Shown one piece after another: positions 1 through 64,000 of a DNA stretch of 64,000 nucleotides. The DNA lies in the NCBI GenBank assembly GCA_963846585.1, contig CAWJWO010000002.1, positions 199,592-263,591 on the forward strand, read 5' to 3'. The stretch is from an uncultured Bacteroidota bacterium. GTDB lineage: Bacteria; Bacteroidota; Bacteroidia; Bacteroidales; JAAUTT01. Positions within the stretch are counted from its first letter, which is position 1; the number at the start of each line of letters is the position of its first letter. The translations under genes and the position numbers were made by a program. The notes beneath the pieces are model-generated. The model saw nothing but the letters and a program-made list of their open reading frames with translations. It had not been told where the DNA came from and did no database searches.

Positions 1-907
1 CTAGAAAAACATTATAACCCGTAACACCAACATTATCAGTTGAGGCATTCCAGCTTAAAGTAAAACCTGTTTCAGTTATACCATTTGCACCTAAACCTGC
101 AGGAATGCCTGGAGGGTGTGTGTCGGGCGTAGTAACATTCAAGGCCGCGCTCACAGGTGAAACATTATCTGCTGCATCCCTGGCAGAAACTGTAATTGAA
201 TACATAGTTGAGGCGGTTAGCCCTGTAACCTGGATGGAAGTACCTGTTGCCGAAGTAAGAATATTGCCATCTAGAAAAACATTATAACCCGTAACACCAA
301 CATTATCAGTTGAGGCATTCCAGCTTAAAGTAAAACCTGTTTCAGTTATACCATTTGCACCTAAACCTGCAGGAATGCCTGGAGGGTGTGTGTCGGGCGT
401 AGTAACATTCAAGGCCGCGCTCACAGATGAAACATTATCTGCTGCATCCCTGGCAGAAACTGTAATTGAATACATAGTTGAGGCGGTTAGCCCTGTAACC
501 TGGATGGAAGTACCTGTTGCCGAAGTAAGAATATTGCCATCTAGAAAAACATTATAACCCGTAACACCAACATTATCAGTTGAGGCATTCCAGCTTAAAG
601 TAAAACCTGTTTCAGTTATACCATTTGCACCTAAACCTGCAGGAATGCCTGGAGGGTGTGTGTCGGGCGTAGTAACATTCAAGGCCGCGCTCACAGATGA
701 AACATTATCTGCTGCATCCCTGGCAGAAACTGTAATTGAATACATAGTTGAGGCGGTTAGCCCTGTAACCTGGATGGAAGTACCTGTTGCCGAAGTAAGA
801 AAACTGCCATCTAGAAAAACATTATAACCCGTAACACCAACATTATCAGTTGAGGTATTCCAGCTTAAAGTAAAACTTGTTTCAGTAATACTATTTGCAG
901 CTAAACC
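1..907 (-). pseudogene. Open FN3-repeat reading frame continuing past the TGA at 908-910 and off the left edge (more than 3 further FN3 modules). Probably the severed distal part of the esterase gene.
   Basis: My translation of the minus strand in the phase of the TGA gives GLAANSITETSFTLSWNTSTDNVGVTGYNVFLDGSFLTSATG... with no stop to position 1. It is absent from the ORF track, presumably because it has no stop within the window. Confidence 0.7.
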
Positions 908-1200
908 TCAGGAATGCCTGGAGGGTGATTGTCGGGCGTAGTGACATTTAAGGGCCGTGCTCACATTTGAAACATTATCTGCCGTATCCATGGCAGAAAC
1001 TGTCATTGAATTCATAGTTGAGACGTATAGTCCTGTAACCTGGAGGAAAGTATCTGTTACCGAAGTAAGAAGATTGCCATCGAGAAAAACCTTATAACCT
1101 GTAACACCAACATTATCAGTTGAGGCATTCCAGCTTAAAGTAAAACCTGTTTCCGTTATATTATTTGCAGCTAAACCTGTAGGAATGCTTGGAGGGTGAT
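1..1200. repeat. 270-bp tandem repeat array, about 4.4 units. Units 1-270, 271-540 and 541-810 are near-identical; 811-1080 and 1081-~1200 are diverged.
   Basis: Direct comparison: units 1-3 differ at only a few positions (g167 vs a437/a707; 'atattgcc' vs 'aaactgcc' near 800). 270 bp = 90 codons. The minus-strand translation gives FN3-like modules (GFTLSWNASTDNVGVTGYNVFLDGN...YSITVSARDAADNVS). Confidence 0.95.
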
Positions 1201-1981
1201 TGCCGGCAGAATCGTATTGCCCGATAAACCATGTCGACAAACTGTCGAAAACAACTGCTTTTGCTGCATTTTGTATATTAGCTGCATCTAAAGTGCTTAA
1301 ATCATAATCATATGTTGTTTGAGTAGGGTCCTTTCTAAAAATGGCTGAATAAAAGGTGCAGGCTATAGCATAAGATCCTGCTTCAGAGGGATGGCTTTGA
1401 TCAGCCTGATATAATTCTATTGTTGGATAATTTTGTCTGATATATCGCCAAACAGCGCCAGCGGGTGATACTTCCGTATGGTATGTTTCAGCCATATACA
1501 TATATGACAATCGTGTCAAGGCATCCATTCCTATATATGTACAAACATCAGGGTAATCCTGACATCTGCTTGAATCGCCATACTCTCTTCCCCAGGTCAT
1601 GTACAGTATAGTTATTGCACCAGGATTATAAGTCTTTATATAATTGTTTAATATATTTACATAAGGATAAACATTGACTTCCTGAAAGGCGACAGGATAA
1701 GAAGGATTCTGACTATATTCCTGTAAAACAACATAATCCCAACCTCCCTGCCGGATTAGTCCTAGTGTTGTACTGTCGGTGGAATGGCCTTCAAGGGAAT
1801 AGCCGCTTATAGCGCTCATGCCAAATATTAATGTATTGCCTGTAGAACTTGCTATATTGGCAACTAATTGTGGCATATTATTAGTATAGGTATAACTGTT
1901 ACCTATGAACAATACTTTTTTTGTCTGGCTTTGTATCGCAAGCTCGAAAAAAATAAAAATTAATATCAGAATTTTCTTCAT
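908..1981 (-). CDS. Secreted SGNH/GDSL-type esterase with a C-terminal fibronectin type III module. The ORF stops inside the FN3 repeat array.
   Basis: ORF track. Signal peptide MKKILILIFIFF. SGNH block I FIGNSYT and block V DQSHPSEAG. FN3 module PPSIPTGLAANNITETGFTLSWNASTDNVGVTGYKVFLDG. Terminates at TGA 908-910. Confidence 0.75.
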   Translation of the reverse strand: MKKILILIFIFFELAIQSQTKKVLFIGNSYTYTNNMPQLVANIASSTGNTLIFGMSAISGYSLEGHSTDSTTLGLIRQGGWDYVVLQEYSQNPSYPVAFQEVNVYPYVNILNNYIKTYNPGAITILYMTWGREYGDSSRCQDYPDVCTYIGMDALTRLSYMYMAETYHTEVSPAGAVWRYIRQNYPTIELYQADQSHPSEAGSYAIACTFYSAIFRKDPTQTTYDYDLSTLDAANIQNAAKAVVFDSLSTWFIGQYDSAGNHPPSIPTGLAANNITETGFTLSWNASTDNVGVTGYKVFLDGNLLTSVTDTFLQVTGLYVSTMNSMTVSAMDTADNVSNVSTALKCHYARQSPSRHS

Positions 1982-2294
1982 CCTTTATTCTTTCTATAAT
2001 TTTCTTATGACACTAAATTATATTTAAGCAATTTTTGCGTTAAATTAGTTTTATCTAATAACAATAGTTAGAATTCTGTTACAATATTAATTGACTTAAC
2101 TATAATAATTGTAAAAATATGACAAAACGATCCATTTATTTGATAGAAATAGATAATTCATTTATTTAGTAATTTTCCTGGTGACACCTCTATTTAGACA
2201 AAATAAGTTTTTTGTGTCGAATAAGGTAACTTGTTAAAATTAATACTTTCCAAACAGTAAAATTGCTGATATACTTAAAACGCTATTATTCATA

Positions 2295-3304
2295 CTATTG
2301 TTTGATTAATATTTTATAAATAAGATCAAAATATGAATTGGTTTCATGTTTTTTGGCAGTTTGAGTTGCACTCCAGGAAGGCGATACCATATTCATAGGG
2401 CCTGTTTTGTTTAAACCATCTGAATTGTCGCCATTCCAGGCCCATGCTAAAATATCCCAGCCTTTGCTTTTTGCATAATTCACAACTTCCAGCCAATTGC
2501 ATTGACCGTTGTTTTTATCATAATTACCGAATTCTCCAATTATGCAAGGCAGGTTTGTCTTGTTAAGGTCGTCTAAATCTTCCTTTTGCAACCACCTTTT
2601 TTAGCCATATTATATCCGTTCGGATAAATATGTGCTGAGAGGACTATTTTTTTATCACTTATTTTTAATCCATTTGTTTCAATTCCCAATACTGCCCTGG
2701 AAGCCTGGTCTATTCCCTGTCCGAAACCGGGGATATCAATAACAATATATCCTGAATATTTTTGGCGTAAAATAGTTATAGCCTCAGAATAGATTTTAGC
2801 ATATAACTCTGCAGTAATGTTATGTGAACCCCATTCATTTATAATATTTATAGTAAATGGAACTTCTGTACCACTATTCATCCGAATTAATTCCTTATTT
2901 AAAACATCATAATTTTTTAACCACCAGTTTGCAGCTTCTCTTACAAAATCAGGGTTGTCTGAACCATTTGCCTTATAATTGTGATATGTTGCAATAATTT
3001 TCAACCCCAGTTTATGTGATTTATATATCCATTTTGCTGCCTGAATAGCATCAACAGGAGTATTTACAGGATCTATTTCTATACGTATTGATTTTATTCC
3101 CGGGAATTTTCCAATAAAATCCCACGAACATTCAGGATTTCCTGAATTATAATACGAAGGCTGAATATTAATGCCATTTCCAAATAACGAATTTGATTTC
3201 TGTTCAATTGTAATATTATTCTGAGCATTAGAAACATAACAGATGTTCATAATTGATATAATACAAAAGATCTTTAATAAAAAAGAGAAACTTATTCTTT
3301 TCAT
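2295..3304 (-). pseudogene. Glycoside hydrolase family 5 (clan GH-A cellulase/mannanase type), split by a frameshift.
   Basis: The 243-aa ORF has a signal peptide and NEWG (acid/base Glu region). The 98-aa ORF has IIGEFG (nucleophile Glu region). The two frames abut at the T6 run 2597-2602 (A6 on the coding strand). Confidence 0.8.
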
Positions 3305-3371
3305 AATTTGAAATTTATTGGTACAACTTTGTGTAAAAATATTACAATTAATTCAAGTTGTTATTACAATT

Positions 3372-4770
3372 CACTATTGTCCGATTAAAAATTAGATAAA
3401 GGCGAGCATAACTCAACCCTTCTCTTTTTTTAGTAGATTTGGTTTTCGCGAACTAAATCATACTATGGACAAAACTACTCATTTTTTTGGGCAATCCGTA
3501 TTCGGACAGCTGATTTCTTTAATACAACCATAAGTGATAATGGCATCAGTAAAGGAAACACAATCAGATTATTACGTTAAGAAGTTCATGACAAAAGATC
3601 ATCTGATCAGTATGCTTTTTTGTGTATTTGCAAAATGCAGTTCCCTTAGGGAAGTATCAGGAGCGATGCTTGGATTGTCTGGTAAAACAAAACATTTCGG
3701 GCTTAAGCATATTCCGTATAGAAGTACTTTAGCAGATGCAAATAAAAGACGCGATGCCAGTGTGTTCGGATTAATTTATAACAGGCTATTACGACAATAT
3801 GGTCATCTTTTATCGGACAGCCAAATTAAAGATGTGATAAACAAACAAATAGAAATTTTTGACAGTACCACTATTAGTTTATTTCAAGATATAATGAAAT
3901 GCGTTGGTCGAAAACCGAAATCCGGTAAACGTAAAGGTGGTGCAAAAGTACATACTGTTATCAATGTTGATGAAACTGTTCCTAAAATGATATGGTTTAC
4001 ACATTCAGCAACAAACGACCATGTTTTATTGAATAAATTAAAGCTGGATTCCAATACCATTTATGTATTTGACAAGGGATACAATGATTACAAGGCATTT
4101 AAAAAATTTAAAGAATCAGGTACAGGTTTTGTAACAAGGATAAAAGACAATGCTGCATATACTGATGTTCAAAAACTTGAAATTGACGAACATATACACA
4201 GTGGAGTAAAGGATGATAGTATCATAGAAGTGACCGTAAAGGATGCAAAGGATATCTCAAAATTGGAATTACGGAAAATAACATTTTATGACAGGGTTTT
4301 AAAGAGAGAATTTGAATTTCTGACAAATTTATTTGATATGAGAGCTGATTTGGTTGCAGCTATTTATAAGCTACGTTGGCAAATTGAATTGCTATTCAAG
4401 CAATTAAAACAGAATTTTCCTTTGAAATATTTCCTGGGGGATAATGAAAATACAATAAAAATTCAAATCTACAGTGCATTAATTGCAAACTTGTTAATGA
4501 CAGTAATTCAAAAACAATTAAAGAGAAGCTGGGCATATTCAAATCTTGTAAGTTTTTGTAAAATACATTTGTTCAATTACATTCATTTAATGAAATTCCT
4601 TGAACATCCAGATAGGGATTGGCAAAAGTCACAGGTTAATATTGTACAGTTATCTCTATTTTAGAAGGGGCTTACTTTTTAAAAATAGTAAAACTATAAA
4701 ATAATACTATTGATTATCAATAAGTTTTGCTATTGAAAATTTTATTTTATACTTTTATCGGACAATAATG
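3372..4770 (+). mobile_element. IS4-like insertion sequence (~1.4 kb) with imperfect terminal inverted repeats.
   Basis: Left end 3372 'cactattgtccgat' matches the reverse complement of the right end 4757-4770 'cattattgtccgat' (13/14). It encloses a DDE transposase ORF. No target-site duplication could be recognised. Confidence 0.7.
3534..4664 (+). CDS. DDE transposase (IS4-like, DUF4372-type N-terminus). The N-terminus is cut off by an in-frame TAA.
   Basis: DDE-type motifs IFDSTTISL, YVFDKGYNDY and YKLRWQIELLFKQLKQ. ATG at 3465 is in the same frame and encodes MDKTTHFFGQSVFGQLISLIQP, followed by TAA (3531-3533) and then the called ORF. Confidence 0.8.
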   Translation: MIMASVKETQSDYYVKKFMTKDHLISMLFCVFAKCSSLREVSGAMLGLSGKTKHFGLKHIPYRSTLADANKRRDASVFGLIYNRLLRQYGHLLSDSQIKDVINKQIEIFDSTTISLFQDIMKCVGRKPKSGKRKGGAKVHTVINVDETVPKMIWFTHSATNDHVLLNKLKLDSNTIYVFDKGYNDYKAFKKFKESGTGFVTRIKDNAAYTDVQKLEIDEHIHSGVKDDSIIEVTVKDAKDISKLELRKITFYDRVLKREFEFLTNLFDMRADLVAAIYKLRWQIELLFKQLKQNFPLKYFLGDNENTIKIQIYSALIANLLMTVIQKQLKRSWAYSNLVSFCKIHLFNYIHLMKFLEHPDRDWQKSQVNIVQLSLF

Positions 4771-4777
4771 GTTCAAA

Positions 4778-5662
4778 ATGAAAAAATTAATTAAAAGAAT
4801 AATTCAGTTATTAGCCGGTTTGCTTTTTATTTTTTCCGGTTTCATGAAAGCTTTGGATTCACAATCTTTTTTTGTTTTAATTAACAGCTATGGCTTACAT
4901 TGGGCAGGATATGCCGCTCCTATAATTTGTGGCATTGAAATCATTTTAGGCTTTTGTCTTATTTTAAATATTAAACCAATAACTACTGCCTTAATAACAG
5001 GAATACTTACAATAATATTTACAATTGCTTTTACATATGCTTTCTTTTTTAAAGGTGTTGAAGATTGTGGTTGTATGGGATCATTAAAATTCCTCAAAAT
5101 ACCTCCATATTTATCATTTATCAGGAATTTACTTATAATAACAGGTTGTTGGTGGATTTGGAAATATACAGGTGATAAAGAATCTGCGACAAGTATTTGG
5201 AAAAAGTGGGCCATTGGTATTATAGGCGGTTTATCATTTTGCCTGTCAGGATATTCATTAAGTGCAAATATAATTAGTAAAAACGATGTACACATGGGTG
5301 ACCAGGTAAATATAAATGCCTTGCATCTTTTTGATGACATGATATCAAAGGGTATATGCTGTGTATTTATTTTTAATGCTGATTGCAGTCATTGCTGGAA
5401 TGCTACTGAAAATGTAAAAAGCCTTAAAAATATTCCTGAATATAAAAATGTTATAGGTATTGTACTACATGGTGATACAACTGAATATATGAAAGAAATG
5501 AAACCGAATTTCCCTGTTTACAGATATCCTACAGATGAATTAACTGACATATTCGGTGAAGTTCCGGTTCTGCTTGTCCTGAAAGATGGAAAAGTTGAAA
5601 TGATATTTAATACAGGGAATATACCATGCGGTCAAATGTTAAAAAGAATATCTTTTTATTAA
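4778..5662 (+). CDS. Membrane protein: MauE/DoxX-like N-terminal TM domain fused to a thioredoxin-like CxxC domain.
   Basis: Four or more hydrophobic helices in the N-terminal half. CSHC motif (NADCSHCWNATENV) in a Trx-like C-terminal half. Confidence 0.55.
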   Translation: MKKLIKRIIQLLAGLLFIFSGFMKALDSQSFFVLINSYGLHWAGYAAPIICGIEIILGFCLILNIKPITTALITGILTIIFTIAFTYAFFFKGVEDCGCMGSLKFLKIPPYLSFIRNLLIITGCWWIWKYTGDKESATSIWKKWAIGIIGGLSFCLSGYSLSANIISKNDVHMGDQVNINALHLFDDMISKGICCVFIFNADCSHCWNATENVKSLKNIPEYKNVIGIVLHGDTTEYMKEMKPNFPVYRYPTDELTDIFGEVPVLLVLKDGKVEMIFNTGNIPCGQMLKRISFY

Positions 5663-5730
5663 ATAACCAAACAATTACCGCTCTTTCGTAACTTTAAATA
5701 CTCTGTGGCTAGGTATAATAATTTAAAAGA

Positions 5731-6765
5731 ATGCGGGTTATAAGCTTATTGACTATATTAATAATCCTTGAAGGATGCGAGAAAATTTTTTTTCCTGACC
5801 AACCTGTAAATTCCCCAATTGTTAATTATAATATTTTCTGGGAAGATTTTAACAGGTATTATGGACAGTTTGATATCAGACGAGTTAATTGGGACAGTGT
5901 TAATGCAATTTACCAACCCTTAATTAATTCAAACACCTCTGATACAGCTTTATATAAGGTTTTTAATAATATAATTCAACTTCTTAAAGACGGACATGTC
6001 AATTTGTATTCACCTTTAGGAGCTTTAGGATATAATAATTTATTTTCTTTCAATTATTTAGGTGGTCAATTAATAAACCCGAACAAATACGTCACCTTTT
6101 CACCATTACAAAATTCGGCCTTATCATTTGGGACTATTAACTCGCATAATATAGGCTACATAAATATTTCAACATTTTACAGTGTTGAATTTGGAAATGC
6201 TGACCCACGTTTTAATTTGATTGATAGTATTATATGGCAATTAAAAGATAAAGACGGGATTATTATCGACGTTAGGGGAAATGGAGGCGGAAATAGTGTA
6301 AATGTTATAACTGTGGCCAGTCGGTTTGCCGATAAAAACCGTCCGTATTTTAAAGAAAGATACAAAAATGGACCCGGGAAAAATGATTATTCGGTATGGA
6401 TAGATTTTTATTTCGGCCCTCAGGGTAAAATTCAATTTCTTAAACCGGTAGTTGTACTAACAAGCAGGTACACTTATAGTTCTGCAGAAGTATTTGTTTG
6501 TGCCCTGAGTGTTTTGCCTTCCACTACTTTGGTTGGGGATACAACAGGAGGAGGAATAGGTGACCCTGTCTTCTATGAATTACCCATAGGCTGGTCATTC
6601 AGATTATCCACAGCTGTCGGGGCCATGCAAAACGGACAAATTATTGACGGAAAAGGAATAGCTCCTAATTTTAAGGTAGTTACATCCTCAAAAGATACGG
6701 TTTCTTATAATAGTATTGATCCTATGCTGGAAAAGGGTATCGAAGTTATTGAAAATTCAAAATAA
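5731..6765 (+). CDS. S41 family (tail-specific protease-like) peptidase, lipoprotein.
   Basis: Lipobox ILEGC. DVRGNGGGN and SSAEVF motifs typical of peptidase S41. Confidence 0.7.
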   Translation: MRVISLLTILIILEGCEKIFFPDQPVNSPIVNYNIFWEDFNRYYGQFDIRRVNWDSVNAIYQPLINSNTSDTALYKVFNNIIQLLKDGHVNLYSPLGALGYNNLFSFNYLGGQLINPNKYVTFSPLQNSALSFGTINSHNIGYINISTFYSVEFGNADPRFNLIDSIIWQLKDKDGIIIDVRGNGGGNSVNVITVASRFADKNRPYFKERYKNGPGKNDYSVWIDFYFGPQGKIQFLKPVVVLTSRYTYSSAEVFVCALSVLPSTTLVGDTTGGGIGDPVFYELPIGWSFRLSTAVGAMQNGQIIDGKGIAPNFKVVTSSKDTVSYNSIDPMLEKGIEVIENSK

Positions 6766-6805
6766 ATATTGAATAATTAAATAAGACAAAATATTTAAAA
6801 TTTAA

Positions 6806-8110
6806 ATGGGCATGAAAAATTCTTTGGATATTAATAAAATTGATAAGATTCCTAAATCAGTTACTTCCGGTTGGATTTGTTGTACAGGGTTAATCAGCTT
6901 TATTATTGCATTAATTTTAATTTGCAATAGTTCCGTGGACAATAACCTCGGTGCTGTTATAGCCGGATTTGCCTTTATGGTACCTATAATTATTTTAGAA
7001 TGGTACGTGTTAAAAATTTATAAAAGGCCTTCAACAGGATTGAATTTCAATTCATCCCATAGTATTGATTTTGAACGCGTATTAGTTAAACTGATCGGAC
7101 TGTATTCCACACTTACCTTAGTTGCTATTTTTTACTGGTTATTTCCTGTTTATCATACCGGATATTATGATCCTTACTGGATACTCGTTAAATATCTTGC
7201 ATTAATTATAGTGGTAGGCTCTATACCATATTTTTTAATTCTTGACAAGTACCTGGTGGAACCCGAAGAATCGTACTGGAAAGTTGGTATGATAGTAACA
7301 GGGAACCGGCGAAAAATAAATTTTGATGGATTAAAGAATTTTTTTCTGGGCTGGCTGGTAAAAGCATTTTTTTTACCCTTAATGTTTGTAGGATTATCAG
7401 GAAATATAGGTTATTTAAAGGTAAACCAAATACAAATATTTTTTCAACAGCATAACTTAAATATGGTTTTTGATGTTGCTTTTACTTATATTTATACCAT
7501 TGACCTGGTTGTTGTATTCGTTGGGTACATTATGACCCTGAGGATATTCGATTCACACATCCGCACTGTAGAACCAAGTTTCCTGGGGTGGTACGTGGCA
7601 TTGCAATGTTACCAGCCTATATGGGGTTCGCTGAATGTTCATTATTTTGCATACGACTCCGGTTATCAATGGTGGCAATGGCTTTCCGACTACCCGTTCC
7701 TGCTTGTCTTATGGGGTCTTACAATATTATTTTTATTGGTTATTTATTCCTGGTCATCTGTTTTTTTCGGTATACGTTTTTCAAACCTTACGAACCGCGG
7801 AATATTGACTAACGGACCATACCGGATTATGAGGCATCCTGCTTACATAAGTAAAAACATATCATGGTGGCTTGTTTCTATCCCATTTATATCACATTCG
7901 GGTTGTTTCGCGGCCCTTCAGCATTGCATATTGCTGCTTTTGGTAAATTTTGTTTATTACCTCAGGGCTAAAACCGAAGAAAGACATTTATCGCAGGATA
8001 TTACTTACGTGCAATATGCAACTGCAATCAATAAAACAGGTTTATTTAAGATATTTTCCAGGTTTTCTTTTTTAAGGTACAATTTGCCAAATAATATTAA
8101 GGTAAAATGA
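6806..8110 (+). CDS. Polytopic membrane protein with a C-terminal isoprenylcysteine carboxyl methyltransferase (ICMT/PEMT)-like domain.
   Basis: GPYRIMRHPAYISK ... LRAKTEERHL motif pair. Multiple TM helices. Confidence 0.6.
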   Translation: MGMKNSLDINKIDKIPKSVTSGWICCTGLISFIIALILICNSSVDNNLGAVIAGFAFMVPIIILEWYVLKIYKRPSTGLNFNSSHSIDFERVLVKLIGLYSTLTLVAIFYWLFPVYHTGYYDPYWILVKYLALIIVVGSIPYFLILDKYLVEPEESYWKVGMIVTGNRRKINFDGLKNFFLGWLVKAFFLPLMFVGLSGNIGYLKVNQIQIFFQQHNLNMVFDVAFTYIYTIDLVVVFVGYIMTLRIFDSHIRTVEPSFLGWYVALQCYQPIWGSLNVHYFAYDSGYQWWQWLSDYPFLLVLWGLTILFLLVIYSWSSVFFGIRFSNLTNRGILTNGPYRIMRHPAYISKNISWWLVSIPFISHSGCFAALQHCILLLLVNFVYYLRAKTEERHLSQDITYVQYATAINKTGLFKIFSRFSFLRYNLPNNIKVK

Positions 8111-8217
8111 TACGGGTTGATAAAATTTTGAGACAACCTGATAAGAATAAAAATTAATTCGAAGGTAACTTTCGGAAATTATTAAACATTTAACTTTACT
8201 AACTTAATTTAATTGTC

Positions 8218-8976
8218 ATGAAGAAAAAAATTATTTTATTGAGTGCTGTTGTAATTGCTTTCGTGGCTTCGGTTATTGTTATCAGTTGTAGCAAAGAATC
8301 GATGACCGCCGGAAGCAATTTGGCCTCTTGCGGGACCTGCGATTGGTACGGTACGAATTACCCTGTTTGTTGCAGCGGTATTGCACTAAGTGGCGGATGG
8401 GGATGGCAAAATAATGCCAGTTGTATTGGTCAATCAACATGTACCGGTGCAGGTCAAAGTTGTTCAGGTTGCAGTAGTTCAAGTTCAAGCTCAAGCTCAA
8501 GCTCAAGCAGTGGTGGTTCATGCCCAGGTTCATTGTCTTGTCCAAGCGGCATATCATGCGGTTGTTATACCGTTTCCGGCCTTGGTTCCACTAAACAAGG
8601 TATTGGTCAAAGCTATTGGATGTCATGCTGCATGATGGAAACCGAAGCAATGACACAATCATATACCTATGGTGATGGTAAAACAGGTAATTCGTTTAAT
8701 GCAGGCCGTGCTAAACAAAATTATGGTGAAGCTACAGCATCTGGCGTTGGCCAGGGTTCTACCGGTAATTTATGGAATTATTGTGCTTCTGTAGGTAATG
8801 ACAGAAATTGCTGGAATGCTATCTATAATCATTTTGGCAGTAATTATTGGTCATCTCATCGCGGTGGATCAGACTGGCCAACATTTAAATCTGCAAATGA
8901 CTGGACTAACAGTCAACTTAGTAACGGACACTGGACAGACAATACCCGTTTCTGGTGTAATATCCCTTCTATTTAA
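8218..8976 (+). CDS. Secreted lipoprotein: CBM10-like Cys-rich module, poly-Ser linker, and a Cys/Trp-rich ~150-aa domain of unknown function.
   Basis: Lipobox VISC. CDWYGTNYPVCC...GWGWQNNASCIGQSTC resembles the CBM10 consensus. A run of Ser follows, then a C-terminal domain containing MMETEAM and NSFNAG. Confidence 0.55.
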   Translation: MKKKIILLSAVVIAFVASVIVISCSKESMTAGSNLASCGTCDWYGTNYPVCCSGIALSGGWGWQNNASCIGQSTCTGAGQSCSGCSSSSSSSSSSSSSGGSCPGSLSCPSGISCGCYTVSGLGSTKQGIGQSYWMSCCMMETEAMTQSYTYGDGKTGNSFNAGRAKQNYGEATASGVGQGSTGNLWNYCASVGNDRNCWNAIYNHFGSNYWSSHRGGSDWPTFKSANDWTNSQLSNGHWTDNTRFWCNIPSI

Positions 8977-9003
8977 TAAAATTAATCTGAATTGATTTAA
9001 AAA

Positions 9004-9037
9004 CAGTCCCACATTTTTGCGGGACTGTTTTGTTTTT
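9004..9037 (+). terminator. Rho-independent terminator after the CBM10-like gene.
   Basis: Stem cagtcccac / gcgggactg (one mismatch), followed by ttttgttttt. Confidence 0.65.
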
Positions 9038-9088
9038 AAATAAAATTTACCTTTGAATGTGTCGTAGGATATATAAATTAAATTATGG

Positions 9089-12000
9089 ATGAATTTACAA
9101 TTTGATGTTTTTAAGAGATATCCCTCAAACTGGGTATATTCGTTAATATATTTGTGTTTCTTTTTGTCCGGTTTTACATCACTGATATTTGAAGTTCTAT
9201 GGAGCCGGCAGTTTGTCACAGTATTTGGAAATAGTTCTTATGCCATAAGCATTGTATTATGTGCATATATGGCAGGGATTGGTATGGGGGGGTTATATGG
9301 TGGAAAATTGGCCGACCGGACTAAAAACCATGCAGTGGTATTTGGTTCTGTACAAGTATTGATAGCTCTCTGGGCATTTTTAATTCCAATGATTCTTGAC
9401 TGGTTAAAATCAATTGTCCCCACATTATCGATTCTATCGCCCGAGTCTCTCCTGATAAGCACTTTCGCGAGATTCGGTTTATCGATTGCAATTTTAGGCA
9501 TTCCATGTTTTCTAATGGGAACTACCCTGCCTGTTTTAGTAAAAATGGTTACCGATTCAGTATCAAAAATTGGTAAGCATATAGGTATTTTATATAGTAT
9601 CAATACTTTTGGAGCAGCTATGGGTTGCCTTGCTGCAGGGTTCTGGATGATTGAAACCCTCGGCTTGCACAATACTAACCTGACAGCAATAATCATTAAC
9701 ATGATAATTGCAATCCTGATTTTTTCAATTTCAAAGAAAATTGCAAGCTTAAAAATTGATGAACAATTTATTAAGGAGACCCCAATTGCAGAAATATCGC
9801 ATGATAATGAATATTTCGCGCCATCAAAGCTTCTTTTGCTGATAGCCTTCTTTAACGGTTTTGTTGGTTTGGCCTGCGAAGTTATTTGGATTAGATATAT
9901 AGATTTTGTTGACAATGTAGCATATGTTTTCCCTACTATATTATTTATTTTTTTGCTTGGAACCGGTTTAGGAGGATTAATATTTGGATTATGGTCAGAT
10001 AAAATCCGTAAGATTGTCAAGGCCTTGGGACTCGTAGAAGTACTAATTGCTATTATTGTGCCGTTTACATTTATTACCACGGCCCTGATATTTTCGAAAG
10101 GACCACCAAGGCCAATGGAATTGTTAGGATTAACCATATATACTGTTTTTATACCAACTGTTTTAATGGGTATTGCATTCCCAATGTTATGCACTGCCTA
10201 TGTTAGGAATTTAAAAGTATTAGGTAGCCGCGTAGGATTGTTATTTTCTATAAATACTTTAGGCACGGTAATAGGTTCTCTTTTGCCAATGTTCGTGCTT
10301 ATCCCTTTGTTTGGAATCCAATTAAGCCTGTTGCTGATATCAATAATATATGGGATATTGGGGTTATCACTGTTATTTTTAAAGAATATTAAAAGTAAAC
10401 CGCTAGCTGTTAAAACAGGTGTAATGTATGCCTTAATATTACTTGCAATATTCATTGTAATACCATCCGACTTATGCAAGCGTTTTTTTCTGGCAACAAG
10501 TATTGAATTATCCAAACACAATGAAATACTTTTTTATAAAGAAGGGCGTACAGGCACTTCTATTGTGGTTCATGACAAGATTAATAACTGTAAATCGGTC
10601 TATATTAACGGTGTATCTGAAGTACCGGTAATGTATGGACATAATATATGTTTTAAAATGCTTGGCGATTTGGCGCCTCTCATGCACCCAAACCCCGACA
10701 GTATTTTAATGGTATGTTTTGGAGGAGGCATAGCCGCGGGAGCTACAGCCAGTATCCCTGAAGTAAAATCCTTAACAGTGGTTGATTTGGAAAGCAGTAT
10801 AATAGAATCGGCAAAGTTATTGACAGCTGATAATAATGGCTTGCTTAATAACCCCAAAGTTCATATTGCAATTGACGATGGACGTAATTATTTGATGATG
10901 TCACACCGCGACTGGCCCATAATTATCACTGATGCGACCCACCCAAAATCGAGCGACAGCTGGGTTTTATATACACGTGATTTTTATAAACTTGTGAATG
11001 AACATTTAACTAAGAATGGCATTTTTGTGGAATGGGTACCTTTCCAAAATATGCGTATGGAAGAGTTCAAAATTATTCTCCGCACTTTTCAATCGGTATT
11101 TCCACATTCCAGTTTATGGATTACAATAGGCACTGATGAGCAAGGCAGGTTGGTTGCTTACTCACTGGTTATCGGAACCATACAACCACTTATGATAGAT
11201 TTGGCACAGATAAGTGAAAAGTTAAAATCAGAATCGTTGCGAAACGATCTGAGGCCATATGGGCTTGATACACCGACAAGTATGCTAAGTGCATTTATTT
11301 GTTCAGAAAAGAACCTTCGTATTTGGGTTGGGAATGGATTAATTAATACAGACAACTTGCCCTATACCCAGTATGACAATCCATATTCTAAAAATCGCTT
11401 ACTCAGTGTTACAGAGTTTATAGAACCTATGGAGAGCATTTGGCCTTATATCAGTAAATCAAGTAAAACAAAAGATTCTATAACACTAAAAGACGATTTG
11501 GCGTTGAACTCAAAAATAAACAGGTGGACGATGTTAGGCTTTGTTAAAGAAGCCTTTTCATTAAGAAAAAATGATGCTCATTACAAAAAGATGCTTCAAC
11601 TGTATGATGACGGTTCAACTTATATTCAAAAGATGTCTCAGGTATATTGGAATAATCCGATTGATTTGGTTTATATTATTGAAAAGACAAATGGCAATTC
11701 AAAAAACTATGAAATAATAGAAAAAATATATAAGCGCATACTTACCCTGGATCCGGAAAATGCATCAGCACTGAATTATATGGGGGTAAAAATGCTAAAT
11801 GAAGGAAGGTTAAAAGAAGCAGAAGATATTCTGCAAACAGCAGTTAAAAATTCACATGGATACGCCGGAGCGTTTTATAACCTTGGACTTGTAATGGATA
11901 GAACTAACCGGCATGATGAAGCAATCAGATTGTGGGAAAAGGCAGCAAAAGATCCGCGATTTGAGGATGCTCCTATTACTTTAGGCATCTGTTCAGCAAA

Positions 12001-12211
12001 AAAAGGGGATATAGATGAAGCTATTAAATGGTTTCGGAGGTCTGTAGAAATAGACCCAGTATCTGTTGAGTCACGGATTTATTTATCCAAGGCTTTGATT
12101 CAAAAAGGGATTATTCCGGAAGCGTTAAAGAATATTAATTTTGTTTTTAGACTTGATCCCGGAAATACTTTTGCTCAACAATTAACTGACGAAATAAAAA
12201 ATAAAAAATGA
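9089..12211 (+). CDS. Fused polytopic membrane domain, spermidine synthase-like (class I SAM-fold) domain and C-terminal TPR repeats.
   Basis: About 12 or more TM helices. VCFGGGIAAGA, DDGRNYL and IITDATHP motifs of the spermidine synthase fold. TPR-like C-terminus. Paralogue of 25030-28011. Confidence 0.7.
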   Translation: MNLQFDVFKRYPSNWVYSLIYLCFFLSGFTSLIFEVLWSRQFVTVFGNSSYAISIVLCAYMAGIGMGGLYGGKLADRTKNHAVVFGSVQVLIALWAFLIPMILDWLKSIVPTLSILSPESLLISTFARFGLSIAILGIPCFLMGTTLPVLVKMVTDSVSKIGKHIGILYSINTFGAAMGCLAAGFWMIETLGLHNTNLTAIIINMIIAILIFSISKKIASLKIDEQFIKETPIAEISHDNEYFAPSKLLLLIAFFNGFVGLACEVIWIRYIDFVDNVAYVFPTILFIFLLGTGLGGLIFGLWSDKIRKIVKALGLVEVLIAIIVPFTFITTALIFSKGPPRPMELLGLTIYTVFIPTVLMGIAFPMLCTAYVRNLKVLGSRVGLLFSINTLGTVIGSLLPMFVLIPLFGIQLSLLLISIIYGILGLSLLFLKNIKSKPLAVKTGVMYALILLAIFIVIPSDLCKRFFLATSIELSKHNEILFYKEGRTGTSIVVHDKINNCKSVYINGVSEVPVMYGHNICFKMLGDLAPLMHPNPDSILMVCFGGGIAAGATASIPEVKSLTVVDLESSIIESAKLLTADNNGLLNNPKVHIAIDDGRNYLMMSHRDWPIIITDATHPKSSDSWVLYTRDFYKLVNEHLTKNGIFVEWVPFQNMRMEEFKIILRTFQSVFPHSSLWITIGTDEQGRLVAYSLVIGTIQPLMIDLAQISEKLKSESLRNDLRPYGLDTPTSMLSAFICSEKNLRIWVGNGLINTDNLPYTQYDNPYSKNRLLSVTEFIEPMESIWPYISKSSKTKDSITLKDDLALNSKINRWTMLGFVKEAFSLRKNDAHYKKMLQLYDDGSTYIQKMSQVYWNNPIDLVYIIEKTNGNSKNYEIIEKIYKRILTLDPENASALNYMGVKMLNEGRLKEAEDILQTAVKNSHGYAGAFYNLGLVMDRTNRHDEAIRLWEKAAKDPRFEDAPITLGICSAKKGDIDEAIKWFRRSVEIDPVSVESRIYLSKALIQKGIIPEALKNINFVFRLDPGNTFAQQLTDEIKNKK

Positions 12212-12237
12212 TAATCGGATTTTATAATTAAGATATC

Positions 12238-14670
12238 ATGATCAATATTAAATCTATTTTAAATAAAAGTAAAGATTTAGTTATATTGATAATATTAGGG
12301 TTATTAATTTTATGTGCAATTTTCCCCAGGTTCGATTTAACTTATACCCATGGTATTGACGGATCTCTTTCGTGGGTTTTTAACCATATATATAGCAGCG
12401 GTTTTCAAATTGGCAAAAATGTAATATTCCCTCATGGGCCCCTGGCATTTTTTATGTATCCAATGCAGGAAAATTTATTGTTGGCACTATTTGTTACAAC
12501 TGTTCTTCAATTGTTACTGGTTATTAATATCTTTTATGTATTAAATGGGTTTAACCCCGGTGAACGGTGGATAATTACTACATTGGTTTCAATAATTTTG
12601 CTGAACCTGTTAAGTTTTAATTTACTTATTTTAGCCAATGTCATTTTATTATTTCTTTTATTCAACGACGACTCAAAGAAAATACATTATAAGTACCTGG
12701 CATTTTTCCTAACTGTTTTTGCATTTTATGTAAAGGCTTATGTTGCAGTAGTGTCAGGAACGATAATATTTTCTTTCCTCGTAATTTCTTTTATTGCTCA
12801 ACGCAGGATTTATAAAACCCTCCTTGATTGTTCTATTTTATTGGTATTACTCTTAATTTTTTGGGTCGCCATATATGGATCATTTACAGGTATAATTCAA
12901 TACTTTATTGGTATGTTCAATTTGACCATGTCCAATTCAGCAGCGGTTTCCTTATATCCTGATAATTATTGGATTTGCTTGTCAATCTTTCTTGTAATTA
13001 CTTTTCTGATATCCTTTCTTCAAAAATCGCCGAAAGGTTATTATTTCGGTTCTTTACTTACATTAAGCATTTTTGCCGGATGGAAACATGGTATGTCACG
13101 TGAAGATATTCATCATGCCATTGAGTTTATGGTTTATATTATCATAATTTTCTTTCTCTTTATTATTTATGTCAGGAAAAACGTCAAATACAATATTATT
13201 TTTATTTTCATCGCGGTGCTGTTATTTGGTGTTAACCTCAGGAATGTTGTTAGTTTTCAAAATTATAAAATAGAGATAATCAGCGTTAACAACCTAATGG
13301 ATTTTATCAGCAATTTTTCAAAAATCAAAGAAGATGCGAATAAAGAAATTGAGGAAAATATAAATTTTAATAAAATGCCCGATGATATTATAAGCAAAAT
13401 TGGAAAGGCTAAATTAGATATTTATCCATGGGACTATTCCATTATACCTGCAAATAAATTAAACTGGCAACCAAGGCCTCAGATTCAAAGCCATTCAAGT
13501 TTTACGCCCTGGCTTGATAAAAAAAATGCAGATCACTTTAATTCAAAATCAGCGCCTGAATTTTTAATCTGGCATTTATATACAAGCAGTCAAACCGGAA
13601 TTCAAAAAACTTTTGAAAGCATTGACGGCAGGTATCTTTTAAATGACGAACCACAAACAATTATTCAAATATTGCGTAATTATGAATTATACTATAAAAA
13701 CAGCGATTTCCTTGTATATAAAAAGAGAAATATTCCTTTGCCGGTTATACAGAAGGTTTCATTGCCAGAGCATATCACCTGGGATCAATGGATCATTGTC
13801 CCTGATTCAAACAATGACCTGATAAGGATTAAAGTAAAAATAAAAGATTCTTTTTTAGGGTATTTGAAAGACTTTTTTTATAAAGGGAATTATTATTATA
13901 TATATTATAAACTATCAAATGGTTTTATTTATAAAAACCGGGTTGCATCAAAAATAGCAACTGAAGGTATGTGGATTGATCCTTATATAACCTTGCCATC
14001 CAATAATTTTATTGAGCCTAAAGTAAAAGAAATCTTATTTAAATGTTCAAATTCGCTTCTCTCCGATGATGATATAACAATTTCATGGGAAAATATTTCA
14101 TTTGGACCAGATACCAATGTTGGGAGAAACAATTATCCAAATGCATTTTTTGGCAAAAACCTGCAACCAGCCAATAATTTGTTAAAACAAACAACCAATA
14201 ATTTTGAGTTCATGAACGAAGAATGGACAAATATAGTGCCTGAAAATATGGTCACAAATGGCTACACTGGTATATATTCATGTACATTACAAATCAATTC
14301 ATATTCAGCGGCATTTGTATTAAGCCTTGATTCGTTTCAAAATAAAGAATTATTGATTGCAACAAATTGCTGGATAAAATCAGGAACAAATGCAGACGTC
14401 TTAATTGTAATTTCGGTAGAAAATAATTCCAAAATGCAGGTAAAGAATGCATCAAACATTAAGCCACAAATAATAAATAGTAAGGAATGGAACAATGTAT
14501 CCCGTTTTCAGGAATACAAAAGCGAGAAAAAAGGGGATGTATTAAAAATATTCTTGGTTAATATAGGTCAACAACCTTTATTATATGATGATTTTACAGT
14601 AAGAATTGAACAAAGAAACCCTGTTAATCCAGGTACATTTTACAAACTTCAAAGTGAAGGAACAAAATAA
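12238..14670 (+). CDS. Large polytopic membrane protein of unknown function (N-terminal ~340-aa TM bundle plus a soluble C-terminal half).
   Basis: ORF track and hydrophobicity pattern. No family motif recognised. Confidence 0.5.
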   Translation: MINIKSILNKSKDLVILIILGLLILCAIFPRFDLTYTHGIDGSLSWVFNHIYSSGFQIGKNVIFPHGPLAFFMYPMQENLLLALFVTTVLQLLLVINIFYVLNGFNPGERWIITTLVSIILLNLLSFNLLILANVILLFLLFNDDSKKIHYKYLAFFLTVFAFYVKAYVAVVSGTIIFSFLVISFIAQRRIYKTLLDCSILLVLLLIFWVAIYGSFTGIIQYFIGMFNLTMSNSAAVSLYPDNYWICLSIFLVITFLISFLQKSPKGYYFGSLLTLSIFAGWKHGMSREDIHHAIEFMVYIIIIFFLFIIYVRKNVKYNIIFIFIAVLLFGVNLRNVVSFQNYKIEIISVNNLMDFISNFSKIKEDANKEIEENINFNKMPDDIISKIGKAKLDIYPWDYSIIPANKLNWQPRPQIQSHSSFTPWLDKKNADHFNSKSAPEFLIWHLYTSSQTGIQKTFESIDGRYLLNDEPQTIIQILRNYELYYKNSDFLVYKKRNIPLPVIQKVSLPEHITWDQWIIVPDSNNDLIRIKVKIKDSFLGYLKDFFYKGNYYYIYYKLSNGFIYKNRVASKIATEGMWIDPYITLPSNNFIEPKVKEILFKCSNSLLSDDDITISWENISFGPDTNVGRNNYPNAFFGKNLQPANNLLKQTTNNFEFMNEEWTNIVPENMVTNGYTGIYSCTLQINSYSAAFVLSLDSFQNKELLIATNCWIKSGTNADVLIVISVENNSKMQVKNASNIKPQIINSKEWNNVSRFQEYKSEKKGDVLKIFLVNIGQQPLLYDDFTVRIEQRNPVNPGTFYKLQSEGTK

Positions 14671-14713
14671 TAATAGATGAATTTAATAATGGAAATAATT
14701 AAAATTTAGCAAG

Positions 14714-16681
14714 TTGGAAGTTTTATCAACAATATATAAAAATAAATTTTTCAAACCTGTTATACTAACAGTTTTTTGTTTTGTTTTTTATATTAATACA
14801 ATACCAAACTTTTATGCCTATGATGATGGTATGGTAATAATTGAAAATCAATTTACAAAAAGCGGTATTGCCGGAATACCAGATATTTTTAAGCATGACT
14901 ATTTTTATGGCTGTGTTGGGAATGATAATGCTAATCTTGTTTCAATCGGCAGGTATAGGCCTTTGTCATTGGTAACATTTGCAATCGAGTTTCAATTATT
15001 TGGAGCAAACCCGCATATCAGTCATTTTATTAATATTATGCTTTTAGCTTTAGCCTCTTTAATTTTATATTTACTTCTCTCTAAAATATTCAGTTCTTAT
15101 TTTAATGAAAACAATTTCTTTGATTTGCCTTTCGTCACAGTACTTTTATTCATAGCCCACCCTGTTCATACTGAAGTAGTGGCCAATATAAAAAGCAGGG
15201 ATGAAATTATGGCTATGATAGGTTCCCTGACAACTGTATTTTTTATTTTAAAATATATCGATACTAACCATTTTAAGTATCTGGTAATTAGTTTTTTCTT
15301 TTTCTTGTTGGCCTTGCTCTCAAAGGAAAATGCCATTACTTTTTTAGCAATCATCCCTTTAACAATTTATATTTATAAAAAAGGTAACAGGGTTAACTAT
15401 TTAATGTGTTTAATACCCGTTTGTCTGGCAACAATTTTTTTCCTAATAATCAGGATATTGGCTATAGGTAAATTTAGCCCTCCCCCGAATGAGATTTTAA
15501 ACAATCCTTATATTTACGCTACAATAAATGAAAAATCCGCTACTATTTTTTATGTCTTAGGGTATTATATTAAATTACTTTTCTGGCCCAATCCACTAAC
15601 TTTTGATTACTTTCCATACCATATTAAGTTGGTAAACTGGAACAATATTTTTGCTTTATTATCATTATTGTTTTATGTGGTGATCATAGCGTACGCGGTA
15701 TTGACAATTAGAAAAAAAACAGTTATTTCCTTTGGTATATTATTTTATATAATAACACTTTCAGTGGTATCTAACATATTTATCCCTGCCAGTTCATTTA
15801 TGGGAGAAAGGTTTTTATTTATGCCTTCTATAGGGTTTTTAATTATAATAGCGTGGCTGTTAACAGTAAAAATTCCTAAGATTGTTAAATCTTTTAATTT
15901 AAAAATACCTCTTTTGATAGTAATATTTACACTAAGTTTTTTTAAAACATATAGCCGTAATAAAGTATGGAACAATAATTTTACTTTGTTTACAACTGAT
16001 GTAAAAACGTCATCTAATAGCATTAAAGGCAATATGATTGCAGGAAGATTATATCTTGACATGGCAACCGAGACTGCTGACGATTTATTAAAGAAACAAT
16101 ATTTAGCAAACGCGTTAAAATATTCAAAAAAAGATGTCTCAATTTGCCCAAACCATATCGATGCAGTTACTCTTTTAGCAGATGCTTATACAGCGAATAA
16201 TATGCCGGATTCGGCAATATTCTGTTATCAGAAAGCAATTTATTTAATTCCTAAAAAAGCAGACTATATTTCCATGAAAGTTGAAGAAATAATGGATAAA
16301 ATAAGCAATCCGGATTTCAAAATTGAAAACTATCTTTATTTTATTAAATCATCACCTGATAATTTTATTTTTAATTATCAACTCGCTTATTTATTTGCCA
16401 GATATAAGAAAGATTTTATAAAGTCCGGCTTCTATCTTCAAAAATCAGTTGAAATCATCCCCGATAATTACATGGCAAATATGGCATTAGGAGTAAACTA
16501 CAGGTTACTTGGCGATTATAATAAATCATCTTTTTATCTTGAGAAAGCTTTAGAAATTAATCCCAACTTCTTACCTATTTGCGAAAACTTATTAATTACA
16601 TACAAAAAATCAGGAAATATTAAAAAAGAAAAAGAAGTATTAAAAAAGATAAAAGAATTGGAAAATGGAAAAAATAATTAA
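14714..16681 (+). CDS. GT-C-fold membrane glycosyltransferase-like protein with C-terminal TPR repeats (TMTC/DUF1736-like).
   Basis: GRYRPLSLVTFAIE, HPVHTEVVANIKSRDE and LLSKENAITF motifs, many TM helices, TPR tail. Paralogue of 29510-31474 and 31512-33134. Confidence 0.6.
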   Translation: MEVLSTIYKNKFFKPVILTVFCFVFYINTIPNFYAYDDGMVIIENQFTKSGIAGIPDIFKHDYFYGCVGNDNANLVSIGRYRPLSLVTFAIEFQLFGANPHISHFINIMLLALASLILYLLLSKIFSSYFNENNFFDLPFVTVLLFIAHPVHTEVVANIKSRDEIMAMIGSLTTVFFILKYIDTNHFKYLVISFFFFLLALLSKENAITFLAIIPLTIYIYKKGNRVNYLMCLIPVCLATIFFLIIRILAIGKFSPPPNEILNNPYIYATINEKSATIFYVLGYYIKLLFWPNPLTFDYFPYHIKLVNWNNIFALLSLLFYVVIIAYAVLTIRKKTVISFGILFYIITLSVVSNIFIPASSFMGERFLFMPSIGFLIIIAWLLTVKIPKIVKSFNLKIPLLIVIFTLSFFKTYSRNKVWNNNFTLFTTDVKTSSNSIKGNMIAGRLYLDMATETADDLLKKQYLANALKYSKKDVSICPNHIDAVTLLADAYTANNMPDSAIFCYQKAIYLIPKKADYISMKVEEIMDKISNPDFKIENYLYFIKSSPDNFIFNYQLAYLFARYKKDFIKSGFYLQKSVEIIPDNYMANMALGVNYRLLGDYNKSSFYLEKALEINPNFLPICENLLITYKKSGNIKKEKEVLKKIKELENGKNN

Positions 16682-17384
16682 TAAAACAAAATCTTTAATT
16701 GCGAAATGGCTTTGGATTATGTTTATTGCTTTAACTATTGAAGCATGCCACAATAATAGTATGACAAAATTCAAAAACAATGATGATGCTTTAAGTTATT
16801 ATTTAGGTATTTATACCGGATTAACTTTAAAAGATGCTGGCTACAAAGAGTTTGATAAATATCTTTTTAATGAAGCGATAAGGGAAGTGTTTAACCAAAA
16901 AGGCTTTGATAAAAATGCCTATAAAAAAGCAGATATTATAATAGCTAAATATATTACTAAGGGAAATGAAGTGCAAAATTCAATAACCTTAGAAGAAGGA
17001 AGAAAATTTCTTGCAAAGAACAAAACCCGAAAAGAAATAAAAACCACTCCAAGCGGTTTGCAATATGAAGTGGTTAAGGAAGGCTCCGGCCAAATACCTT
17101 TAGTCAATGATTCGGTGATCCTTAAATTCACAGGCTACACTTTAAATGGTTCAGAATTTTTAAATTCTGAACAATACACCCAACCATATTCAATACTTAA
17201 AACTATTCGCGGATGTAAAGAAGCGCTTGGCCTGATGAAAGAAGGTTCTCAATATAAAGTTTACCTGCCTGCTGAACTGGCATTTGGCAGGAACCCTCTG
17301 CCTGGTAATATTCTTAAATCGAATATGGCTGTTATGTTCGATATTATAGTAATACATATCGTCCCTCAAAAGGATATAAAATAA
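16665..17384 (+). CDS. FKBP-type peptidyl-prolyl isomerase lipoprotein (FkpA/Mip-like).
   Basis: Lipobox TIEAC. TTPSGLQYEVVKEGSG ... LPAELAFG FKBP signature. Confidence 0.8.
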   Translation: MEKIINKTKSLIAKWLWIMFIALTIEACHNNSMTKFKNNDDALSYYLGIYTGLTLKDAGYKEFDKYLFNEAIREVFNQKGFDKNAYKKADIIIAKYITKGNEVQNSITLEEGRKFLAKNKTRKEIKTTPSGLQYEVVKEGSGQIPLVNDSVILKFTGYTLNGSEFLNSEQYTQPYSILKTIRGCKEALGLMKEGSQYKVYLPAELAFGRNPLPGNILKSNMAVMFDIIVIHIVPQKDIK

Positions 17385-17408
17385 AACCACTATTAAAGCA
17401 CTTGAAAA

Positions 17409-18104
17409 ATGAAAATACAGCAATATTTACTGTTAATTTTTGTAGCCTATATATCAGCAGTCTCTTGCAAAAGAAAAAGTACAGGCAATATTCCGGAATT
17501 GAAAAATAGCGTGGATTCATTAAGTTATTTCACCGGCATTTTTACCGGAAATACTATGAAAAACCTTGATGACACAGTATTCAACCCTGATATTTTTTAC
17601 CAAGCTGTAAAAGAAGTATTTAAACAAAAGGAATTTAAAATGGGCAAATTAGAGGCAGATTATAATATAGGCAAATATTTTGATAAGCTACACGAAAAAG
17701 AAGAAGAAAAAAATTTAAAACAAGGCAAAGAATTTTTATCTAAAAATAGTATACGTAACGGAGTAATAACTACTCCAAGTGGCTTGCAATACGAAGTGAT
17801 AAGGGAAGGTGCAGGTGCAAAACCTAAAATCAATGAAAAGGTATTGGTTAAATATTCTGGTTCACTTATCAATGGAAAGGAATTTGCAAATACTTTTACT
17901 TTAAATAGGGTTGATACACTGTATTTTAGAAAGAATGAAATAATGCCTGGGTTCTTTGAGGCCTTAAAAATAATGAAAGCAGGTTCAAGATATAAAATTT
18001 ACCTGCCTGCCTCGTTAGCTTTTGGAAATAACCCGCCACCATTAGACGGGCTTAAGCCAAATATGGTTGTTATTTTTGATATTGAAATAATTTCAATTAT
18101 TTAA
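17409..18104 (+). CDS. FKBP-type peptidyl-prolyl isomerase lipoprotein (paralogue).
   Basis: Lipobox AVSC. TTPSGLQYEVIREGAG ... LPASLAFG. Confidence 0.8.
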   Translation: MKIQQYLLLIFVAYISAVSCKRKSTGNIPELKNSVDSLSYFTGIFTGNTMKNLDDTVFNPDIFYQAVKEVFKQKEFKMGKLEADYNIGKYFDKLHEKEEEKNLKQGKEFLSKNSIRNGVITTPSGLQYEVIREGAGAKPKINEKVLVKYSGSLINGKEFANTFTLNRVDTLYFRKNEIMPGFFEALKIMKAGSRYKIYLPASLAFGNNPPPLDGLKPNMVVIFDIEIISII

Positions 18105-20061
18105 GTTTCATTTGTTGTTTTATTTGTTCAAAATTTTGAAGGGCTGGGGAAAAATCAGGCTTTATTTTCAAAGCTCTTTCAAACCAGGATGCAGCAATTT
18201 GATAATCATGCAAGTTGGCATATATTATTCCCAAATTGTTCATAGCGTATATAGAGATTGAATCGTGTTTCAGAAAAGCAATAAACTGGTCTCTTGCTTT
18301 TTCAAATTGGTTTGTTTGCATGTATATCTCTCCAAGTTTGAATCTGATTTTTGAACTATAATATGAATAGGACTGTTTGCTTTCCGATGTTGTGGTAATA
18401 TTTATTTCATCATCAGAAATGTGAGTTCTTATTAAAGCTATGGTTTTATTGTATTCATCGATTGCCATGTATTTCATTCCTGAATTATATAAAGCATGTG
18501 CAAGGTTATCCCGAAATTCTAACCCTTCCGGATAAGCAATAACAGCTTGTTTGTAATGTCTTATTGCATTGTTATAATCGCCTGCACAAACAAATAACGT
18601 TCCAATATTATTATAGATAGTACCATTATTACTCTGATCATCTACTTTAAACAAATTATTATTGACTAATAATACCAAAGGAAAAAGCCCAATAGTGGCA
18701 TAGACAACAGGAAGGATTTCCTGTTTTATTAACTTATTAACAATCCACCATATTGTAAAGGCTGCAAAAATAAAAAGGGATATTACAACCGGAAACCTGT
18801 ATTCTGAAGAATTATAATAAATAATAGCACCCAAGAGGTACATAAAAGTATATAAAAGCAACAGGTTTAACTTTTCATTTTTATTAAATAACAGGATCAT
18901 TCCGAGCAAAGCAAGAGGTGCAATTATTCCAAAATTTATTAAGGGGGCTTTTAAAAGGGGAAAATAATTTTTACATATATTATATTCTAGTCCATTTATT
19001 GGTAGTTCATAAGCATTCCAAAATATAAAAAATTTTTTTGCTAACAAACCAACCCATTGCAATGGATTATTTTTAATAAAATTAAATGATTGCCCATACC
19101 AGTAATCTGAAGCCTCTATCGTGGTAAGTTTACGGCCCATACGCTTCGATGCCTCAATAACAAATCCCGCGTGTTCGAACCTTGTGTCCGGGTTATAAAA
19201 ATATTGGGCTTCATAAATACCCCTGGCATCATGGTTGTTGCCATTAAAAAAATTAAAACCTCCTGCCCCGCTCGTTAATACAAGTTCATTATTTATAGAA
19301 TAATTCCTGATTCCAAAAGGGATTGAAATCAACAGATACCCTAAAAATAAGCAGGCTATAAATGAAAATAAATTTTTTAACCGAACAGGGAAGCCTGAAG
19401 ATAAAATGTACCAAATAAGTATAAACGGGACAAAAAGAAGAATATTAGGTCTTAAATATGCTGATAATCCCAAAAAAAGCCCTGCAAAAAAGTAGAATTT
19501 CATCGACTTTTTTTCCAAACCCTGAAAAAGCATAAGTAAAATTAAAATATTACAAAAATTAATGAGGGCTACCTTAAGCAAAAATCCTTCATAAAAAATT
19601 GAAATACCATAAAAGACTGATATTGCAGCAGCCAATGTTGCAATCCGGTCCACGCTTTTTTCGGACAAAAATGGTTTTCGTTCATTTTCGGGATTATTAA
19701 GGTTTCGGATTGAAAAAACTTTTTTAGCAAGAATAAATACAAGAGAACAGTTAACTGAGCCAATTATAAACTGGATGAGGGCAACAGCGGGTATACTATG
19801 CCCGAATATAAAATAAATAACTGAAAGAAGATAAGGATAGGCAGGGCTCATAAAATCAAAGTCCCGACTGAGCCAGTCTTTATTAAATATCTCAATTGCC
19901 CAGACATCGTAATGCTTTGCATCTAATAATGGATATAAAAATAAAGGACTATCCTTAATTAAAATAAAATGAATTACACGGATAATAATGGCAACAAGAA
20001 ATATTCCGGCAACTTCAAAAAAAAGTTTATTTTTAACTGATATTTTGGATTTAAATTTCAT
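18097..20061 (-). CDS. ArnT/PMT-like (GT-C) membrane glycosyltransferase with C-terminal TPR repeats.
   Basis: About 12 TM helices followed by TPR-like repeats (NNLGIIYANLHDYQIAASWFERALKIKPD). Confidence 0.55.
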   Translation of the reverse strand: MKFKSKISVKNKLFFEVAGIFLVAIIIRVIHFILIKDSPLFLYPLLDAKHYDVWAIEIFNKDWLSRDFDFMSPAYPYLLSVIYFIFGHSIPAVALIQFIIGSVNCSLVFILAKKVFSIRNLNNPENERKPFLSEKSVDRIATLAAAISVFYGISIFYEGFLLKVALINFCNILILLMLFQGLEKKSMKFYFFAGLFLGLSAYLRPNILLFVPFILIWYILSSGFPVRLKNLFSFIACLFLGYLLISIPFGIRNYSINNELVLTSGAGGFNFFNGNNHDARGIYEAQYFYNPDTRFEHAGFVIEASKRMGRKLTTIEASDYWYGQSFNFIKNNPLQWVGLLAKKFFIFWNAYELPINGLEYNICKNYFPLLKAPLINFGIIAPLALLGMILLFNKNEKLNLLLLYTFMYLLGAIIYYNSSEYRFPVVISLFIFAAFTIWWIVNKLIKQEILPVVYATIGLFPLVLLVNNNLFKVDDQSNNGTIYNNIGTLFVCAGDYNNAIRHYKQAVIAYPEGLEFRDNLAHALYNSGMKYMAIDEYNKTIALIRTHISDDEINITTTSESKQSYSYYSSKIRFKLGEIYMQTNQFEKARDQFIAFLKHDSISIYAMNNLGIIYANLHDYQIAASWFERALKIKPDFSPALQNFEQIKQQMKLK

Positions 20062-20149
20062 TCACAATTACAATTATTTGTGATATTAAAAAACAACTTT
20101 TTGTTGATATATATATATAATATTCAAAATTACATTATTTTAAGCAAAT

Positions 20150-21475
20150 ATGAATAGAGCAGGAATAATTAGTTTTGACGGTACAGAGACAATAAATGGT
20201 TTTATTGAAAGACCTGAAAAATACAGCCATTTATTCGAGGTTGTAAATTCAACTTCAGGCTGTATTGCCAGAGGTTCCGGCTTAAGTTATTGTGCTGCTG
20301 GTTCCGGGAATGAAATTACCAGCATTGATATGACAAAATTTAACCGGATACTTATGTTTGACGAAACAAAAGGTATTATCAAAGTCGAATCAGGAATGCA
20401 GGTTGGCGAATTTATTAATTTTATTGCTCAAAAAGGATGGTACTTCAATGTTATTCCCGGATACCCTTCCATCACGATTGGAGGGTGTGTGGCATTCAAT
20501 GTACACGGAAAATCACAATTTAATATTGGGACATTTGGCGATCATATAAAAGAACTCACTTTATATCATCCGGCGTATGGTGAAATGATATGTAATAAAT
20601 CTAAGAATCAAGATGTTTTTGACCTCACTGTCGGAGGTTTTGGCCTTACAGGCATAATACTGAGCGTAACCCTTGTTTTATCGTGCTTAAAAGGAAACAG
20701 AGTAATAAGGCAAAAAGCAAAATGCAGGAATTTGTCAGATGCTGTAGAAAAAATGCTCTCATTAAAAAACGAATATGAAAATGTTTATTCATGGAATAAC
20801 CTGAACATTTCAGGTAAAAATTTTGGTAAAGGCATCATTTATCTTGAAAAATTTCACGATGGAACCTTAACCCTATTTCAAGATTATAATTATACGCGTT
20901 TTAATACTTATTCTTCAAGAAAATCCGGGATTAATATTATTAATCGAATTACAGCAGAATTTATTTGTTCCCTGTATTATAGTAAAGAATTTATTTCACC
21001 ATCTTTTACAAATTTAAGTATTACTGAAAGCACATTTCCTATTTATGGAAAGGAAATTTATTATTATCTTTTTGGCAGCCAAGGCTTCAGGGAATATCAG
21101 TTAATAGTCCCATTAACCGGGGCTGATGAATTTTTTTCAGGGCTACAGAATTTAATTAAAAAATTCGGGATACCTGTTACATTGGGTTCATTAAAAATAT
21201 TTAAGGGTGGCAACATTTATTTAAATTTTTGTAAAGACGGGATTTGTCTTGCATTAGATGTCCCTGCAATTACTAAATCCCAAACTTTCTTTTCAGAAAT
21301 TGATGATCTGACTTTGAGGTTTAATGGCATAGCAAATATATCAAAGGATTCCAGGTTACACGCCAAAACAATTAATGGAATGTATAGTCAATATGGTAAA
21401 TTCAAGAGTGAGATATTGAAGTACGATCCGCGAAAATATTTTACATCATCATTGAGGCAAAGAATAGAGGTTTAA
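20150..21475 (+). CDS. FAD-binding (PCMH-type) oxidoreductase, DprE1-like.
   Basis: ARGSGLSY, IGGCVAFNVHGK and VGGFGLTGIIL resemble the DprE1 family FAD-binding segments. Confidence 0.6.
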   Translation: MNRAGIISFDGTETINGFIERPEKYSHLFEVVNSTSGCIARGSGLSYCAAGSGNEITSIDMTKFNRILMFDETKGIIKVESGMQVGEFINFIAQKGWYFNVIPGYPSITIGGCVAFNVHGKSQFNIGTFGDHIKELTLYHPAYGEMICNKSKNQDVFDLTVGGFGLTGIILSVTLVLSCLKGNRVIRQKAKCRNLSDAVEKMLSLKNEYENVYSWNNLNISGKNFGKGIIYLEKFHDGTLTLFQDYNYTRFNTYSSRKSGINIINRITAEFICSLYYSKEFISPSFTNLSITESTFPIYGKEIYYYLFGSQGFREYQLIVPLTGADEFFSGLQNLIKKFGIPVTLGSLKIFKGGNIYLNFCKDGICLALDVPAITKSQTFFSEIDDLTLRFNGIANISKDSRLHAKTINGMYSQYGKFKSEILKYDPRKYFTSSLRQRIEV

Positions 21476-21609
21476 TTAGTGTTTGCTCCATAAAGTCCGG
21501 ACATTAAAGACAGACACTGATTAGGTTTGTCCATAATGTGCGTTGCATTCGTTACGATTGTCAGAATATTATTTGATAGTGGCTATTAAGTACATAAATT
21601 GTTAATACA

Positions 21610-22344
21610 TTGAACACTGCAATAATTTTAGGTGCGAGTTCAGGAGTGGGCAGGGCATTGGCCGAAAAGCTTGGAAGAGATGGTTGTGGCTTGGTTCTTT
21701 GCTCAAGAAGTAAAAGGGATTTGGAAGCAAATGCCGCGAATATTTCATTGAAATATAACATATACACACAGGTATACACGATTGATATAAATGAAAAAAA
21801 TGAAAGGGATAAATTGGTTTCGTATATTTCAAAAGGAAAAAATATCAATTCCATTTTCATAACTGTTGGTGATATGGTTGAACACGACAATGGATTGCAG
21901 GACTGTCTTATTGTCGATCGTTTGGTGAATTCAAATTTTCTTTCAATTGCTCATTTTTTATCTGCATTAATTCAATCAGTCGACAAAAGGGAAGAATTGA
22001 AAATTTATTTAATGTCAAGCATAACTATTTGCAGACCAAGAAAAAACAATTTGGTGTATGCCTCATCAAAAATGGCAATTGATTTTTATTGTCGTGGCTT
22101 ACAGCATTTGCTGGCTGATTCGTCTATAAGAATAATAATTTTCAGGCTTGGATATATAGATACAGCAATGAGCTATGGAAAAAAATTATTATTGCATCCG
22201 GTTTCATCAAGTCTCGTCGCTGAAAAAATTATTACAAAACTAAAAAAAAGAAACCGAATTTATTATTATCCAGGTTATTGGAGATATATTGTTATTATAG
22301 TAAAATTGGTACCCTGGATAATATACAAGAGGATAGTCTTTTAG
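21610..22344 (+). CDS. Short-chain dehydrogenase/reductase, DprE2-like by context.
   Basis: GASSGVGRA Rossmann motif and YASSKMA (YxxxK) catalytic motif. TTG start as in the ORF track. Confidence 0.65.
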   Translation: MNTAIILGASSGVGRALAEKLGRDGCGLVLCSRSKRDLEANAANISLKYNIYTQVYTIDINEKNERDKLVSYISKGKNINSIFITVGDMVEHDNGLQDCLIVDRLVNSNFLSIAHFLSALIQSVDKREELKIYLMSSITICRPRKNNLVYASSKMAIDFYCRGLQHLLADSSIRIIIFRLGYIDTAMSYGKKLLLHPVSSSLVAEKIITKLKKRNRIYYYPGYWRYIVIIVKLVPWIIYKRIVF

Positions 22345-22405
22345 CGGACACAAATAAATTAAGGTAATAAAAAGTATTTTATGTGACTTAAATTCAGCCA
22401 ATATA

Positions 22406-23140
22406 ATGATAGAAAAACCAAAAATAAGTTTGTTTTTCCCGGTTTTCAATGACGAAAATACTGTTAAAATAGTGACAGAAAAAGCTATTCAGGTTCTGGA
22501 TGATATAGCAGAAGATTATGAAATATTAATAATAAATGATTGTAGCCCTGATAAATCTGGTATTATAGCAGATGAATTATCCGGACAAAACAACAAAATA
22601 CGGGTAATTCATCACGCTGAACATTTGGGATATGGCGCAGCAGTATTAACAGGACTCACTAATTCGCAATTTGAATATATATGTTTTACAGATGGTGATG
22701 ATGAATATGATGTAACTGATTTTAGAAAGTTATTAAAACTTCGGGATTATTATGATCTTATTATCACATTCCGTTACATAAGGATGTACTCATCATGGAG
22801 GATATTTGTTTCAAGAACATATAATATATTACTCAGATTTCTTTTTAAAGTTAAATACAGGGATATAAGTACAGGTCTTAGAATGATAAGAAAAAGCCTC
22901 CTGAATGAAATTTCCATTCAATCGACAAGTCCGTTTATTGGAGCCGAAATTACAATTAAAGCTATGCTTAAAGGTTACAGGGTTGGCGAAGTGGGAATTC
23001 AAACATTTCCCCGCGCTTTTGGCAAAGGCGTATCAGTATCTTCAATAAATATTTGGAAAACGATAAAAGATATGATTAAAATACATGGTCAGATATTTTC
23101 TTCAGATTATGATTTACCAAAAGACAGATCAAGATTTTGA
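22406..23140 (+). CDS. GT2 glycosyltransferase, polyprenyl-phosphate sugar synthase-like (DPM1/ArnC/GtrB type).
   Basis: ISLFFPVFNDE, ILIINDCSPD and FTDGDDEYD (DxD) motifs. Confidence 0.7.
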   Translation: MIEKPKISLFFPVFNDENTVKIVTEKAIQVLDDIAEDYEILIINDCSPDKSGIIADELSGQNNKIRVIHHAEHLGYGAAVLTGLTNSQFEYICFTDGDDEYDVTDFRKLLKLRDYYDLIITFRYIRMYSSWRIFVSRTYNILLRFLFKVKYRDISTGLRMIRKSLLNEISIQSTSPFIGAEITIKAMLKGYRVGEVGIQTFPRAFGKGVSVSSINIWKTIKDMIKIHGQIFSSDYDLPKDRSRF

Positions 23141-23159
23141 TAACTAATTTCTAAATAAA

Positions 23160-25013
23160 TTGAAAATACCAGACAAGTTTATTTACATGTTTTTACTTTT
23201 AGTATTAACAGTAATTGCATTTTCTCCCTCGCTATCAAATTCATTTACCAATTGGGACGATCCTATATATGTTCTAAATAATTCATTAATCCGTTCGCTA
23301 TCATGGCATAATGTTTGCTACATATTTTCCCCAACTACATTTTCTTGTGGCAACTATCATCCTGTAACAATTATGTCACTGGCAGTTAATTTTCATTTAG
23401 GACATCTTGACCCATTTGGTTACATACTATTTAACCTGATTTTACATTCTTTAAGCGTATTGCTTGTATTTACTATAATCCGAAAATTATTTAAAAACGA
23501 TCCCGTCGCGTTTATTTGTGCTGTTTTTTTCGCTGTACATCCTACCAATGTTGAGCCTGTAGCATGGGTGGCTGGCAGAAAAGATGTGCTTTTTGTTTTC
23601 TTTTACCTGTCATCAATTGTCATTTATTTAAATTATCTCGAAAAAAAAGATAAAAATAGTATATTAAGATATCTGTGTGTTTTTGTTCTTTTTATGTTAT
23701 CCCTGCTTTCCAAGGGAACAGCCATGACCCTGCCTGCTATTTTATTTCTTATCGATTATTACAAAAACAGAAAGTTCAATCTTAAGATGGTTCTTGAAAA
23801 AATTCCATTTTTTATCATTTCCATTATTATCATCTTTATAGAAATGAAATCACAGAAGGAATATGGAGCTGTTGCACCTCCTGCTTCATTCGCGGTAATG
23901 CAAAAACGTTTTATAATATGTTATGGCTACGACTGCATTTTTTATGTTATCAGGTTTTTTGCCCCTGTTAATCTTTCAGCATGCTATCCTAATCTTATTT
24001 CTCTTCCTGATAAATTACCCCTAATCTATTATGCAGGTTTTATAGCATCTATAGTAATATTGTCCTTGGATATATACTTAATAAGAAAAAATAAAATCAT
24101 CTTTTTTGGTTTAACGTTTTTTTTTATTGCAATATCAACAGGATTACAATTCCGATTTGTAAGTGGCGGTTCTATTGCAGATAGGTACACATATATACCC
24201 TTTATAGGAATATCCTTTATTGTTGCATATTATTTCGAAAAGTTAATATCGGGAATTTATTTGAAAAGGGTAAGAAAATTGATATTTACTTTGGGGGTTG
24301 TTGTAATAATTTTGTTCTCATATTCAACTTATACCCGCTGTGAAATATGGAAAAATTCAGGGGTTTTATTCACGGATGTGATCAGCAAATATCCTGATAT
24401 ACCAATGGCTTATACGAACAGGGGCTCCTTTTATTTTAACTATGGATACTTTGATGAAGCTATCAGGGACTATAGTAAAGCTATTGAACTCAAACCAGAT
24501 TATGCCCTTGCTCTTTATAACCGGGGCACTGCCTTCTATACTTTGAGAAAAATGGATTTTGCAATTAAAGATTACACTAATGCTATACAACTTAATCATG
24601 ATTACACAGATGCATATAACAACAGGGGAATTGCCTATATGTATAGTGGTAAAATCAGGGAAGCTATTATAGACTATAGCAAAGCTATTAAATTGAAGCC
24701 AAATTATACTGATGTATATTACAATCGCGGATTAGCTTTTAAAACCATTGGCCAAATGGCAGATGCAATAAATGACTTCAATCTGACAATAATAATGGAC
24801 CCAAATTACATTAAGGCATATTACAATCGTGGAATTTCATATAAAGAAAATGGAAATATTGATAACGCCATCAATGATTTCAACATTATTATTAAAATGT
24901 CCCCTACAGAGGCAGAGTTTTATTTTAAACGCGGGGAATGTTATAAATTGAAAGGCTTATTAAAAGAAGCGGAAAGTGATTTTAATGAGTATAACGAACT
25001 AATTAATAGATAG
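23160..25013 (+). CDS. GT-C-fold membrane glycosyltransferase-like protein with C-terminal TPR repeats (a more distant TMTC/DUF1736-like paralogue).
   Basis: YHPVTIMSLAVNF, HPTNVEPVAWVAGRKD and LLSKGTAMTLP. Six or more canonical TPRs (AYNNRGIAY...). Confidence 0.6.
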   Translation: MKIPDKFIYMFLLLVLTVIAFSPSLSNSFTNWDDPIYVLNNSLIRSLSWHNVCYIFSPTTFSCGNYHPVTIMSLAVNFHLGHLDPFGYILFNLILHSLSVLLVFTIIRKLFKNDPVAFICAVFFAVHPTNVEPVAWVAGRKDVLFVFFYLSSIVIYLNYLEKKDKNSILRYLCVFVLFMLSLLSKGTAMTLPAILFLIDYYKNRKFNLKMVLEKIPFFIISIIIIFIEMKSQKEYGAVAPPASFAVMQKRFIICYGYDCIFYVIRFFAPVNLSACYPNLISLPDKLPLIYYAGFIASIVILSLDIYLIRKNKIIFFGLTFFFIAISTGLQFRFVSGGSIADRYTYIPFIGISFIVAYYFEKLISGIYLKRVRKLIFTLGVVVIILFSYSTYTRCEIWKNSGVLFTDVISKYPDIPMAYTNRGSFYFNYGYFDEAIRDYSKAIELKPDYALALYNRGTAFYTLRKMDFAIKDYTNAIQLNHDYTDAYNNRGIAYMYSGKIREAIIDYSKAIKLKPNYTDVYYNRGLAFKTIGQMADAINDFNLTIIMDPNYIKAYYNRGISYKENGNIDNAINDFNIIIKMSPTEAEFYFKRGECYKLKGLLKEAESDFNEYNELINR

Positions 25014-25029
25014 TTACATAATTAAATTT

Positions 25030-28011
25030 TTAATTTGATTTCTCCTTTTTTATAGATTCTAACAGCTGTTTTGCCATTTGCAAATCTGGTCTTAACAAAA
25101 GCGCTTTATCCAGATATTTTTCTGCTTCAGTGTATTTTTTTTCCTTATAGAATAATATTCCCAGACTAAAGGCTCCATGCACATCCTCAGGGAACCCTGT
25201 CGTCATGGCAGTGTAAACTTCCCTGGCCTTTTCAAGGTTTCCCATTTTAAAATAAACCATCCCTAAAACATCCCATGCATGGATGTCTTTCCTATTAAGT
25301 TTAATGCCATTTTCACACCAAGTGAGTGCAATCTCAAATTGAGAACTGTTCATATAAAATTCTGCCATGGATGTAGAATTAATTGATGACTTTGGGTTTA
25401 TCAAAAATGCTTTTTTATAAGCCCTTTCAGCACGAAAAAACATATTTTTTTTCTCATAAAGTTTTCCGTAATAAGTATATAATTCTGACTGATTAATGAT
25501 GTTTGAAGAAATCAACGTCTGATAATTATAAATTTTTGGCAATACTGCAGTATCCGCATCCTGAATAGCATTATAAATTGTGCTTATTTGCTCCCTAATA
25601 TCAGAAAGGCTATAGAAAAGCCCGCGCGGGGCATTAAATTCAACATAAGGATAATTATCAGTATTTAATGGCGCATTTCCGCAAAAACGCAATAAAGCAT
25701 CGCGATCCAGAATGGCATTACTTATAAACGACACGGGATCCTCAATTCCGGTTGAAGCAAGATCCTGTTGAATTGCCTGGATGCGATATAATTTTTGTAT
25801 CTTGTCCATATCAATTTTAATCGAATCTCGACTGCCTATTAACAGCACGTCCCCAGGAATGGTTGATTGTTTTTTTTCAGGTAAATTGGAAAGAGGAACC
25901 ACCCATAGCATGGCATCCGGGAATACCGAACAAAAAGTCCGCATTTGTGATCTCATTACTTCAAGTGGCATATCATACATATGAAACCACTGACAAAAAA
26001 TACCTTTTCTGTTTAATCGCTCTATTCCGGATTTATAAAACTCTTGTGTAAACAAATTTGAAACTCCTGTAATCCATGGGTTTGAGGGTTCCGAAATAAT
26101 AACATCATACATTTTAGAGGTTGTAAGCAACACATTACGCCCATCTCTGAAAATAATATGAAATTTAGGATCGTTGTAAACTCTATTGTTTATTTCGCTA
26201 AACAATTTTTTGGATCCGTATACTGCCGGCTCAATTTCAATTGTTTCAATAGATTTCAATGGGTATAAGCTTACAGTTCCGCTGGTGCATCCACTTCCCC
26301 ACCCAATTATCAATGCATTGCTCGTATTAGGATTAAGAGCCAATGGCACATGTGCCAGCATTTTTTGAGTATTCAGATCCCCAATGCTGGCATCTGTTTT
26401 TCCATTAACGGAAAGAAATAATCCGAATCCTTCAGAGTTTGTAACTGCAACTACGGATTCAATTCCCTCTTTATAATATAATATCTTACGGTTGCTTTTT
26501 AATGATTTTAAAAGTCCAAATGCGTTTCTTTTTTCGTCTTTGTTTTGTTGTAACCCATATTTATAAATGCCAGAGGTTACAACCAATGGTTCCCATGGAT
26601 TCCATATCGTCCCAAGTATTATGGCCACTATAATTACCATAGTCGAGAAACTTACCTGAGTTTGAATATTCCATTTCTTATAAATACCAAGTACAATGAT
26701 GCTTAAAATAAAAGGCAAGGCAGCCGCGAAAATATATCCTTTTTGAAGACCAAAGACAGGAATAATAAGAAATCCCGTAAGCAATGCACCAATTAATGTT
26801 CCAAACGTATTCCAGGCATATAGTTTTGATGTGATCAACCGTGATTCATTTGGTCCAACAGAATCCTGACTAACTAACCTTAAGATAAACGGGAAAATAA
26901 AACCAAAAAGTGAGGTCAATACAATCATGACTAGAAAACACAACAGAAACCCAGCGAATTGATATACTTCAAATGTTAATGGTAAGTAATCCATCAGGCT
27001 ATAATAAAAAAGTGGTAGCCAGCCAATCGCTGCAGCACTGATAAGGATACCTGTGCCCAAAAGCAATAACAGCCAAATGAGAATCCTGAAAGGGTTCTTT
27101 ATTTTTCCCCAATATTTTTCATATAACCAGGTTCCGGCAACTAAACCCAGCAGAAATGAAAACAGCATTATGTTAAACGAATAAATTGAAGAGCCGATTA
27201 CAAAAGCAAACGATCTGCTCCAAAGTATTTCCAGGCAAAATGATGTAGCACCGACAATTGATGCCACAAGCATAAATATGACCGGAACTTTTGTGCTTTT
27301 TATTTTTAATTGCCCGGGATCTTCTGCCATTTGAATATTGGTTGACGGCAATTTATTGAAGAATATCATCAGGGTACATATTCCGGCAATAATAAAATTT
27401 AATGCAATTGCAATAATATATGCTTTTGATAACCCTAGTAAAGGAAAAAGTATATAAGTGGTTATAAGCACACCGGCAGCGCCTCCCAAAGTATTCATGT
27501 AATATAATCTTGAAAGAACTTTATGGTGTGATACATGTCGCGAAAGAATTTGTACCAGCAACGGAACTGTTGCCCCCATGCAAAGGGTTGGTATCAGTAT
27601 AACAAGGCCGGCAAAAATAATCCTTAACGGGACTTCGAAGGCATTCGGTAAAGAAACGTTACGTAAAAAATTGCCCCAGAATTCAGGCAATATTTTTAAA
27701 AGAACAAATGAAATGATTGCAGAAGCGGCAATTAGAAATTCAACAAAGGCGTATGTTTTTAACGGGTTAGATATTTTAATACGGCCAGCAAAATAACTTC
27801 CTAACGCTATTCCTCCCATATAAGTAGCAAGGATTACCGTAACAGCGTGCGTAGTATTTCCGAAAATTAAGCCAAAAGAACGCATCCAGAGAGATTCATA
27901 AATAAGCCCCGCTGCTCCGGAAAAAAATGTCAGGAAAGGCAATACTTTTTCAAAGCCAATAAAAGTGGCTTTAGTTGATTTAAAATAAGAAAAGAATCTT
28001 TGGACTTTCAT
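25030..28011 (-). CDS. Fused membrane domain, spermidine synthase-like domain and TPR (paralogue of 9089-12211).
   Basis: Polytopic N-terminus. IIGWGSGCTSG, RDGRNVL and IISEPSNPW motifs. TPR tail. Confidence 0.7.
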   Translation of the reverse strand: MKVQRFFSYFKSTKATFIGFEKVLPFLTFFSGAAGLIYESLWMRSFGLIFGNTTHAVTVILATYMGGIALGSYFAGRIKISNPLKTYAFVEFLIAASAIISFVLLKILPEFWGNFLRNVSLPNAFEVPLRIIFAGLVILIPTLCMGATVPLLVQILSRHVSHHKVLSRLYYMNTLGGAAGVLITTYILFPLLGLSKAYIIAIALNFIIAGICTLMIFFNKLPSTNIQMAEDPGQLKIKSTKVPVIFMLVASIVGATSFCLEILWSRSFAFVIGSSIYSFNIMLFSFLLGLVAGTWLYEKYWGKIKNPFRILIWLLLLLGTGILISAAAIGWLPLFYYSLMDYLPLTFEVYQFAGFLLCFLVMIVLTSLFGFIFPFILRLVSQDSVGPNESRLITSKLYAWNTFGTLIGALLTGFLIIPVFGLQKGYIFAAALPFILSIIVLGIYKKWNIQTQVSFSTMVIIVAIILGTIWNPWEPLVVTSGIYKYGLQQNKDEKRNAFGLLKSLKSNRKILYYKEGIESVVAVTNSEGFGLFLSVNGKTDASIGDLNTQKMLAHVPLALNPNTSNALIIGWGSGCTSGTVSLYPLKSIETIEIEPAVYGSKKLFSEINNRVYNDPKFHIIFRDGRNVLLTTSKMYDVIISEPSNPWITGVSNLFTQEFYKSGIERLNRKGIFCQWFHMYDMPLEVMRSQMRTFCSVFPDAMLWVVPLSNLPEKKQSTIPGDVLLIGSRDSIKIDMDKIQKLYRIQAIQQDLASTGIEDPVSFISNAILDRDALLRFCGNAPLNTDNYPYVEFNAPRGLFYSLSDIREQISTIYNAIQDADTAVLPKIYNYQTLISSNIINQSELYTYYGKLYEKKNMFFRAERAYKKAFLINPKSSINSTSMAEFYMNSSQFEIALTWCENGIKLNRKDIHAWDVLGMVYFKMGNLEKAREVYTAMTTGFPEDVHGAFSLGILFYKEKKYTEAEKYLDKALLLRPDLQMAKQLLESIKKEKSN

Positions 28012-28097
28012 CGGTTATTTTTATACATTAAATATAAAAAGAATTCAATAATTACATATGGAAATAAATCTGAAATTATTGATTAATTTGCACTCTA

Positions 28098-29513
28098 TTG
28101 AAATCTGTTAAAATGGCTAAAGTCCTTCTTGTTAATTCGTGTAGCCCTGGAATCATGGGTAAAAGAAAAGATATTGGCGGCAAGCATCATCCTCTTGGGT
28201 TATTGTACATAGCATCGGTACTCCTGGAAAATAAACATGAAGTTCAAATTTGTGATGAATTGGTAGGACAAATTCCCGAAGAGTATTTACTTTCATTCAA
28301 ACCTGAATATTTAGGCGTAAGCGTAAGAACTCCTGCATTTAACAGGGCTATTCAAATTGCCAAAGCTGCCAAATCATTTGGAACAAAAGTTATATTTGGC
28401 GGCCCTCACGTTTCAGCACTTCCGGAAGAATCTATTATGGCTTCTGACTTTGTTGACGGAGTAATTGTCAATGAAGGCGAATATACATTTCTTGAATTAT
28501 TAAATAGTTCAGATTGGTCAAATGTCAGAGGATTGGTATATAAAAAAGATACAATGGTATTGAAAAACCCTCCTCAAGAAAAAATCATCGATTTAAATTT
28601 ATTACCATTCCCTGCAAGGCAACTCCTTGATGAAAAATTATATTACGGTACCCCGGAATATGGATTTTTAGTTCCACCACGTCAAAAATTTTGGACTATT
28701 TGCAGTTCAAGAGGTTGCCCTTATAATTGCACATATTGCAGTTCTGCTAATATTTTTGGAAAGAAATTCAGGTTCCGGAGTGCCTTAAACATTTTCAATG
28801 AAATAATGGAAGGATATAAACTTGGGGTAACAAATTTTGTATTTATTGACGATTCATTCGGCTTAAACAGTGAAATTACATCTGAACTATGTAACCTGAT
28901 AATTGAAAATAATATTATTATAAGGTGGTGCTGCCAAACAAGAGTAACTATACCAATTGAAACTATCAAATTAATGAAAACAGCCGGTTGTTCCCTTATT
29001 TCATTTGGAATTGAATCCGGTTCAGAAAAAGTATTGGAAAATATAAAAAAAGGATTAACTAAAGATCTAATGAGAAAAGGGATTGAAAATGCAAAAAAAA
29101 CAGGCCTATTGGTCAAGGCATACTTTATTATTGGTTTACCAGGTGAAGGCAAAGAAGAATTTAAAGAATCCCTTATTTTTGCAAAATCTCTTGATATAGA
29201 TTATTTGTGGTTATCAATCATAAAGATACTACCGGGATCAGAATTATGGAATACTAACATGGATAATATTGATTATAAAAATATTAATTGGGAAGATTTA
29301 AGTTATTTTAGTATAAATAATAATAAATTACTTCAAAAAAGGTATAATTTATTTTTAATATTGTTCTTTTTACAACCAAAGTTTATAAAAAATTTAATTA
29401 AAAGGATGTCCTATAGTGAAATGATGTATTTTTTAGAACTCATTAACGTATTTATACGTGAAAAATTTTACAATTATTATTCTGTTAGAAATAGAAAACA
29501 TCAAATTATATGA
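28098..29513 (+). CDS. B12-binding-domain radical SAM enzyme (class B).
   Basis: N-terminal B12-binding-like segment (HHPLGLLYIASVL). CPYNCTYC CxxxCxxC cluster. The likely true start is ATG at 28113 (MAKVLLVNS). The stop overlaps the next gene (ATGA at 29510-29513). Confidence 0.75.
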   Translation: MKSVKMAKVLLVNSCSPGIMGKRKDIGGKHHPLGLLYIASVLLENKHEVQICDELVGQIPEEYLLSFKPEYLGVSVRTPAFNRAIQIAKAAKSFGTKVIFGGPHVSALPEESIMASDFVDGVIVNEGEYTFLELLNSSDWSNVRGLVYKKDTMVLKNPPQEKIIDLNLLPFPARQLLDEKLYYGTPEYGFLVPPRQKFWTICSSRGCPYNCTYCSSANIFGKKFRFRSALNIFNEIMEGYKLGVTNFVFIDDSFGLNSEITSELCNLIIENNIIIRWCCQTRVTIPIETIKLMKTAGCSLISFGIESGSEKVLENIKKGLTKDLMRKGIENAKKTGLLVKAYFIIGLPGEGKEEFKESLIFAKSLDIDYLWLSIIKILPGSELWNTNMDNIDYKNINWEDLSYFSINNNKLLQKRYNLFLILFFLQPKFIKNLIKRMSYSEMMYFLELINVFIREKFYNYYSVRNRKHQII

Positions 29514-31474
29514 CTGAATCACTAAATATTAATAAAAGCAAAATATTAAAGTTTATTTTTATTTCAGTGATTTGTTTTATTTTTTATGGTAATTCAATTC
29601 CAAATAAATATGCTTTTGATGATTTTATTGTTATCACACATAATCAGTTTACTCAAAATGGTATAGCTGGCATTCCTGATATTTTAAAGTTTGATTCATG
29701 GGTTGGTTGTTTTGGTAAAAATCCGAAATTTGTTGAAGGTGGTCGATACAGACCATTATCATTGGTTACCTTTGCTCTTGAGAACCAATTTTTCGGGAAA
29801 AATCCTTATTTTAGCCATTTGATTAATGTTTTATTGTATATATTAACGGCCTTGTTATTATATACTTTACTTTTAAAGTTGTTTGGCAAGTATTTAAACA
29901 GTAATGAATTTTTTGATTTTCCTTTTATTGCCGTATTACTATTTATTATACATCCTATCCATACTGAGGTAATTGACAATATTAAATGCAGGGATGAAAT
30001 CATGACTTTGGCCGGTTCCCTCGCTGCTACAATTTTTATTTTGAAATACGTCGATTTTCATAAAATAATTTACCTTTTATATAGTTTCATCTGTTTTTTC
30101 CTTGCACTCCTATCAAAAGAAAATGCGATTACTTTTTTAGCTGTTATTCCATTATCAATATATTTTTATAGAAAAACTAACATCTTAACTTATATATATT
30201 CTTTAATTCCTTTATTTATTGCCACCATTTTATTCCTAATAATAAGAAAGTTAGCATTGGGAGAAACCGCTGCCCCACATCAGGATTTTATAAGCAACGC
30301 ACTCATAGATGCTTCCTTTACTCAAAAATACGCTACTATTTTCTATGCCCTCGGGTTATATATTAAATTACTTGTATTCCCTCACCCGCTTACGTTTGAT
30401 TATTATCCGAACCATATCCCAATTGTAAATTGGACCAATATATTTGCTATCCTTTCATTTTGCTTCTATTGTTTTATTTTGATATACGCTTTGTTAACCA
30501 TTGCCAAAAGGTCAGTCATTTCATACGGGATTTTATTTTATTTACTTCCCCTTTCTATAGTGTCTAACCTATTTTTCCCGATTGGAGGAGCAGTTATTAC
30601 TGAACGGTTTATTTTTATTTCTTCCATAGGGTTTTCAATTATAATTGCCTGGTTTTTATCAACCAAAGTGTTTGTTCTACTAAAATCAAGTTATTTAAAG
30701 ACATCCCTGATAGCTGTAGTAATGCTATTTTGCTTTATTACAACTTACAGCCGGAATAAGGTTTGGAAAGACGACTTTTCTTTGTTTACCAATGATGTTA
30801 AAACCTCTTTTAATAGCCGGAAAAGCAATTTAGGAGTAAGTGTAGTTTTATTGGAAAAGGCTAACCAAATAAATGATAGTATTTTGGCCCGTAAATACAG
30901 GAAAGATGCATTATTCTACGCTAACAGGTTGGTTAAAATATTTCCCAATTATGTTGATGCGGTTTACCGTTTAGGAAATGCATATTCGGAAAATAATATG
31001 CTGGATAGTGCCTTGGCTTGTTATAAAAGAACCATTTATTTATCCCCTGATTTAAATAATACAATATGTGATCAAATACCTTCAGTACTAAATAAGTCAA
31101 ATGACGTTGATTTCAAAATGAAATATTATCTTGAATTTATAAAATATTCCCCTGATAATTTTTCTATTAATTTTGAAATTGGATATTTATCAGGCAGGTA
31201 TAAGAACGATATTCAAAATTCTATATATTACCTTACCAGGGCTGTTGAAATTCAACCTGGTAATTTTGACGCGAATAATAATTTAGGCCTTGCATACAGG
31301 TTAGCCGGCAAATACGATAAATCCTCAATTTATCTTAAAAATGCAGTAAAAATAAACCCTTATAGTTTATCGGCATGGCAAAGTCTATATATTACTTATA
31401 AATTAGCCGGCGAGAAAGAAAATGAAACGGAAGTTTTGAAAAAAATTGATGATCTCCAAAACACCGGTTATTAG
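29510..31474 (+). CDS. GT-C/TPR membrane glycosyltransferase-like protein (TMTC/DUF1736-like paralogue).
   Basis: GRYRPLSLVTFALE, HPIHTEVIDNIKCRDE and LLSKENAITF. TPR tail. Confidence 0.6.
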   Translation: MTESLNINKSKILKFIFISVICFIFYGNSIPNKYAFDDFIVITHNQFTQNGIAGIPDILKFDSWVGCFGKNPKFVEGGRYRPLSLVTFALENQFFGKNPYFSHLINVLLYILTALLLYTLLLKLFGKYLNSNEFFDFPFIAVLLFIIHPIHTEVIDNIKCRDEIMTLAGSLAATIFILKYVDFHKIIYLLYSFICFFLALLSKENAITFLAVIPLSIYFYRKTNILTYIYSLIPLFIATILFLIIRKLALGETAAPHQDFISNALIDASFTQKYATIFYALGLYIKLLVFPHPLTFDYYPNHIPIVNWTNIFAILSFCFYCFILIYALLTIAKRSVISYGILFYLLPLSIVSNLFFPIGGAVITERFIFISSIGFSIIIAWFLSTKVFVLLKSSYLKTSLIAVVMLFCFITTYSRNKVWKDDFSLFTNDVKTSFNSRKSNLGVSVVLLEKANQINDSILARKYRKDALFYANRLVKIFPNYVDAVYRLGNAYSENNMLDSALACYKRTIYLSPDLNNTICDQIPSVLNKSNDVDFKMKYYLEFIKYSPDNFSINFEIGYLSGRYKNDIQNSIYYLTRAVEIQPGNFDANNNLGLAYRLAGKYDKSSIYLKNAVKINPYSLSAWQSLYITYKLAGEKENETEVLKKIDDLQNTGY

Positions 31475-31511
31475 AAATAATAAGAAAGTATTGGGCCTAA
31501 TAAGTTAAAAT

Positions 31512-33134
31512 ATGTTGGAGGCATTTTCAGTTTTATATAATAACAAGATGTTTAAACCTGTTATTTTAGGTATATTTTGCATTATTTTTTATGGAAATAC
31601 CATTCAGAATAATTACGCGCTTGACGACGGCCTGGTTATTAATGATAACCGGTTTACTACAAATGGCATTTCAGGTATACCTGATATATTTAAATATAAT
31701 TCTTTTACAGGTAGTCTCGGGGAAAATGCTACTCTGGTAACAGGGGGAAGGTACAGACCTTTATCCCTAACTACTTTCGCGATTGAATATCAAATATTCG
31801 GAGCTAACCCGCGGTTGAGCCATTACTTTAATGTATTACTTTTCCTTATCACTGCATTATTATTATATAAGTTACTTATAAAGTTATTTTATCGATATAG
31901 TTCAAAGGAAATCTTATCAGATTTACCCTTCATTGCCACTCTGATTTTTATAATTCACCCTATACATACCGAAGTTGTTGCCAACATTAAAGGCAGGGAT
32001 GAAATAATGGCTCTTGGAGGTTCTCTCGCTACAATAATATTTATAATTAAATATCTCGATACAACTAAAATAATATATCTGATATCAAGCATTGTCCTAT
32101 TTTTAACTGCCTTATTGTCAAAAGAAAATGCTGTTACTTTTATAGCTATAATACCTCTGTGTATTTACTATTATAAAAATGAAAAATGGATTAAATATTT
32201 ATATTGTTTATTATCATTGTTCATAGCCCTTTTTATTTTTCTAGTCATGAGAAAACTGGCTCTGGGAGATATAAGCAAACCTCCCGGTGAATTATTAAAT
32301 AACCCGTATATTTATGCCTCAGTTCCGGAGAAATTTGCCACTATTTTTTATACCCTCGGTATTTATATAAAACTTCTTTTTTGGCCAGACCCTTTAACTT
32401 ACGATTACTATCCGTACCATATTAAGTTAATAAATTGGGATAATAGTGTCGCTTTATTATCATTAATTGTTTATATCTCGCTATTTGTCTATGCCATTGT
32501 GAAATTAAAATATAAAACAACAATTGCATTTGGAGTGCTATTTTTTATGATTACCCTCTCAATTGTTTCAAACATATTTTTTAATATTGGTACATTTATG
32601 AGTGAACGCTTTATATTTATTCCTTCTATTGGTTTTGTAATAATTATAGCATGGCTTTTCACGGTAAAATTGCCGGAATATATAAAATGGGTTAATTTTA
32701 GGATTGTGTTTTTAACGATAATAATGACATTGTGTTTTATAAAAACATACAGTCGCGATAAAGTCTGGAAAAATAATTTTACGTTATTTACTACAGATGT
32801 TAAAACCTCTTTTGACAGTGCTAAAAGCAATATGGCAGCCGGTAATGTTTGGTTATATTTAGCATATCAAACCAATGATAGTTTATTAAGAAAAAAATAT
32901 TTTAATAATGCCTTGTTTTATTCCAGAAGGGCTCAATCTATATATCCGAATCATGTTGACATTGCAATTCTTTTGGCAAATGCCTATTCTGAAAATAATA
33001 TATTAGACAGTGCAATAATTTATTATAAAAAGGCTATAGATTTAATGCCCGAAAAAACCGACTTTATTTTCGAAAAAATAAAACAAACTTTGAATAAAAC
33101 AAATGATATAAATTTTAAATTTAACCAAAAGTAA
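31512..33134 (+). CDS. GT-C membrane glycosyltransferase-like paralogue, lacking most of the C-terminal TPR region present in its 654-655-aa paralogues.
   Basis: Same motifs (GRYRPLSLTTFAIE, HPIHTEVVANIKGRDE). Ends at ...KTNDINFKFNQK, where the paralogues continue for ~110 aa. Confidence 0.6.
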   Translation: MLEAFSVLYNNKMFKPVILGIFCIIFYGNTIQNNYALDDGLVINDNRFTTNGISGIPDIFKYNSFTGSLGENATLVTGGRYRPLSLTTFAIEYQIFGANPRLSHYFNVLLFLITALLLYKLLIKLFYRYSSKEILSDLPFIATLIFIIHPIHTEVVANIKGRDEIMALGGSLATIIFIIKYLDTTKIIYLISSIVLFLTALLSKENAVTFIAIIPLCIYYYKNEKWIKYLYCLLSLFIALFIFLVMRKLALGDISKPPGELLNNPYIYASVPEKFATIFYTLGIYIKLLFWPDPLTYDYYPYHIKLINWDNSVALLSLIVYISLFVYAIVKLKYKTTIAFGVLFFMITLSIVSNIFFNIGTFMSERFIFIPSIGFVIIIAWLFTVKLPEYIKWVNFRIVFLTIIMTLCFIKTYSRDKVWKNNFTLFTTDVKTSFDSAKSNMAAGNVWLYLAYQTNDSLLRKKYFNNALFYSRRAQSIYPNHVDIAILLANAYSENNILDSAIIYYKKAIDLMPEKTDFIFEKIKQTLNKTNDINFKFNQK

Positions 33135-33144
33135 AACAACTCAA

Positions 33145-34140
33145 ATGAAAGTATTATTTATTGGCGGAACAGGTAATATAAGTGAGCCTGTAAGCAAATT
33201 GGCCATAAAAAAAGGCATTGACCTTTACCATCTGAACAGGGGTAACAGGCCGGTAGTAAAAGGAGTAAATAATTTAATTGCCGACGTTAAGAATATTGCC
33301 CTGATAAAGAAAGTACTATCAGGTCAAAAATGGGATGCAGTTGTTAACTGGGTTGCTTTTTCCCCGGAGGATATTTTACGTGATATCGAACTTTTTGAAG
33401 GTAATACGGAACAGTATATATTTATAAGTTCTGCCTCAGTATATCAAAAACCCCCGGTAAATTATATTATTACAGAATCAACGCCTCTTAAAAATCCATT
33501 CTGGGAATATTCAAGAAATAAAATTGCCTGCGAAGATATGCTGATGACAGTATACAGAGAACGAGGCTTCCCGGTTACAATTGTTCGGCCATCCCACACT
33601 TATTCTACAGTAATTCCGGTAACCCTGGCTGGTTGGGATGAATATACCGTCGTAGATCGTATAAAGAAAGGACTACAAATTGTAGTTCAGGGTGATGGTA
33701 CATCCTTATGGACATTAACTCATGCCGACGATTTTGCTAAAGGTTTTGCAGGTCTTTTAGGTAATCAACATGCAATTGGTGAGTCATTTCATATTACTTC
33801 AGATGAAGTACTTTCATGGAATCAGATATATCAGGCTCTTGCACATGCAGCTGGTTATGAGGCAAAAATAGTTCATATATCTTCAAGATTCATTTCTGAT
33901 TATGCTGACAGCCATAATTATCCTTCGGTATTTGGTACTTTACTGGGAGATAAATCACATAGCGCAATTTTTGATAATTCAAAAATTAAACGGTTCGTGC
34001 CGGATTTTGTTGCTACTATTCCATTTTCTACCGGCATTAAACAAACTCTAAATTGGTTAGAATCAGACCCATTGAGAATGATAGTGAAGGAAGAAACGAA
34101 TCGTTTTTTAGATGAACTTATTAATAATTATGGCAAATAA
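33145..34140 (+). CDS. NAD-dependent epimerase/dehydratase (extended SDR).
   Basis: MKVLFIGGTGNIS Rossmann motif; length and pattern of extended SDRs. Confidence 0.7.
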   Translation: MKVLFIGGTGNISEPVSKLAIKKGIDLYHLNRGNRPVVKGVNNLIADVKNIALIKKVLSGQKWDAVVNWVAFSPEDILRDIELFEGNTEQYIFISSASVYQKPPVNYIITESTPLKNPFWEYSRNKIACEDMLMTVYRERGFPVTIVRPSHTYSTVIPVTLAGWDEYTVVDRIKKGLQIVVQGDGTSLWTLTHADDFAKGFAGLLGNQHAIGESFHITSDEVLSWNQIYQALAHAAGYEAKIVHISSRFISDYADSHNYPSVFGTLLGDKSHSAIFDNSKIKRFVPDFVATIPFSTGIKQTLNWLESDPLRMIVKEETNRFLDELINNYGK

Positions 34141-34190
34141 CAAGTGATTAGGTTTTGTCTATTATAACATTAGTAATCAATAATTTGTTA

Positions 34191-36656
34191 TCAGACTAAA
34201 TATTTATTTAACAATGAAAATAATATCTCTTTTTTTATAGGTTTACTAATATAGTCAATACAACCTGCATCTAAAGCCTTTTGTCTTTCATCTTTTGTAG
34301 CATAGGCAGTTTGGGCAATTATTTTCAAATTTGGATTAAGCATTTTTATTTTACGCGTAGCTGTATACCCGTCAACATCCGGAAGGCGTATGTCCATTAA
34401 AACTATATCTATTGTCCGTGTTGTTGATATTTCAATGGCTTCTTCCCCTTTTCCTGTTTTCAGGACATTTAAACCTGCACCGGAGAGTATTTCTTTTAAA
34501 TATTCGGCATTAAACACATCGTCTTCAACAATAAGTACAGTCTTCCCCGATAAATTTTCATTACCTTGTACTTCAGGTACTATTGCTTCCGACCTGGCAT
34601 GAGATATTGTTTTATAAGGAATTCTGAAAGAAAATGTACTTCCTTTATTTGGTTCGGAATCCAAATACATTTCGCCACCCAACAAATTTATCAATCCCTT
34701 TACAATAGATAATCCAAGGCCGGTTCCGCCAATATTTTTCCTTTCGCCCTGGTTTAACTGTGCAAAACGTTCAAAAATTATGTTTTGTTTATCCTGAGGA
34801 ATTCCAATACCAGTATCCGATACATAAAATAATAAATTCTTATTTGCATCATATTTACATCCAAACTCTATCTTTCCTTCATTTGTAAACTTAAGGGCAT
34901 TACTAACCAGGTTAATAATAATTTGTAGCAATTTAACTTTGTCGGTTACAATAAAAATATCCGAAGGGGCAATTATACTCAATTTTAAATGTTCTTTACC
35001 CATTCTAATCTGATACTCTTTAAAAAAGATTCTAAGTTCTTCAAAAAGTGACGATAAATTGCATTCTTCGGGGTTTACTTCTAATTGCCCTGATTCAATT
35101 TTGGAAATATCAAGAATATCATTTATTATATCCAGTAAATCGTTACATCGTTGGTTTATAATCCGTGAAAATTTCTCAATTTTTATTTTATTGTCATTGC
35201 AACCTGTAAGTAAACTTGAGAAACCCATAATAGCATTCAATGGGGTACGTATCTCATGGCTCATATTTTGAAGAAAGGCTGTTTTGAGACGATCACTTTC
35301 TTCAGCTTTTTCTTTGGCTTTTATTAGTTCAATTTCGGCATTTTTGCGTTCGGTAATATCTTCGAAACTAGAAATAATACAAATTTTATTGTTCAAATGA
35401 ATAACCTGAGCCGACAATAATCCTGTTACAATTTTCCCATTTTTGGCCTGTAATCTTGTTTCCATGCATACTACAGCCTTGCCACTACGAAGAGTATTTA
35501 TCATTTGCAGCCTGTCCTCTTCTTCAACCCAAAAATTCAGTGTTATCGTAGAACTGGCAAGTGCTTCTTCATGGGCATATCCTGAAAAGTTTGAAAATGC
35601 CTCATTAGCTTCAATGATTTTGCCATCATCAAGGTTTGCAATTAAAAATGAAATGGGTGAAGTCATATAAGCTTTTGAAAAGCGTTCTTCGCTTTCACGC
35701 AAAGCTTGTTCCATTTTTGTACGTTCAGTAATATTGCGGCATAATGCAAATATTTCCTGTTTGTTATCCGTTTCCAGTAAGGTTGCATTTATTTCAACCG
35801 GTTTCCGGTTGCCATTTTTGTCTATATAAGTGATTACAAAATTTCTGATATAGCCATTTTTCAGGCAATCTTCAACTGCCAGCATGTTTGTTTCCAATTC
35901 GTCGTCAGAAGTCCATTCCAAAACGCTTCTTCCTATTATTTCATCAAGTTTATTATGGCCGGTAAGTTCAACATATTCCTGGTTAGCGTCAATAACATTA
36001 CCCGAATTGTCGATAATAACATAACCTGTATTTGTCGATTCAATCAGGTTGCGAAATTTAAATTCGCTTTTCTTCCCAATGTCCAACATATAATTTGCAT
36101 TTAGAAGAGCCTTATCCAGATTTGCCACTATTATATACTGAAATAAACTAAGCAAGCTGATGCTCAAAGTAAAATTAATCCATGCACTAAGGTTGGTATG
36201 ATTAACACTACTCAGGGGTAAATATCCAAAGTCAGCAATTAAAACAAAGGCTAAACATATTATAATGGCACAAACAGCAGATAAAATAGCTGATCTCCAA
36301 CCAAGTAACAAGCCTACCGCCAATACAACCACGGGTATATCCTGAATTGCCTGAGCTTTAATGCCGCCAGCTGTCCAGGCTAATCCAAAAATAAGCAAGG
36401 CTAAAAAACAAAAGAAAATATATGAAGCTTGCCTGGTATATCCTTTTCTGTTAATATACAGCAAAACGATACTCATTAAATTATAAATACAAAAAATAAA
36501 AATCCAACGAAGAAAATTGTGAGGTAAAGCAAAACATTCTGATAAATCCAGAATAGTTATAATAATTGAAGAACCAACAATAAGATTATAAAAGGTTGTT
36601 GCTTTGAGTGTTTTTTCAGTTTCCCGGAATGTCGGCAGAGTTAGTAGTTTAATCAT
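34191..36656 (-). CDS. Hybrid sensor histidine kinase (TM sensor, PAS x2, HisKA, HATPase, receiver).
   Basis: H-box SHEIRTPLNAI, G-box GGTGLGLSIV, C-terminal receiver (LIVEDDVFN...MDIRLPDVDG). Confidence 0.85.
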   Translation of the reverse strand: MIKLLTLPTFRETEKTLKATTFYNLIVGSSIIITILDLSECFALPHNFLRWIFIFCIYNLMSIVLLYINRKGYTRQASYIFFCFLALLIFGLAWTAGGIKAQAIQDIPVVVLAVGLLLGWRSAILSAVCAIIICLAFVLIADFGYLPLSSVNHTNLSAWINFTLSISLLSLFQYIIVANLDKALLNANYMLDIGKKSEFKFRNLIESTNTGYVIIDNSGNVIDANQEYVELTGHNKLDEIIGRSVLEWTSDDELETNMLAVEDCLKNGYIRNFVITYIDKNGNRKPVEINATLLETDNKQEIFALCRNITERTKMEQALRESEERFSKAYMTSPISFLIANLDDGKIIEANEAFSNFSGYAHEEALASSTITLNFWVEEEDRLQMINTLRSGKAVVCMETRLQAKNGKIVTGLLSAQVIHLNNKICIISSFEDITERKNAEIELIKAKEKAEESDRLKTAFLQNMSHEIRTPLNAIMGFSSLLTGCNDNKIKIEKFSRIINQRCNDLLDIINDILDISKIESGQLEVNPEECNLSSLFEELRIFFKEYQIRMGKEHLKLSIIAPSDIFIVTDKVKLLQIIINLVSNALKFTNEGKIEFGCKYDANKNLLFYVSDTGIGIPQDKQNIIFERFAQLNQGERKNIGGTGLGLSIVKGLINLLGGEMYLDSEPNKGSTFSFRIPYKTISHARSEAIVPEVQGNENLSGKTVLIVEDDVFNAEYLKEILSGAGLNVLKTGKGEEAIEISTTRTIDIVLMDIRLPDVDGYTATRKIKMLNPNLKIIAQTAYATKDERQKALDAGCIDYISKPIKKEILFSLLNKYLV

Positions 36657-36906
36657 TTTGTTTAATCCATATTTATAACGAAACTCAATTCTATTCCTTA
36701 TATATTTTTAACGGTATTTTAAGGTATTACTGAAATAAAATGAATTAAATATACTCAAAAATTTGACAATAATCAACCCGTTAATCAGACACATCTTATA
36801 ATTGACTGTTAAATCAATATAAGTAAATTTATTAAATTTGACAATTTAATTATTGGCGCCTGTGATATAAAGATTGTAATGCATTATAAAATAAATCTAA
36901 TATACT

Positions 36907-37680
36907 ATGAATAAAGATTGGAATCCGGAGATGTATTTGAAATTTGATAAGGAACGTACCCAACCTTCAGTTGATTTGGTTTCACGAATAATAAAGGATA
37001 CTCCCGGGAAAATAATAGATATCGGCTGTGGGCCGGGTAACAGCACACAGGTTCTGGTGAAAAGATGGCCAAATTCGAAAGTTGTCGGAGTGGATAATTC
37101 TCCTGCCATGATTGAGAAAGCTAAAAAGGATTATCCAGGACAGACATGGCAAATTTTAGATGTTGGTAAAGATTTGATTGAAGGGAAATTTGATATTGTA
37201 TTTTCTAATGCTACTATTCAGTGGGTACCAAACCACAAAATGTTGTTAAAGAAATTTCATAACTTACTATCTGATGATGGAGTGCTGGCTATTCAAATAC
37301 CCTTGTTTTGGGATATGCCATTGGGTAAGGCCATTGTTACAATTGCCGGAGACGCACGCTGGGCTTCGTTAACAAAAGGAGTGACAAATGTTTTTACTAT
37401 ACACGATCCCTGTTTTTATTACGACAATCTGTCGGATTTATTTCCTGCCATTGACCTTTGGGTTACTGAGTATATCCATATTCTTGATTCTCATCTTGCA
37501 GTATTAGAGATGATTAAAAGTACAGGACTTAAGCCGTTTCTTGAAAGACTGGTTAACAATCCGGATAGGGCCCTGTTTGAAAAGACAGTAATAAAATCAA
37601 TTGCGAAGGATTATCCTTTACAAAGTGATGGAAAGGTATTGTTTCCGTTTAAAAGATTATTTTTTACTGCAAAGAAATAA
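36907..37680 (+). CDS. tam: Trans-aconitate 2-methyltransferase.
   Basis: N-terminus WNPEMYLKFDKERTQPSVDLVSRI and IDIGCGPGNST match the Tam family pattern. Confidence 0.75.
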   Translation: MNKDWNPEMYLKFDKERTQPSVDLVSRIIKDTPGKIIDIGCGPGNSTQVLVKRWPNSKVVGVDNSPAMIEKAKKDYPGQTWQILDVGKDLIEGKFDIVFSNATIQWVPNHKMLLKKFHNLLSDDGVLAIQIPLFWDMPLGKAIVTIAGDARWASLTKGVTNVFTIHDPCFYYDNLSDLFPAIDLWVTEYIHILDSHLAVLEMIKSTGLKPFLERLVNNPDRALFEKTVIKSIAKDYPLQSDGKVLFPFKRLFFTAKK

Positions 37681-38035
37681 TTACCATATAACGATAATGG
37701 CCATGCATTACTGACCCAAAGGTTTGTTAATAAATACCTGAGAATGATGATACCTGGATTTATAAATATTGCGGTTAAGGAAATTACACCATCGTAAAAA
37801 AATTAACATCAAAAAAATTAAGCAAATAACCCAGATAGAAAATTTCTCTTTTTTTTGCATTAATTTATATTAATAAAAACTTTTATTTGTGCTGCTGCCC
37901 TCTTTTCCCCTCCCTCTTCTCTTTCTGAAACCGATTATCATTTCGAGCGAAGCGAGAAATCTCTTTACATTGTTTCAATTTATAAAAAATTCCCAATTAC
38001 AAAATAAAAAAATAATTCTTTACATCTAATTCACC

Positions 38036-38773
38036 TTATTTAATTAAATTCAAATCACTCATTAACGAAGCTATATCAAACCCTTCAAGAGTCTTTGCAC
38101 CGGAAAAATAATCATTCGAAATTATTGCATAAGCTTCATCCATGTATTTTGATAACCATGCCGGTTCGATGGAAACTAAGGCTCCCCATGTTACTGCATG
38201 AAAATATTTGCTGTCAAAACCCGTAAGGATTATTGCATGTCCCCCTTCAATTGGTGATCCTTTAACTATGGTCCATGGTAAATTTTCCTGAAATTCATTT
38301 TGCGCACTTTCCGGTAAGTTTACCCCTATATATAAACCATTGAATAAATATAGCGCCGTTTTAATATCAACTGGTTTTTTAATATCAACTTCTGTAAATG
38401 CCCCTATTTTATCATTATTTATTCCATTATTATGCCAATAGTTCAAGACATCTAATTCTGCACAACCATTATCATTTTTACCGGTTACAGGATCATAGCC
38501 TGAAATGAAAGAATATACACTCATAATTGTTGAATCGGGCACAATTGTTTTTCCATCAGTCCATTCTTCAATCAAATGACCTGCTGCGGCAATCGTGCAA
38601 TCACCAATTCTGTCGTTCAGCATCATTCCCCATTGTGTTATTTTATCCGAATAATCAACAACAGCCGGGACTGGTGGCAAAACCGTGGTCTTTATATATT
38701 TTGAAAATTGAAGATTCCGTGAATCTTGTTTTTTTGGATGTTTCCCAAGTTTAAAACGTGTTTTCATAGACAT
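38036..38773 (-). CDS. Hypothetical protein, possible papain-like cysteine peptidase fold.
   Basis: Candidate Cys/His pair: RIGDCTIAAAGH and EGGHAIILTGFD. No firm family assignment. Confidence 0.35.
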   Translation of the reverse strand: MSMKTRFKLGKHPKKQDSRNLQFSKYIKTTVLPPVPAVVDYSDKITQWGMMLNDRIGDCTIAAAGHLIEEWTDGKTIVPDSTIMSVYSFISGYDPVTGKNDNGCAELDVLNYWHNNGINNDKIGAFTEVDIKKPVDIKTALYLFNGLYIGVNLPESAQNEFQENLPWTIVKGSPIEGGHAIILTGFDSKYFHAVTWGALVSIEPAWLSKYMDEAYAIISNDYFSGAKTLEGFDIASLMSDLNLIK

Positions 38774-38841
38774 AATATTTTGTTTTATTTATTTATAACA
38801 TAAATTATTATAAAGAGTTTATCAACTAACAACTATTCCAA

Positions 38842-39258
38842 TTACAGTTCTGGATTTTTCCTTATTTGTTTCTTTAATGCAGTTAACCGTTTTGTCTCCA
38901 GTCGTTTTTTCCTTGCAGCAAAGGTTGACCTCGTTGGTATTCTAACTTTTTTAGGAGTTAAAGCCTTGTTAAGCAGTAAATAAAACTTTTCTATAACAAA
39001 CACCTTATTCCTGATTTGTGAACTATACTTCTGCGAAACTATCACAATTTCTCCTCTATCAGTAATTTTAGTTTTTAGCTTTTCTAAAAGCAGCCTTTTT
39101 TCGTATTCACTGAGCAATGCGGATGTAATAACGTTAAAGCGTAATTCTATTTTTGAATTAACCTTGTTTACATTTTGTCCGCCTGGCCCGCTGCTTCGTG
39201 AAGCAGTGAATACAAATTCACCTGAATAATCTTTGTCGGGTTGAAAGTTGTTTGACAT
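38842..39258 (-). CDS. arfB: Alternative ribosome-rescue factor ArfB (peptidyl-tRNA hydrolase, RF-1 domain).
   Basis: GPGGQNVNKV GGQ motif, ~138 aa, basic C-terminal tail. Confidence 0.85.
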   Translation of the reverse strand: MSNNFQPDKDYSGEFVFTASRSSGPGGQNVNKVNSKIELRFNVITSALLSEYEKRLLLEKLKTKITDRGEIVIVSQKYSSQIRNKVFVIEKFYLLLNKALTPKKVRIPTRSTFAARKKRLETKRLTALKKQIRKNPEL

Positions 39259-39376
39259 TTTATAAGGTTCAGTATTTTACTTTTCCTAACCTGTTAATTC
39301 TTCAATAAATCAACATGCCGGGACTTAATAACCTCCAGATAACCGGACTTAATAACTAAGCACTGTGCACTCTGCA

Positions 39377-40294
39377 CTAATATAGTCCTTCTATTGACAA
39401 ATACCGTTCCCCTGAATCATAATTAAATGTAAGAATTCGTGAACCTTTAGGTATTTCAGGCAGTTTTTTAGCTATGGCCGCTAAAGATGCTCCTGTAGAT
39501 ATACCTGCAAAAAGTCCCTCTTCTTTTGCAGCACGCATGGCATAATTGAATGCTTCATCCTTAGTGATTTGAATTACGCCATCCAATAAATATTCTTTAA
39601 GGTTTTCAGGAATGAAATTCGGAGCAATCCCCTGAATTGCATGAGGCCCGAATTGCCTTTTACTAATAAAAGGGGCAGCCTCAGGCTCAACTGCATAAAT
39701 CTTTATTTTTGGGAATTTCGATTTAAGTATTTCTCCAACTCCTGAAATATGTCCCCCAGTGCCAACACCGGTTATTAAGTAATCGAATCCTTCCGGGAAA
39801 TCGTTAATTATCTCCCTGGCAGTAGTTGTTTTATGAATTTCAATATTTGCAGGATTACTAAATTGTGATGGTATCCATGAATCAGGAATTGTTTCAGCCA
39901 ACTCCCTGGCTTTTTCTATTGCGCCATTCATACCTTTTTCACGCGGGGTCAATTCAAACAATGCCCCGTAAGCTGCCATCAGTTTCCTTCTTTCAATGCT
40001 AAACGATTCCGGCATAACAAGAATAATTTTATATCCCTTTAGGCATGCAGCCAAAGCTAGCCCAATTCCGGTGTTACCTGAAGTTGGTTCAATAATTACG
40101 GAATTTTTATTAAGAATGCCCCTTTTTTCAGCATCTTCAATCATTGCAATCCCTATCCTGTCCTTAATGCTGCCTCCAGGATTTTGCCTTTCCAACTTTA
40201 TCCAGACTTCATATTCTGAAGAAAATAATTTGTTTAACTTAAGATGAGGGGTATTTCCAATACTTTCTAAAATGTTGTTAAATTTCATTTTCAA
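39377..40294 (-). CDS. cysK: Cysteine synthase (O-acetylserine sulfhydrylase).
   Basis: PGGSIKDR and TSGNTG PLP-enzyme motifs; 305 aa. Confidence 0.8.
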
Positions 40295-40429
40295 GTTTTG
40301 TTTAACATATTTATATAAAATTTATATTTTAAAAATACAAAATATTAATTAAAATAAAAATAGATATAAAATTGGTACATTTTTATTATCTTTAATAAGT
40401 TATTAAGTAAATTAATAATTAAAACAATT

Positions 40430-40810
40430 ATGGGTAAAATTTTAATCGTTGAGGATAACGATGAGAATTATTCATTGATAGTAGAAATATTAGCCGATTA
40501 TAATATTACTTTAGTAAGGGCCGCCGATGGTGAAGAATTCTTTTCTGTCATATCAGAATCAGTACAATTTGATTTGATTCTCATGGATTTAATGCTCCCA
40601 GATACTGACGGAATTATTTTAACTAAATACATTATAAACAAAAATATAAAAATTCCAATTGTTTTTATAAGTGCTTATACAGAACGTTGTGAGGAAATAT
40701 TTGATCTTGGTGTTGAATATTTTATTAATAAACCGATTATAATACAGCTGTTCCTGAGCATCGTCGGTAGGTTTGTAATTTTGAAAGATAAATTAATTGC
40801 TTCCAATTAA
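40430..40810 (+). CDS. Stand-alone response-regulator receiver protein.
   Basis: ILIVEDNDEN ... LILMDLMLPDTDG ... receiver pattern. Confidence 0.8.
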   Translation: MGKILIVEDNDENYSLIVEILADYNITLVRAADGEEFFSVISESVQFDLILMDLMLPDTDGIILTKYIINKNIKIPIVFISAYTERCEEIFDLGVEYFINKPIIIQLFLSIVGRFVILKDKLIASN

Positions 40811-41997
40811 TTCATAAATTTCACACAGGCAGGACTTTGAACCCCAACTTGAATTCCAACTTTAGTTAATTTACCTGTTTTATTATCTATGGAAAATATT
40901 GTCAGGTTATCTGATTTCTGGTTTCCAACCACCAGAAATTTACCTGCCGGATCTATGGCAAAATTACGTGGTACCATACCCCCACTGGGGACTTTTTCAA
41001 CCATATTCAGGAAACCTGTTTTTAAATCTATCGAAAATACTGTAATAGTGTTTTCAGGATCACGTTCAGCTGCATAAAGAAACTTACCTGAACGGCCAAT
41101 ATGAATATCTGAAGCTGTAGCCCCGGATTTTATATCATTGATTACCTGCAAAGTTTGCATTATCTCTAACTTTCCTGACGACTTATTAATTAAATAACCT
41201 TCAACCGTTCCACTTAATTCATTAAGAAGGTACATCCATTTTTTATTGGGATGAAAAGTCAGATGTCTTGGTCCTGAACCTGGTTTAATTGATGTTTTTG
41301 AAATGGATGTCAACTTTCCGTTAATTGTATCCAGTTTATAACCGTAAACAAAATCAGTCCCGAGGTCGGCTGAAAAAAACAGGTTACCTTCCGGGGCTGG
41401 AACAATACAATGTGCGTGTGGCCCTGCTTGCCTTTTATCATTTATGCTTTTCCCTGTATCTTGTATGGTTGAAGCAATATTTCCCAACGACCCGTCAATT
41501 TTGATCGGTAACGAAACTACCGATCCACTTTGGTAATGTGATGCCAATATATATTTACCCGAATTGTCAATGCTCAGATAACATGGGTTTTTCCCTTTTG
41601 TATAAATGGTGTTGATAAGTTCTATTGTTGCAGAATCTATTATCCGGTATGCACTAACTGCACCTTCACCCGTTTCACTTACCGAAAACAGCCATTTTTT
41701 ATTTGGGTGAACGGCTAAATATGAAGGGTTGGTTGTATCAGGAAACAATCCCATAAATTTCAATGACCCTGTAACAGAATTCATTGAATAGATATATATC
41801 CCTTTACCAGCTGGAGTGTAGGAACCAACATATAATAATAACTTTCTTACCGGAATGGTATTTAAAAGTTGTTTATTAATAATATTACTTTCCGATCTAT
41901 TATAATTCATCCCTGCACTTATTATTAATATACCTATGAAAAAAGCCAGGATAATTATTCCAGTTGTTTTTGAATATTTATTTTTCATAATCATCAA
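40807..41997 (-). CDS. Lactonase family 7-bladed beta-propeller protein (6-phosphogluconolactonase-like).
   Basis: LYVGSYT...GIYIY N-terminus and repeated propeller blades typical of the family. Confidence 0.65.
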   Translation of the reverse strand: MMIMKNKYSKTTGIIILAFFIGILIISAGMNYNRSESNIINKQLLNTIPVRKLLLYVGSYTPAGKGIYIYSMNSVTGSLKFMGLFPDTTNPSYLAVHPNKKWLFSVSETGEGAVSAYRIIDSATIELINTIYTKGKNPCYLSIDNSGKYILASHYQSGSVVSLPIKIDGSLGNIASTIQDTGKSINDKRQAGPHAHCIVPAPEGNLFFSADLGTDFVYGYKLDTINGKLTSISKTSIKPGSGPRHLTFHPNKKWMYLLNELSGTVEGYLINKSSGKLEIMQTLQVINDIKSGATASDIHIGRSGKFLYAAERDPENTITVFSIDLKTGFLNMVEKVPSGGMVPRNFAIDPAGKFLVVGNQKSDNLTIFSIDNKTGKLTKVGIQVGVQSPACVKFMN

Positions 41998-42019
41998 ATA
42001 TTATAATTTATATCACAAT

Positions 42020-42784
42020 TTAGTTATTTTCTGTGGCAGTCCACATAATAGCCCCCTTAAGATGCTTTTTAAAAACCGGATCTGAATATTTTTGAGCTGA
42101 ATGACCGAACCCGGTTTGAAAAACCCTTCCTTTCCCCATTCTCCTGAACCACACTATAGGGTGATCGCCCATCCTTTGCACTACTCCTTTGAACCAGCGG
42201 TTGTCGTCCACATCGTACGAATTTTCATCAAGCCGGGCCAAAACATGAACATTTTTCCGCGGATCAGGTGCAAAACTATACCATTCATCTTCAGTTTCCC
42301 AGATTGAATCCCTGAAGCATTGCATAGCAGGATTTTCCTGATCTTCTATAATTACTTTAGCTTTTTGTAAAGGAGGATGTCCAATAAACCTGGTTCCAAT
42401 AGCCTTATGGTACCATTTCCAGTCAGGTTCGGCATAAGCACCGGTATGGATAGCCAACAAACCTTTTCCTGATTCAACAAACTGTTCAACAGCCTTTTGT
42501 TCATTATTGTTTAATACATGGCCCCCAACCGAAAGAAAAATGATAAGACCAAATTGTTTTAAATTTTCAGGGCTAAATGCAGTGGAATCCTCAGTTACTA
42601 CTATTTCCCAGCCATTTCCTGCACCCAGTTCATTTAATGTAGTAATGCCTGCCGGAACCGACTCATGTATGTACCCGTTACTTTTCGAAAATACAATTAT
42701 TTTTAAATGATTGGCATTCATTTTAATCGATTGACTATGAGCAATTGATCCAAATAATAAAATTAATATCAAAAAGTACTTCAT
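42020..42784 (-). CDS. ThuA domain protein.
   Basis: IIVFSKSNGYIHESVPAG ... LLAIHTGAYAEPDWKWY ... FIGHPPLQKA match the ThuA pattern. Confidence 0.7.
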   Translation of the reverse strand: MKYFLILILLFGSIAHSQSIKMNANHLKIIVFSKSNGYIHESVPAGITTLNELGAGNGWEIVVTEDSTAFSPENLKQFGLIIFLSVGGHVLNNNEQKAVEQFVESGKGLLAIHTGAYAEPDWKWYHKAIGTRFIGHPPLQKAKVIIEDQENPAMQCFRDSIWETEDEWYSFAPDPRKNVHVLARLDENSYDVDDNRWFKGVVQRMGDHPIVWFRRMGKGRVFQTGFGHSAQKYSDPVFKKHLKGAIMWTATENN

Positions 42785-42809
42785 ATTTAAATTTTAATAT
42801 TTAAAAGTA

Positions 42810-43454
42810 TTATTTTTTTAATAGTTTAAAGGCATGCACCCATTCATTAGTTAATAATCCCGGTATACACCACAACATACATAAAGGTTCTATTGCCCTG
42901 GCTGATTCAACTCCACCAAAATCAGCAGTTTCCCAGCCAAAAGCTTCCAGAATCCCCGACACTTCTTTTTTTGCTTCTTTATTATTACCACAAATAAACA
43001 TTGTTGGCTTACTTTCAAAAACAGGATTAACCATAAAAGCGTTGCCAACGCTGTTAAATGCCTTAACAAAATTTGCCTTGGGTACAGTTTTCTGTAATTC
43101 TTCCATCAATGATTTTTCCAGGGTAGTAAAATATTTCAAAACACCATTTTCAGGCGCTTTATCAGCTATAGGATTGGTAGTATCAATAATAGTTTTATTA
43201 TTTAAATTATCATATCCTGCCTGTTCAAGTACATTTTTAACTACTGTACCTTTAACTGCCAATACTATTATTTCACCATATTTGGCAGTTTCTGATACCG
43301 TACCAATCTGTGCATTAACTCCTGATCCTTTTTGCCAGCCTGCCAGTTTTGATTTATCCCTCGTACCAAGCATAACCTGGTAACCATGTTTTACAAACCC
43401 ACTCCCCAAGGTTTGAGCAACAATCCCTGATCCGATAATTCCAATTTTTTTCAT
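42810..43454 (-). CDS. NADP(H) oxidoreductase, F420-dependent NADP reductase-like.
   Basis: MKKIGIIGSGIVAQTLG Rossmann N-terminus; ~214 aa. Confidence 0.6.
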   Translation of the reverse strand: MKKIGIIGSGIVAQTLGSGFVKHGYQVMLGTRDKSKLAGWQKGSGVNAQIGTVSETAKYGEIIVLAVKGTVVKNVLEQAGYDNLNNKTIIDTTNPIADKAPENGVLKYFTTLEKSLMEELQKTVPKANFVKAFNSVGNAFMVNPVFESKPTMFICGNNKEAKKEVSGILEAFGWETADFGGVESARAIEPLCMLWCIPGLLTNEWVHAFKLLKK

Positions 43455-43610
43455 TCTGTTTTATTTATATGTATTAATGATCTTTTTGAATAATTAACAA
43501 ATTTCTTATAAATGAGTTTTATCATTCCTTTAAAAAACTATCATATTAGTTTCTTAATGTCACAAATTAATATTTTTAAATTTGAGGAATAATTAACTAA
43601 TATCCGGTAT

Positions 43611-44237
43611 ATGATAGAAATAATAATAGGCAGCATAATTATTAGTACCTTACATGTAATAATACCTAATCACTGGATTCCCATTGTAGTAATTGCCAAA
43701 GCGGAAAAATGGACCTGGCACCAAACATTTTTTGCAACCGTTTTTTCAGGTTTTGCTCATACTTCCAGTACTATATTTCTTGGTACAATGGTTGGCTTTA
43801 CAGGCTATAAATTATCCGAACGGTATTCATTTATTTCACATCAGTTAGCTCCTCTTATCCTGGTTGTTCTGGGCATCATCTTTATCGTATTGGATAGACG
43901 GAAAAGTCATAAACATTCACACCAGCATCTTGATTTGGATGTAAAGAACAAATCATACAGGGCAATTTTGTTTTCATTAAGTCTATCATTATTCCTCACA
44001 CCCTGCGTAGAAATTGAAGCTTATTATTTTAAAGCAGGTTCAACCGGATGGCCGGGAATAATTGCCGTATCAGTTATTTATATGATTTTTACCATTTTAT
44101 CAATGACAATTCTTGTTTATGCAGGCATAATTGGGGTAAAAAAGATACGATCCCATTATCTGGAACATCATGAAAAATTAATCACTGGCCTTGTTTTGGT
44201 TATCCTGGGAGTTATTTCGCTTTTAATTCAGTTTTAA
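43611..44237 (+). CDS. Membrane protein with a His-rich loop, putative divalent-metal transporter (NicO/RcnA-like).
   Basis: HVIIPNHW motif, cytoplasmic loop RRKSHKHSHQH, 6 predicted TM helices. Confidence 0.35.
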   Translation: MIEIIIGSIIISTLHVIIPNHWIPIVVIAKAEKWTWHQTFFATVFSGFAHTSSTIFLGTMVGFTGYKLSERYSFISHQLAPLILVVLGIIFIVLDRRKSHKHSHQHLDLDVKNKSYRAILFSLSLSLFLTPCVEIEAYYFKAGSTGWPGIIAVSVIYMIFTILSMTILVYAGIIGVKKIRSHYLEHHEKLITGLVLVILGVISLLIQF

Positions 44238-44238
44238 A

Positions 44239-44784
44239 ATGAAAACATACATAGCTATATTACGTGGAATTAATGTTAGCGGGCACAACATAATAAAAAT
44301 GGATGAACTAAAGACTAGTCTCCATAGTTTGAATCTTATAAATATTGAAACTTACATTCAAAGTGGAAATATAGTATTTGACTATGATAATACTAATCAG
44401 GATAAATTAATCTTTATGCTTGAAAATAATATCAGGCAAACTTTTGGTATTGACGTAACTTTAATTATCCGAAGTGCTGAACAGATGACTAAAATATTTA
44501 AAAATAACCCATTTATTAACACCAGGAATGAAGATGTTAATAAACTTCATGTTACTTTTTTTTCAAAATCTCCGGATCAGGAAGTTCTTATGAACATATT
44601 AAATAATACATTTTTACCGGATGAATTTATCGTAAATGATGATATAGCCTATCTTTTTTGTCCAAATGGATATGGAAACACTAAAATTAACAACAGCTTT
44701 TTCGAAAAAAAACTTAAGGTATCAGCAACTACAAGGAATTGGAAAACTGTAAGTCAATTGATGCTGATGGCACAAAACCGTTAA
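44239..44784 (+). CDS. DUF1697 family protein.
   Basis: MKTYIAILRGINVSGHN N-terminus characteristic of DUF1697. Confidence 0.7.
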   Translation: MKTYIAILRGINVSGHNIIKMDELKTSLHSLNLINIETYIQSGNIVFDYDNTNQDKLIFMLENNIRQTFGIDVTLIIRSAEQMTKIFKNNPFINTRNEDVNKLHVTFFSKSPDQEVLMNILNNTFLPDEFIVNDDIAYLFCPNGYGNTKINNSFFEKKLKVSATTRNWKTVSQLMLMAQNR

Positions 44785-44811
44785 AAATGAAATAATTTAA
44801 TTAATTATGGC

Positions 44812-45669
44812 TCAAAATTTGTTAGTTAATGAGTAACTTTTCGATGTCTCTGATTCATATACCAAAACAATAATTATACTAAGTATAATACCTAAAATAA
44901 CAAATGATTGTATTCCTATTCTCCATTCAAAATAATACCAACAAGAAGCTCCGGCAAAATGGATTAGAATAAAACAAAAAATTAAAATTAAAGCCATCCG
45001 TTTTGGAATAAAAAACACAAGTAAAAATAGTATGCCCGAATAAACCAAATCATATAGTACAAAGTAATACCAACCTATATTTAAAAAAAAACGAGATATT
45101 TGATTACCTTCATGTACTGTATCAGGATGAATCCAATAGCTATCAGGCTGCCCAATTAATGTATTTGCACAATCTAAAAAAATTAATCCAATCATTACCA
45201 AACCCAATTTTATTAAGATTTTATTTGTACTAATGTTTATTTTTGTGAATAAATTGAATACAATAAAAGGTGAAAGTACTATTGCAAATAAAGGAACCGC
45301 GATCATCCCAAGATGCCATCTTATAGCTATCCAATTGGTTACAACAAAAAAATATCCAAAAATAAATGAAAATATTGTAATCAAAGCTAAACGTTTAGGT
45401 AATAGAGATACCAACAAAAATACCACTGTCAGGTAAACTACACATGTTACAATGTATGTAAACCAACCATAACCTATGAAAAAATCGAATGCGTGATTTG
45501 TTGGATTGTAAATTGATAATCCATCTGCGCGAATAGCGGTTTCAGGATTGTGCCAATACTTAGTACTTTGTCCGATAAGTGTATTTATAAAACAGCAGAC
45601 AATGGTACCGACCAAAATCCATCTCATCCTGTTAACGATATTGTCTTTGGGAAATTTCAACTGTACCAT
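44812..45669 (-). CDS. Polytopic membrane protein with an internal two-fold duplication.
   Basis: The halves align: NTLIGQSTKYWHNPETA...LPKRLALITIFSF vs NTLIGQPDSYWIHPDTV...IPKRMALILIFCF. Confidence 0.55.
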   Translation of the reverse strand: MVQLKFPKDNIVNRMRWILVGTIVCCFINTLIGQSTKYWHNPETAIRADGLSIYNPTNHAFDFFIGYGWFTYIVTCVVYLTVVFLLVSLLPKRLALITIFSFIFGYFFVVTNWIAIRWHLGMIAVPLFAIVLSPFIVFNLFTKINISTNKILIKLGLVMIGLIFLDCANTLIGQPDSYWIHPDTVHEGNQISRFFLNIGWYYFVLYDLVYSGILFLLVFFIPKRMALILIFCFILIHFAGASCWYYFEWRIGIQSFVILGIILSIIIVLVYESETSKSYSLTNKF

Positions 45670-45864
45670 AGTAAAAATTATAATAAAATTTTATTAGCTT
45701 ACCTAAAACATATTAAATATGAAAATGTTTATACAGATTATCCGTAAAGGTTTTAGGTTCCTTTTTTTTTGATATTTCTGTGTCTGTAGCGTCACTATCC
45801 GGTAATATTCATGGGTGGAGATGGTTATAACCATTCGATAATGTAGATTGCTGAAGGATCATGT

Positions 45865-45980
45865 TTACATTTTTCCATTTAAAACAATTACTACATTTCC
45901 CTTTTTGTGACCTTTGTCAACATACCTATGAGCCTCAATAATCTGTCTTGTAATATCCTCATATTTTATTTCCTCTATTT
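45865..45980 (-). pseudogene. C-terminal remnant (~38 codons) of an MDR-type (zinc-ADH/quinone oxidoreductase-like) gene.
   Basis: Minus-strand translation [38 protein letters not shown] resembles the C-terminus of MDR oxidoreductases. The frame is cut off at the start of the repeat array. Confidence 0.45.
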
Positions 45981-45985
45981 TTTAA

Positions 45986-46850
45986 TCACATCATCCAAAA
46001 AATCACACAAATCCCAGTTCAGACATTTATTGTGAGATCAAAATGCTATAAACCCGAAAGGATTTTGATTTGTTTTCTTTTTCCGGAAAATATATCAAAA
46101 TCCTTTCTCGAAAATGAGAAAAAGCGTTTAAGGTTTAAACAGTGGAGCATAACAAGGTTGCGGCATTGGTGAGGTACGAGACAGTGCGGTACCGAAGTGG
46201 AGTGGAATTAAATAAACACTAAATGGCTTTAATTCCTATATTGTCTGAACTGTGATTTTTGGGATTAAAGGATATTGGGATTTTTAGTCACGTAATCTTA
46301 AAATTCACACAAATCCCAGTTCAGACATATATTGTGAGATCAAAATGCCATAAACCTAAAGGGATTTTGAATTGTTTTCTTTTTCCGGAAAATATTTCAA
46401 AATTTTTTCTCGAAAAAGAGAAAAAGCGTTTAAGGTTTAAACAGTGGAGCATAACAAGGTTGCGGCACTGACGAGGTAAGAGACGGTGACGTACCGAAGT
46501 GTAGTTGAATGAAATAAACACTAAATGGCTTTAATTCCTATAAATTGTCTGAACTGGGATTTTTGGGATTAAAGGATTTTGGGATTTTTTATCACATAAT
46601 CCAAAAAATCACACAAATCCCAGTTCAGACATTTATTGTGAGATCAAAATGCCATAAACCCGAAAGGATTTTGATTTGTTTTCTTTTTCCGGAAAATATA
46701 TCAAAATTCTTTCTCGAAAATGAGAAAAAGCGTTTAAGGTTTAAACAGTGGAGCATAACAAGGTTGCGGCACTGACGAGGTAAGAGACGGTGACGTACCG
46801 AAGTGTAGTTGAATGAAATAAACACTAAATGGCTTTAATTTCTATTAAAT
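45986..46850. repeat. Tandem array of three ~303-bp units, each with a 16-bp perfect inverted repeat (gtctgaactgggattt / aaatcccagttcagac).
   Basis: The anchor 'aaatcccagttcagac' occurs at 46009, 46311 and 46615. The partner arm occurs at 46243 (1 mismatch) and 46547. The first unit begins in mid-hairpin and the last unit lacks the distal arm. Confidence 0.9.
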
Positions 46851-47122
46851 AAAGGGTTTATACCGTTGAGAGGAGGGATGGAATATTTGCACTCAATCCA
46901 TAAGGTGATATTTGATTTTCTTTTACATTTATATTAAATTACTAAATTTAGGTTGGATGTTTTATTAAAATTATTTATATGATAAAAATCTTATTATTAA
47001 TCTTATGAATATAAAGAAATTTAGTCTTAGTGATTAAATTATTATAACTTTAGCTTTTTTGTGCGTAGGACATAAATAGCCAAATTGTATAAGTTTGATT
47101 TTGCATATAGCAAACTAAATGA

Positions 47123-48415
47123 TTGTTAATGTCTGCAGTAGTAGGTATTTTAAACAAACAAGCAATTGTCATGGCAGCTGATAGTGTTGTGACAGTTGGT
47201 GGTGTTAATCATAAAATTTTCAATAAGGCAAACAAAGTATTTACTTTATCCAAACAGCACCCTGTTGATATAATGCTTTACAATTCTGCAGAATTTATGT
47301 CTACGCCATGAGAAACAATTATTAAAATTTATCGCAAACAACTTGATAATAAATCATTCCCAACTATAAAGGAATATCAACAAAATTTTATTGAATTTCT
47401 TCATTTAAAAAATTTCTATTCAGACATAACTCTACAAAACGTATTTTTAGAAACTTTTATATCGAATATCATCGCGATGATATCTAAAAACATTAAAGAC
47501 AACCACAGTGATTTGTTCAAAGATGTCACACCTGATAAAATAAATGAATTTTTACGCTATTTTGAAGAAGCACTTGACAGGTCTGTACAAACTTTTAACT
47601 ATTATCCGATTTGTGATGAATTTGTAGATTATTCTTTTGAAATGTTTGATTCTTATGCTTACCAAATATTCAATAATGTTAACCAACATAGTTTTGTTGC
47701 AAACGAAATCATATTATCCTATGAGTTGTTTTTAAAACTAAAACAAGTTATTTATGCTATTTTGAGAACTAAAAATGAAATTCCTAACTATACTGGACTT
47801 ATTTTTACAGGTTTTGGAGAAGACGAAATTTATCCACAATTAATTCCAGTTAATATTTCAATGGTAATTGATAACAGATTAAGATATTACTTAGATGAAA
47901 ACAGTAGTGCAAGTATTTCGAATAATGACAACGCTGCTGTTCGTCCTTTTGCGCAAACAGATGTTATTGACACAATACTGTCAGGTGTTGACCCTCATTT
48001 AGATGGGCTTTATTTAAACAATTTAGATGCGGTTTTTAAAAAATATAATCAAACAATTTTAGCTTTAATAGGTAATTCAAACCCACTCCTTTCAACACAA
48101 ATACAAAACCTTGATATGGGTCCAATTGTTACAGAATTTAATAATATGAACGCACAAATTAAAAGAGAGAAGTATATTGGTCCTTTAATGTCAGCTGTAA
48201 GTAACTTATCTAAAGAAGATTTAGCTGAAATGGCTGAAAGTCTGATTTATTTGACATATTTAAAAAGAAGAATCACTAACGCAAAAGAGAGCGTTGGTGG
48301 CCCAGTAGATGTGGCAATTATCTCAAAAGGTGATGGGTTTATATGGATAAAACGAAAACATTACTTTAAACCTGAACTAAATCAACATTTTTTTAGCAAC
48401 TATTTTAAAAAATAA
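47123..48415 (+). pseudogene. 430-codon ORF interrupted by one in-frame TGA (47309-47311). Proteasome-beta/HslV-like Ntn-hydrolase signature split by a large insertion.
   Basis: ORFs 47123-47311 and 47477-48415 are in the same frame, and 47312-47476 is open (ETIIKIYRKQLDNKSF...). N-terminus (M)SAVVGILNKQAIVMAADSVVTVGG...NKVFTL and C-terminus SVGGPVDVAIISKGDGF resemble Ntn (T1-like) segments. Confidence 0.5.
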
Positions 48416-48419
48416 AATT

Positions 48420-48632
48420 ATGGACATATTATTTTTTGATAAAAATTTTCCTGAAACTGTTAACTCAAGCATTGATATATTATCTGCATTTAAACAAAAA
48501 TCGAAAAAGTCTTTAATTATTAATCAAAACATGTCTGATAAAGACATTTCAGAAGTTGTTTCTGAAAAAATAATTAACATAGTAAAGGAGCAATTTCAAG
48601 TTACTGAAGAAAATTTTCGACAACAAAGCTAA
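48420..48632 (+). CDS. Small hypothetical protein (70 aa), apparently in an operon with the Ntn-like gene.
   Basis: The start lies 4 nt after the upstream stop. No recognisable motif. Confidence 0.35.
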   Translation: MDILFFDKNFPETVNSSIDILSAFKQKSKKSLIINQNMSDKDISEVVSEKIINIVKEQFQVTEENFRQQS

Positions 48633-48726
48633 AAGATTATAAAAATAATCACAAGCACCCAACTATTTAAATTATCGGTTGCTTACAATGCTCGTTCAAT
48701 TTGAAAATTTTAAAATTAAAAGTTAA

Positions 48727-50217
48727 TTAATCTCTTGAGCTTAATTTTATCATAATTTCCCGAAAACTAGCTAATCCTGCCTCCAAGTTTTCAATGATAT
48801 CGGCAGCTATGACATCCGGATCAGGGAGATTGTCAAGATCGGCCAAGGATTTATCCTTAAGCCAGGTAATATCTAAACTGGTTTTATCACGACTGATAAT
48901 TTCTTCATAGCTGAATTTTCTCCAACGACCTTCCGGATTACTATCAGCATTAAAGGTTTCTTTACGCTGATGACGGTTTGGTGCATTATAGCAGCCGATG
49001 AAATCCTTAAGATCATCCAGCTTTAAAGGATTTTTCTTTAATGTATGATGAATATTGGTTCTGTAATCATAAATCCAAATTTCTTTTGTCCAGGGAACTT
49101 TACTTGCCGGTTTATTATCAAAAAAAATCACATTTGCTTTAACTCCCAGAGCATAAAATATTCCTGTTGGCAAACGTAAAATTGTGTGTAAGTCAGTAGT
49201 CTCTATTAGTTTTTTCCGGACTGTTTCACCCGCTCCTCCTTCAAATAATACATTATCCGGAACTACAACGGCGGCAAAACCGGTTGTTTTTAACATCGAC
49301 CGGATATGTTGAACAAAGTTTAACTGTTTGTTGCTGGTAGTAGCCCAAAAATCCTGCCTATTGTATGTTAAATCGTCTTTTTCAAGTTCTCCTTCCTCGT
49401 TGGTGAATGTCTGGCTGCTTTTTTTTCCAAAAGGCGGATTGGCCAGAACATAATCATAAGTGACGGAAGAGGCTGCAATTAAAGCATCAGCCGGAGATAT
49501 AAAATTATCGCTTTCTATGTCACCTATATTATGTAAAAAGAGGTTCATCAGTGCCAAACGTCTTGTACCGGCTACAATTTCATTGCCATAAAATGTTTTA
49601 AGTTTGATAAACTGGTTTTGTTCTTTATCCAATTTATTATTTGTAACGAGGTAATCATATGATGCCAGGAAGAAACCTCCTGTTCCACAGGCAGGATCAG
49701 CAATTGTTTTCATTGGTTGTGGCTGAACACATTCAACCATGGCACGAATTAAAGCTCTTGGTGTAAAGTATTGCCCGGCTCCGCTTTTTACGTCTTCTGC
49801 ATTTTTTTCCAACAATCCTTCATAAATATCACCCTTAACATCAGCCCCCATCACCAACCAATTTTCGCTTCCGATCATGTCGATTACCTTAGCCAACATC
49901 GCAGGGTCTTGAATTTTATTCTGGCTCTTGGTAAATATTTGTCCTAAAATACCTTTTTGAGTGCTTAACTCACGAAGTAATGTCGCATAATATAGTTCTA
50001 ATTCTGCTCCTTTTTTGGAGATCAAACTTTCCCAATTGAAAGCTTTTGGAATATTTAACTGACGGTTATATGGTGGTTTACTATATTCATCGGCCATTTT
50101 TAAAAACAATAGGTATGTGAGTTGTTCCAAATAATCCCCATAACCTACTCCAACGTCTCGGAGGGGATTACAAAATGACCAAACTTTGCTTACTATGCTG
50201 GAAGTGTTGTTGCTCAT
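48727..50217 (-). CDS. hsdM: Type I restriction-modification system, methyltransferase subunit HsdM.
   Basis: DPACGTGGF (motif I) and NPPFG (motif IV). I prefer the start at the second Met (MSNNTSSIVSKVW, 50217), which forms an ATGA overlap with the upstream gene's restored frame. The ORF track starts at 50250. Confidence 0.9.
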   Translation of the reverse strand: MSNNTSSIVSKVWSFCNPLRDVGVGYGDYLEQLTYLLFLKMADEYSKPPYNRQLNIPKAFNWESLISKKGAELELYYATLLRELSTQKGILGQIFTKSQNKIQDPAMLAKVIDMIGSENWLVMGADVKGDIYEGLLEKNAEDVKSGAGQYFTPRALIRAMVECVQPQPMKTIADPACGTGGFFLASYDYLVTNNKLDKEQNQFIKLKTFYGNEIVAGTRRLALMNLFLHNIGDIESDNFISPADALIAASSVTYDYVLANPPFGKKSSQTFTNEEGELEKDDLTYNRQDFWATTSNKQLNFVQHIRSMLKTTGFAAVVVPDNVLFEGGAGETVRKKLIETTDLHTILRLPTGIFYALGVKANVIFFDNKPASKVPWTKEIWIYDYRTNIHHTLKKNPLKLDDLKDFIGCYNAPNRHQRKETFNADSNPEGRWRKFSYEEIISRDKTSLDITWLKDKSLADLDNLPDPDVIAADIIENLEAGLASFREIMIKLSSRD

Positions 50218-51781
50218 AATTCTTCTATAATTTCCTTTTTGATTGGACAAAAGTGAATATAACCTAAAGGTATTTTTATATAATTTCTAAGATGATTGAA
50301 ATATTTAATAAATTCTTCATCTGGTTTAACATTTGAAACTAGTACAAGCTTTTCTGCATGTTTATTTTCAGGAAACAACAATATTCCAACAATTGACCAA
50401 GTGCGTTTCGCAAACTGGTAAGAAGTTGATTATATGTTTTGATCTCATAAAATACATAACCGTTTGACGTTTCCCTTACAATATCAATTTTGTTGTAGCC
50501 CCATGCCCTACATTCTCTCTTTACTTTTTTCTTTCCATACTGTTTTTGTAGATAACAAAGAAATTTTTCTTCAATATCATTATGACTTAAGTCAACTTCG
50601 ATTTCTTTTTTAATCGAACGCTTAATAGACTCTTTCTTAAGATTACCTTCTGTGGTACCAGTTTCATCAAATGAAAAATATTTTTTAGTTTCAGTTAAAA
50701 TCTCTTCAATTTGAGAAGTATCTTCCAGATTTAGTAGAACATACCTAGAGGATGAAATTAATCCATTTCCTTTATCAATTGGGATTATTTCATCAGGTAA
50801 GTAATTTATTTCTTCTATTTTAAATCGAATATTAAACAAAGGATTATTTTGAACCCATTCATTTAAAAAGTTTCTACCCTTATCTGAGACGGAGAGTAAA
50901 TCAACTACCATTTCCTCTAACCAGCCATTATTCTTATAAATACCAAGAACTCTTTCAGCTGTTTCTTCATTGATGACTTCTACATTATTTAATGTACCAA
51001 CCCAATATTGTTGTTTTTTATTATCATCTATTGTATATAAGCTTATATTAAAATTCTTACCAATATAACTATCATAAAATTTATATATTGGTTCCAGAAA
51101 ACCATATTTATAACCATCTATCGACTTTGAACTATCAAATAACCATTCCTCATGACCATAACCATAAGTATGCTCGAAACTTTCATTTTTAGATTTTCCA
51201 TCTCTCCCTGATGGTTTTATCCAACCTTTAGAATTCCATGTAATTCTTGAAATTTTATGTTCTATATTTAAACTTGGATTATTGATGCAATCATTTAAAG
51301 CTTGAATAGCTTCTGGTTGTTTAGATTCCAATAATTGAAGCACTTTAAATAATCCAAAACTATAATTATCAATATTCGTAAATGTGGCCGGATTATTATG
51401 TGTTTCTAAATCATGTTGAAAGGGTTTATCTAGTTTATGAATATATTTAACCTTAATTGCGGGATAATCTTTATTATCAAGCTTAATATATGGGCCTTTG
51501 AAATTATATTCTGTTAATGCTATGGCTATACCATAGTAATTAAATTTATCAAGGACAAATATTAAATCTCCTTTCCTTAATTTAGTGACCCAAGGAATAA
51601 TAGAATTTTTACCACTATCTATCTCATTTATATTCTTAGTATAATTAATTTCTGAATTTAACCATAAGAAACTTAGCAAGTTAGTATTTTTAAGAATTTG
51701 CCACTTCGAGGAGTCTGCGCAACGCCAGATATTATGGAATTGTGTTCTAATTTTTTCTTCAAGAATATGAATAGTATTCAT
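50214..51781 (-). pseudogene. R-M-embedded gene Y: unknown N-terminal domains plus a C-terminal PD-(D/E)xK nuclease-like motif. Frameshifted near 50371-50380.
   Basis: The ORF track gives 50339-51781 (480 aa). The KIDIV...VFYEIK...QLLEY pattern is PD-(D/E)xK-like. After a -1 shift the frame continues FPENKHAEKLVLVSNVKPDEEFIKYFNHLRNYIKIPLGYIHFCPIKKEIIEEL*, ending in an ATGA overlap with hsdM. Confidence 0.55.
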
Positions 51782-51793
51782 AAATAAAAACTT

Positions 51794-53032
51794 TCAAATA
51801 AGTTTCCCCTCAAAAGCCTTCTTCAATATACTCTTTCTCAATGATTCTACCTGATCCAAACTTTGGCTTATGGTTTCTTCTATTTTGTCGCAAACAGTGA
51901 GTTTGCTTTCAAGTTCTGAGACAATGAGTCGTTGTTCATCAAGAGAACAATAAGGAAACTCAATTTGCTTAATTCTTTCTTGACCTATATTTCTCATTGA
52001 TTCCTGATTTCCAGTTGACAATCTCTGAATTTCTTTCCTTCCTTTTCTACTTCTTAAATAGGATAGAATATAAGGATTTAAAACAACAGATTTAAATTTA
52101 AATCTCAGTGTTTTATCACTAAGCATTAATTGTCTTTGAATATTACTAACAATAACAACTGCACCAATTAAATCAAGCGTATTTGCTCTACTAAAAAGGA
52201 AATCATCTTTTACCACCAAGTATGCTTTATTAAATCTTTCTTTGTCAAATATAGTTTTGCTTTCATTTTCATTGAAAACTTGCCAAGTAACTGCACTAAC
52301 TTTAAGTACTCCAACTTCATTTAAATTCGGTGTCCTTTCATCACACTTAAAACTTTTTCCAGCTTCTATTTTATCTAGTACGTCTCCTAAACATTTTATA
52401 GACCACTCTTTTGGCATCTCACCATCCTTCACCTCTTTATTGGTAAGCTTTCCTTCAAAGGCCGCCTTTAATAAACTTTGCCGGTAAACCTTTAATTGCT
52501 GCTGAGCGGTTATCAGTTTTTGTTTGCCGTTATCTAAATCGCTGAGTAGTTCTTCTATTTTGGAAACAATGGCTTGCTGTTCGGGGAGTGGAGGAATAAT
52601 AAAAGGTATATCAACTAAGTTGCTTTTTGTTAATTTCAAACGAGTCGTACCATTTACAAATTCTCTATAATTAATAGAATTAAGATAATAAAGAGCAAAA
52701 TCATCTGAAAGATATTGTGCTTTTCCTTTCAGAATATGGGCATGATTGTTTACCCAGGTTTTACCTTTAATTTTATATGCTTTATTTTTATAATTATCCA
52801 AAAATGGAGCACCGTCTTCTCCAATTAATAAATATTCGCCATTAGTTAAATAGCAATCTATCCAACCTACTTGACCAGTAGCTCCATAGTAAGGGAAAAG
52901 TTCACTTTGACTTTTCCCAGCAATTCTTTGTTGCCGTTCTATTAAATTTACTGGCTTTCGTAAATTATCCAGAATTTCACAAACTGCTCCAAGTTTCATA
53001 ATTTGCCAATGTTTTGGAATACTATTCTTCAT
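51794..53032 (-). CDS. hsdS: Type I R-M specificity subunit HsdS (two target-recognition domains).
   Basis: Duplicated conserved spacer regions (LPEQQAIVSKIEELLSDLD... and LDEQRLIVSELESKL...KKAFEGKLI), typical of HsdS. Confidence 0.85.
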   Translation of the reverse strand: MKNSIPKHWQIMKLGAVCEILDNLRKPVNLIERQQRIAGKSQSELFPYYGATGQVGWIDCYLTNGEYLLIGEDGAPFLDNYKNKAYKIKGKTWVNNHAHILKGKAQYLSDDFALYYLNSINYREFVNGTTRLKLTKSNLVDIPFIIPPLPEQQAIVSKIEELLSDLDNGKQKLITAQQQLKVYRQSLLKAAFEGKLTNKEVKDGEMPKEWSIKCLGDVLDKIEAGKSFKCDERTPNLNEVGVLKVSAVTWQVFNENESKTIFDKERFNKAYLVVKDDFLFSRANTLDLIGAVVIVSNIQRQLMLSDKTLRFKFKSVVLNPYILSYLRSRKGRKEIQRLSTGNQESMRNIGQERIKQIEFPYCSLDEQRLIVSELESKLTVCDKIEETISQSLDQVESLRKSILKKAFEGKLI

Positions 53033-55355
53033 TCTTTTCTCTTAAGTTCTCTGGAATAATTAAATGTTCAATAAATTTACTTTTGTTTGTTTGATAGAAC
53101 TTTGAGACAAAAATTGGAATGAAAATTGCTTGATAAATTGTTAATAACAATAATATTCCTTTTAATACAGGGTTTGCCAAAAAAGTATCAAGATTTTTTC
53201 CGTCTGGATTATTTGGGAATATTGATAATTCGTTTAGAATTAAATAAGTAGAAAGAAACATTACAGGAAGAAAAAGAATCCAAATAAATGATCTAAAACG
53301 CCACCAAAATATTTTCCTATATATGTATTTAGCTCTTGGTATTTTCCTTTGTTCATTTTTCAAAGCAATATTTTCCTTACTTTTATTAAGTAATTTTAAT
53401 ATTGTGGCATCTAATTTTCTTTGTATTTCAGCAGTTTCAAAATTTAGAGTAGGTGAAATTATTGTTGTTGTAGTTCTATATTCCAGTGTTTTTATTTGTT
53501 TTTGAAGTTGATTTATTGCAGAATTTAGTAAAATTACATCAGTTTCTTTTTGTTCATTTTGCGTTTTAAGTCTTTCTTTATCTTCTTTTTCAAATCTAGT
53601 TTGTTCTGTTAATTTTTCTAATTCCTCTTTAGTTACTCTAACTTCATTTTCCTTTTGAGCTAAAATAGTATTTAGTTCTGATTCAAAAAATTGTTCGCTA
53701 TTAAATTCTTGTTTAGAATTTTCTTGGTGAAAATTCTCCATGAAAAGTTTTTCTGAAATTAAATTCAATAAAACACTTTCATTGTCAATTCCATGTTTTT
53801 TTAAATAGCTTGCAACTTTAATTATATCATTTGATTTTTGCGTATCTTTATGAAAACCCCTGGATGACACTGCTTTAATAAAGGCTTTTTTATAATCAGG
53901 AGTTTTAATTGGTAAAAGTTTTACCAATCTATTTAATAAAAAAGATGGACGGAAAAAAGTTGGGTAATTAGTAATCTCTTGTGAATTAATTTTTTGATTA
54001 TCATATTTTAATAATAATCCATCTAACGTTAATCCAAAATATTTAACTTCATTAAATGTTTTAATTTCATCTTTATTGAATGATCTTCTTGAGTTTAAAA
54101 TTAACTCTCTTAATACTATATCATGATTAATTTGTGAATCCGAACGAAAATGAGGTCTGAAGAAAGTGTGATTTTTTTTTGAAAATTCTAATCGAGTCTC
54201 ATTAATACAATCTATATAGCGTTTATATTCTACTATTTTTTCATTTATGTAATTATCTCCTAAGGAGTCAATTTGTTTTTTATTTCTAGAAATTAAAATG
54301 CCTGCTTTTGGTAAAGTTATTTCAGCTAAATCAATAATTTTAGTAGGATGAATTGTTTCTGCTCTATTAAATAATAAATCTGAATAATATTTTTTTGCAA
54401 ATTCATCTAATTCATCTGATTTTAATATAGCTCTTATTGCAGAATCAGTTAGTGTTTCGTCCAAGTTGATAAAATCGATCTTCTTATGTCTTAATTCTTT
54501 TAAAGTAAGTTCCGAATACCGAAATTGAATTTTAATAATATCCTTATTAAGTACAATAAGCTTGATAAGTTCTTTAGATGCCTCATTTTCAACATTTGCA
54601 TGAAGGTTAAGAATTGAGAAAAGAAAATTTGTATCTAAATAAAGTGTCCAATCAATTAATTCTTTATCTAAATCTTGACTAGCTTGTTCAGGACTGAGAC
54701 CTAATGAAGCAAATGAAAGAGTCTTTTGACCAATATCATCAATGAAATCTAAATCTTCTTTTGTAGCATAATCAGGAAATAAATCAACTGCAATTTTGAA
54801 TATTTCTGTTAAGTTCGGGTTTTTTAATTTAATTATTGCATCATTAAATACTTCTCTGTAATTTAAATTAGCAGATTCCTGCCTAACATTTTTTGGATGT
54901 AAAAATTCAATAGCATTTATTCCATAAAGGAAAAAACAGCCATAAAAATAATCTTTGAGAGTATCCCAAAGTAACTTAATGTCATCATCTTTAAGTATAC
55001 TTTGAGATTTTTCATTAATAAAATTTTTAAAGTTCTGAAATCTAATTATTTCACTTGTTCTAAGTTTTGCACCAAGAGAAATTAACTTTTCTTTTTCATC
55101 ATCTACTAATGAATATTGTGATTTAATATTTTGAACAATTTCATTACCATCAAGAAGTGTTTTAAAAATAGTGTCGAACTCTGTATCATATAAGGATATA
55201 TCATAAATAATATCAATATTTTCTTTTAATTCACTAATTGAAATGGGATCTTTACTTTCTAAAAGAGTCGTTCTTATAATAGATTTAATGCTATCTTCTC
55301 GAGTTTCTGAAGCAGACAAACTAAGTGTAGTTAATATTTTAGTTACATTTTTCAT
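53022..55355 (-). CDS. R-M-embedded gene X: 777-aa protein with a PIN-like motif, a long coiled coil and two C-terminal TM helices.
   Basis: WTLYLDTNFLFSIL (aa ~236-249; D241 at ~54633-54635). Coiled-coil-like segment at aa ~575-645 (EELEKLTEQTRFEKEDKERLKTQNEQKE...). Hydrophobic helices FIWILFLPVMFLSTYLIL and ILLLLTIYQAIFIPIFV. Overlaps the hsdS start by 11 nt. Confidence 0.6.
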   Translation of the reverse strand: MKNVTKILTTLSLSASETREDSIKSIIRTTLLESKDPISISELKENIDIIYDISLYDTEFDTIFKTLLDGNEIVQNIKSQYSLVDDEKEKLISLGAKLRTSEIIRFQNFKNFINEKSQSILKDDDIKLLWDTLKDYFYGCFFLYGINAIEFLHPKNVRQESANLNYREVFNDAIIKLKNPNLTEIFKIAVDLFPDYATKEDLDFIDDIGQKTLSFASLGLSPEQASQDLDKELIDWTLYLDTNFLFSILNLHANVENEASKELIKLIVLNKDIIKIQFRYSELTLKELRHKKIDFINLDETLTDSAIRAILKSDELDEFAKKYYSDLLFNRAETIHPTKIIDLAEITLPKAGILISRNKKQIDSLGDNYINEKIVEYKRYIDCINETRLEFSKKNHTFFRPHFRSDSQINHDIVLRELILNSRRSFNKDEIKTFNEVKYFGLTLDGLLLKYDNQKINSQEITNYPTFFRPSFLLNRLVKLLPIKTPDYKKAFIKAVSSRGFHKDTQKSNDIIKVASYLKKHGIDNESVLLNLISEKLFMENFHQENSKQEFNSEQFFESELNTILAQKENEVRVTKEELEKLTEQTRFEKEDKERLKTQNEQKETDVILLNSAINQLQKQIKTLEYRTTTTIISPTLNFETAEIQRKLDATILKLLNKSKENIALKNEQRKIPRAKYIYRKIFWWRFRSFIWILFLPVMFLSTYLILNELSIFPNNPDGKNLDTFLANPVLKGILLLLTIYQAIFIPIFVSKFYQTNKSKFIEHLIIPENLREKNEE

Positions 55356-55376
55356 ATAAGACTTAATAAAATAAAA

Positions 55377-58220
55377 TTATGCTGATAAAGCTTCATTTAA
55401 TTCGCTTATAATATATTCTGTCTGTTCTCCAAATAATTCCCACATCCTACCAATTCCGCCTTTTGCATTAAAAGGATTTAAATCAAAATCGTCCTTTTCA
55501 ATATGGAAACTGTTTAAAATATAATCTTTAATCATTCGTAACCATTGTATTTGTTCTTCTGAAAATTTTGGAGCATTACCTGCTTGTTTATTAAAAACCC
55601 ATGTCTGGAAATTTTTATCGACTGTTTTATCATAAGATGTGATGATGTTATCTATCCCACATCCTTTACGAATAAGAGAGACAATAGCGGTTAATTCATT
55701 TATTGGTGAGCCATTGCATTTTTCCAAGGTTTCATGAGCTCGCCAAACATTCATTGGTGCCAAAAGGGGTTTATCTTGTTGAAGTTTCTCCAAAACCGCT
55801 TTTATCATGACATAAGTGAGTTCCCTCCTTCGGAATGGTTCATTATAAAAAATCTGCAATGCCATCAATTTATCTTTATTTTGAGATATCCATTCAGCAA
55901 AACTTTTTACTATTTCATATGCCTTGTCTTTATTATCCTTTGCCCAGCCAACATTGATGATTTCATCAGGATTAGAAGAATCGATTTTCTGTTCGTGGGC
56001 CTTCCGCACATTTTCAATATATTCATTAAGTTCACCATTGAACACCTTGGCAGCTTCTTCTATTAATTTAGAATTTCTGATTTTGAATTCTTTATCGATA
56101 TCAATAGGTGCTGACCCCAGCATCTCTCTGTTAACTTGCATTTTTAAATCTTCAACCACATCAGGATTAAAAGCCTTTAACAATTCTTTTACAACCTGTG
56201 AAATGCTTTTACCATTTGCTTTTTCTGCAAATTTGACTTTTTCTTTCTCAGTTATTTGCTTGTCAAATCGTGACAGCCGGTTAGCAAGTGAGGTGAACAA
56301 ATCTTCATCTCGTACACCTACGGCAATGGCCTGAAGTAAATCTTTCAACGGAACCCCTGGCTTTTTTTCCAATGGTCTGCTGTCAGTTTTCAAGCTTCTG
56401 GTAACTCCAATGGCATCTACAATTACAAAATGATCTTTGGTGTATTTCGCAGTAGGAGTGACTTTACGCAAATTATCCAGATCAATTGTTCGTGTACCCC
56501 GACCCTTCATCTGTTCGAAATAATTTTTACTTTTAACATCACGCATAAACAACAAGCATTCCAATGGTTTAACATCAGTACCAGTGGCAATCATATCGAC
56601 TGTCACTGCAATGCGTGGATAATATGAATTGCGAAAGTCGGACAAAGTACCTTTCGGGTTTTCTCCCTTTTCTATAATATTGTCATAAGAATCTCTGCGG
56701 TCTTTTTCTGAATTATAAGTAATTTTTTTACAAAAACGGTTTTCTTCAGCAAATTCTTCTCTTACAATTTGAATAATATCATCAGCATGACTGTCAGTCT
56801 TTGCAAAAATTAAAGTTTTAGGTATTTCAAAAACTCCATTTAGGTCAAATCTGTCATTAAAAATAATCGGAAGATGTTCTTTAAAAGTTCTTATAATAAT
56901 CCTTATTTGATTGGGGTTTACAACATTTTTATCCAGTTGTTGGCTGGAATAATTTTCATCTTCATCCTGCAACTCCATGCGCTTTTTACGGCTCAACCTT
57001 TCACGCAGTTCAACATATTCACCCTGCCAAAAAGTACCTCCTTGTTGTGTAATTTTTGTATCGATAATATATACGTCATAGCCCACATTTACACCATCTG
57101 CAACTGCCATTTCATGTGAATATTCCGATACAACATTTTGCTGAAAATAAGCAAAAGTTCTGGCATCGGGTGTTGCAGTTAGTCCAATTTCAAAGGCATC
57201 GTAATATTCTAATACCTGAGTCCACAAGTTATAAATGCTTCGGTGACATTCATCAATTACAATGAAATCGAAAAACTCTATTGGCATTTTCGAATCATAT
57301 TCTATTGGAGGGATTTCCTTAGGTTGCCACTTATGTTCGTTTGGGTTTTCTTCTTCAAGTTTTTCATCCAACTCCGTTCCTTTTAAAATGGAATAAAGCC
57401 GTTGTATTGTACTGATGCAAACTTGACTATCAGTTGCAATATAACTTGACTTTAATCGCTGGACATTATATAATTCGGTGAATTTTCTATTATCGTCATT
57501 TGGTAAATAAGACATAAATTCCTGTTCAGCTTGTTCCCCCAGATTTTTAGTATCTACTAAAAAAAGTACCCGTTTAGCTTTAGAATATTTGAGTAAACGA
57601 TAAATAAAGGTAATTGCTGTAAAAGTTTTTCCAGCACCTGTAGCCATTTGAATTAATGCCTTAGGGTGGTATTGTTTAAAAGAAGTTTCTAAATTTTGAA
57701 TGGCGTTGATTTGACAATCCCTTAATCCTTCAGTTTGCAGGGCTGGTAAATCGAACAATCTTTTGCGAAGGGATTTTCCTGTTTTCTTCCAGTCTCTTAA
57801 GGTTTCTGGTTGATGGAAACTGAATATTTCCCTTGATCGTGGTTTTGGATCGGTATAGTCGGTAAATCTTGTTATTTCCCCTGTACTAAGATAAACATAT
57901 TGTAAAGGTTCATTATTTAAATATTTAAGTTTAGCATGAGCATATTCTTCACTTTGACTTTCGTGAACATTCATGCGATGACCTTCTTCTTCTCTTTTAG
58001 CTTCAACTATGCCTATTGGTTTACTTTCAACAAATAAAATATAATCGGCTGGGCCAACATCCGTATAATATTCTTTTACAGCTACACCAATACCTGCAAG
58101 AAGATTTACCTTTTTTACTTCCTGAATTATCCAGCCAGCAGTTATAAGCTGTCTGTCAATATGATCTCTGGCGACTTGTTCCGGATTCTGGTTAATCATG
58201 GCCTCTATTGGTAATATCAA
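55377..58220 (-). CDS. hsdR: Type I R-M restriction subunit HsdR (helicase/nuclease).
   Basis: N-terminal HsdR-type region (DHIDRQLITAGW), Walker A QMATGAGKT, DECH box. The likely true start is ATG at 58199 (MINQNPEQ). Confidence 0.9.
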   Translation of the reverse strand: MILPIEAMINQNPEQVARDHIDRQLITAGWIIQEVKKVNLLAGIGVAVKEYYTDVGPADYILFVESKPIGIVEAKREEEGHRMNVHESQSEEYAHAKLKYLNNEPLQYVYLSTGEITRFTDYTDPKPRSREIFSFHQPETLRDWKKTGKSLRKRLFDLPALQTEGLRDCQINAIQNLETSFKQYHPKALIQMATGAGKTFTAITFIYRLLKYSKAKRVLFLVDTKNLGEQAEQEFMSYLPNDDNRKFTELYNVQRLKSSYIATDSQVCISTIQRLYSILKGTELDEKLEEENPNEHKWQPKEIPPIEYDSKMPIEFFDFIVIDECHRSIYNLWTQVLEYYDAFEIGLTATPDARTFAYFQQNVVSEYSHEMAVADGVNVGYDVYIIDTKITQQGGTFWQGEYVELRERLSRKKRMELQDEDENYSSQQLDKNVVNPNQIRIIIRTFKEHLPIIFNDRFDLNGVFEIPKTLIFAKTDSHADDIIQIVREEFAEENRFCKKITYNSEKDRRDSYDNIIEKGENPKGTLSDFRNSYYPRIAVTVDMIATGTDVKPLECLLFMRDVKSKNYFEQMKGRGTRTIDLDNLRKVTPTAKYTKDHFVIVDAIGVTRSLKTDSRPLEKKPGVPLKDLLQAIAVGVRDEDLFTSLANRLSRFDKQITEKEKVKFAEKANGKSISQVVKELLKAFNPDVVEDLKMQVNREMLGSAPIDIDKEFKIRNSKLIEEAAKVFNGELNEYIENVRKAHEQKIDSSNPDEIINVGWAKDNKDKAYEIVKSFAEWISQNKDKLMALQIFYNEPFRRRELTYVMIKAVLEKLQQDKPLLAPMNVWRAHETLEKCNGSPINELTAIVSLIRKGCGIDNIITSYDKTVDKNFQTWVFNKQAGNAPKFSEEQIQWLRMIKDYILNSFHIEKDDFDLNPFNAKGGIGRMWELFGEQTEYIISELNEALSA

Positions 58221-58368
58221 TTCATTGATAATTTTACGATTGATTGATCAAAAGAGTATTTCTCAGAATAATAACATGCTAAGTTAGTTAAACTAAAATA
58301 AAAATGGTTCTAGAATTATAGATTTCTATAATTCAAAATTCATTTTAATAGTTTAAAACCATTAAACC

Positions 58369-58749
58369 TTAAAATAACCTTAACTGAGTTATATGTTTAG
58401 GATAAAAGGTACCAATTATTATAAAAGGATTTTTTTTTAAAACGATCTTCCTTCTTTCAAACCATGCATCACCATCAGGCGGAATATTACCAATAACGTT
58501 AATAGGGGTGTCATGAGAAACAGACCGAAAACTTTCAAGCCGCTTATCCTTTGGATTTTTAATCAAGTCTATTTTAATCCATTCATATTTAGAATATTGC
58601 TCATGATATAATTTCTTACGAAATTGGATTGGATAAATTCGAATCCAGGTTCCATCCTAACGAAAGCCTGCAGTGCAAACAATTTCTTCATATTTTGTTG
58701 AAATTGTAGGGTAGGTTTTAACAGTTATCAGGACTTTGGTTAAGGGCAT
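58369..58749 (-). pseudogene. Truncated hypothetical gene with an in-frame TAG (58657-58659).
   Basis: Minus-strand translation from ATG 58749: MPLTKVLITVKTYPTISTKYEEIVCTAGFR*DGTWIRIYPIQFRKKLYHEQ... runs in frame into the called 65-aa ORF. Confidence 0.5.
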
Positions 58750-58750
58750 A

Positions 58751-59567
58751 TTAAATATGTTTCAATTGGTATTTAAAGCCTGGTAACCTGGATAGTGACT
58801 CAGCTAAATGTTTCCTGTGACATTGATTTATATTTGCCTCAAAACATGTTAATGCGATTCGTTTTTTATCTTTTAATAATACTAACAATTTTTCCTGTAT
58901 ACTCAATGTTTGTTGTAAAACATCGACATGATATGATTTAAACAAATTGTCATAATCAATTTGAGTATATAATTCTTGCCGTTTGTCAGAGTCAATCCCA
59001 AATTCCGGAATATGTAAATATTTAATATTAACACCTTCACAAGCTTTTTGTAATTGTGATTTACTAAATCCATATTTCATGCTAACAAGAGTTTTTACGT
59101 ACATCACAAAGAACTTTAATATTGTTTTTAATAAGTTTATTTAAGTATTCTTCTAAGGACGTACCCTCGTAACCAATAGTATATAAACCAGTATCATTAT
59201 ATTTTGGCTGTGCTTCCAATATTCTTTGATATTCATCCTGGTTAAGTATATCTTTAGCTATAGTGCTATTGATAGCCAAATAAGGGAAATTTATATAAGT
59301 GTATTTTATTAACTCATCAGTATTTTTACTTCCAAATTGTAACTTAATATATCGAATAGCTTGCATGGCCCTTTCTTTAAGACTTGATAAGAAATTTGCA
59401 TGATCTATTTTTACCCAGCTATTACCATCAACTGCAACTTGATTATATTTAGTCATTGTAGTTAAATCAGCATTTGCCTGGAAAGAAAAACAACCAAACT
59501 TATAAGGAATAAAATAATAATCAGGGTTAAGCTGTTGATTAACAGTTAACATTAATAGTTTTTGCAA
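58751..59567 (-). pseudogene. DUF488-family protein with an extra N-terminal domain, split by a frameshift in a homopolymer.
   Basis: LYTIGYEGTSLEEYLNKLIKNNIKVLCDVRKNS (end of the 161-aa ORF) plus SMKYGFSKSQL...LTCFEANINQCHRKHL (118-aa ORF) form one DUF488 pattern. The frames join at the T5 run 59092-59096. Confidence 0.6.
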
Positions 59568-59632
59568 CCTAATTTTTTCAAGTATGTTTTCGAAAACCTC
59601 TAAAAGAGCTAATATTAATTTACGCCTTTAAT

Positions 59633-59933
59633 ACATATTACAAAAATATGAAATTGTGCGGATATTTTAATAGTTATTTATATTAGTTAATTGATTAATA
59701 ATCGCCTTAGTAACGCAATCCTTTATACTTATATTAGAATCCAACGATTTTAGTTTAATCTTTTTCATTAACGATTTTGGAATCCAAACATTCAATTGAA
59801 CTTCTGCTTCCATATTCCCTACCGGGAATATACGGCGATCCCGTTTTGGAGGTGCTAAAATCGAAAAGCAACCTGACGGTTTTTGTCTTTTCAATCGTCG
59901 CTTATGAAAGTAAACTTTCATCGCTTGATTTAA
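59633..59933. repeat. 301-bp direct repeat, copy A (downstream flank of the group II intron). Contains an intact 84-aa ORF.
   Basis: Identical to 61848-62148 except for one mismatch (59927 g vs 62142 t). Confidence 0.9.
59667..59921 (-). CDS. Small putative ribbon-helix-helix protein (copy A).
   Basis: The segment VQLNVWIPKSLMKKIKLKSLDSNISIKDCVTKAIINQL fits a beta-strand/helix/helix RHH pattern. The internal Met (MEAEVQ) may be the true start. Confidence 0.35.
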   Translation of the reverse strand: MKVYFHKRRLKRQKPSGCFSILAPPKRDRRIFPVGNMEAEVQLNVWIPKSLMKKIKLKSLDSNISIKDCVTKAIINQLTNINNY

Positions 59934-61847
59934 TCGAGTAGGAGAAACGGGATTAATTCCCGTTTCGACCTCTCACACCACCGTACGTACCGTTCGGTAT
60001 ACGGCGGTTTCTTAATTTACACAGTGTACTTTCACGTAATAGGCAGAGAAGAAAATAAATCCTGTACTCAAAAGCCTTTCAGTAGTTATGCTTCTATGCA
60101 GTATAGGACTATCGGCAGTATGCCAGTATCCTTTCCTTGTATTGGCAAACACAAAGGCTTTAGGTCTGGGAATACCAAGTTTAATCAGGTTGCTAATTTT
60201 GGTTCTGGTACGTTTCCATTGTTTCCATATCAGTGCCCTTAATCGTCGCCTAAACCATTCATCAATACGTAATAGAAGAATTTTCATGTCTGCAAGTTTG
60301 AAGTAGTTCAACCATCCTGTGATGTACTGTTTAAGTGCTTCTTTCCTGCGTTCATTTCCCCACCCGTTACTTCTTGATGTTAGTTCCCTGATTTTCCCTT
60401 TCATTTTCTCCACACTCTTTTGGTGAATGCGGATATGGCAACTATCTTTGGTAAAGTAAAACCCATACCCTAAGAATTTAACGTCTTTAATATGGGCTAC
60501 TACCGTTTTATCGCGATTTACTTTTAGGTACAATTTTTCTTCTATGTATTTTGTGATTCCAGAGAGTATCCTTTGGGATGCTCGTCTGCTTCTGCAAAAT
60601 ATCATACAATCATCGGCGTACCTTACAAACCTGTGCCCCCGCTTTTCCAGTTCCTTATCCAGTTCGTTGAGCATTATGTTGCTCAATAACGGACTTAGGT
60701 TGCCTCCCTGCGGTACTCCCATTGGTGTATCTTTATATACACCTTGTGTCATTACACCTGCTCTAAGGTATTTATGTATTAGCGATACAACTCTGCCATC
60801 TTTTATTGTTCTGGAAAGAACTTCTATAAGTTTACTTTGATTAACTTTATCAAAGAACTTTTCCAAATCCATATCCACTACATACCGATAGCCTTCGTTA
60901 GCATTCTTCTGACATTGCCTTATAGCTTGATGGGCACTGCGCTTTGGTCGGAATCCGTAACTGGTAGCTGAGAATTGTCTTTCGTAAATCGGCGACATTT
61001 GTTGTGCCACTGCTTGCTGGATTACTCTGTCTGCTACCGTGGGGATGCCCAGTTGCCGTTTATTCCCGTTCTCCTTTGGTATTTCTACCCTTCTGACCGG
61101 TTGTGGCATGTACTTCCCCTCGTGTAAAGCTGTTATTAATCCCTCTCTATGGGTTTGAAGGTGTTTTAATAAGTCCTCCATTTGCATCCCATCAACTCCT
61201 CCACTCCCCTTATTCCGCCTTACTTGTTTGTAAGCTTCATTTAGGTTGGTTGGAGATAGAATAAACTCTAACAGCCTTGGCCGTGCTGTGTTGGTGTCTT
61301 CTTTTTCATTCATCCATAAGAATGTCTGCCCTTCAACATCTCCTTCGAGTACCGCTCTATCTATCCGTTGACAGGTGTCATTATCCGTTTTCTGCTTTCC
61401 ATCATTCATAAGGTAAATTTCATTTGATGCTCACCTCTTAAGATTCGGCCCTTCGTTCTTTTGTGAGTCTTCCTCTTTTCTATATCGGCTCGTTACCTTT
61501 AACTACTATGGCCTCTGCTGACTCCTGACAGTAATTGTTATCCGTGTTTCATACTCCGTTTCCGCACGTCTGTCAGGTCTCCCTTGGTAAACTTATTCCC
61601 CTTCATCCCATGTAACCGCTACATTTACACTCCAGTATCCGGGTAGTTATTGGACTTCAATTTGTTTTGCAATCTCGTCCTACTGGATATGCCTGATGTA
61701 GTTCGTATTCCTCGGTTCAGGACTTTGCCTCCAGCTTCCTTCAGATTCCACTTCGCAATGGACACCCTTGCTCTTGGCTAATGGTTGGTAACTACCGACC
61801 CCCATAAAGGACTCTCACCTTCAAGGTAATAGGTGCGCAAGGCGCAC
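59934..61847 (-). mobile_element. Group II intron (~1.9 kb, no endonuclease domain in the IEP; possibly bacterial class C-like).
   Basis: The 5' end is GTGCGCC on the minus strand at 61847. Domain V-like GCCGTATACCGAACGGTACGTACGG lies at ~59980-60010. A domain VI-like hairpin with a bulged A (..CTCCTACTCGAT) ends at ~59934. Contains an RT/maturase ORF. Confidence 0.8.
60012..61409 (-). CDS. Group II intron reverse transcriptase/maturase.
   Basis: RT motifs RRVEIPKENGNKRQLGIPTVADRVIQ, YVVDMDLEKFFD, GVPQGGNLSPLLSN and VRYADDCMIF, plus an X/maturase region. No HNH domain at the C-terminus. Confidence 0.9.
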   Translation of the reverse strand: MNDGKQKTDNDTCQRIDRAVLEGDVEGQTFLWMNEKEDTNTARPRLLEFILSPTNLNEAYKQVRRNKGSGGVDGMQMEDLLKHLQTHREGLITALHEGKYMPQPVRRVEIPKENGNKRQLGIPTVADRVIQQAVAQQMSPIYERQFSATSYGFRPKRSAHQAIRQCQKNANEGYRYVVDMDLEKFFDKVNQSKLIEVLSRTIKDGRVVSLIHKYLRAGVMTQGVYKDTPMGVPQGGNLSPLLSNIMLNELDKELEKRGHRFVRYADDCMIFCRSRRASQRILSGITKYIEEKLYLKVNRDKTVVAHIKDVKFLGYGFYFTKDSCHIRIHQKSVEKMKGKIRELTSRSNGWGNERRKEALKQYITGWLNYFKLADMKILLLRIDEWFRRRLRALIWKQWKRTRTKISNLIKLGIPRPKAFVFANTRKGYWHTADSPILHRSITTERLLSTGFIFFSAYYVKVHCVN

Positions 61848-62148
61848 ACATATTACAAAAATATGAAATTGTGCGGATATTTTAATAGTTATTTATATTA
61901 GTTAATTGATTAATAATCGCCTTAGTAACGCAATCCTTTATACTTATATTAGAATCCAACGATTTTAGTTTAATCTTTTTCATTAACGATTTTGGAATCC
62001 AAACATTCAATTGAACTTCTGCTTCCATATTCCCTACCGGGAATATACGGCGATCCCGTTTTGGAGGTGCTAAAATCGAAAAGCAACCTGACGGTTTTTG
62101 TCTTTTCAATCGTCGCTTATGAAAGTAAACTTTCATCGCTTTATTTAA
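61848..62148. repeat. 301-bp direct repeat, copy B (upstream flank of the intron). Contains the identical 84-aa ORF at 61882-62136.
   Basis: See copy A. Confidence 0.9.
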
Positions 62149-62176
62149 AAGACAAACCCCGCATTCGCGGGGTTGC
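62147..62176 (-). terminator. Rho-independent terminator downstream of tRNA-Ser.
   Basis: Minus strand: AACCCCGCGAATGCGGGGTT followed by TGTCTTTT. Confidence 0.7.
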
Positions 62177-62188
62177 TTTTTCGATTTG

Positions 62189-62276
62189 CGGAGAGTTAGG
62201 GATTCGAACCCTAGAAGCCCTTTTGAAGCTTACACACTTTCCAGGCGTGCGCCTTAGACCACTCGGCCAACTCTCC
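62189..62276 (-). tRNA. tRNA-Ser (anticodon GGA), class II with a long variable arm.
   Basis: Manual fold of GGAGAGTTGGCCGAGTGGTCTAAGGCGCACGCCTGGAAAGTGTGTAAGCTTCAAAAGGGCTTCTAGGGTTCGAATCCCTAACTCTCCG. It has a 7-bp acceptor stem, anticodon stem CACGC/GTGTG, loop CTGGAAA, T-arm TAGGG-TTCGAAT-CCCTA and discriminator G. No encoded CCA. Confidence 0.9.
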
Positions 62277-62280
62277 CTTT

Positions 62281-62560
62281 TAGTTGTTAGTTGCTGGTTG
62301 TTGGTTGTTGGTTGTTAGTTGTTAGTAAAAAGTGATTAAGTTTATAAGGTTTATAAAAGTTTATAAGGTTTATAAAAGTTACCTGAATACCATAAACTTT
62401 ATAAACACTATAAACTTGATAAACAAATAAACGCATAAACCCTAATAAAATCAATTGTAAATTTTCAAATTTGCACATTTTCAAATTTTCAAATTCTTTC
62501 ATCTTTTATCTGTCTTTCTTCTGCCTTCTGTCTTCTGTCTTCTGTTTTCTGTCTTCTTAC
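62281..62560. repeat. Mosaic of five different short tandem repeats between ansA and tRNA-Ser.
   Basis: Blocks: (gttgtta/g)n at ~62281-62327; (gtttataa[a/g])n at ~62339-62385; ataaac-spaced block at ~62395-62450; (attttcaa)n at ~62459-62497; (tcttctg)n at ~62513-62558. Confidence 0.85.
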
Positions 62561-62598
62561 ACTCCTGCCGAAATTACGAAATTATTTCATTTTACCTG

Positions 62599-63639
62599 TC
62601 AATTGACAGTTATTTCTCCGCATATGGAAGTATTAAGCCGGGATATTATTTCATCACGTGATAACTTTTGCCCTAACAGGAACATCAGTTTACTGATTGC
62701 TGCTTCGGTTGTAATATCATACCCGCCAATAACTCCCACTTTTAATAATGCTTCGCTTGTATGATATCTGCCCATTTCAACGCTACCGGTATTGCATTGT
62801 GTTGCATTTAATACTATAACACCTTTCCTGATAATTTCTGCTATTTCATCTATTAACCAGGATTGATTAGGTGCATTGCCCGCTCCGAAAGATTCAAAGA
62901 TAAGGCCTTTCAACCCGGGAGTATGCAATATCGAATAAACAGATTCCTTATTTATTCCCGGAAATATTTTAAGAATTGAAATGTTATTGTCTAATTTGGT
63001 ATGCACCCTGAAAGGCCTTGTTAATGGTACATAACTTATAGCGGCAAAGTTATATTTTATATGCACTCCAACCTGCGCAAGAGGTGGATGGTTGTGCGAA
63101 TGGAATGCATTAAAGAATTCGGCACTGTTTTTTGTTACCCTGTTACCCCTGAATAACCTGTTTTCAAAATAAACACATACTTCAGGCACAACCGGTTCAT
63201 GATTTTGTTCAGCACTTGCAATTTCAATTGCAGTAAGCAGGTTCTCGCGACCATCTGAACGACGAGTTCCGATTGGAAGTTGAGCTCCCGTAAAAATAAC
63301 GGGCTTATGAAGGTTTTCCAGCATAAAACTCAACGCGGATGCTGAATAGGCCATAGTATCAGTACCATGAAGAATAACAAAACCGTTGAACTTTTTATAA
63401 TTATCACTTATAATATTTGCCATTGTTACCCAATCATCAGGAGTTATGTCAGAAGAATCCAGGGGCACATCAAATTGAATTGTTGATATTTTACTGTCAA
63501 AGCGCTTAAGTTCAGGTACTTTAGTTTCAATCAGCTTGAAATTAAAAGGTTCAAATACACCTGTTTCACGATTTTGAACCATACCAATAGTCCCACCTGT
63601 ATATATGATCAGTATTGATTTCCGCTTTTCAGGTTTCAT
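62599..63639 (-). CDS. ansA: L-asparaginase, type I.
   Basis: ILIIYTGGTIGM N-terminal signature, HGTDTMAYSA; 346 aa. Confidence 0.8.
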   Translation of the reverse strand: MKPEKRKSILIIYTGGTIGMVQNRETGVFEPFNFKLIETKVPELKRFDSKISTIQFDVPLDSSDITPDDWVTMANIISDNYKKFNGFVILHGTDTMAYSASALSFMLENLHKPVIFTGAQLPIGTRRSDGRENLLTAIEIASAEQNHEPVVPEVCVYFENRLFRGNRVTKNSAEFFNAFHSHNHPPLAQVGVHIKYNFAAISYVPLTRPFRVHTKLDNNISILKIFPGINKESVYSILHTPGLKGLIFESFGAGNAPNQSWLIDEIAEIIRKGVIVLNATQCNTGSVEMGRYHTSEALLKVGVIGGYDITTEAAISKLMFLLGQKLSRDEIISRLNTSICGEITVN

Positions 63640-63736
63640 AACGTTATGTTTACTAAGTTTCCTTTCAATTTAATTTGAAGAATCTTTATTTAAAGTTCAA
63701 TGGTTGGATCTGGTCAGAGTTTAAATTATATAGCTG

Positions 63737-64000
63737 CTAAAGACTAAATAAATTGGTTGCAGACAAGGTAGTAACCACGGCAATTTCTTCCAGATCAATA
63801 CTTCGTATTTCAGCAATTTTCCCTGCAATTATAGGAATATAGGAACTTTCGTTCCTCTTTCCCCTGTATGGTACAGGTGCCAGATAGGGTGCATCTGTTT
63901 CAAGCAGAATTTTATCGAGAGGAATTTCCCTGACTACTTCACCCAGTCCTGAATTTTTAAATGTAACTATTCCATTTATTCCTATCATAAAACCAAGTTC
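63737..64000 (-). CDS. TatD family hydrolase, C-terminal part (gene continues past the right edge).
   Basis: LLETDAPYLAPVPYRGKRNES is the conserved TatD C-terminal motif. The frame is open to position 64000. Confidence 0.75.
   Translation of the reverse strand, partial: ELGFMIGINGIVTFKNSGLGEVVREIPLDKILLETDAPYLAPVPYRGKRNESSYIPIIAGKIAEIRSIDLEEIAVVTTLSATNLFSL

Follow-up and report, generated by a model that had tools for sequence, protein, structure and literature searches.

A crowded locus of GT-C/TPR membrane enzymes in an uncultured Bacteroidota bacterium and its putative lipid-linked sugar supply

Why should a bacterium gather, within 25 kb, five membrane proteins built like the human TMTC enzymes? 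TMTC1-4 are protein O-mannosyltransferases and belong to CAZy family GT105. The initial annotation of a stretch of low-GC DNA (~31%) from an uncultured Bacteroidota bacterium (64,000 nucleotides, henceforth the window) saw in such a cluster a candidate glycosylation factory. The open reading frames are all present at the positions given below, and the locus was recovered in at least three independent assemblies, which excludes an assembly artefact. Our reading, to which we give a probability of about 0.6, is that genes for extracytoplasmic glycosylation have piled up here in a lineage-specific way, around a five-gene core whose donor would be a lipid-linked, epimerised sugar. The features are the following, with their strands.

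6806–8110, plus: flanking gene, 8-TM ICMT/PEMT-like membrane methyltransferase (Pfam PEMT/ICMT, E ~2e-5)
9005–9037, plus: probable terminator, a hairpin and T-run (cagtccc...gggactg, then ttttgttttt), 3' of a GH134 gene
9089–12211, plus: MFS/spermidine-synthase-like/TPR fusion protein 1, 1040 aa (Pfam Spermine_synth, MFS_1, TPR)
12238–14670, plus: 810-aa polytopic protein with predicted periplasmic CBM-like domains, from a Bacteroidota family without Pfam match
14714–16681, plus: GTC_A, TMTC-like GT-C/TPR enzyme, 655 aa (Pfam TMTC_DUF1736, PMT_2 (weak), TPR)
16665–17384, plus: FKBP-type PPIase lipoprotein 1 (FKBP_N and FKBP_C; hydrophobic N-terminal segment, then Cys)
17409–18104, plus: FKBP-type PPIase lipoprotein 2 (FKBP_N and FKBP_C)
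18097–20061, minus: GTC_B, PMT_2/ArnT-like GT-C/TPR enzyme, 654 aa (own PMT_2 match weak, 7.6e-5)
20150–21475, plus: DprE1-like FAD-dependent oxidase (Pfam FAD_binding_4)
21610–22344, plus: SDR reductase in DprE2-like position (adh_short)
22406–23140, plus: soluble GT2, putative polyprenyl-phosphate sugar synthase (Glycos_transf_2)
23160–25013, plus: GTC_C, diverged TMTC-like GT-C/TPR enzyme, 617 aa (five TPR_1 repeats)
25030–28011, minus: MFS/spermidine-synthase-like/TPR fusion protein 2, 993 aa (Pfam Spermine_synth 4.6e-21, TPR)
28098–29513, plus: B12-binding radical SAM enzyme (Pfam B12-binding and Radical_SAM)
29510–31474, plus: GTC_D, TMTC-like GT-C/TPR enzyme, 654 aa (DUF1736 match at residues 268–323)
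31512–33134, plus: GTC_E, TMTC-like GT-C with shortened TPR tail, 540 aa (DUF1736 match, one TPR match)
33145–34140, plus: NAD-dependent epimerase/dehydratase (Pfam Epimerase 1.9e-19)

The genes are very tightly spaced, with gaps of 20–135 nt, overlaps of 4, 8 and 17 nt and two divergent promoter regions of ~87 nt each; the terminator at 9005–9037 probably delimits the first transcription unit on its left. Domain searches bore out an N-terminal polytopic domain followed by C-terminal TPRs in all five enzymes, and the two fusions, the two FKBP lipoproteins, the B12-radical SAM enzyme and the epimerase are as first described. The five had been taken as one family. Profile comparisons split them three ways instead: a TMTC-like trio (GTC_A, GTC_D, GTC_E), the diverged TMTC-like GTC_C, and the PMT_2/ArnT-like GTC_B.

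Members of the trio are 53–58% identical over 527–646 aa (BLASTP E = 0), and the motifs quoted to mark their paralogy (GRYRPLSL.TFA.E, HP.HTEV..NIK.RDEIM, LLSKENA.TF, KTYSRNKVW...DVKTS) are found in the alignment. Paralogues they are, but not recent ones as had been supposed, since homologues on other contigs (57–68% identity) are as near to them as they are to one another. GTC_E, said to have lost its TPR tail, is indeed shortened, its last ~115 aa missing, but it keeps ~100 aa of the TPR region; short forms of 489–528 aa recur in relatives. GTC_D has 3,697 homologues, most of them in Bacteroidota. The GT-C assignment rests on the family, where PMT_2 matches 34 of 59 members and TMTC_DUF1736 matches 30, the Pfam scores of the window's own TMTC-like proteins falling under the gathering threshold. 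An AF2 model of GTC_D (pLDDT 90.2, pTM 0.84) shows 11 TM helices; the DUF1736 loop joins TM7 to TM8, and an external TPR solenoid (residues 437–651) comes after TM11. With the N-terminus inside, as the Lys/Arg bias indicates, this modelled topology puts the TPRs of the trio in the periplasm, and TMTC1-4 have the same arrangement, their TPRs being non-cytoplasmic. The invariant pair D37-D38 directly follows TM1 and, together with K203-E204..T208, D297 and E365-R366, corresponds to TMTC motifs M1 (DD), M4 (KExxxT), M5 (D-aromatic) and M7 (ER); GTC_A carries them as DD, KENxxT, DY and ERF. M3 is approximately conserved, and M6 (PxxP) is not seen. In M2 the YRP core is kept, but the mannose-contacting S-H-K-S of TMTC (SHKSYRP) is G-G-R here (GGRYRP), which makes mannose doubtful as the donor. 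The carrier would differ as well, a bacterial polyprenol in place of dolichol.

The remaining two enzymes are also of GT-C type. GTC_C aligns with the TMTC-like family by hhalign at 99.4% (E 1.6e-21, 416 columns), having lost the metal-binding Glu of M4 (SKGTAMT); no clear DW/DY motif is seen in it. GTC_B gives no signal against the TMTC-like profile and belongs to a family of 11,666 representatives, distinct from that of the other four: its relatives carry PMT_2 in 53 of 55 sampled members (best 9.5e-20), along with TPRs, and D47 of its first external loop is invariant.

Where would the donor sugar come from? The lipid-sugar triad of the initial annotation proved a genuine conserved module (DprE1-like oxidase, SDR, GT2) beside GT-C-type proteins. 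The NCBIfam DprE1 model covers the oxidase end to end at 210 bits, against an equivalog cutoff of 500, and the SDR scores 88 bits with the DprE2 model, against 250. Weak NCBIfam matches of the GT2 comprise ArnC, AglJ, dolichyl-P hexose transferase, PpgS and other GT2 families; it is 25% identical to Escherichia coli ArnC (E 9e-15) and is devoid of ArnC's TM helices. In 66 of 80 metagenome loci the gene directly after the oxidase is the SDR, and 53 of the 80 contain a GT2; the order oxidase-SDR-GT2 is kept in most, usually beside a polytopic protein. Of the 34 loci that could be evaluated, 18 have such a neighbour (6 or more TM helices) no more than 300 nt away, a number that grows to 24 with the limit set at 3 kb; some of these neighbours exceed the PMT_2 cutoff. 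The GT2 is 54–91% conserved across loci with the gene order of the window, and 43–51% where it precedes the oxidase. In 15 loci a gene of an NAD epimerase family is found beside the triad, and an 86–88% orthologue of our epimerase sits immediately upstream of the DprE1-like gene in loci L172 and L088.

The 25-kb block of the supposed factory is not conserved as a whole, and its stable core is the set of epimerase, oxidase, SDR, GT2 and GTC_C. These five are contiguous in L172 and L088 (82–91% identity). GTC_C-type genes, orthologues or paralogues, also lie next to the triad in L173 (77%), where IS fragments break up the module, and in L090 (53%), the DprE1-like protein of the four loci being 53–82% identical to ours. 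Of the five transferases, GTC_C is the one with a genetic link to the triad, a pairing with a TMTC-like/TPR enzyme found in this lineage only. TMTC-like homologues in other genomes are mostly solitary, and there neither the trio nor GTC_B was found linked to the triad. L172, from a close relative, is compact: it is devoid of fusion 1, GTC_A, GTC_B and the 810-aa gene (reduced to a 29-aa remnant), and its epimerase stands elsewhere in the order. Since it lacks these four genes, a good part of the clustering may be fortuitous.

We propose that the core probably makes and remodels a sugar on a lipid carrier. The epimerase would prepare a nucleotide sugar, likely the substrate of the GT2, which would attach it to polyprenyl phosphate on the cytoplasmic side of the membrane. 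Oxidase and reductase would then act on the lipid-bound sugar and invert the configuration of one hydroxyl by way of a keto intermediate, a step modelled on mycobacterial DprE1/DprE2. A putative flippase would carry the donor across, although the locus encodes no recognisable GtrA-, SMR- or MATE-type flippase. In the periplasm GTC_C would transfer the sugar via its external-loop DD motif, the TPR solenoid choosing the acceptor. The other four enzymes, with their catalytic residues intact, would be further transferases of different acceptor, and possibly different donor, specificity. For TPR-bearing enzymes we lean slightly towards protein acceptors. In this way a bacterial relative of the human TMTC enzymes, of predicted function, would gain a traceable sugar supply through a linked gene set, for which TMTC has no counterpart; only one of the paralogues has it.

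That bacterial counterparts are essentially uncharacterised, as first stated, overlooks TfpW, the pilin D-arabinofuranosyl transferase of Pseudomonas aeruginosa. TfpW is a GT-C of ~650 aa that spans the membrane with 11 TM helices and exposes both its DDX motif and its C-terminal TPR domain to the periplasm; homologues of DprE1/DprE2 take part in making its lipid-linked donor. Likened by described architecture and donor route, it is the closest characterised analogue. The three-component systems (GtrA/GtrB/GtrV, ArnC/ArnEF/ArnT, PPPRS/MATE/GT136) also combine a cytoplasmic polyprenyl-phosphate sugar synthase with an extracytoplasmic GT-C; in the last of them (Kelly et al. 2024) an auxiliary epimerase diversifies the lipid-linked sugar. 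Their GT-Cs have a CBM or no extra domain, in place of TPRs, and the locus differs by its want of a recognisable flippase gene and by joining a GT2 of the GtrB/ArnC type to an epimerase pair of the DprE1/DprE2 type, a combination of which we found no description in the literature searched. Mycobacteria likewise keep adjacent FAD oxidase and SDR genes (DprE1/DprE2) near GT-Cs using the lipid-linked product (Emb/Aft); here the substrate is probably not ribofuranose, since decaprenyl-phosphoribose synthase is absent. Finally, the protein O-glycosylating PMTs of actinobacteria and fungi (GT39) share the GT-C fold, an acidic pair in the first external loop and a polyprenyl-phosphate sugar donor. 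They have a MIR domain where TPRs stand here, and neither the PMT family model nor MIR domains matched the locus proteins.

The 810-aa protein, first called an orphan, has 291 homologues across Bacteroidota, with no Pfam match in 47 members of its family. Its AF2 model (pLDDT 87.9) has a TM domain (residues 1–335) followed by beta-sandwiches, for which Foldseek returned CBM22/CBM16. Distant homologues adjoin the triad elsewhere, as in L109, where the gene upstream of it matches by hhalign at 99.8% (E 1.5e-27). The 810-aa protein may be a candidate glycan transferase of a new family.

How far do these data favour the glycosylation of proteins? The enzymes might modify a surface polysaccharide instead (capsule, exopolysaccharide, O-antigen or another envelope glycan), the GT-Cs attaching side-chain sugars after polymerisation, as in Gtr and GT136 systems, and the TPRs acting as scaffolds or glycan-binding modules comparable to BcsC, PgaA and AlgK-type proteins. 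We regard this as possible, if tentatively so. Wzy_C, GT4, GT1, DegT and NTP transferase genes recur around the triad, which at 64% identity (L174, L089) is embedded in a locus of the Wza/Wzc/Wzx type that also encodes aminotransferases, methyltransferases and acyltransferases; in such polysaccharide loci its GT-C partners have no TPRs, which argues for glycan over protein acceptors generally. The CBM-like domains of the 810-aa protein and the place of its distant homologues next to the triad point the same way, GT-C enzymes with CBMs having precedent (Kelly et al. 2024). However, the 64-kb window has no Wzx, Wzy, Wza or initiating transferase, the TPR-bearing GT-Cs of known function (TMTC, TfpW) are both protein-directed, and two periplasmic FKBP chaperones are co-transcribed here, a pair kept upstream of the triad module in L172. 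The nature of the sugar could also be questioned, the product being polyprenyl-phospho-D-arabinofuranose, as in mycobacteria and Pseudomonas pilin glycosylation, and the GT-C/TPR proteins TfpW-type arabinofuranosyltransferases. The end-to-end DprE1 match and the 11-TM, DDX, TPR architecture would fit, but we find this very improbable: that route starts at PRPP and needs a UbiA-type phosphoribosyltransferase and a phosphatase, both absent from the window, whereas the partner conserved in this module, a Leloir-type GT2, uses nucleotide sugars; tfpW adjoins pilA, and none of the five enzymes here has a pilin gene beside it; and the DprE1/DprE2 scores are well under the equivalog cutoffs.

It is also conceivable, if rather unlikely, that the genes are together mostly by chance, functionally independent membrane and TPR genes having gathered at a hotspot of recombination and duplication around a real unit limited to the triad and GTC_C. 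Besides the gene losses of L172 and the IS fragments of L173, one would cite an IS4-like transposase at 3534–4664 of the window, the 810-aa family, never linked to GT-C/TPR, triad or MFS-spermidine synthase genes in 80 genomes, and the latter fusions, with no homologue in 160 other loci examined around the 810-aa family and the triad. Against this stand the tight packing described above and the fact that every component is envelope- or glycan-related; furthermore, tandem long/short TMTC-like arrays recur (L086), and in L085 a TMTC-like gene and an MFS-spermidine synthase gene are 8.7 kb apart.

Several companions of the core deserve a few words. Fusion 1 matches NCBIfam NF037959 ('fused MFS/spermidine synthase') at 158 bits (cutoff 40), and the two fusions are 25% identical. 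The FKBP lipoproteins are 41% identical, both with a lipobox-like Cys. The B12-radical SAM enzyme scores 208 bits with the HpnJ model, under its cutoff of 578; its stop overlaps the start of GTC_D by 4 nt, and genes of this type occur close to the triad in L146, L150 and L163. The flanking methyltransferase, too, may be associated with the locus: it holds the same position in L172 (89% conserved), and a PEMT/ICMT-like gene is also found upstream of a TMTC-like gene in L170.

The 25-kb locus at 9089-34140, which the initial annotation had treated as one unit, is scattered among relatives when taken as a block, TMTC-like homologues being mostly solitary in other genomes. Within it, a core module stays together: a DprE1-like FAD oxidase, an SDR, a GT2, the GT-C/TPR enzyme encoded at 23160-25013 and an NAD epimerase are contiguous in two related loci, L172 and L088 (L-numbers designate fetched metagenome or genome loci compared with the window). 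All ORFs previously named were recovered at their coordinates. They are tightly packed: neighbouring genes are 20-135 nt apart or overlap (by 4, 8 and 17 nt), and the two divergent intergenic regions measure about 87 nt; five transcription units are apparent, and genes are designated below by their start coordinates.

Genes of the locus by apparent transcription unit
Unit 1, 9089-18104, + strand: MFS-spermidine-synthase-like fusion protein (9089-12211), 810-aa membrane protein (12238-14670), GT-C/TPR protein (14714-16681), two FKBP lipoproteins (16665-17384 and 17409-18104)
Unit 2, 18097-20061, - strand: GT-C/TPR protein
Unit 3, 20150-25013, + strand: FAD oxidase (20150-21475), SDR (21610-22344), GT2 (22406-23140), GT-C/TPR protein (23160-25013)
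Unit 4, 25030-28011, - strand: second MFS-spermidine-synthase-like fusion protein
Unit 5, 28098-34140, + strand: B12-binding radical SAM enzyme (28098-29513), two GT-C/TPR proteins (29510-31474 and 31512-33134), NAD epimerase (33145-34140)

A hairpin followed by a T-run (9005-9037) sets the first unit apart from an upstream GH134 gene; a sigma-70/terminator scan of the window, poorly suited to a Bacteroidota genome, gave nothing usable. The G+C content of the window is about 31%, and nearly all homologues of the encoded proteins belong to Bacteroidota MAGs (among them Bacteroidales, Prolixibacteraceae, Lentimicrobiaceae, Saprospiraceae, Flavobacteriales). The species-level genome set yielded no close representative; the top match there to the 810-aa protein is 42% identical. 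At least three independent data sets give an identical assembly of the locus, in one of them on a 423-kb contig; it is therefore real rather than chimeric, and an assembly artefact can be set aside. In another contig from the same organism (L176, ena:ERZ25039473:contig_66195, 19009-20974), the 18097 gene is broken into ORFs of 372 and 302 aa and an S41 peptidase is also split, which probably reflects assembly indels rather than biology.

The triad formed by oxidase, SDR and GT2 is widely conserved. The oxidase and the NCBIfam DprE1 model align over their full lengths at 210 bits (cutoff 500) and the SDR reaches 88 bits against DprE2 (cutoff 250): the pair sits side by side as DprE1 and DprE2 do, but with scores under the equivalog cutoffs, so that the two proteins read as homologues of these enzymes, not equivalogs. 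The GT2 is soluble, with weak NCBIfam matches that include ArnC, AglJ, dolichyl-phosphate hexose transferase and PpgS among other GT2 families; identity to Escherichia coli ArnC is 25% (E 9e-15), and the membrane helices of the latter are missing. A scan of metagenome contigs with the oxidase profile produced 406 confirmed matches. Among the best 80 of these, which were fetched, the oxidase is directly followed by the SDR in 66 loci and a GT2 is present in 53, most exceptions being truncated contigs; what had been described as a lipid-sugar-synthesis-like triad is thus a genuine, widely conserved module. Where the gene order is that of the window, the GT2 is 54-91% identical even in loci where the oxidase is at about 40% and the SDR at about 30%; when it lies upstream of the oxidase, it is only 43-51% identical. 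Flanking sequence was long enough in 34 loci to look for polytopic neighbours: 18 of these encode a protein of at least six TM helices no more than 300 nt from the triad, and 24 do so within 3 kb. Some of these polytopic neighbours pass the PMT_2 threshold (28.7 bits in L107, 29.2 bits in L159), others have no Pfam match. Also recurrent are an NAD epimerase/dehydratase (15 loci) and a SAM methyltransferase directly after the GT2 (13 loci), together with Wzy_C, GT4, GT1, DegT aminotransferases and nucleotidyltransferases, and in L174/L089 the triad (64% identity) resides inside a Wza/Wzc/Wzx-type polysaccharide locus. This conservation, with such polytopic and glycan-related neighbours, suggests that the triad generally provides the lipid-linked sugar used by an extracytoplasmic transferase in the making of surface glycans. 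In L174/L089 (about 12840-14477), the triad is followed by a 545-aa, 7-TM protein without Pfam match, another unclassified polytopic partner.

In the lineage of the window, that partner is a GT-C/TPR enzyme. In L172 and L088 (82-91% identity) the order epimerase-oxidase-SDR-GT2-23160 is uninterrupted; L173 (77%) has 23160-like genes on either side of the triad, with IS fragments inserted, and L090 (53%) has one (36% identity) upstream. Throughout this lineage the triad remains linked to a 23160-type enzyme. The orthologue of the 33145 epimerase, 11 kb away in the window, lies directly before the oxidase in L172 and L088, so that this epimerase belongs functionally with the triad; an operon linking GT2, oxidase/reductase pair, NAD epimerase and GT-C/TPR enzyme is directly supported. 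The compact locus L172 (ena:ERZ19989563:k141_5189523, 1-10051) runs as follows: an ICMT-like gene (89%), a GH134 remnant, a 29-residue C-terminal remnant of the 810-aa protein, two FKBP genes, then epimerase, oxidase, SDR, GT2 and the 23160 counterpart. It lacks the 9089 fusion gene, the 810-aa gene, 14714 and 18097, which points to recent gain or loss of accessory genes at this site. Elsewhere, TMTC-like genes are occasionally met next to a PEMT/ICMT-like gene and a GT2, near polyprenyl synthase and DXS genes, or in tandem arrays. Across 80 genomes carrying the 810-aa family, none of the locus genes was found within 10 kb, and homologues of the MFS-spermidine-synthase-TPR fusions were absent from 160 fetched loci.

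The five GT-C/TPR proteins fall, by sequence, into three families: a trio (14714, 29510 and 31512), 23160, and 18097. The trio proteins share 53-58% identity over their whole length and the motifs quoted earlier; their own Pfam matches to TMTC_DUF1736 and PMT_2 stay below threshold. A homologue search returned 3,697 matches, and in an alignment of 59 members (39-83% identity) PMT_2 (PF13231) is matched by 34 (best 8e-9) and TMTC_DUF1736 (PF08409) by 30 (best 7.6e-10). Pfam detects nothing but TPRs in 23160. Its N-terminal 440 residues nevertheless align with the trio family profile over 416 columns (hhalign, 99.4% probability, E 1.6e-21), which makes it, as far as profiles tell, a diverged member of the same superfamily. 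No signal links 18097 to that profile; it belongs to a family with 11,666 representatives at 50% clustering, and 53 of 55 relatives sampled match PMT_2 (best 9.5e-20), with TPRs in 53 of 55. These matches bear out the proposal that the polytopic domains are of GT-C type, and they support both superfamily membership and the DUF1736-plus-TPR architecture class. The five enzymes have no match to the PMT-family domain PF02366 or to MIR domains, PMT_2 being the only one seen; membership of PMT/GT39 is accordingly rejected. Comparisons with known structures were less informative: Foldseek against the PDB with the full 29510 model returned TPR matches only, which says nothing of the TM domain, phmmer against PDB sequences found TPR chains only, and hhalign of the family profiles with the single E. 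coli ArnT sequence gave no signal, an uninformative result for a template without a profile.

The trio had been taken for recent paralogues. In a neighbour-joining tree its members lie in a single clade with a dozen other sequences, several out of the same samples, and the closest relative of 14714 on another contig (68% identity) is above its paralogues in the locus. With 53-58% identity within the trio and equally close relatives on other contigs, we read it as a lineage-specific expansion, not a recent one. Likewise, 31512 was said to have lost its TPR tail: the last ~115 residues are indeed missing, and about 100 residues of the TPR region are kept. Comparable short forms (489-528 aa) adjoin long ones in related contigs, which argues that 31512 is a stable variant rather than a fresh pseudogene.

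The AlphaFold (AF2) model of 29510, built from the 59-sequence alignment (pLDDT 90.2, pTM 0.84), has 11 TM helices. Its first external loop is long and contains short helices; another long loop (251-310) between TM7 and TM8 coincides with the DUF1736 match (Pfam stretch 268-323), bracketed by helices 225-250 and 311-333, and an all-helical TPR solenoid occupies residues 437-651. By hydropathy, each of the five proteins has 9-14 segments, and a Lys/Arg positive-inside bias places the N-terminus in the cytoplasm. An odd number of TM helices thus precedes the solenoid, and the model directly supports a periplasmic TPR domain in the trio-type enzyme, a predicted topology identical to that derived for human TMTCs (11 TM, N-terminus inside, TPRs non-cytoplasmic). 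An Asp at the start of the first external loop is conserved throughout, as D37-D38 in 59/59 trio-family sequences, WDD in 23160 and an invariant D47 in the 18097 family. The invariant columns of the trio family were compared with the seven ligand-binding motifs of TMTCs (Eisenhaber et al., 2021).

TMTC motifs and their counterparts in the trio family
M1: TMTC DD; trio family D37-D38; kept
M2: TMTC SHKSYRP; trio family GGRYRP; YRP core kept, mannose-contacting H-K-S replaced
M3: TMTC RxD; trio family R161-D162-E163; approximate
M4: TMTC KE(T/Q)xxT; trio family K203-E204-N205..T208; kept
M5: TMTC DW; trio family D297-Y298; kept (D-aromatic)
M6: TMTC PxxP; trio family, not seen
M7: TMTC ERxxY; trio family E365-R366-F367; kept

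These catalytic motifs indicate that the trio family conserves the residues proposed for catalysis, metal binding and lipid-phosphate binding; in 23160, DD, RKD and DRY are retained and the Glu of M4 is replaced by Gly. The sugar-contact residues of M2 are altered, which argues against assuming that mannose is the donor.

How these parts might work together can be proposed from the ArnC/ArnT, Gtr, DprE1/DprE2 and TfpW systems. The GT2 would make a polyprenyl-phosphate sugar, and the oxidase and SDR, both devoid of a signal peptide, would epimerise this sugar on the lipid, in the cytoplasm, via a keto intermediate. The lipid-linked donor would then be flipped, and the GT-C enzyme would transfer the sugar in the periplasm. 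By analogy, that enzyme would use a lipid-phosphate-linked donor, as the gene linkage of 23160 to the GT2 and the oxidase/reductase pair suggests. The locus enzymes would work like TMTC and TfpW, and the whole resembles a three-component periplasmic glycosylation system, of which a synthase-like GT2 and GT-C enzymes are present but a flippase of GtrA, SMR or MATE type was not found in the locus; the sole transporter-like candidates lie in the MFS portions of the two fusions, a speculative assignment. Two known systems find no support here. The gene for TfpW adjoins that of the major pilin, whereas no pilin-like product is encoded by the ORFs flanking any of the five enzymes, so that membership of a TfpW pilin system is not supported. 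Mycobacteria, Pseudomonas pili and the Citrobacter system follow a route from PRPP to ribofuranose and arabinofuranose. No UbiA-type phosphoribosyltransferase or phosphatase was found among the window ORFs of at least 150 aa run against Pfam, all but three short ones (150-346 aa) outside the locus; for want of a PRPP-dependent synthase, the D-arabinofuranose pathway is rejected.

On the acceptor, the evidence points both ways. The GT-C enzymes with TPRs whose function is established have protein substrates, and a pair of periplasmic FKBP chaperones is both co-transcribed and retained next to the module, which tilts the balance slightly toward a protein. A glycan acceptor is argued for by the polysaccharide context of the triad elsewhere and by the CBM-like 810-aa protein. 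The latter had been called an orphan; it belongs to a family spread across Bacteroidota, with 291 homologues of about 790 aa each that carry no annotation, and the 47 members sampled gave no Pfam match. Its model (pLDDT 87.9) comprises about 12 TM helices (residues 1-335), the first external loop containing an FPHGPL motif and the invariant Asp D41, then a periplasmic alpha/beta domain and two beta-sandwiches matching CBM22 and CBM16 modules, an architecture that recalls the CBM-bearing GT-C enzymes Emb, AftD and GT136. Homology to the TMTC-like and PMT_2 families is not detectable by hhalign (5% and 9% probability), nor did phmmer match any PDB sequence. The family is homologous (99.8%, E 1.5e-27) to a polytopic gene directly upstream of the triad in L109, and similar genes precede the triad in L103 and L141, all of them from other lineages. 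Architecture and neighbourhood thus make it a candidate founder of a new glycan transferase family.

On the most far-reaching view, the triad would be a widespread, hitherto undescribed route in which a sugar loaded onto polyprenyl phosphate by the Leloir-type GT2 is epimerised on the lipid, yielding a donor that has no nucleotide-sugar counterpart; in this lineage it would feed a TMTC-type enzyme that O-glycosylates periplasmic proteins chosen by its TPRs, the 810-aa protein being a new GT-C-like family using the same donor on glycans. We give this ensemble about one chance in four. Should the clustering prove incidental, the locus would amount to yet another collection of annotated "TPR proteins". 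The GT-C/TPR proteins are in themselves ordinary, widely annotated family members; the novelty lies in a donor module that joins a GT2 to a DprE-type pair, in the linkage of that module to a TMTC-like enzyme, and in the 810-aa family without a Pfam model. The literature searched contained no paper on a GT2 combined with a DprE1/DprE2-type pair, which is not proof of novelty, and no functional study of bacterial TMTC homologues or of a Bacteroidota O-oligosaccharyltransferase with TPRs. Kelly et al. (2024) were, by their own account, unaware of other epimerases in side-chain glycosylation systems of this kind. TMTC-type enzymes matter in human disease, with a chemistry largely derived from modelling and genetics, and their bacterial relatives are very numerous and without assigned function (3,697 TMTC-like homologues; 11,666 PMT_2-plus-TPR cluster representatives). 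In the window, one of these enzymes is linked genetically to a small operon for donor synthesis, making donor sugar and transfer reaction testable by reconstitution in E. coli. Joining a GtrB/ArnC-type GT2 to a DprE1/DprE2-type pair would take the epimerisation of lipid-linked sugars beyond PRPP-derived pentofuranoses, and the 810-aa family, with its CBM-like domains, would add a further candidate transferase family.

The remaining genes call for brief comment. The products of 9089-12211 and 25030-28011 are fusions of about 1000 aa, 25% identical to one another, joining an MFS-like polytopic domain, a spermidine-synthase-like fold and C-terminal TPRs; the MFS-spermidine-synthase fusion family is named in NCBIfam, and no functional study of it was found in the literature searched. 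L085 has one more copy, 8.7 kb away from a TMTC-like gene. The B12-binding radical SAM enzyme (28098-29513) matches HpnJ best, though below threshold; the substrate of HpnJ is a lipid-linked sugar. The stop of the 28098 gene and the start of 29510 overlap by 4 nt; B12-radical SAM genes adjoin the oxidase and SDR in L146, L150 and L163, and one lies 3.5 kb from a TMTC-like gene in L169. Just 5' of the locus, 6806-8110 encodes an 8-TM ICMT/PEMT-like methyltransferase and 8218-8976 a secreted GH134 protein (beta-mannanase family) with a CBM10 module; in L170, an ICMT/PEMT-like gene is followed by a TMTC-like gene, then a GT2. Farther downstream, a type I restriction-modification system spans 48727-58220 (HsdM 48727-50250, HsdS 51794-53032, HsdR 55377-58220), with two Pfam-less ORFs of 480 aa (50339-51781) and 777 aa (53022-55355) interleaved in the operon. 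The wider region is flanked by an IS4-like DDE transposase (3534-4664) and a group II intron reverse transcriptase/maturase ORF (60012-61409), and a tRNA-Ser gene lies at 62188-62276 of the window.

Follow-up and report, generated by a model that had tools for sequence, protein, structure and literature searches.

In mycobacteria, the decaprenyl-phospho-arabinose pathway consists of Rv3806c (a UbiA-type DPPRS), the phosphatase Rv3807c, DprE1, DprE2 and GT-C enzymes of the Emb/Aft type. To our knowledge, epimerisation on a polyprenyl-phosphate carrier is known only for pentofuranoses derived from PRPP, with mycobacterial arabinan and the arabinosylation of Pseudomonas pilin as examples. A further example is provided by the Xylf/Araf side chains of O-antigens (PMC11127046), and Citrobacter youngae encodes ORF15 (PPPRS-PRP), ORF14 (MATE) and ORF12 (GT136), with or without the ORF13 epimerase (Kelly et al. 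2024, PMC11127046). The literature that we searched, the coverage of which leaves out most subscription journals, describes only PRPP-based systems and no DprE1/E2-like system fed by a GT2.

The window (the whole 64-kb stretch of DNA that was analysed) contains a triad of FAD oxidase, SDR and GT2 genes together with several GT-C/TPR genes:

14714-16681, + strand: TMTC-like GT-C/TPR paralog, with weak PMT_2 and TMTC_DUF1736 matches and TPR
18097-20061, - strand: PMT_2-like GT-C with TPR, 654 aa, with a PMT_2 match of 23 bits plus TPR; divergent from the triad
20150-21475, + strand: DprE1-like FAD-dependent oxidase, 441 aa, ATG start
21610-22344, + strand: DprE2-like SDR (short-chain dehydrogenase/reductase), 244 aa, TTG start
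22406-23140, + strand: small GT2, 244 aa, ATG start
23160-25013, + strand: TMTC-like GT-C membrane domain with C-terminal TPR, 617 aa, assigned from TPR, motifs and paralogy
29510-31474, + strand: TMTC-like GT-C paralog
31512-33134, + strand: TMTC-like GT-C paralog

The earlier note had placed the FAD, SDR and GT2 genes in this order on the same strand within 20150-23140, embedded among GT-C/TPR genes, and the open reading frames bear this out, as their coordinates agree and five such genes surround the triad. On balance we think it probable that the genes form one route, in which the GT2 attaches a sugar to polyprenyl phosphate, the oxidase/reductase pair turns this into an epimer and the GT-C/TPR enzymes use the product.

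The FAD protein, which matches Pfam FAD_binding_4 (E 7e-17) and has neither a predicted signal peptide nor a convincing predicted TM helix, contains the DprE1-like segments noticed previously (ARGSGLSY at residue 40, GGCVAFNVHGK at 111 and GGFGLTGIIL at 162). It scores 210 bits against the NCBIfam DprE1 model NF053785 over positions 18-448 of 449, with the next family at 48 bits, but stays below the curated equivalog cut-off of 500 bits. Its best PDB matches are the Mtb and Msm DprE1 structures (E 7e-34, 120 bits), while L-galactonolactone dehydrogenase (GLDH) is matched at E 9e-10 (41 bits). Placement relative to other FAD oxidases, a check proposed in the earlier note, groups the protein with DprE1 and not with GlcD, ALO/lactone oxidases, D-lactate dehydrogenases or MurB-type enzymes. 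The equivalents of Mtb DprE1 Y60, H132, K134, Q336, K367 and K418, which we take to be the catalytic or FAD-proximal residues of the published DprE1 structures, are invariant in 21 sequences of the GT2-linked clade (Y47, H119, K121, Q317, K349 and K399 in the window protein). The ribose/inhibitor pocket, in contrast, is replaced clade-wide relative to Mtb (R58L, T118Y/H, Q334E, V365S, N385C, C387A and Y415N), and the remodelled pocket contains two clade-invariant glutamates, E302 and E315 in the window protein.

The SDR behaves similarly. It matches Pfam adh_short (84 bits) and aligns over its full length to the DprE2 model NF053786 (87.7 bits) and to PRK07102 (135 bits), without reaching the respective cut-offs of 250 and 267 bits. 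DprE2 (21gq_C) is its sole PDB match below E 1e-8 (E 1e-13), with SDR residues 3-242 aligning to DprE2 residues 11-252. The protein has GASSGVG at residue 8, S136 and Y150-x3-K154, and a hydrophobic C-terminal helix begins at around residue 226, as in DprE2.

FAD/SDR pairs that are linked to UbiA, found in Rhizobium and on a Chondrinema (Bacteroidota) plasmid, provide a contrast. Their FAD proteins score 404-428 bits on the DprE1 model compared to 176-215 bits for the GT2-linked ones, and ~280 versus 120 bits to DprE1 in the PDB, while their SDRs reach 171-189 bits on the DprE2 model and 322-359 bits on PRK07102. In a neighbour-joining tree of 28 sequences, built without bootstrap, the UbiA-linked FAD proteins fall with mycobacterial DprE1 and apart from the GT2-linked clade. 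The window pair is not an ortholog of DprE1/DprE2; it belongs to a sister lineage in which oxidase and reductase diverged together and the substrate pocket is altered. The description of the oxidase as DprE1-like holds for the family grouping; it does not extend to orthology, given the separate clade and the replaced pocket residues.

The GT2 matches Glycos_transf_2 (85 bits), and its DXD motif (D96-G-D98) and E100 are invariant. In sequence it scores only 38-50 bits against ArnC, DPMS and GtrB (below the curated NCBIfam cut-off for ArnC), the full-domain NCBIfam matches being ArnC, AglJ, DolP-hexose transferase and PpgS. For the AF2 model (pLDDT 77), the best 25 Foldseek matches in the PDB are all DPMS, ArnC or GtrB (E 6e-15 to 6e-11) and cover ~230-240 columns with query-normalised TM-scores of 0.59-0.74. 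No TM helix is predicted and the protein stops where the TM helices of GtrB-like relatives start; families of this kind exist, as the NCBIfam PpgS and DolP-hexose transferase models span 213-226 positions. From the modelled fold and the family we propose that the enzyme is related to DPMS, GtrB and ArnC, lacks TM helices and sits peripherally at the membrane. In Singulisphaera and in a further locus (L041) the same GT2 is accompanied by GT-C/GT87, and FAD/SDR are missing. Because its sequence conservation does not depend on the presence of FAD/SDR, the GT2 most likely takes an ordinary donor and acts upstream of the pair. Directly upstream of more divergent FAD-SDR pairs (L029 and L030) lies a second, GtrB-like GT2 that has TM helices and is PgfS/ArnC-like.

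The triad recurs well beyond this genome. In genome loci retrieved with the FAD protein and having enough flanking sequence, the SDR adjoins the FAD gene in 28 of 32, the conserved GT2 is present in 26 and it directly follows the SDR in 22, the latter from Bacteroidota, Acidimicrobiia, Bdellovibrionota, Planctomycetota, Betaproteobacteria and CPR. When the GT2 was used as seed, the FAD gene is found in 35 of the 43 metagenome loci that have 2.3 kb or more of upstream sequence, 25 of those 35 in the canonical order. Across at least 8 phyla the order is fixed and each gene abuts or overlaps the next, whereas the flanking genes differ, and finding the same three genes in the same order in distant phyla indicates that the arrangement is not due to chance; nearly all loci compared are MAGs or metagenomes, some of them from related lineages. 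Of the three genes, the GT2 is conserved best (56-65% identity across phyla, compared to 38-45% for FAD and 30-42% for SDR). Among named relatives, the FAD and GT2 proteins come closest to those of 'candidate division KSB1' (70-80% identity). The oxidase family comprises 652 clusters (50% identity, E<=1e-30), the GT2 has at least 1,506 homologs and the module family is confirmed in at least 416 metagenome stretches. The earlier note regarded such a pathway as unusual for a Bacteroidota-like genome. It is the feed by a GT2 that is unusual and not the host, as the module is widespread across phyla and UbiA-fed DprE1/E2 are also found in Bacteroidota.

Co-conservation of the triad with GT-C genes in relatives was found, the partners being of the PMT_2, PMT, GT87, YfhO and DUF2079 types. 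In the earlier note its absence, like a clustering of the FAD protein with unrelated oxidases, would have refuted the proposed pathway, and both results favour that reading. Where Pfam assigns a family to a triad neighbour, it is mostly a GT-C one, although most neighbouring polytopic proteins have no Pfam match; among metagenome loci of at least 7 kb, 28 of 29 encode a protein that has six or more TM helices and is at least 350 aa long. A few polytopic neighbours are Wzx, MATE or Wzy rather than GT-C (MatE in 1 of 30 membrane proteins). One family of module-linked GT-C proteins (alignment A2) is present in at least 17 genome loci, and by sequence comparison 18097-20061(-) is the best match to it in the window, with an hhalign probability of 83% (E 9e-6, 174 columns) and an N-terminal fragment in locus L001 that matches the A2 HMM (1.7e-7). 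The gene at 23160-25013 was considered as a further member, and the profile comparison was not significant (probability 7%).

The gene at 23160-25013 starts 19 nt past the GT2 and is therefore probably co-transcribed with it, and we regard it as a candidate user of the lipid-linked sugar. It is paralogous to the genes starting at 14714, 29510 and 31512 (jackhmmer). TMTC proteins are characterised by DD, YRP, HPxHTE, KExxT and ERxxY motifs (PMC7801869), and the invariant residues D33-D34, Y66/P68, H127-P128..E132, S184-K185..T190 and R342 of 23160-25013 correspond to these. A profile search of the PDB gave no match and the AF2 model, computed from a four-sequence alignment, has a pLDDT of 37.5, so that the GT-C assignment rests on motifs and paralogy.

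A UbiA-type transferase, which the earlier note had proposed to look for, is absent from the 64-kb window and from within ~10 kb in 121 related loci. These searches used tblastn with Rhizobium and Chondrinema PPPRS and GtrA queries at E<=1 (E<=1e-5 for the metagenome set), and neither UbiA/PPPRS nor GtrA was found by Pfam on multi-TM neighbours or by motif regex. Pfam searches of window ORFs of at least 120 aa not located inside a longer ORF likewise gave no UbiA and no GtrA. There is no flippase of the GtrA, SMR or MATE type in the window and no GtrA homolog in the related loci, and between 9 and 34 kb there is no plausible small TM ORF, the sole one lying antisense inside a rSAM gene. A SAM methyltransferase accompanies the module in ~40% of loci and DegT aminotransferases in some, and both are absent from the window. 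Nucleotide-sugar enzymes near the module were considered as a guide to the sugar, but they vary too much to indicate the donor: the NAD-epimerase/dehydratase neighbours comprise Gmd, CDP-Glc dehydratase, LegB-like, GalE-like and erythronate-DH-like proteins, and the nucleotide-sugar enzyme of the window (33145-34140) matched no NCBIfam model.

Taken together, we propose that the triad is a module of the cytoplasmic face that would make a modified polyprenyl-phosphate sugar donor without PRPP. Judging from its fold and family, the GT2 would use a common nucleotide sugar to glycosylate polyprenyl phosphate, probably undecaprenyl phosphate. The DprE1-like flavoenzyme, by homology and its conserved catalytic residues, would then convert one ring hydroxyl of the sugar on the lipid into a ketone, presumably at C2 by analogy with DprE1, and the epimer would arise when the DprE2-like SDR uses NAD(P)H to reduce this ketone from the opposite face. 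After the donor is flipped across the membrane, GT-C enzymes, as conserved synteny suggests, would attach the sugar to acceptors in the periplasm; 18097-20061(-) and/or 23160-25013 may do so in the window, and the TPR domains of the GT-C enzymes suggest protein acceptors. The FAD/SDR pair would be an accessory 'diversifier', as the same GT2 also occurs with GT-C in its absence.

If instead the pair followed the canonical arabinofuranose route, it would epimerise polyprenyl-P-ribofuranose made from PRPP by an unlinked UbiA, and the GT2 would be an unrelated neighbour. DprE1 and DprE2 are indeed the closest characterised relatives of the pair, and the known bacterial systems containing DprE1/E2 all start from PRPP (PMC11127046). 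We nonetheless judge this route quite improbable, as no UbiA lies within the distances searched, the GT2 is syntenic across phyla and more conserved than the two genes it would merely adjoin, the UbiA-linked pairs form a separate clade far closer to mycobacterial DprE1/E2 even when they come from Bacteroidota, and the pocket residues of the FAD protein differ systematically. We give even less credence to the idea that the GT2 is an ordinary glycan-elongating enzyme that lies beside FAD/SDR merely through shared surface-glycan clusters. Its low sequence scores to ArnC, DPMS and GtrB, the missing TM helices of GtrB and ArnC, and the typical polysaccharide genes around the triad in other loci would all fit such an enzyme, but the fixed triad order amid varying flanks in at least 8 phyla would not; its best full-length structural matches are exclusively polyprenyl-P glycosyltransferases, and TM-less enzymes of this class exist among the PpgS and DolP-hexose transferase models.

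More serious, though still unlikely in our estimation, is that the pair acts before the GT2 on another substrate (a nucleotide sugar, a free sugar/alditol or a glycolipid), or yields a product other than a simple 2-epimer (such as a 3-epimer, or an aminated/methylated keto-sugar), with the GT2 then transferring or building on that product. The remodelled FAD pocket with its two invariant glutamates speaks for this, as do the methyltransferases and aminotransferases beside the module elsewhere and the oxidation of free alditols and lactones by relatives in the wider PCMH family. Against it, the DprE1/E2 architecture, the catalytic residues and the C-terminal membrane helix of the SDR are kept, the window has neither a methyltransferase nor an aminotransferase, and the equal conservation of the GT2 with or without FAD/SDR most likely means an ordinary donor upstream.

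Returning to the preferred order of GT2, oxidase and reductase, the sugar is probably not ribose/arabinofuranose because of the GT2 feed and an oxidase pocket unlike that of DprE1. We tentatively suggest, with rather more doubt than assurance, that it is a common hexose or pentose turned into a rare 2-epimer for which no nucleotide-sugar counterpart exists, sometimes also O-methylated by the methyltransferase that accompanies the module, and that it represents a new class of lipid-linked donor used by TPR-bearing and other GT-Cs in many mostly uncultured phyla. If so, epimerisation on the lipid carrier would extend beyond PRPP-derived pentofuranoses and the donor would serve periplasmic protein or polysaccharide glycosylation. 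More generally, a GT2-fed version that has a co-evolved oxidase/reductase clade of its own would bring sugars from ordinary nucleotide sugars within reach of on-lipid epimerisation and would predict undescribed lipid-linked donors and surface glycans. With just three genes, the triad lends itself to reconstitution in vitro, and in genomes it can serve to mark GT-C enzymes using non-standard donors; for DprE1 biology, the GT2-linked clade separates catalytic from pocket-specific residues.

Compared to the mycobacterial pathway, the module shares adjacent FAD oxidase and SDR genes that are full-length homologs of DprE1/DprE2, the catalytic H132, K134, Y60, Q336 and K418, and GT-C enzymes as presumed users. 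It differs in its feed, where a GT2 that would draw on a nucleotide sugar stands in place of the UbiA-type PRPP transferase and phosphatase, in its FAD and SDR proteins, which are ~25% identical to DprE1/E2, form a separate clade and fall below equivalog cut-offs, and in its GT-C partners, which are of PMT_2, TMTC, GT87 and YfhO types and not Emb/Aft. With the Gram-negative pentofuranose systems (C. youngae and P. aeruginosa TfpW) it would have in common a lipid-P-sugar made at the cytoplasmic face, optional epimerisation on the lipid and use by GT-C; the epimerising enzymes are auxiliary there, and FAD/SDR likewise look like an optional add-on here. Those systems, however, draw on PRPP through a UbiA-type synthase and supply pentofuranoses, and the window module has no PPPRS, HAD phosphatase, MATE or GtrA genes.

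The four TMTC-like paralogs of the window resemble the eukaryotic O-mannosyltransferases TMTC1-4 in having ~11 TM helices followed by C-terminal TPR and in their DD, YRP, HPxHTE, KExxT and ERxx(Y/F) motifs, but they are bacterial, their Pfam DUF1736 match is sub-threshold and they are tied to the triad by adjacency only. Gtr-type systems (GtrB/GtrA/Gtr* and CsbB/YfhO) and ArnC-ArnD-ArnT differ from the module in that we know of no redox epimerisation step in them; in addition, the module GT2 has no C-terminal TM helices and belongs to a tightly conserved subfamily of its own, and there is no GtrA-like flippase at the module. What they would share with it is a GT2 polyprenyl-phosphate glycosyltransferase fed by an NDP-sugar and GT-C users, with ArnD as a precedent for modification of the sugar on the lipid and with YfhO and PMT_2 partners in module-related loci. 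The three-component feature, in which a candidate lipid-P-sugar synthase and a GT-C are encoded in one locus, is present both in the window and in its relatives.

The three genes that the earlier note had proposed to make, and then 2-epimerise, a polyprenyl-phosphate sugar are consecutive plus-strand ORFs at exactly the coordinates it gave, and the peptide motifs it quoted from the FAD protein were found at residues 40, 111 and 162 of the 20150-21475 product. The triad and the two GT-C/TPR genes flanking it are arranged as follows.

20150-21475, plus strand: DprE1-like FAD protein, 441 aa (Pfam FAD_binding_4)
21610-22344, plus strand: SDR, 244 aa, TTG start (Pfam adh_short)
22406-23140, plus strand: GT2, 244 aa (Pfam Glycos_transf_2)
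23160-25013, plus strand: GT-C/TPR gene, starting 19 nt past the GT2 and followed by a convergent gene
18097-20061, minus strand: GT-C/TPR gene, divergent from the triad across an 88-nt AT-rich spacer

The FAD, SDR and GT2 genes and 23160-25013 probably constitute a single transcription unit. The triad is indeed surrounded by GT-C/TPR genes, five of which lie between window positions 9 and 34 kb, together with two FKBP isomerases, one NAD-epimerase-fold protein, two MFS/spermidine-synthase-like/TPR fusions, a B12-radical-SAM enzyme and an 810-aa polytopic membrane protein inside the GT-C cluster that has no Pfam match (12238-14670, plus strand). The B12-binding radical SAM enzyme (28098-29513, plus strand) has HpnJ as its top match at 208 bits, which is under the cut-off, and its stop codon overlaps the start of the GT-C gene at 29510, suggesting that it is translationally coupled to this glycosyltransferase gene.

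Elsewhere in the window a type I restriction-modification system occupies 48727-58220 on the minus strand, interleaved with two ORFs without Pfam match (50339-51781, 480 aa, and 53022-55355, 777 aa) that could be accessory defence genes, and two mobile-element genes are present.

48727-50250, minus strand: hsdM
51794-53032, minus strand: hsdS
55377-58220, minus strand: hsdR
60012-61409, minus strand: group II intron reverse transcriptase/maturase
3534-4664, plus strand: IS4-type DDE transposase

The FAD protein does not cluster with unrelated oxidases, as its full-length match to the NCBIfam DprE1 model scores 210 bits, against at most 48 bits for other flavoenzyme families, lactone oxidases, GlcD and GlcE included. 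A PDB search likewise places DprE1 entries at the top (E 7e-34), followed by L-galactonolactone dehydrogenase (9e-10). Judged by its sequence the protein belongs with DprE1 but as a non-ortholog, since it falls short of the curated 500-bit cut-off. The SDR, which scores under the NCBIfam cut-offs, gives a full-length alignment with DprE2, and no other PDB match falls below 1e-8. A Gly-rich motif, a Ser/Tyr/Lys triad and a DprE2-like hydrophobic C-terminal helix are all present in it.

The oxidase family comprises 652 clusters at 50% identity (E<=1e-30), and a scan of species-representative genomes returned 33 FAD loci, in Bacteroidota, Acidimicrobiia, Bdellovibrionota, Thermoguttaceae (Planctomycetota), Betaproteobacteria, Verrucomicrobiota, Melainabacteria and one Streptomyces-labelled MAG; a contig look-up added a locus from a CPR Daviesbacteria genome. 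The contigs that carry these loci are almost all from MAGs or metagenomes, and not all lineages are independent of each other. Among 32 distinct FAD-seeded loci whose contigs extend at least 1.7 kb downstream, the SDR directly adjoins the FAD gene in 28, a GT2 at least 50% identical to that of the window is present in 26, and such a GT2 comes straight after the SDR in 22. Identity across loci is highest for the GT2 (56-65%), followed by the FAD protein (38-45%, in homologs spread over many phyla) and the SDR (30-42%), and the genes beyond the triad differ from locus to locus. The synteny is also seen from the opposite direction: a GT2-seeded metagenome scan confirmed 416 of 500 pattern-matched stretches as relatives (thus at least 416), and among the best-scoring 80 of these, which are not a random sample, the FAD gene is present in 35 of the 43 loci that reach at least 2.3 kb further upstream, 25 of them in the canonical order. 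ORF calling and TM counting relied on simple scripts throughout.

The expected co-conservation with GT-C genes is borne out in the relatives. Commonly beside the triad is a 450-540-aa protein with 7-10 TM helices; one subfamily of these proteins reaches the Pfam PMT_2 threshold, an HMM built from them detects homologs in no fewer than 17 triad loci, and other triad loci carry YfhO, PMT/PMT_2 or GT87 proteins. Among the best 80 of 416 metagenome loci, 28 of the 29 that span at least 7 kb encode a protein that is 350 aa or longer and has six or more TM helices. Of 30 polytopic neighbours scanned with Pfam most had no match, the classifiable ones were mainly PMT_2, PMT, YfhO and DUF2079, and a few were Wzx, MatE or Wzy. 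Profile comparison matched this module-linked GT-C family to 18097-20061 (hhalign probability 83%, E 9e-6) and gave no match to 23160-25013. The latter is one of four TMTC-like paralogs (14714-16681, 23160-25013, 29510-31474 and 31512-33134) carrying the DD, YRP, HPxHTE, KExxT and ERxxF motifs as defined for eukaryotic TMTC O-mannosyltransferases (PMC7801869); three have full C-terminal TPR arrays, and 31512-33134 has a weak, sub-threshold TPR remnant. In another assembly of essentially the same genome (L001, ENA ERZ25039473 contig_66195; 99.99% identity over 14.4 kb) a 1-nt insertion at window position 19178 (AA to AAA) splits the 18097-20061 gene into two ORFs by a frameshift, which may reflect either natural variation or an assembly error.

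If the window encoded the canonical arabinose pathway, its oxidase and reductase would be fed by a UbiA-type polyprenyl-phosphate phosphoribosyltransferase (PPPRS) located elsewhere. Annotated plasmids provided such canonical systems as positive controls: Rhizobium leguminosarum WSM1325 has the order UbiA-GtrA-FAD-SDR, and the Bacteroidota Chondrinema litorale has 'decaprenyl-phosphate phosphoribosyltransferase'-FAD-SDR-acyltransferase-GT39. The two PPPRS detect each other at ~E 1e-30 and found no match in the window or in 41 related loci (E<=1), nor in the best 80 of 416 metagenome loci (E<=1e-5). Pfam shows no UbiA family protein among the window ORFs that have at least 120 aa and are not nested in a longer ORF, and the UbiA-sized multi-TM neighbours were assigned by Pfam to ABC-2, MlaE, GT4, acyltransferase and similar families. 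The oxidases separate as well. On the DprE1 model UbiA-linked FAD proteins reach 404-428 bits and GT2-linked ones 176-215; against mycobacterial DprE1 the values are ~280 and 120 bits. DprE2 model scores are 171-189 for UbiA-linked versus 82-88 for GT2-linked SDRs. In a neighbour-joining tree built without support values, the two UbiA-linked proteins and M. smegmatis DprE1 form one group and all GT2-linked proteins fall in a separate clade, with ~25% identity between the two. This split indicates, at the level of sequence, that gene context follows phylogeny rather than host taxonomy, and we consider an unlinked PPPRS feeding the window enzymes highly improbable.

The GT2 might instead be an ordinary glycan-building enzyme: it lacks a TM helix, and its NCBIfam matches to ArnC, AglJ, DolP-hexose transferase and PpgS are weak, yet whole-domain. 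Its D-x-D is invariant, and the 25 best PDB matches of its AF2 model (pLDDT 77) are all polyprenyl-phosphate glycosyltransferases (DPMS of P. furiosus, ArnC and GtrB; E 6e-15 to 6e-11 over ~230-240 columns), with other GT2 enzymes ranked lower. The model thus supports the predicted DPM1/ArnC type, and the ordinary role is highly improbable. More weight is due to the idea, still unlikely, that the FAD/SDR pair uses another substrate or yields a product other than the 2-epimer. Mapped onto Mtb DprE1 numbering, the GT2-linked clade shows the replacements R58L, T118Y/H, S228Y, G321E, Q334E, V365S, N385C and Y415N throughout, and Y60, G117, H132, K134, W230, Q336, K367, K418, D419 and R421 are invariant in all clades; the roles of the aligned residues follow published DprE1 structures. 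In the window protein the changed pocket includes E302, E315, S347, C366 and N396. Together, kept and replaced residues fit the same chemistry on a different sugar.

We therefore favour a GT2-fed pathway, in which the GT2 would use an ordinary nucleotide sugar to glycosylate polyprenyl phosphate, the flavoenzyme would oxidise one of the ring hydroxyls (at C2, if the analogy with DprE1 holds) and the SDR would reduce the ketone to the epimer. A putative flippase would then export the donor, and GT-C/TPR enzymes would pass the sugar to periplasmic acceptors, possibly proteins because of the TPR domains on these enzymes. The GT-C cluster is bracketed by two ~1000-aa fusions of an MFS-like polytopic region, a spermidine-synthase fold and C-terminal TPRs (9089-12211, plus strand; 25030-28011, minus strand); as these are the only transporter-like proteins near the triad, we speculate that they export the lipid-linked sugar. 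In a related Usitatibacter MAG locus (L032:10971-13034) the ORF that overlaps and follows the FAD gene has an LPG_synthase_TM (MprF-like) domain at its C-terminal end and could be a candidate flippase module beside the oxidase.

The GT2 also occurs without FAD/SDR, still beside a methyltransferase and GT-C/GT87 (for example in Singulisphaera sp. GP187 and locus L041), suggesting that what the GT2 makes can already serve as a donor and that the oxidase/reductase pair is an add-on. This ~220-aa SAM-dependent methyltransferase joins the module in ~40% of metagenome loci (among the best 80 of 416), between GT2 and GT-C, with or without FAD/SDR (related loci L010:12793-13437, L039:10802-11461 and L005:12796-13599); it has no homolog in the window and may methylate the lipid-linked sugar. 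In a more divergent branch, from one Melainabacteria (L029:8889-11476) and one Verrucomicrobiae (L030:8965-11326) MAG, the FAD-SDR pair is immediately preceded by a GtrB-like, TM-helix-bearing GT2 (PgfS/ArnC-like); here this oxidase lineage is paired a second time, independently, with a glycosyltransferase of the polyprenyl-P type.

Kelly et al. 2024 (PMC11127046) describe three-component systems with auxiliary epimerases. In the scheme they postulate, Ribf, Araf and Xylf side chains all start from PRPP and a UbiA-type synthase, and the authors state that they are aware of no further epimerases in systems for side-chain glycosylation of O-polysaccharides. Full-text searches of a literature collection that omits most subscription journals gave no description of a GT2-fed DprE1/E2-like system. 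The window system would enter through a GT2, as Gtr/Arn-type systems do, and epimerise the sugar on its lipid carrier in the manner of DprE1/E2.

Follow-up and report, generated by a model that had tools for sequence, protein, structure and literature searches.

A class C group II intron between two copies of its own 3' exon, 300 nt from a tRNA-Ser terminator

A group II intron lies between two near-identical repeats behind a tRNA-Ser gene

The window, that is, the whole stretch of 64,000 nucleotides analysed here from an uncultured Bacteroidota bacterium, carries a group II intron flanked by two direct repeats behind a tRNA-Ser(GGA) gene. We use T for the tRNA-Ser(GGA) terminator, I for the intron, S2 and S1 for the upstream and downstream repeat copies, and D for the downstream gene. 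The present order, read on the minus strand, is T-S2-I-S1-D:

62188..62276, minus strand: tRNA-Ser(GGA) gene (ARAGORN; Rfam tRNA, 55 bits)
62148..62174, minus strand: terminator, with a hairpin at 62174-62155 and a 7-nt T-rich tail (terminator scan; fold of -15.7 to -16.3 kcal/mol)
61848..62147, minus strand: S2, the upstream repeat copy and the adjacent, non-cognate 5' exon of the intron (sequence, repeat search, blastn)
59933..61847, minus strand: class C group II intron, 1915 nt (Rfam; both ends set by homology to relatives)
59633..59932, minus strand: S1, the downstream repeat copy and the 3' exon of the intron (sequence, repeat search, blastn)

The repeats (59633-59932 and 61848-62147, spacing 2215) are 300 nt long and, by blastn and by reading of the sequence, 99.667% identical over these 300 nt, with a single mismatch (59927 g / 62142 t); chance would by far not account for 99.7% identity over 300 nt. 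The original prediction had described near-perfect repeats of 301 bp, in agreement with these 300 nt plus one further matching base, 59933/62148, a T that ends the intron in one case and the terminator tail in the other. It had also equated the 3' flank of the intron with the sequence behind the tRNA terminator and, indeed, the 3' exon is the native sequence following the tRNA-Ser terminator, S1 being identical to the post-tail sequence except for the one mismatch. In its own genome S occurs twice and the intron once, and no contigs with alternative junctions were present.

Since a 300-nt repeat exceeds the length of short reads and no bridging reads cross the S2|intron or the intron|S1 junction, we considered whether the arrangement could be a misassembly, either of a T-S-D locus together with a separate circular or tandem [S+intron], or of a collapsed S-I-S-I-S array. 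Among soil-metagenome contigs (2-4x), some match stretches of the intron exactly and one is a T-S contig, but none bridges S2|intron or intron|S1; they provide no support for or against S-I-S, and the copy number rests on the assembly. The T-S contig, seen in two soil metagenomes, runs unbranched from the tRNA 172 nt into S with the S1-type base at 62142, indicating that a plain T-S arrangement exists somewhere, which would suit a misassembly. On the other hand, the S2-end|intron join offers no overlap able to mislead an assembler, the one base that distinguishes the two S copies lies 6 nt from the junction, and a strain mixture of T-S-D and T-I-S-D could not give the S2-end|intron junction, as neither has it. 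The genome, 98.5% complete in 20 contigs, has the locus in the interior of a long contig and contains no alternative-junction contigs, and a misassembly would itself need the same unusual join of the S end to the intron. We therefore regard it as quite unlikely. Separately, one X3 contig leaves S1 7 nt past the S1 end into unlike sequence.

The intron is of the class C type, with both ends fixed by relatives

The intron gave Rfam matches for domains D1-D4 at 139 and 39 bits and for domains V and VI at 44 bits, the latter ending at 59933. It starts with GTGCGCC at 61847, so that a GUGYG-type 5' end is present (GTGCG), and ends with CTCGAT at 59933; group II ribozyme domains I-VI are all present. 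Its main parts are the following:

59933..60009, minus strand: domains V and VI, in which an A bulges out seven nt before the 3' end (Rfam RF00029, 44 bits; fold of -39.1 kcal/mol, z -6.1)
61665..61668, minus strand: EBS1 (AAAA), the loop of a conserved TTGC-NNNN-CAAA hairpin in domain I (covariation with the 5' exon)
60012..61409, minus strand: intron-encoded protein of 465 aa, reverse transcriptase (RT) and maturase with a YADD motif and no endonuclease domain (Pfam; PDB matches)

In Pfam, the 465-aa protein matches only RVT_1 (1e-42) and GIIM (1e-18), and it ends about 60 aa past GIIM. Compared with PDB by phmmer, the RT scores highest against class C enzymes (7uim, 432 bits; GsI-IIC 6ar1, 406 bits; 5hhl/5hhj, 328 bits), whereas the IIA protein LtrA reaches 160 bits and IIB proteins 135 bits. 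The first three paired bases of domain V are CGC and not AGC, which we take to be a mark of class C. By its best PDB matches, taken in place of a tree, and by an RT and maturase lacking an endonuclease domain, the intron is thus assigned to class C, as had been suggested from the DNA alone.

The boundaries also stand where they had first been placed, both ends being fixed by relatives with unrelated flanks, indicating that S lies outside the ribozyme; on the same grounds, S as a part of the intron was ruled out. An ORF-less relative, in L023, is 99% identical to the last 84 nt of the intron and only 73% identical to its domain I, evidence that intron lineages recombine.

The repeat is a composite that duplicates a truncated gene remnant

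We then asked what S is made of. The relevant features are:

62036..62192, minus strand: element E, intact copy of about 157 nt, a four-way junction that follows tRNA genes (alignments A1/A2, RNAalifold, covariance model)
61882..62136, minus strand: 84-aa ORF, copy 2, chimeric, of which only 62019-61882 is homologous to the RHH-like gene of the relative G012
59667..59921, minus strand: 84-aa ORF, copy 1, of which only 59804-59667 is homologous to the same G012 gene
59628..59636, minus strand: start of the decayed gene D, ATG TAT TAA, with the S1/D boundary after ATG+T
58751..59567, minus strand: remains of gene D, ORFs of 161 aa and 118 aa, the second carrying DUF488

Intact E consists of the tRNA trailer and terminator plus the first ~112 nt of S2. 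RNAalifold found double compensatory changes at 25 of its 52 pairs, the single-sequence fold is -52.4 kcal/mol (z -6.4), and the covariance model matches it at 140.6 bits; a cmscan of 58500-63000 against Rfam 15 (E<=1) gave nothing credible for it. S1 holds only the 3' two-thirds of E, with a partial covariance-model match of 81 bits. Across T|S2, E runs without interruption, the native form in which it also occurs at six other tRNA loci.

S had been described as carrying a complete small ORF, possibly an RHH-type, antitoxin-like regulator. The comparison with G012, where an 85-aa RHH-like protein is encoded behind a parA-type gene, does not bear this out. Only the last ~46 codons of the 84-aa ORF (residues ~38-84) align with the G012 protein, while the first ~36 codons read through non-coding element E. 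The 84-aa ORF has no Pfam match at E<=0.01, and even the full-length G012 relative reaches only 17.2 bits on CopG_antitoxin, under the 28-bit cutoff. What is duplicated is therefore a 5'-truncated gene remnant together with part of E, a modest correction to the idea of a duplicated regulator gene.

In G012 the same S|D junction is uninterrupted and an intact 294-aa DUF488 gene starts from the same ATG; by this comparison, the S1|D junction is an ancestral contiguity. In summary, S is a composite, made of two-thirds of E, a 5'-truncated RHH remnant and the ATG of the decayed DUF488 gene, and the island around the locus is decaying. The S end was also considered as a transcript 3' end or terminator, but this found no support: its fold is no better than that of shuffled sequences, and the boundary lies one base past the D start codon. 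The S repeats as att sites of an integrative element were likewise rejected, as the repeat begins outside the tRNA core, 40 nt beyond the 3' end of the tRNA, where the target of the intron lies.

The terminator, and not the adjacent flank, fits the target rule of the lineage

Class C introns insert a few nt past intrinsic terminators or other stem-loops, in sense orientation (PMC4424553, PMC1702495), with a short recognition of 3-4 bp plus the stem-loop (PMC1702495). The 5' exon is read through this IBS1-EBS1 pairing, the 3' exon through IBS3 at +1. The lineage of this intron follows the rule closely. Eleven of 12 related introns sit, in sense orientation, 0-9 nt behind a strong terminator hairpin (-12 to -32 kcal/mol). 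In the relatives, the EBS1 loop and the final 4 nt of the 5' exon can form 32 of 36 pairs, a value reached by none of 20000 permutations (mean 20.2), and the +1 base is T in all six relatives whose 3' end is present.

The present copy does have T at +1. Its adjacent 5' flank, however, had been singled out as anomalous, and rightly so: the 45 nt at the end of S2 contain no real hairpin, folding at -2.4 kcal/mol (z -0.04), no better than shuffles, and EBS1 (AAAA) pairs with this exon at 2 of 4 positions. The terminator site, in contrast, offers a hairpin of -16.3 kcal/mol, a 7-nt tail ending in CTTT, which forms 3 of 4 pairs with EBS1, and +1 T as in the relatives; the insertion point that it predicts, between 62148 and 62147, is the exact start of S. 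Insertion next to a terminator is therefore a property of the lineage and of the site 300 nt upstream but not of the copy as it now stands, and this departure concerns its present context, not the class of the intron. The misfit of the adjacent flank, together with the fit of the terminator in hairpin, spacing, EBS1 and +1 T, suggests that the intron most likely homed behind the terminator first.

An origin as an S-S tandem formed by illegitimate recombination, with the intron then inserting into the S-end|S-start junction, agrees less well with these observations. Such a junction would indeed have T, the correct base, at +1, and a small AT hairpin would lie one nt upstream of it. However, it offers only 2 of 4 EBS1 pairs and no GC-rich stem, while a better site 300 nt upstream in the same genome is empty, and nothing in such an origin explains why the start of S should coincide exactly with the canonical class C insertion point, which lies 7 nt behind the hairpin of the tRNA-Ser terminator. 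This scenario, one of three in the original prediction, is thus disfavoured, and we hold it to be very unlikely.

Aberrant completion of retrohoming is favoured as the origin of the duplication

We propose that the intron would first have homed a few bases behind the tRNA-Ser(GGA) terminator hairpin, itself part of E, giving T-I-S-D. In a second, recent and intron-linked event, the 3' end of a second S, that is, of the first 300 nt of the 3' exon, would have been joined to intron nucleotide 1, producing T-S2-I-S1-D and restoring the uninterrupted T-E junction beside the tRNA. We infer this order of events and the way of joining; the rearrangement was probably made by the intron's own machinery. 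Among the possible routes we favour an aberrant completion of retrohoming, to which, including the initial homing, we give about an even chance, and recombination between two intron alleles is its main rival.

Retrohoming of this kind could have targeted T|S in a copy of the locus lacking the intron, for example on the sister chromosome at a replication fork. The intron 3' end would be ligated to the S exon, and the RT would copy the intron up to its 5' end, where it would switch end to end to the 3' end of a nucleic acid located 300 nt inside the downstream exon; S would then be copied back into T, and homology to T would close the event. Several steps of this scheme have precedents. Class C introns self-splice by hydrolysis, giving linear intron (PMC1702495). 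According to PMC3280974 (section 9), linear intron RNA retrohomes by ligating its 3' end only, with the 5' junction left to error-prone joining, and group II RTs that have reached the intron 5' end can continue without a seam on the 3' ends of RNA or DNA; seamless switching to 3' ends is also described for a class C RT (bioRxiv 10.1101/792986).

Consistent with this scheme, the S2|intron join is exact at intron nucleotide 1 and has no shared microhomology, which is what joining to the end of an RNA or cDNA should give. Other observations speak against it. Template-switch junctions often carry extra A residues, and their absence from the S2|intron join counts against template switching. The S end is not marked as a natural 3' terminus: it lies 31 nt past the RHH stop codon and one base past the start of D, so that a transcript end is not expected there and the acceptor 3' end is ad hoc. 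Finally, the EBS1 fit at the terminator site, 3/4, is imperfect.

The same T-S-I-S-D order would result from unequal homologous recombination between a T-I-S-D and a T-S-I-D allele, with the crossover inside the intron. This scenario explains both exact intron junctions by known chemistry; the lineage recombination seen in the L023 relative agrees with it, as do the short class C target recognition of 3-4 bp plus stem-loop (PMC1702495) and the DNA-level exon shuffling by recombination between intron copies that is reported in PMC7947834. It needs, however, two insertions and the meeting of two alleles in one cell, and the ectopic S-end|D site that the second insertion would have used fails all three known target determinants (EBS1 2/4, hairpin of -2.4 kcal/mol, A at +1). 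Moreover, the intron-3'|D junction is absent from the assembly and was not seen in the soil-metagenome contigs (2-4x). Recombination, which the original prediction had put forward, is retained as an unlikely alternative, weakened by its poor ectopic target.

The remaining scenario of that prediction, a tandem duplication of [intron+S] to T-I-S-I-S-D followed by precise loss of the first intron, keeps the cognate insertion as the first step, and a precise loss through spliced cDNA is conceivable. It calls, however, for an extra, rare, precise deletion, and it gives no reason why the duplication should end precisely at nucleotide 1 of the intron; no second intron copy or relic is present at the locus. 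We consider it very unlikely. A single event of aberrant retrohoming fits at least as well as any of the three scenarios first proposed.

Exact-pattern scans of genome and metagenome contig collections gave no match to the intron 5' end or to an S-internal 24-mer, and no T-I-S-D allele was found in these collections. None of the four relatives with both flanks available has a flanking repeat, suggesting that the duplication happened once, by accident, and is not characteristic of the family. A transposon-type target-site duplication was rejected on the same observation, and also because 300 nt far exceeds any such duplication.

The locus resembles known intron products without matching any of them

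The intron resembles class C introns that insert behind intrinsic terminators, such as B.h.I1 of Bacillus halodurans, GsI-IIC and that of Eubacterium rectale (PDB 7uim), in its small ribozyme, in the recognition by a 4-bp EBS1-IBS1 pairing plus the +1 base that its lineage shows, and in an RT and maturase without endonuclease domain. It differs from them in that a 300-nt copy of its own 3' exon separates it from the terminator and that the adjacent EBS1 fit is poor. A likeness to this arrangement is seen in the cryptic 5' sites that B.h.I1 uses in vitro (Toor et al. 2006, PMC1702495), where a stem-loop and IBS1 also lie upstream and non-adjacent; sites 72-76 nt upstream served as 5' exons in protein-free reactions only, and the intron splices accurately in vivo according to the authors. 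In our case, the distance is 300 nt.

Exact exon joins at intron boundaries also occur in intron-mediated exon shuffling and in intron circles with mRNA fragments (LaRoche-Johnston et al., PMC6248898, PMC7947834), and the intron-3'/S/intron-5' order corresponds to a circular permutation of an intron carrying an exon fragment. The products described there, however, are RNAs or chimeric genes between two loci that bear introns, unlike the tandem duplication of the intron's own 3' exon in chromosomal DNA seen here. The precise 3' junction at the cognate site is shared with IIA-intron retrohoming in Drosophila embryos and in vitro, which yields short additions or deletions at junctions; no 300-nt duplication of the downstream exon is described in that work. 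To our knowledge, no such duplication by retrohoming has been shown in bacteria, and a literature search for group II introns flanked by direct repeats or a tandem duplication returned no comparable bacterial case.

The movement of group II introns is considered not to rearrange the DNA beside them. In the locus described here, the 3' exon of a class C intron is duplicated in tandem, the intron occupies precisely the new junction, and the terminator that it should abut is 300 nt away. If this was made by the intron's RT or ribozyme, the locus would be a natural bacterial case of duplication of flanking DNA driven by a retroelement, and would show in the wild a kind of 5' junction, formed by template switching or end joining, that has been observed so far in vitro and in embryos after injection. 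Being a single case with a copy number taken from the assembly, it carries limited weight.

The locus is also a ready substrate to follow, in vivo, the choice of a class C ribozyme between a distant cognate and an adjacent poor 5' exon. S2 could effectively behave as part of the intron, the cognate 5' splice site 300 nt upstream being used, [S2+intron] being excised and T being ligated to S1. We consider this unlikely; if true, a class C intron would for the first time be seen to use a distant 5' splice site in vivo, and such introns would have a natural route to take up and carry along 300 nt of cargo. With respect to S2 itself, a Bacteroidota-type -7 box, without a -33 box, was seen by eye 8 nt upstream of the S end, and S2 might thus act as a promoter of the intron.

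Direct repeats flank a class C group II intron

A repeat search of the window recovered two direct repeats of 300 nt each, with a spacing of 2215, and sequence reading together with blastn gave a single difference between them (59927 g versus 62142 t). The near-perfect direct repeats that the original prediction had placed around a group II intron are thus confirmed, at 300 nt and 1 mismatch; one extra base matches by coincidence, being the final T of the intron at one copy and that of the terminator tail at the other. On the minus strand, the tRNA-Ser with its terminator (T) is followed by the upstream repeat copy (S2), the intron (I), the downstream copy (S1, the 3' exon) and a decayed DUF488 gene (D).

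62276-62188, minus strand: tRNA-Ser(GGA)
62174-62155, minus strand: terminator hairpin of tRNA-Ser(GGA), from a terminator scan
61848-62147, minus strand: S2
61847-59933, minus strand: group II intron, 1915 nt, ends set by relatives with unrelated flanks
61668-61665, minus strand: EBS1 of the intron (loop pairing with the 5' exon end), AAAA
59633-59932, minus strand: S1
58751-59636, minus strand: decayed DUF488 gene

Relatives with unrelated flanks all start GTGCGCC or GTGTGCC and all finish CCTACYCGAT followed by T, and these common motifs set the intron at 61847-59933. By the same boundaries S, which might have proved to be part of the intron, lies outside the ribozyme. Rfam models matched D1-D4 with 139 + 39 bits and DV/DVI with 44 bits, the latter ending at 59933, and in Pfam the 465-aa intron ORF contains RVT_1 and GIIM with no further domain. 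Related introns were present in 85 of 300 other genomes sampled in an order-level search. The intron protein best matches solved class C reverse transcriptases, as had been expected of it.

Bit scores against the intron protein
7uim, class C: 432 bits
6ar1 (GsI-IIC), class C: 406 bits
5hhl/5hhj, class C: 328 bits
LtrA, IIA: 160 bits
6me0, IIB: 135 bits

The intron's first 15 nt (61833-61847, minus) include a hairpin that L046, the closest relative at the intron 5' end, preserves by compensation (GUGUGC with GCACAC); the other relatives lack it.

The intron departs from the target rule of its lineage

Class C introns are reported to insert behind hairpins (PMC4424553; PMC1702495), and 11 of 12 relatives conform: the 45-nt sequence preceding the intron folds into a hairpin of -12 to -32 kcal/mol, whose end lies 0-9 nt from the intron. 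In a domain I alignment of 9 relatives, the four variable loop bases of a conserved hairpin complement the final four 5'-exon bases at 32 of 36 positions. When exons were permuted among introns, the mean was 20.2 pairs (sd 2.4) and none of 20000 permutations reached 32, identifying this loop as EBS1. Two relatives are off the rule: one (L027, G285) adjoins a hairpin without a tail and its EBS1 pairs at 1/4, and the other (L025, G270) has a good IBS1 (TTTT) with a weak hairpin (-6.3 kcal/mol).

Present 5' flank of the intron (S2 end) and the tRNA-Ser terminator site
Fold of upstream 45 nt: S2 end, -2.4 kcal/mol, z -0.04 against shuffles; terminator site, -16.3 kcal/mol
Tail after hairpin: S2 end, 1 nt; terminator site, 7 nt
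Last 4 nt against EBS1 AAAA: S2 end, ATGT, 2/4; terminator site, CTTT, 3/4 (the three nearest the junction)
+1 base: S2 end, T; terminator site, T

The window intron thus departs from the rule, while the terminator 300 nt upstream obeys it. The first base of S2 directly follows the terminator tail and S1 opens with the same sequence, bearing out the claim that the intron's 3' flank equals what follows the tRNA terminator. The start of S is therefore the expected class C landing point, and a duplication arising without the intron would not be expected to begin there.

S is a composite that includes part of a structured element

S is not a gene cassette. The tRNA trailer, the terminator hairpin and the first ~112 nt of S form an element of ~157 nt, E, which is found again immediately behind tRNA-Ser(TGA) in the same genome and, in the relative G012, behind tRNA-Ser (GGA, GCT, TGA) and tRNA-Val. 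E folds as a four-way junction (-52.4 kcal/mol, z -6.4), with the terminator hairpin as one arm and the tRNA trailer paired to a distal arm; 25 of its 52 pairs are kept via changes on both sides. It has no Rfam match, and a covariance model detected it in 10 of 61 genomes (this one and 60 relatives). S1 carries just the 3' two-thirds of E.

Copies of E
62036-62192, minus strand: window copy
L005, 1458-1614
L014, L016, L019, L017 and L018, in G012
L055, in G035
L056, in G021
L057, in G001

The tRNA-Val-linked copy of G012 (L017) closes with 17 nt that duplicate the tRNA 3' end, and a near-identical orphan with no tRNA called (L018) has the same motif at both start and end. G035 has three full units head to tail after tRNA-Val(GAC), each ending in a tRNA 3'-end copy, while in Ser-linked copies just a T-arm-like hairpin is left. 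E looks like a miniature element that uses tRNA 3' ends as integration sites, or like the relic of an att site. After the orthologous tRNA-Ser(GGA) of G012, the 3' end of E is amplified as a tandem array (L014 1569-2166; periods 77 nt/63 nt, 3.8/5.9 copies, 95-99% matches) with a GC-rich hairpin in each unit.

Homology to an 85-aa RHH-like gene, at its 3' end, begins at 62019 in S2 and at 59804 in S1; in G012 this gene stands between a parA-type ATPase gene and an intact 294-aa DUF488 gene. Because S joins E sequence to this 3' end, its 84-aa ORF, which has no Pfam match, is a chimera of E sequence and ~46 codons of the RHH-like gene. The original prediction, partly supported overall, stood for class, boundaries, cognate 3' exon and the anomalous 5' flank; its reading of this ORF as a complete one is not supported. 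S ends one base past the DUF488 start codon; here that gene (compared with L012 1501-2385, minus) has a stop at codon 3, then ORFs of 161 aa and 118 aa. The island beside tRNA-Ser resembles what is left of an integrative or plasmid-like element that carried a partition module, with parA and the RHH 5' end apparently lost.

A history of aberrant retrohoming is favoured

Of the four junctions, two are ancestral: T/S2, continuous in every E copy, and S1/D, since the sequence is unbroken in G012. Intron/S1 is a cognate class C 3' junction, leaving S2-end/intron as the sole novel, non-cognate join. The public sources of the locus are soil metagenomes only, at 2-4x depth and as contigs; these contain exact intron pieces, none bridging the repeat, and two runs from a single study each have a contig that extends from the tRNA 172 nt into S with the S1-type base at 62142. 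The S2/intron join must be real DNA, since a mixture of T-S-D and T-I-S-D strains cannot yield it. Copy number follows the assembly, and the arrangement could be S-I-S, a longer array or a circle. The genome assembly, 98.5% complete in 20 contigs, contains S twice and the full intron once; none of its contigs shows an alternative junction, and exact-pattern scans of genome and metagenome contig collections found no other allele.

In the simplest history, the intron would have been located first at T/S, and the opening 300 nt of its 3' exon, in a second copy, would later have been joined to its 5' end. The 1/300 difference marks the duplication as recent, and four relatives with both flanks lack a repeat like S, which makes it an accident and not a family trait. 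The join shares no microhomology and is exact at intron nucleotide 1, which points to a reaction at the intron RNA/cDNA end or to reverse splicing. Class C introns self-splice hydrolytically to linear RNA (PMC1702495). Linear intron RNA can attach to the downstream exon by its 3' end alone, the cDNA end then being joined upstream by error-prone routes (PMC3280974). [quoted passage not shown] Considering the exact join and this chemistry, we favour aberrant retrohoming at T/S, in which the reverse transcriptase would switch to a 3' end 300 nt into the downstream exon and copy S back into T, with T homology resolving the event. Its weak point is that the S end has no mark of a natural 3' terminus.

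The main alternative, recombination inside the intron between T-I-S-D and T-S-I-D alleles, would use only documented steps (PMC7947834), and intron lineages do recombine, one relative (L023) sharing 99% identity with the window intron in the final 84 nt but only 73% in domain I. We consider it less likely; it requires insertion at a site with EBS1 at 2/4, no real hairpin and A at +1. The unusual context of the intron is probably self-inflicted. A possible selective rationale is that S2 would give the tRNA-Ser gene an intact E again with the intron kept.

Splicing and other group II intron material

The motif best suited as 5' exon in a T-S2-I-S1 transcript lies 300 nt upstream of the ribozyme: a strong stem-loop with CTTT (or TTTT one base on). 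The class C intron B.h.I1 used non-adjacent 5' sites 72-76 nt upstream in vitro, though not with maturase or in vivo (PMC1702495). The window intron may therefore splice poorly, or may excise S2 together with itself.

The genome also has two more distant group II RT genes on C1 and C8 (33% identity) and a ~100-nt remnant of a related intron RT (C15, 618392-618493; L002/L010), 88% identical in DNA and 74% identical in protein over 34 aa. L023 (1477-2161, G100) is an ORF-less 685-nt intron relative behind a tRNA terminator, and its identity pattern suggests that intron lineages of different genera have recently exchanged sequence or recombined.
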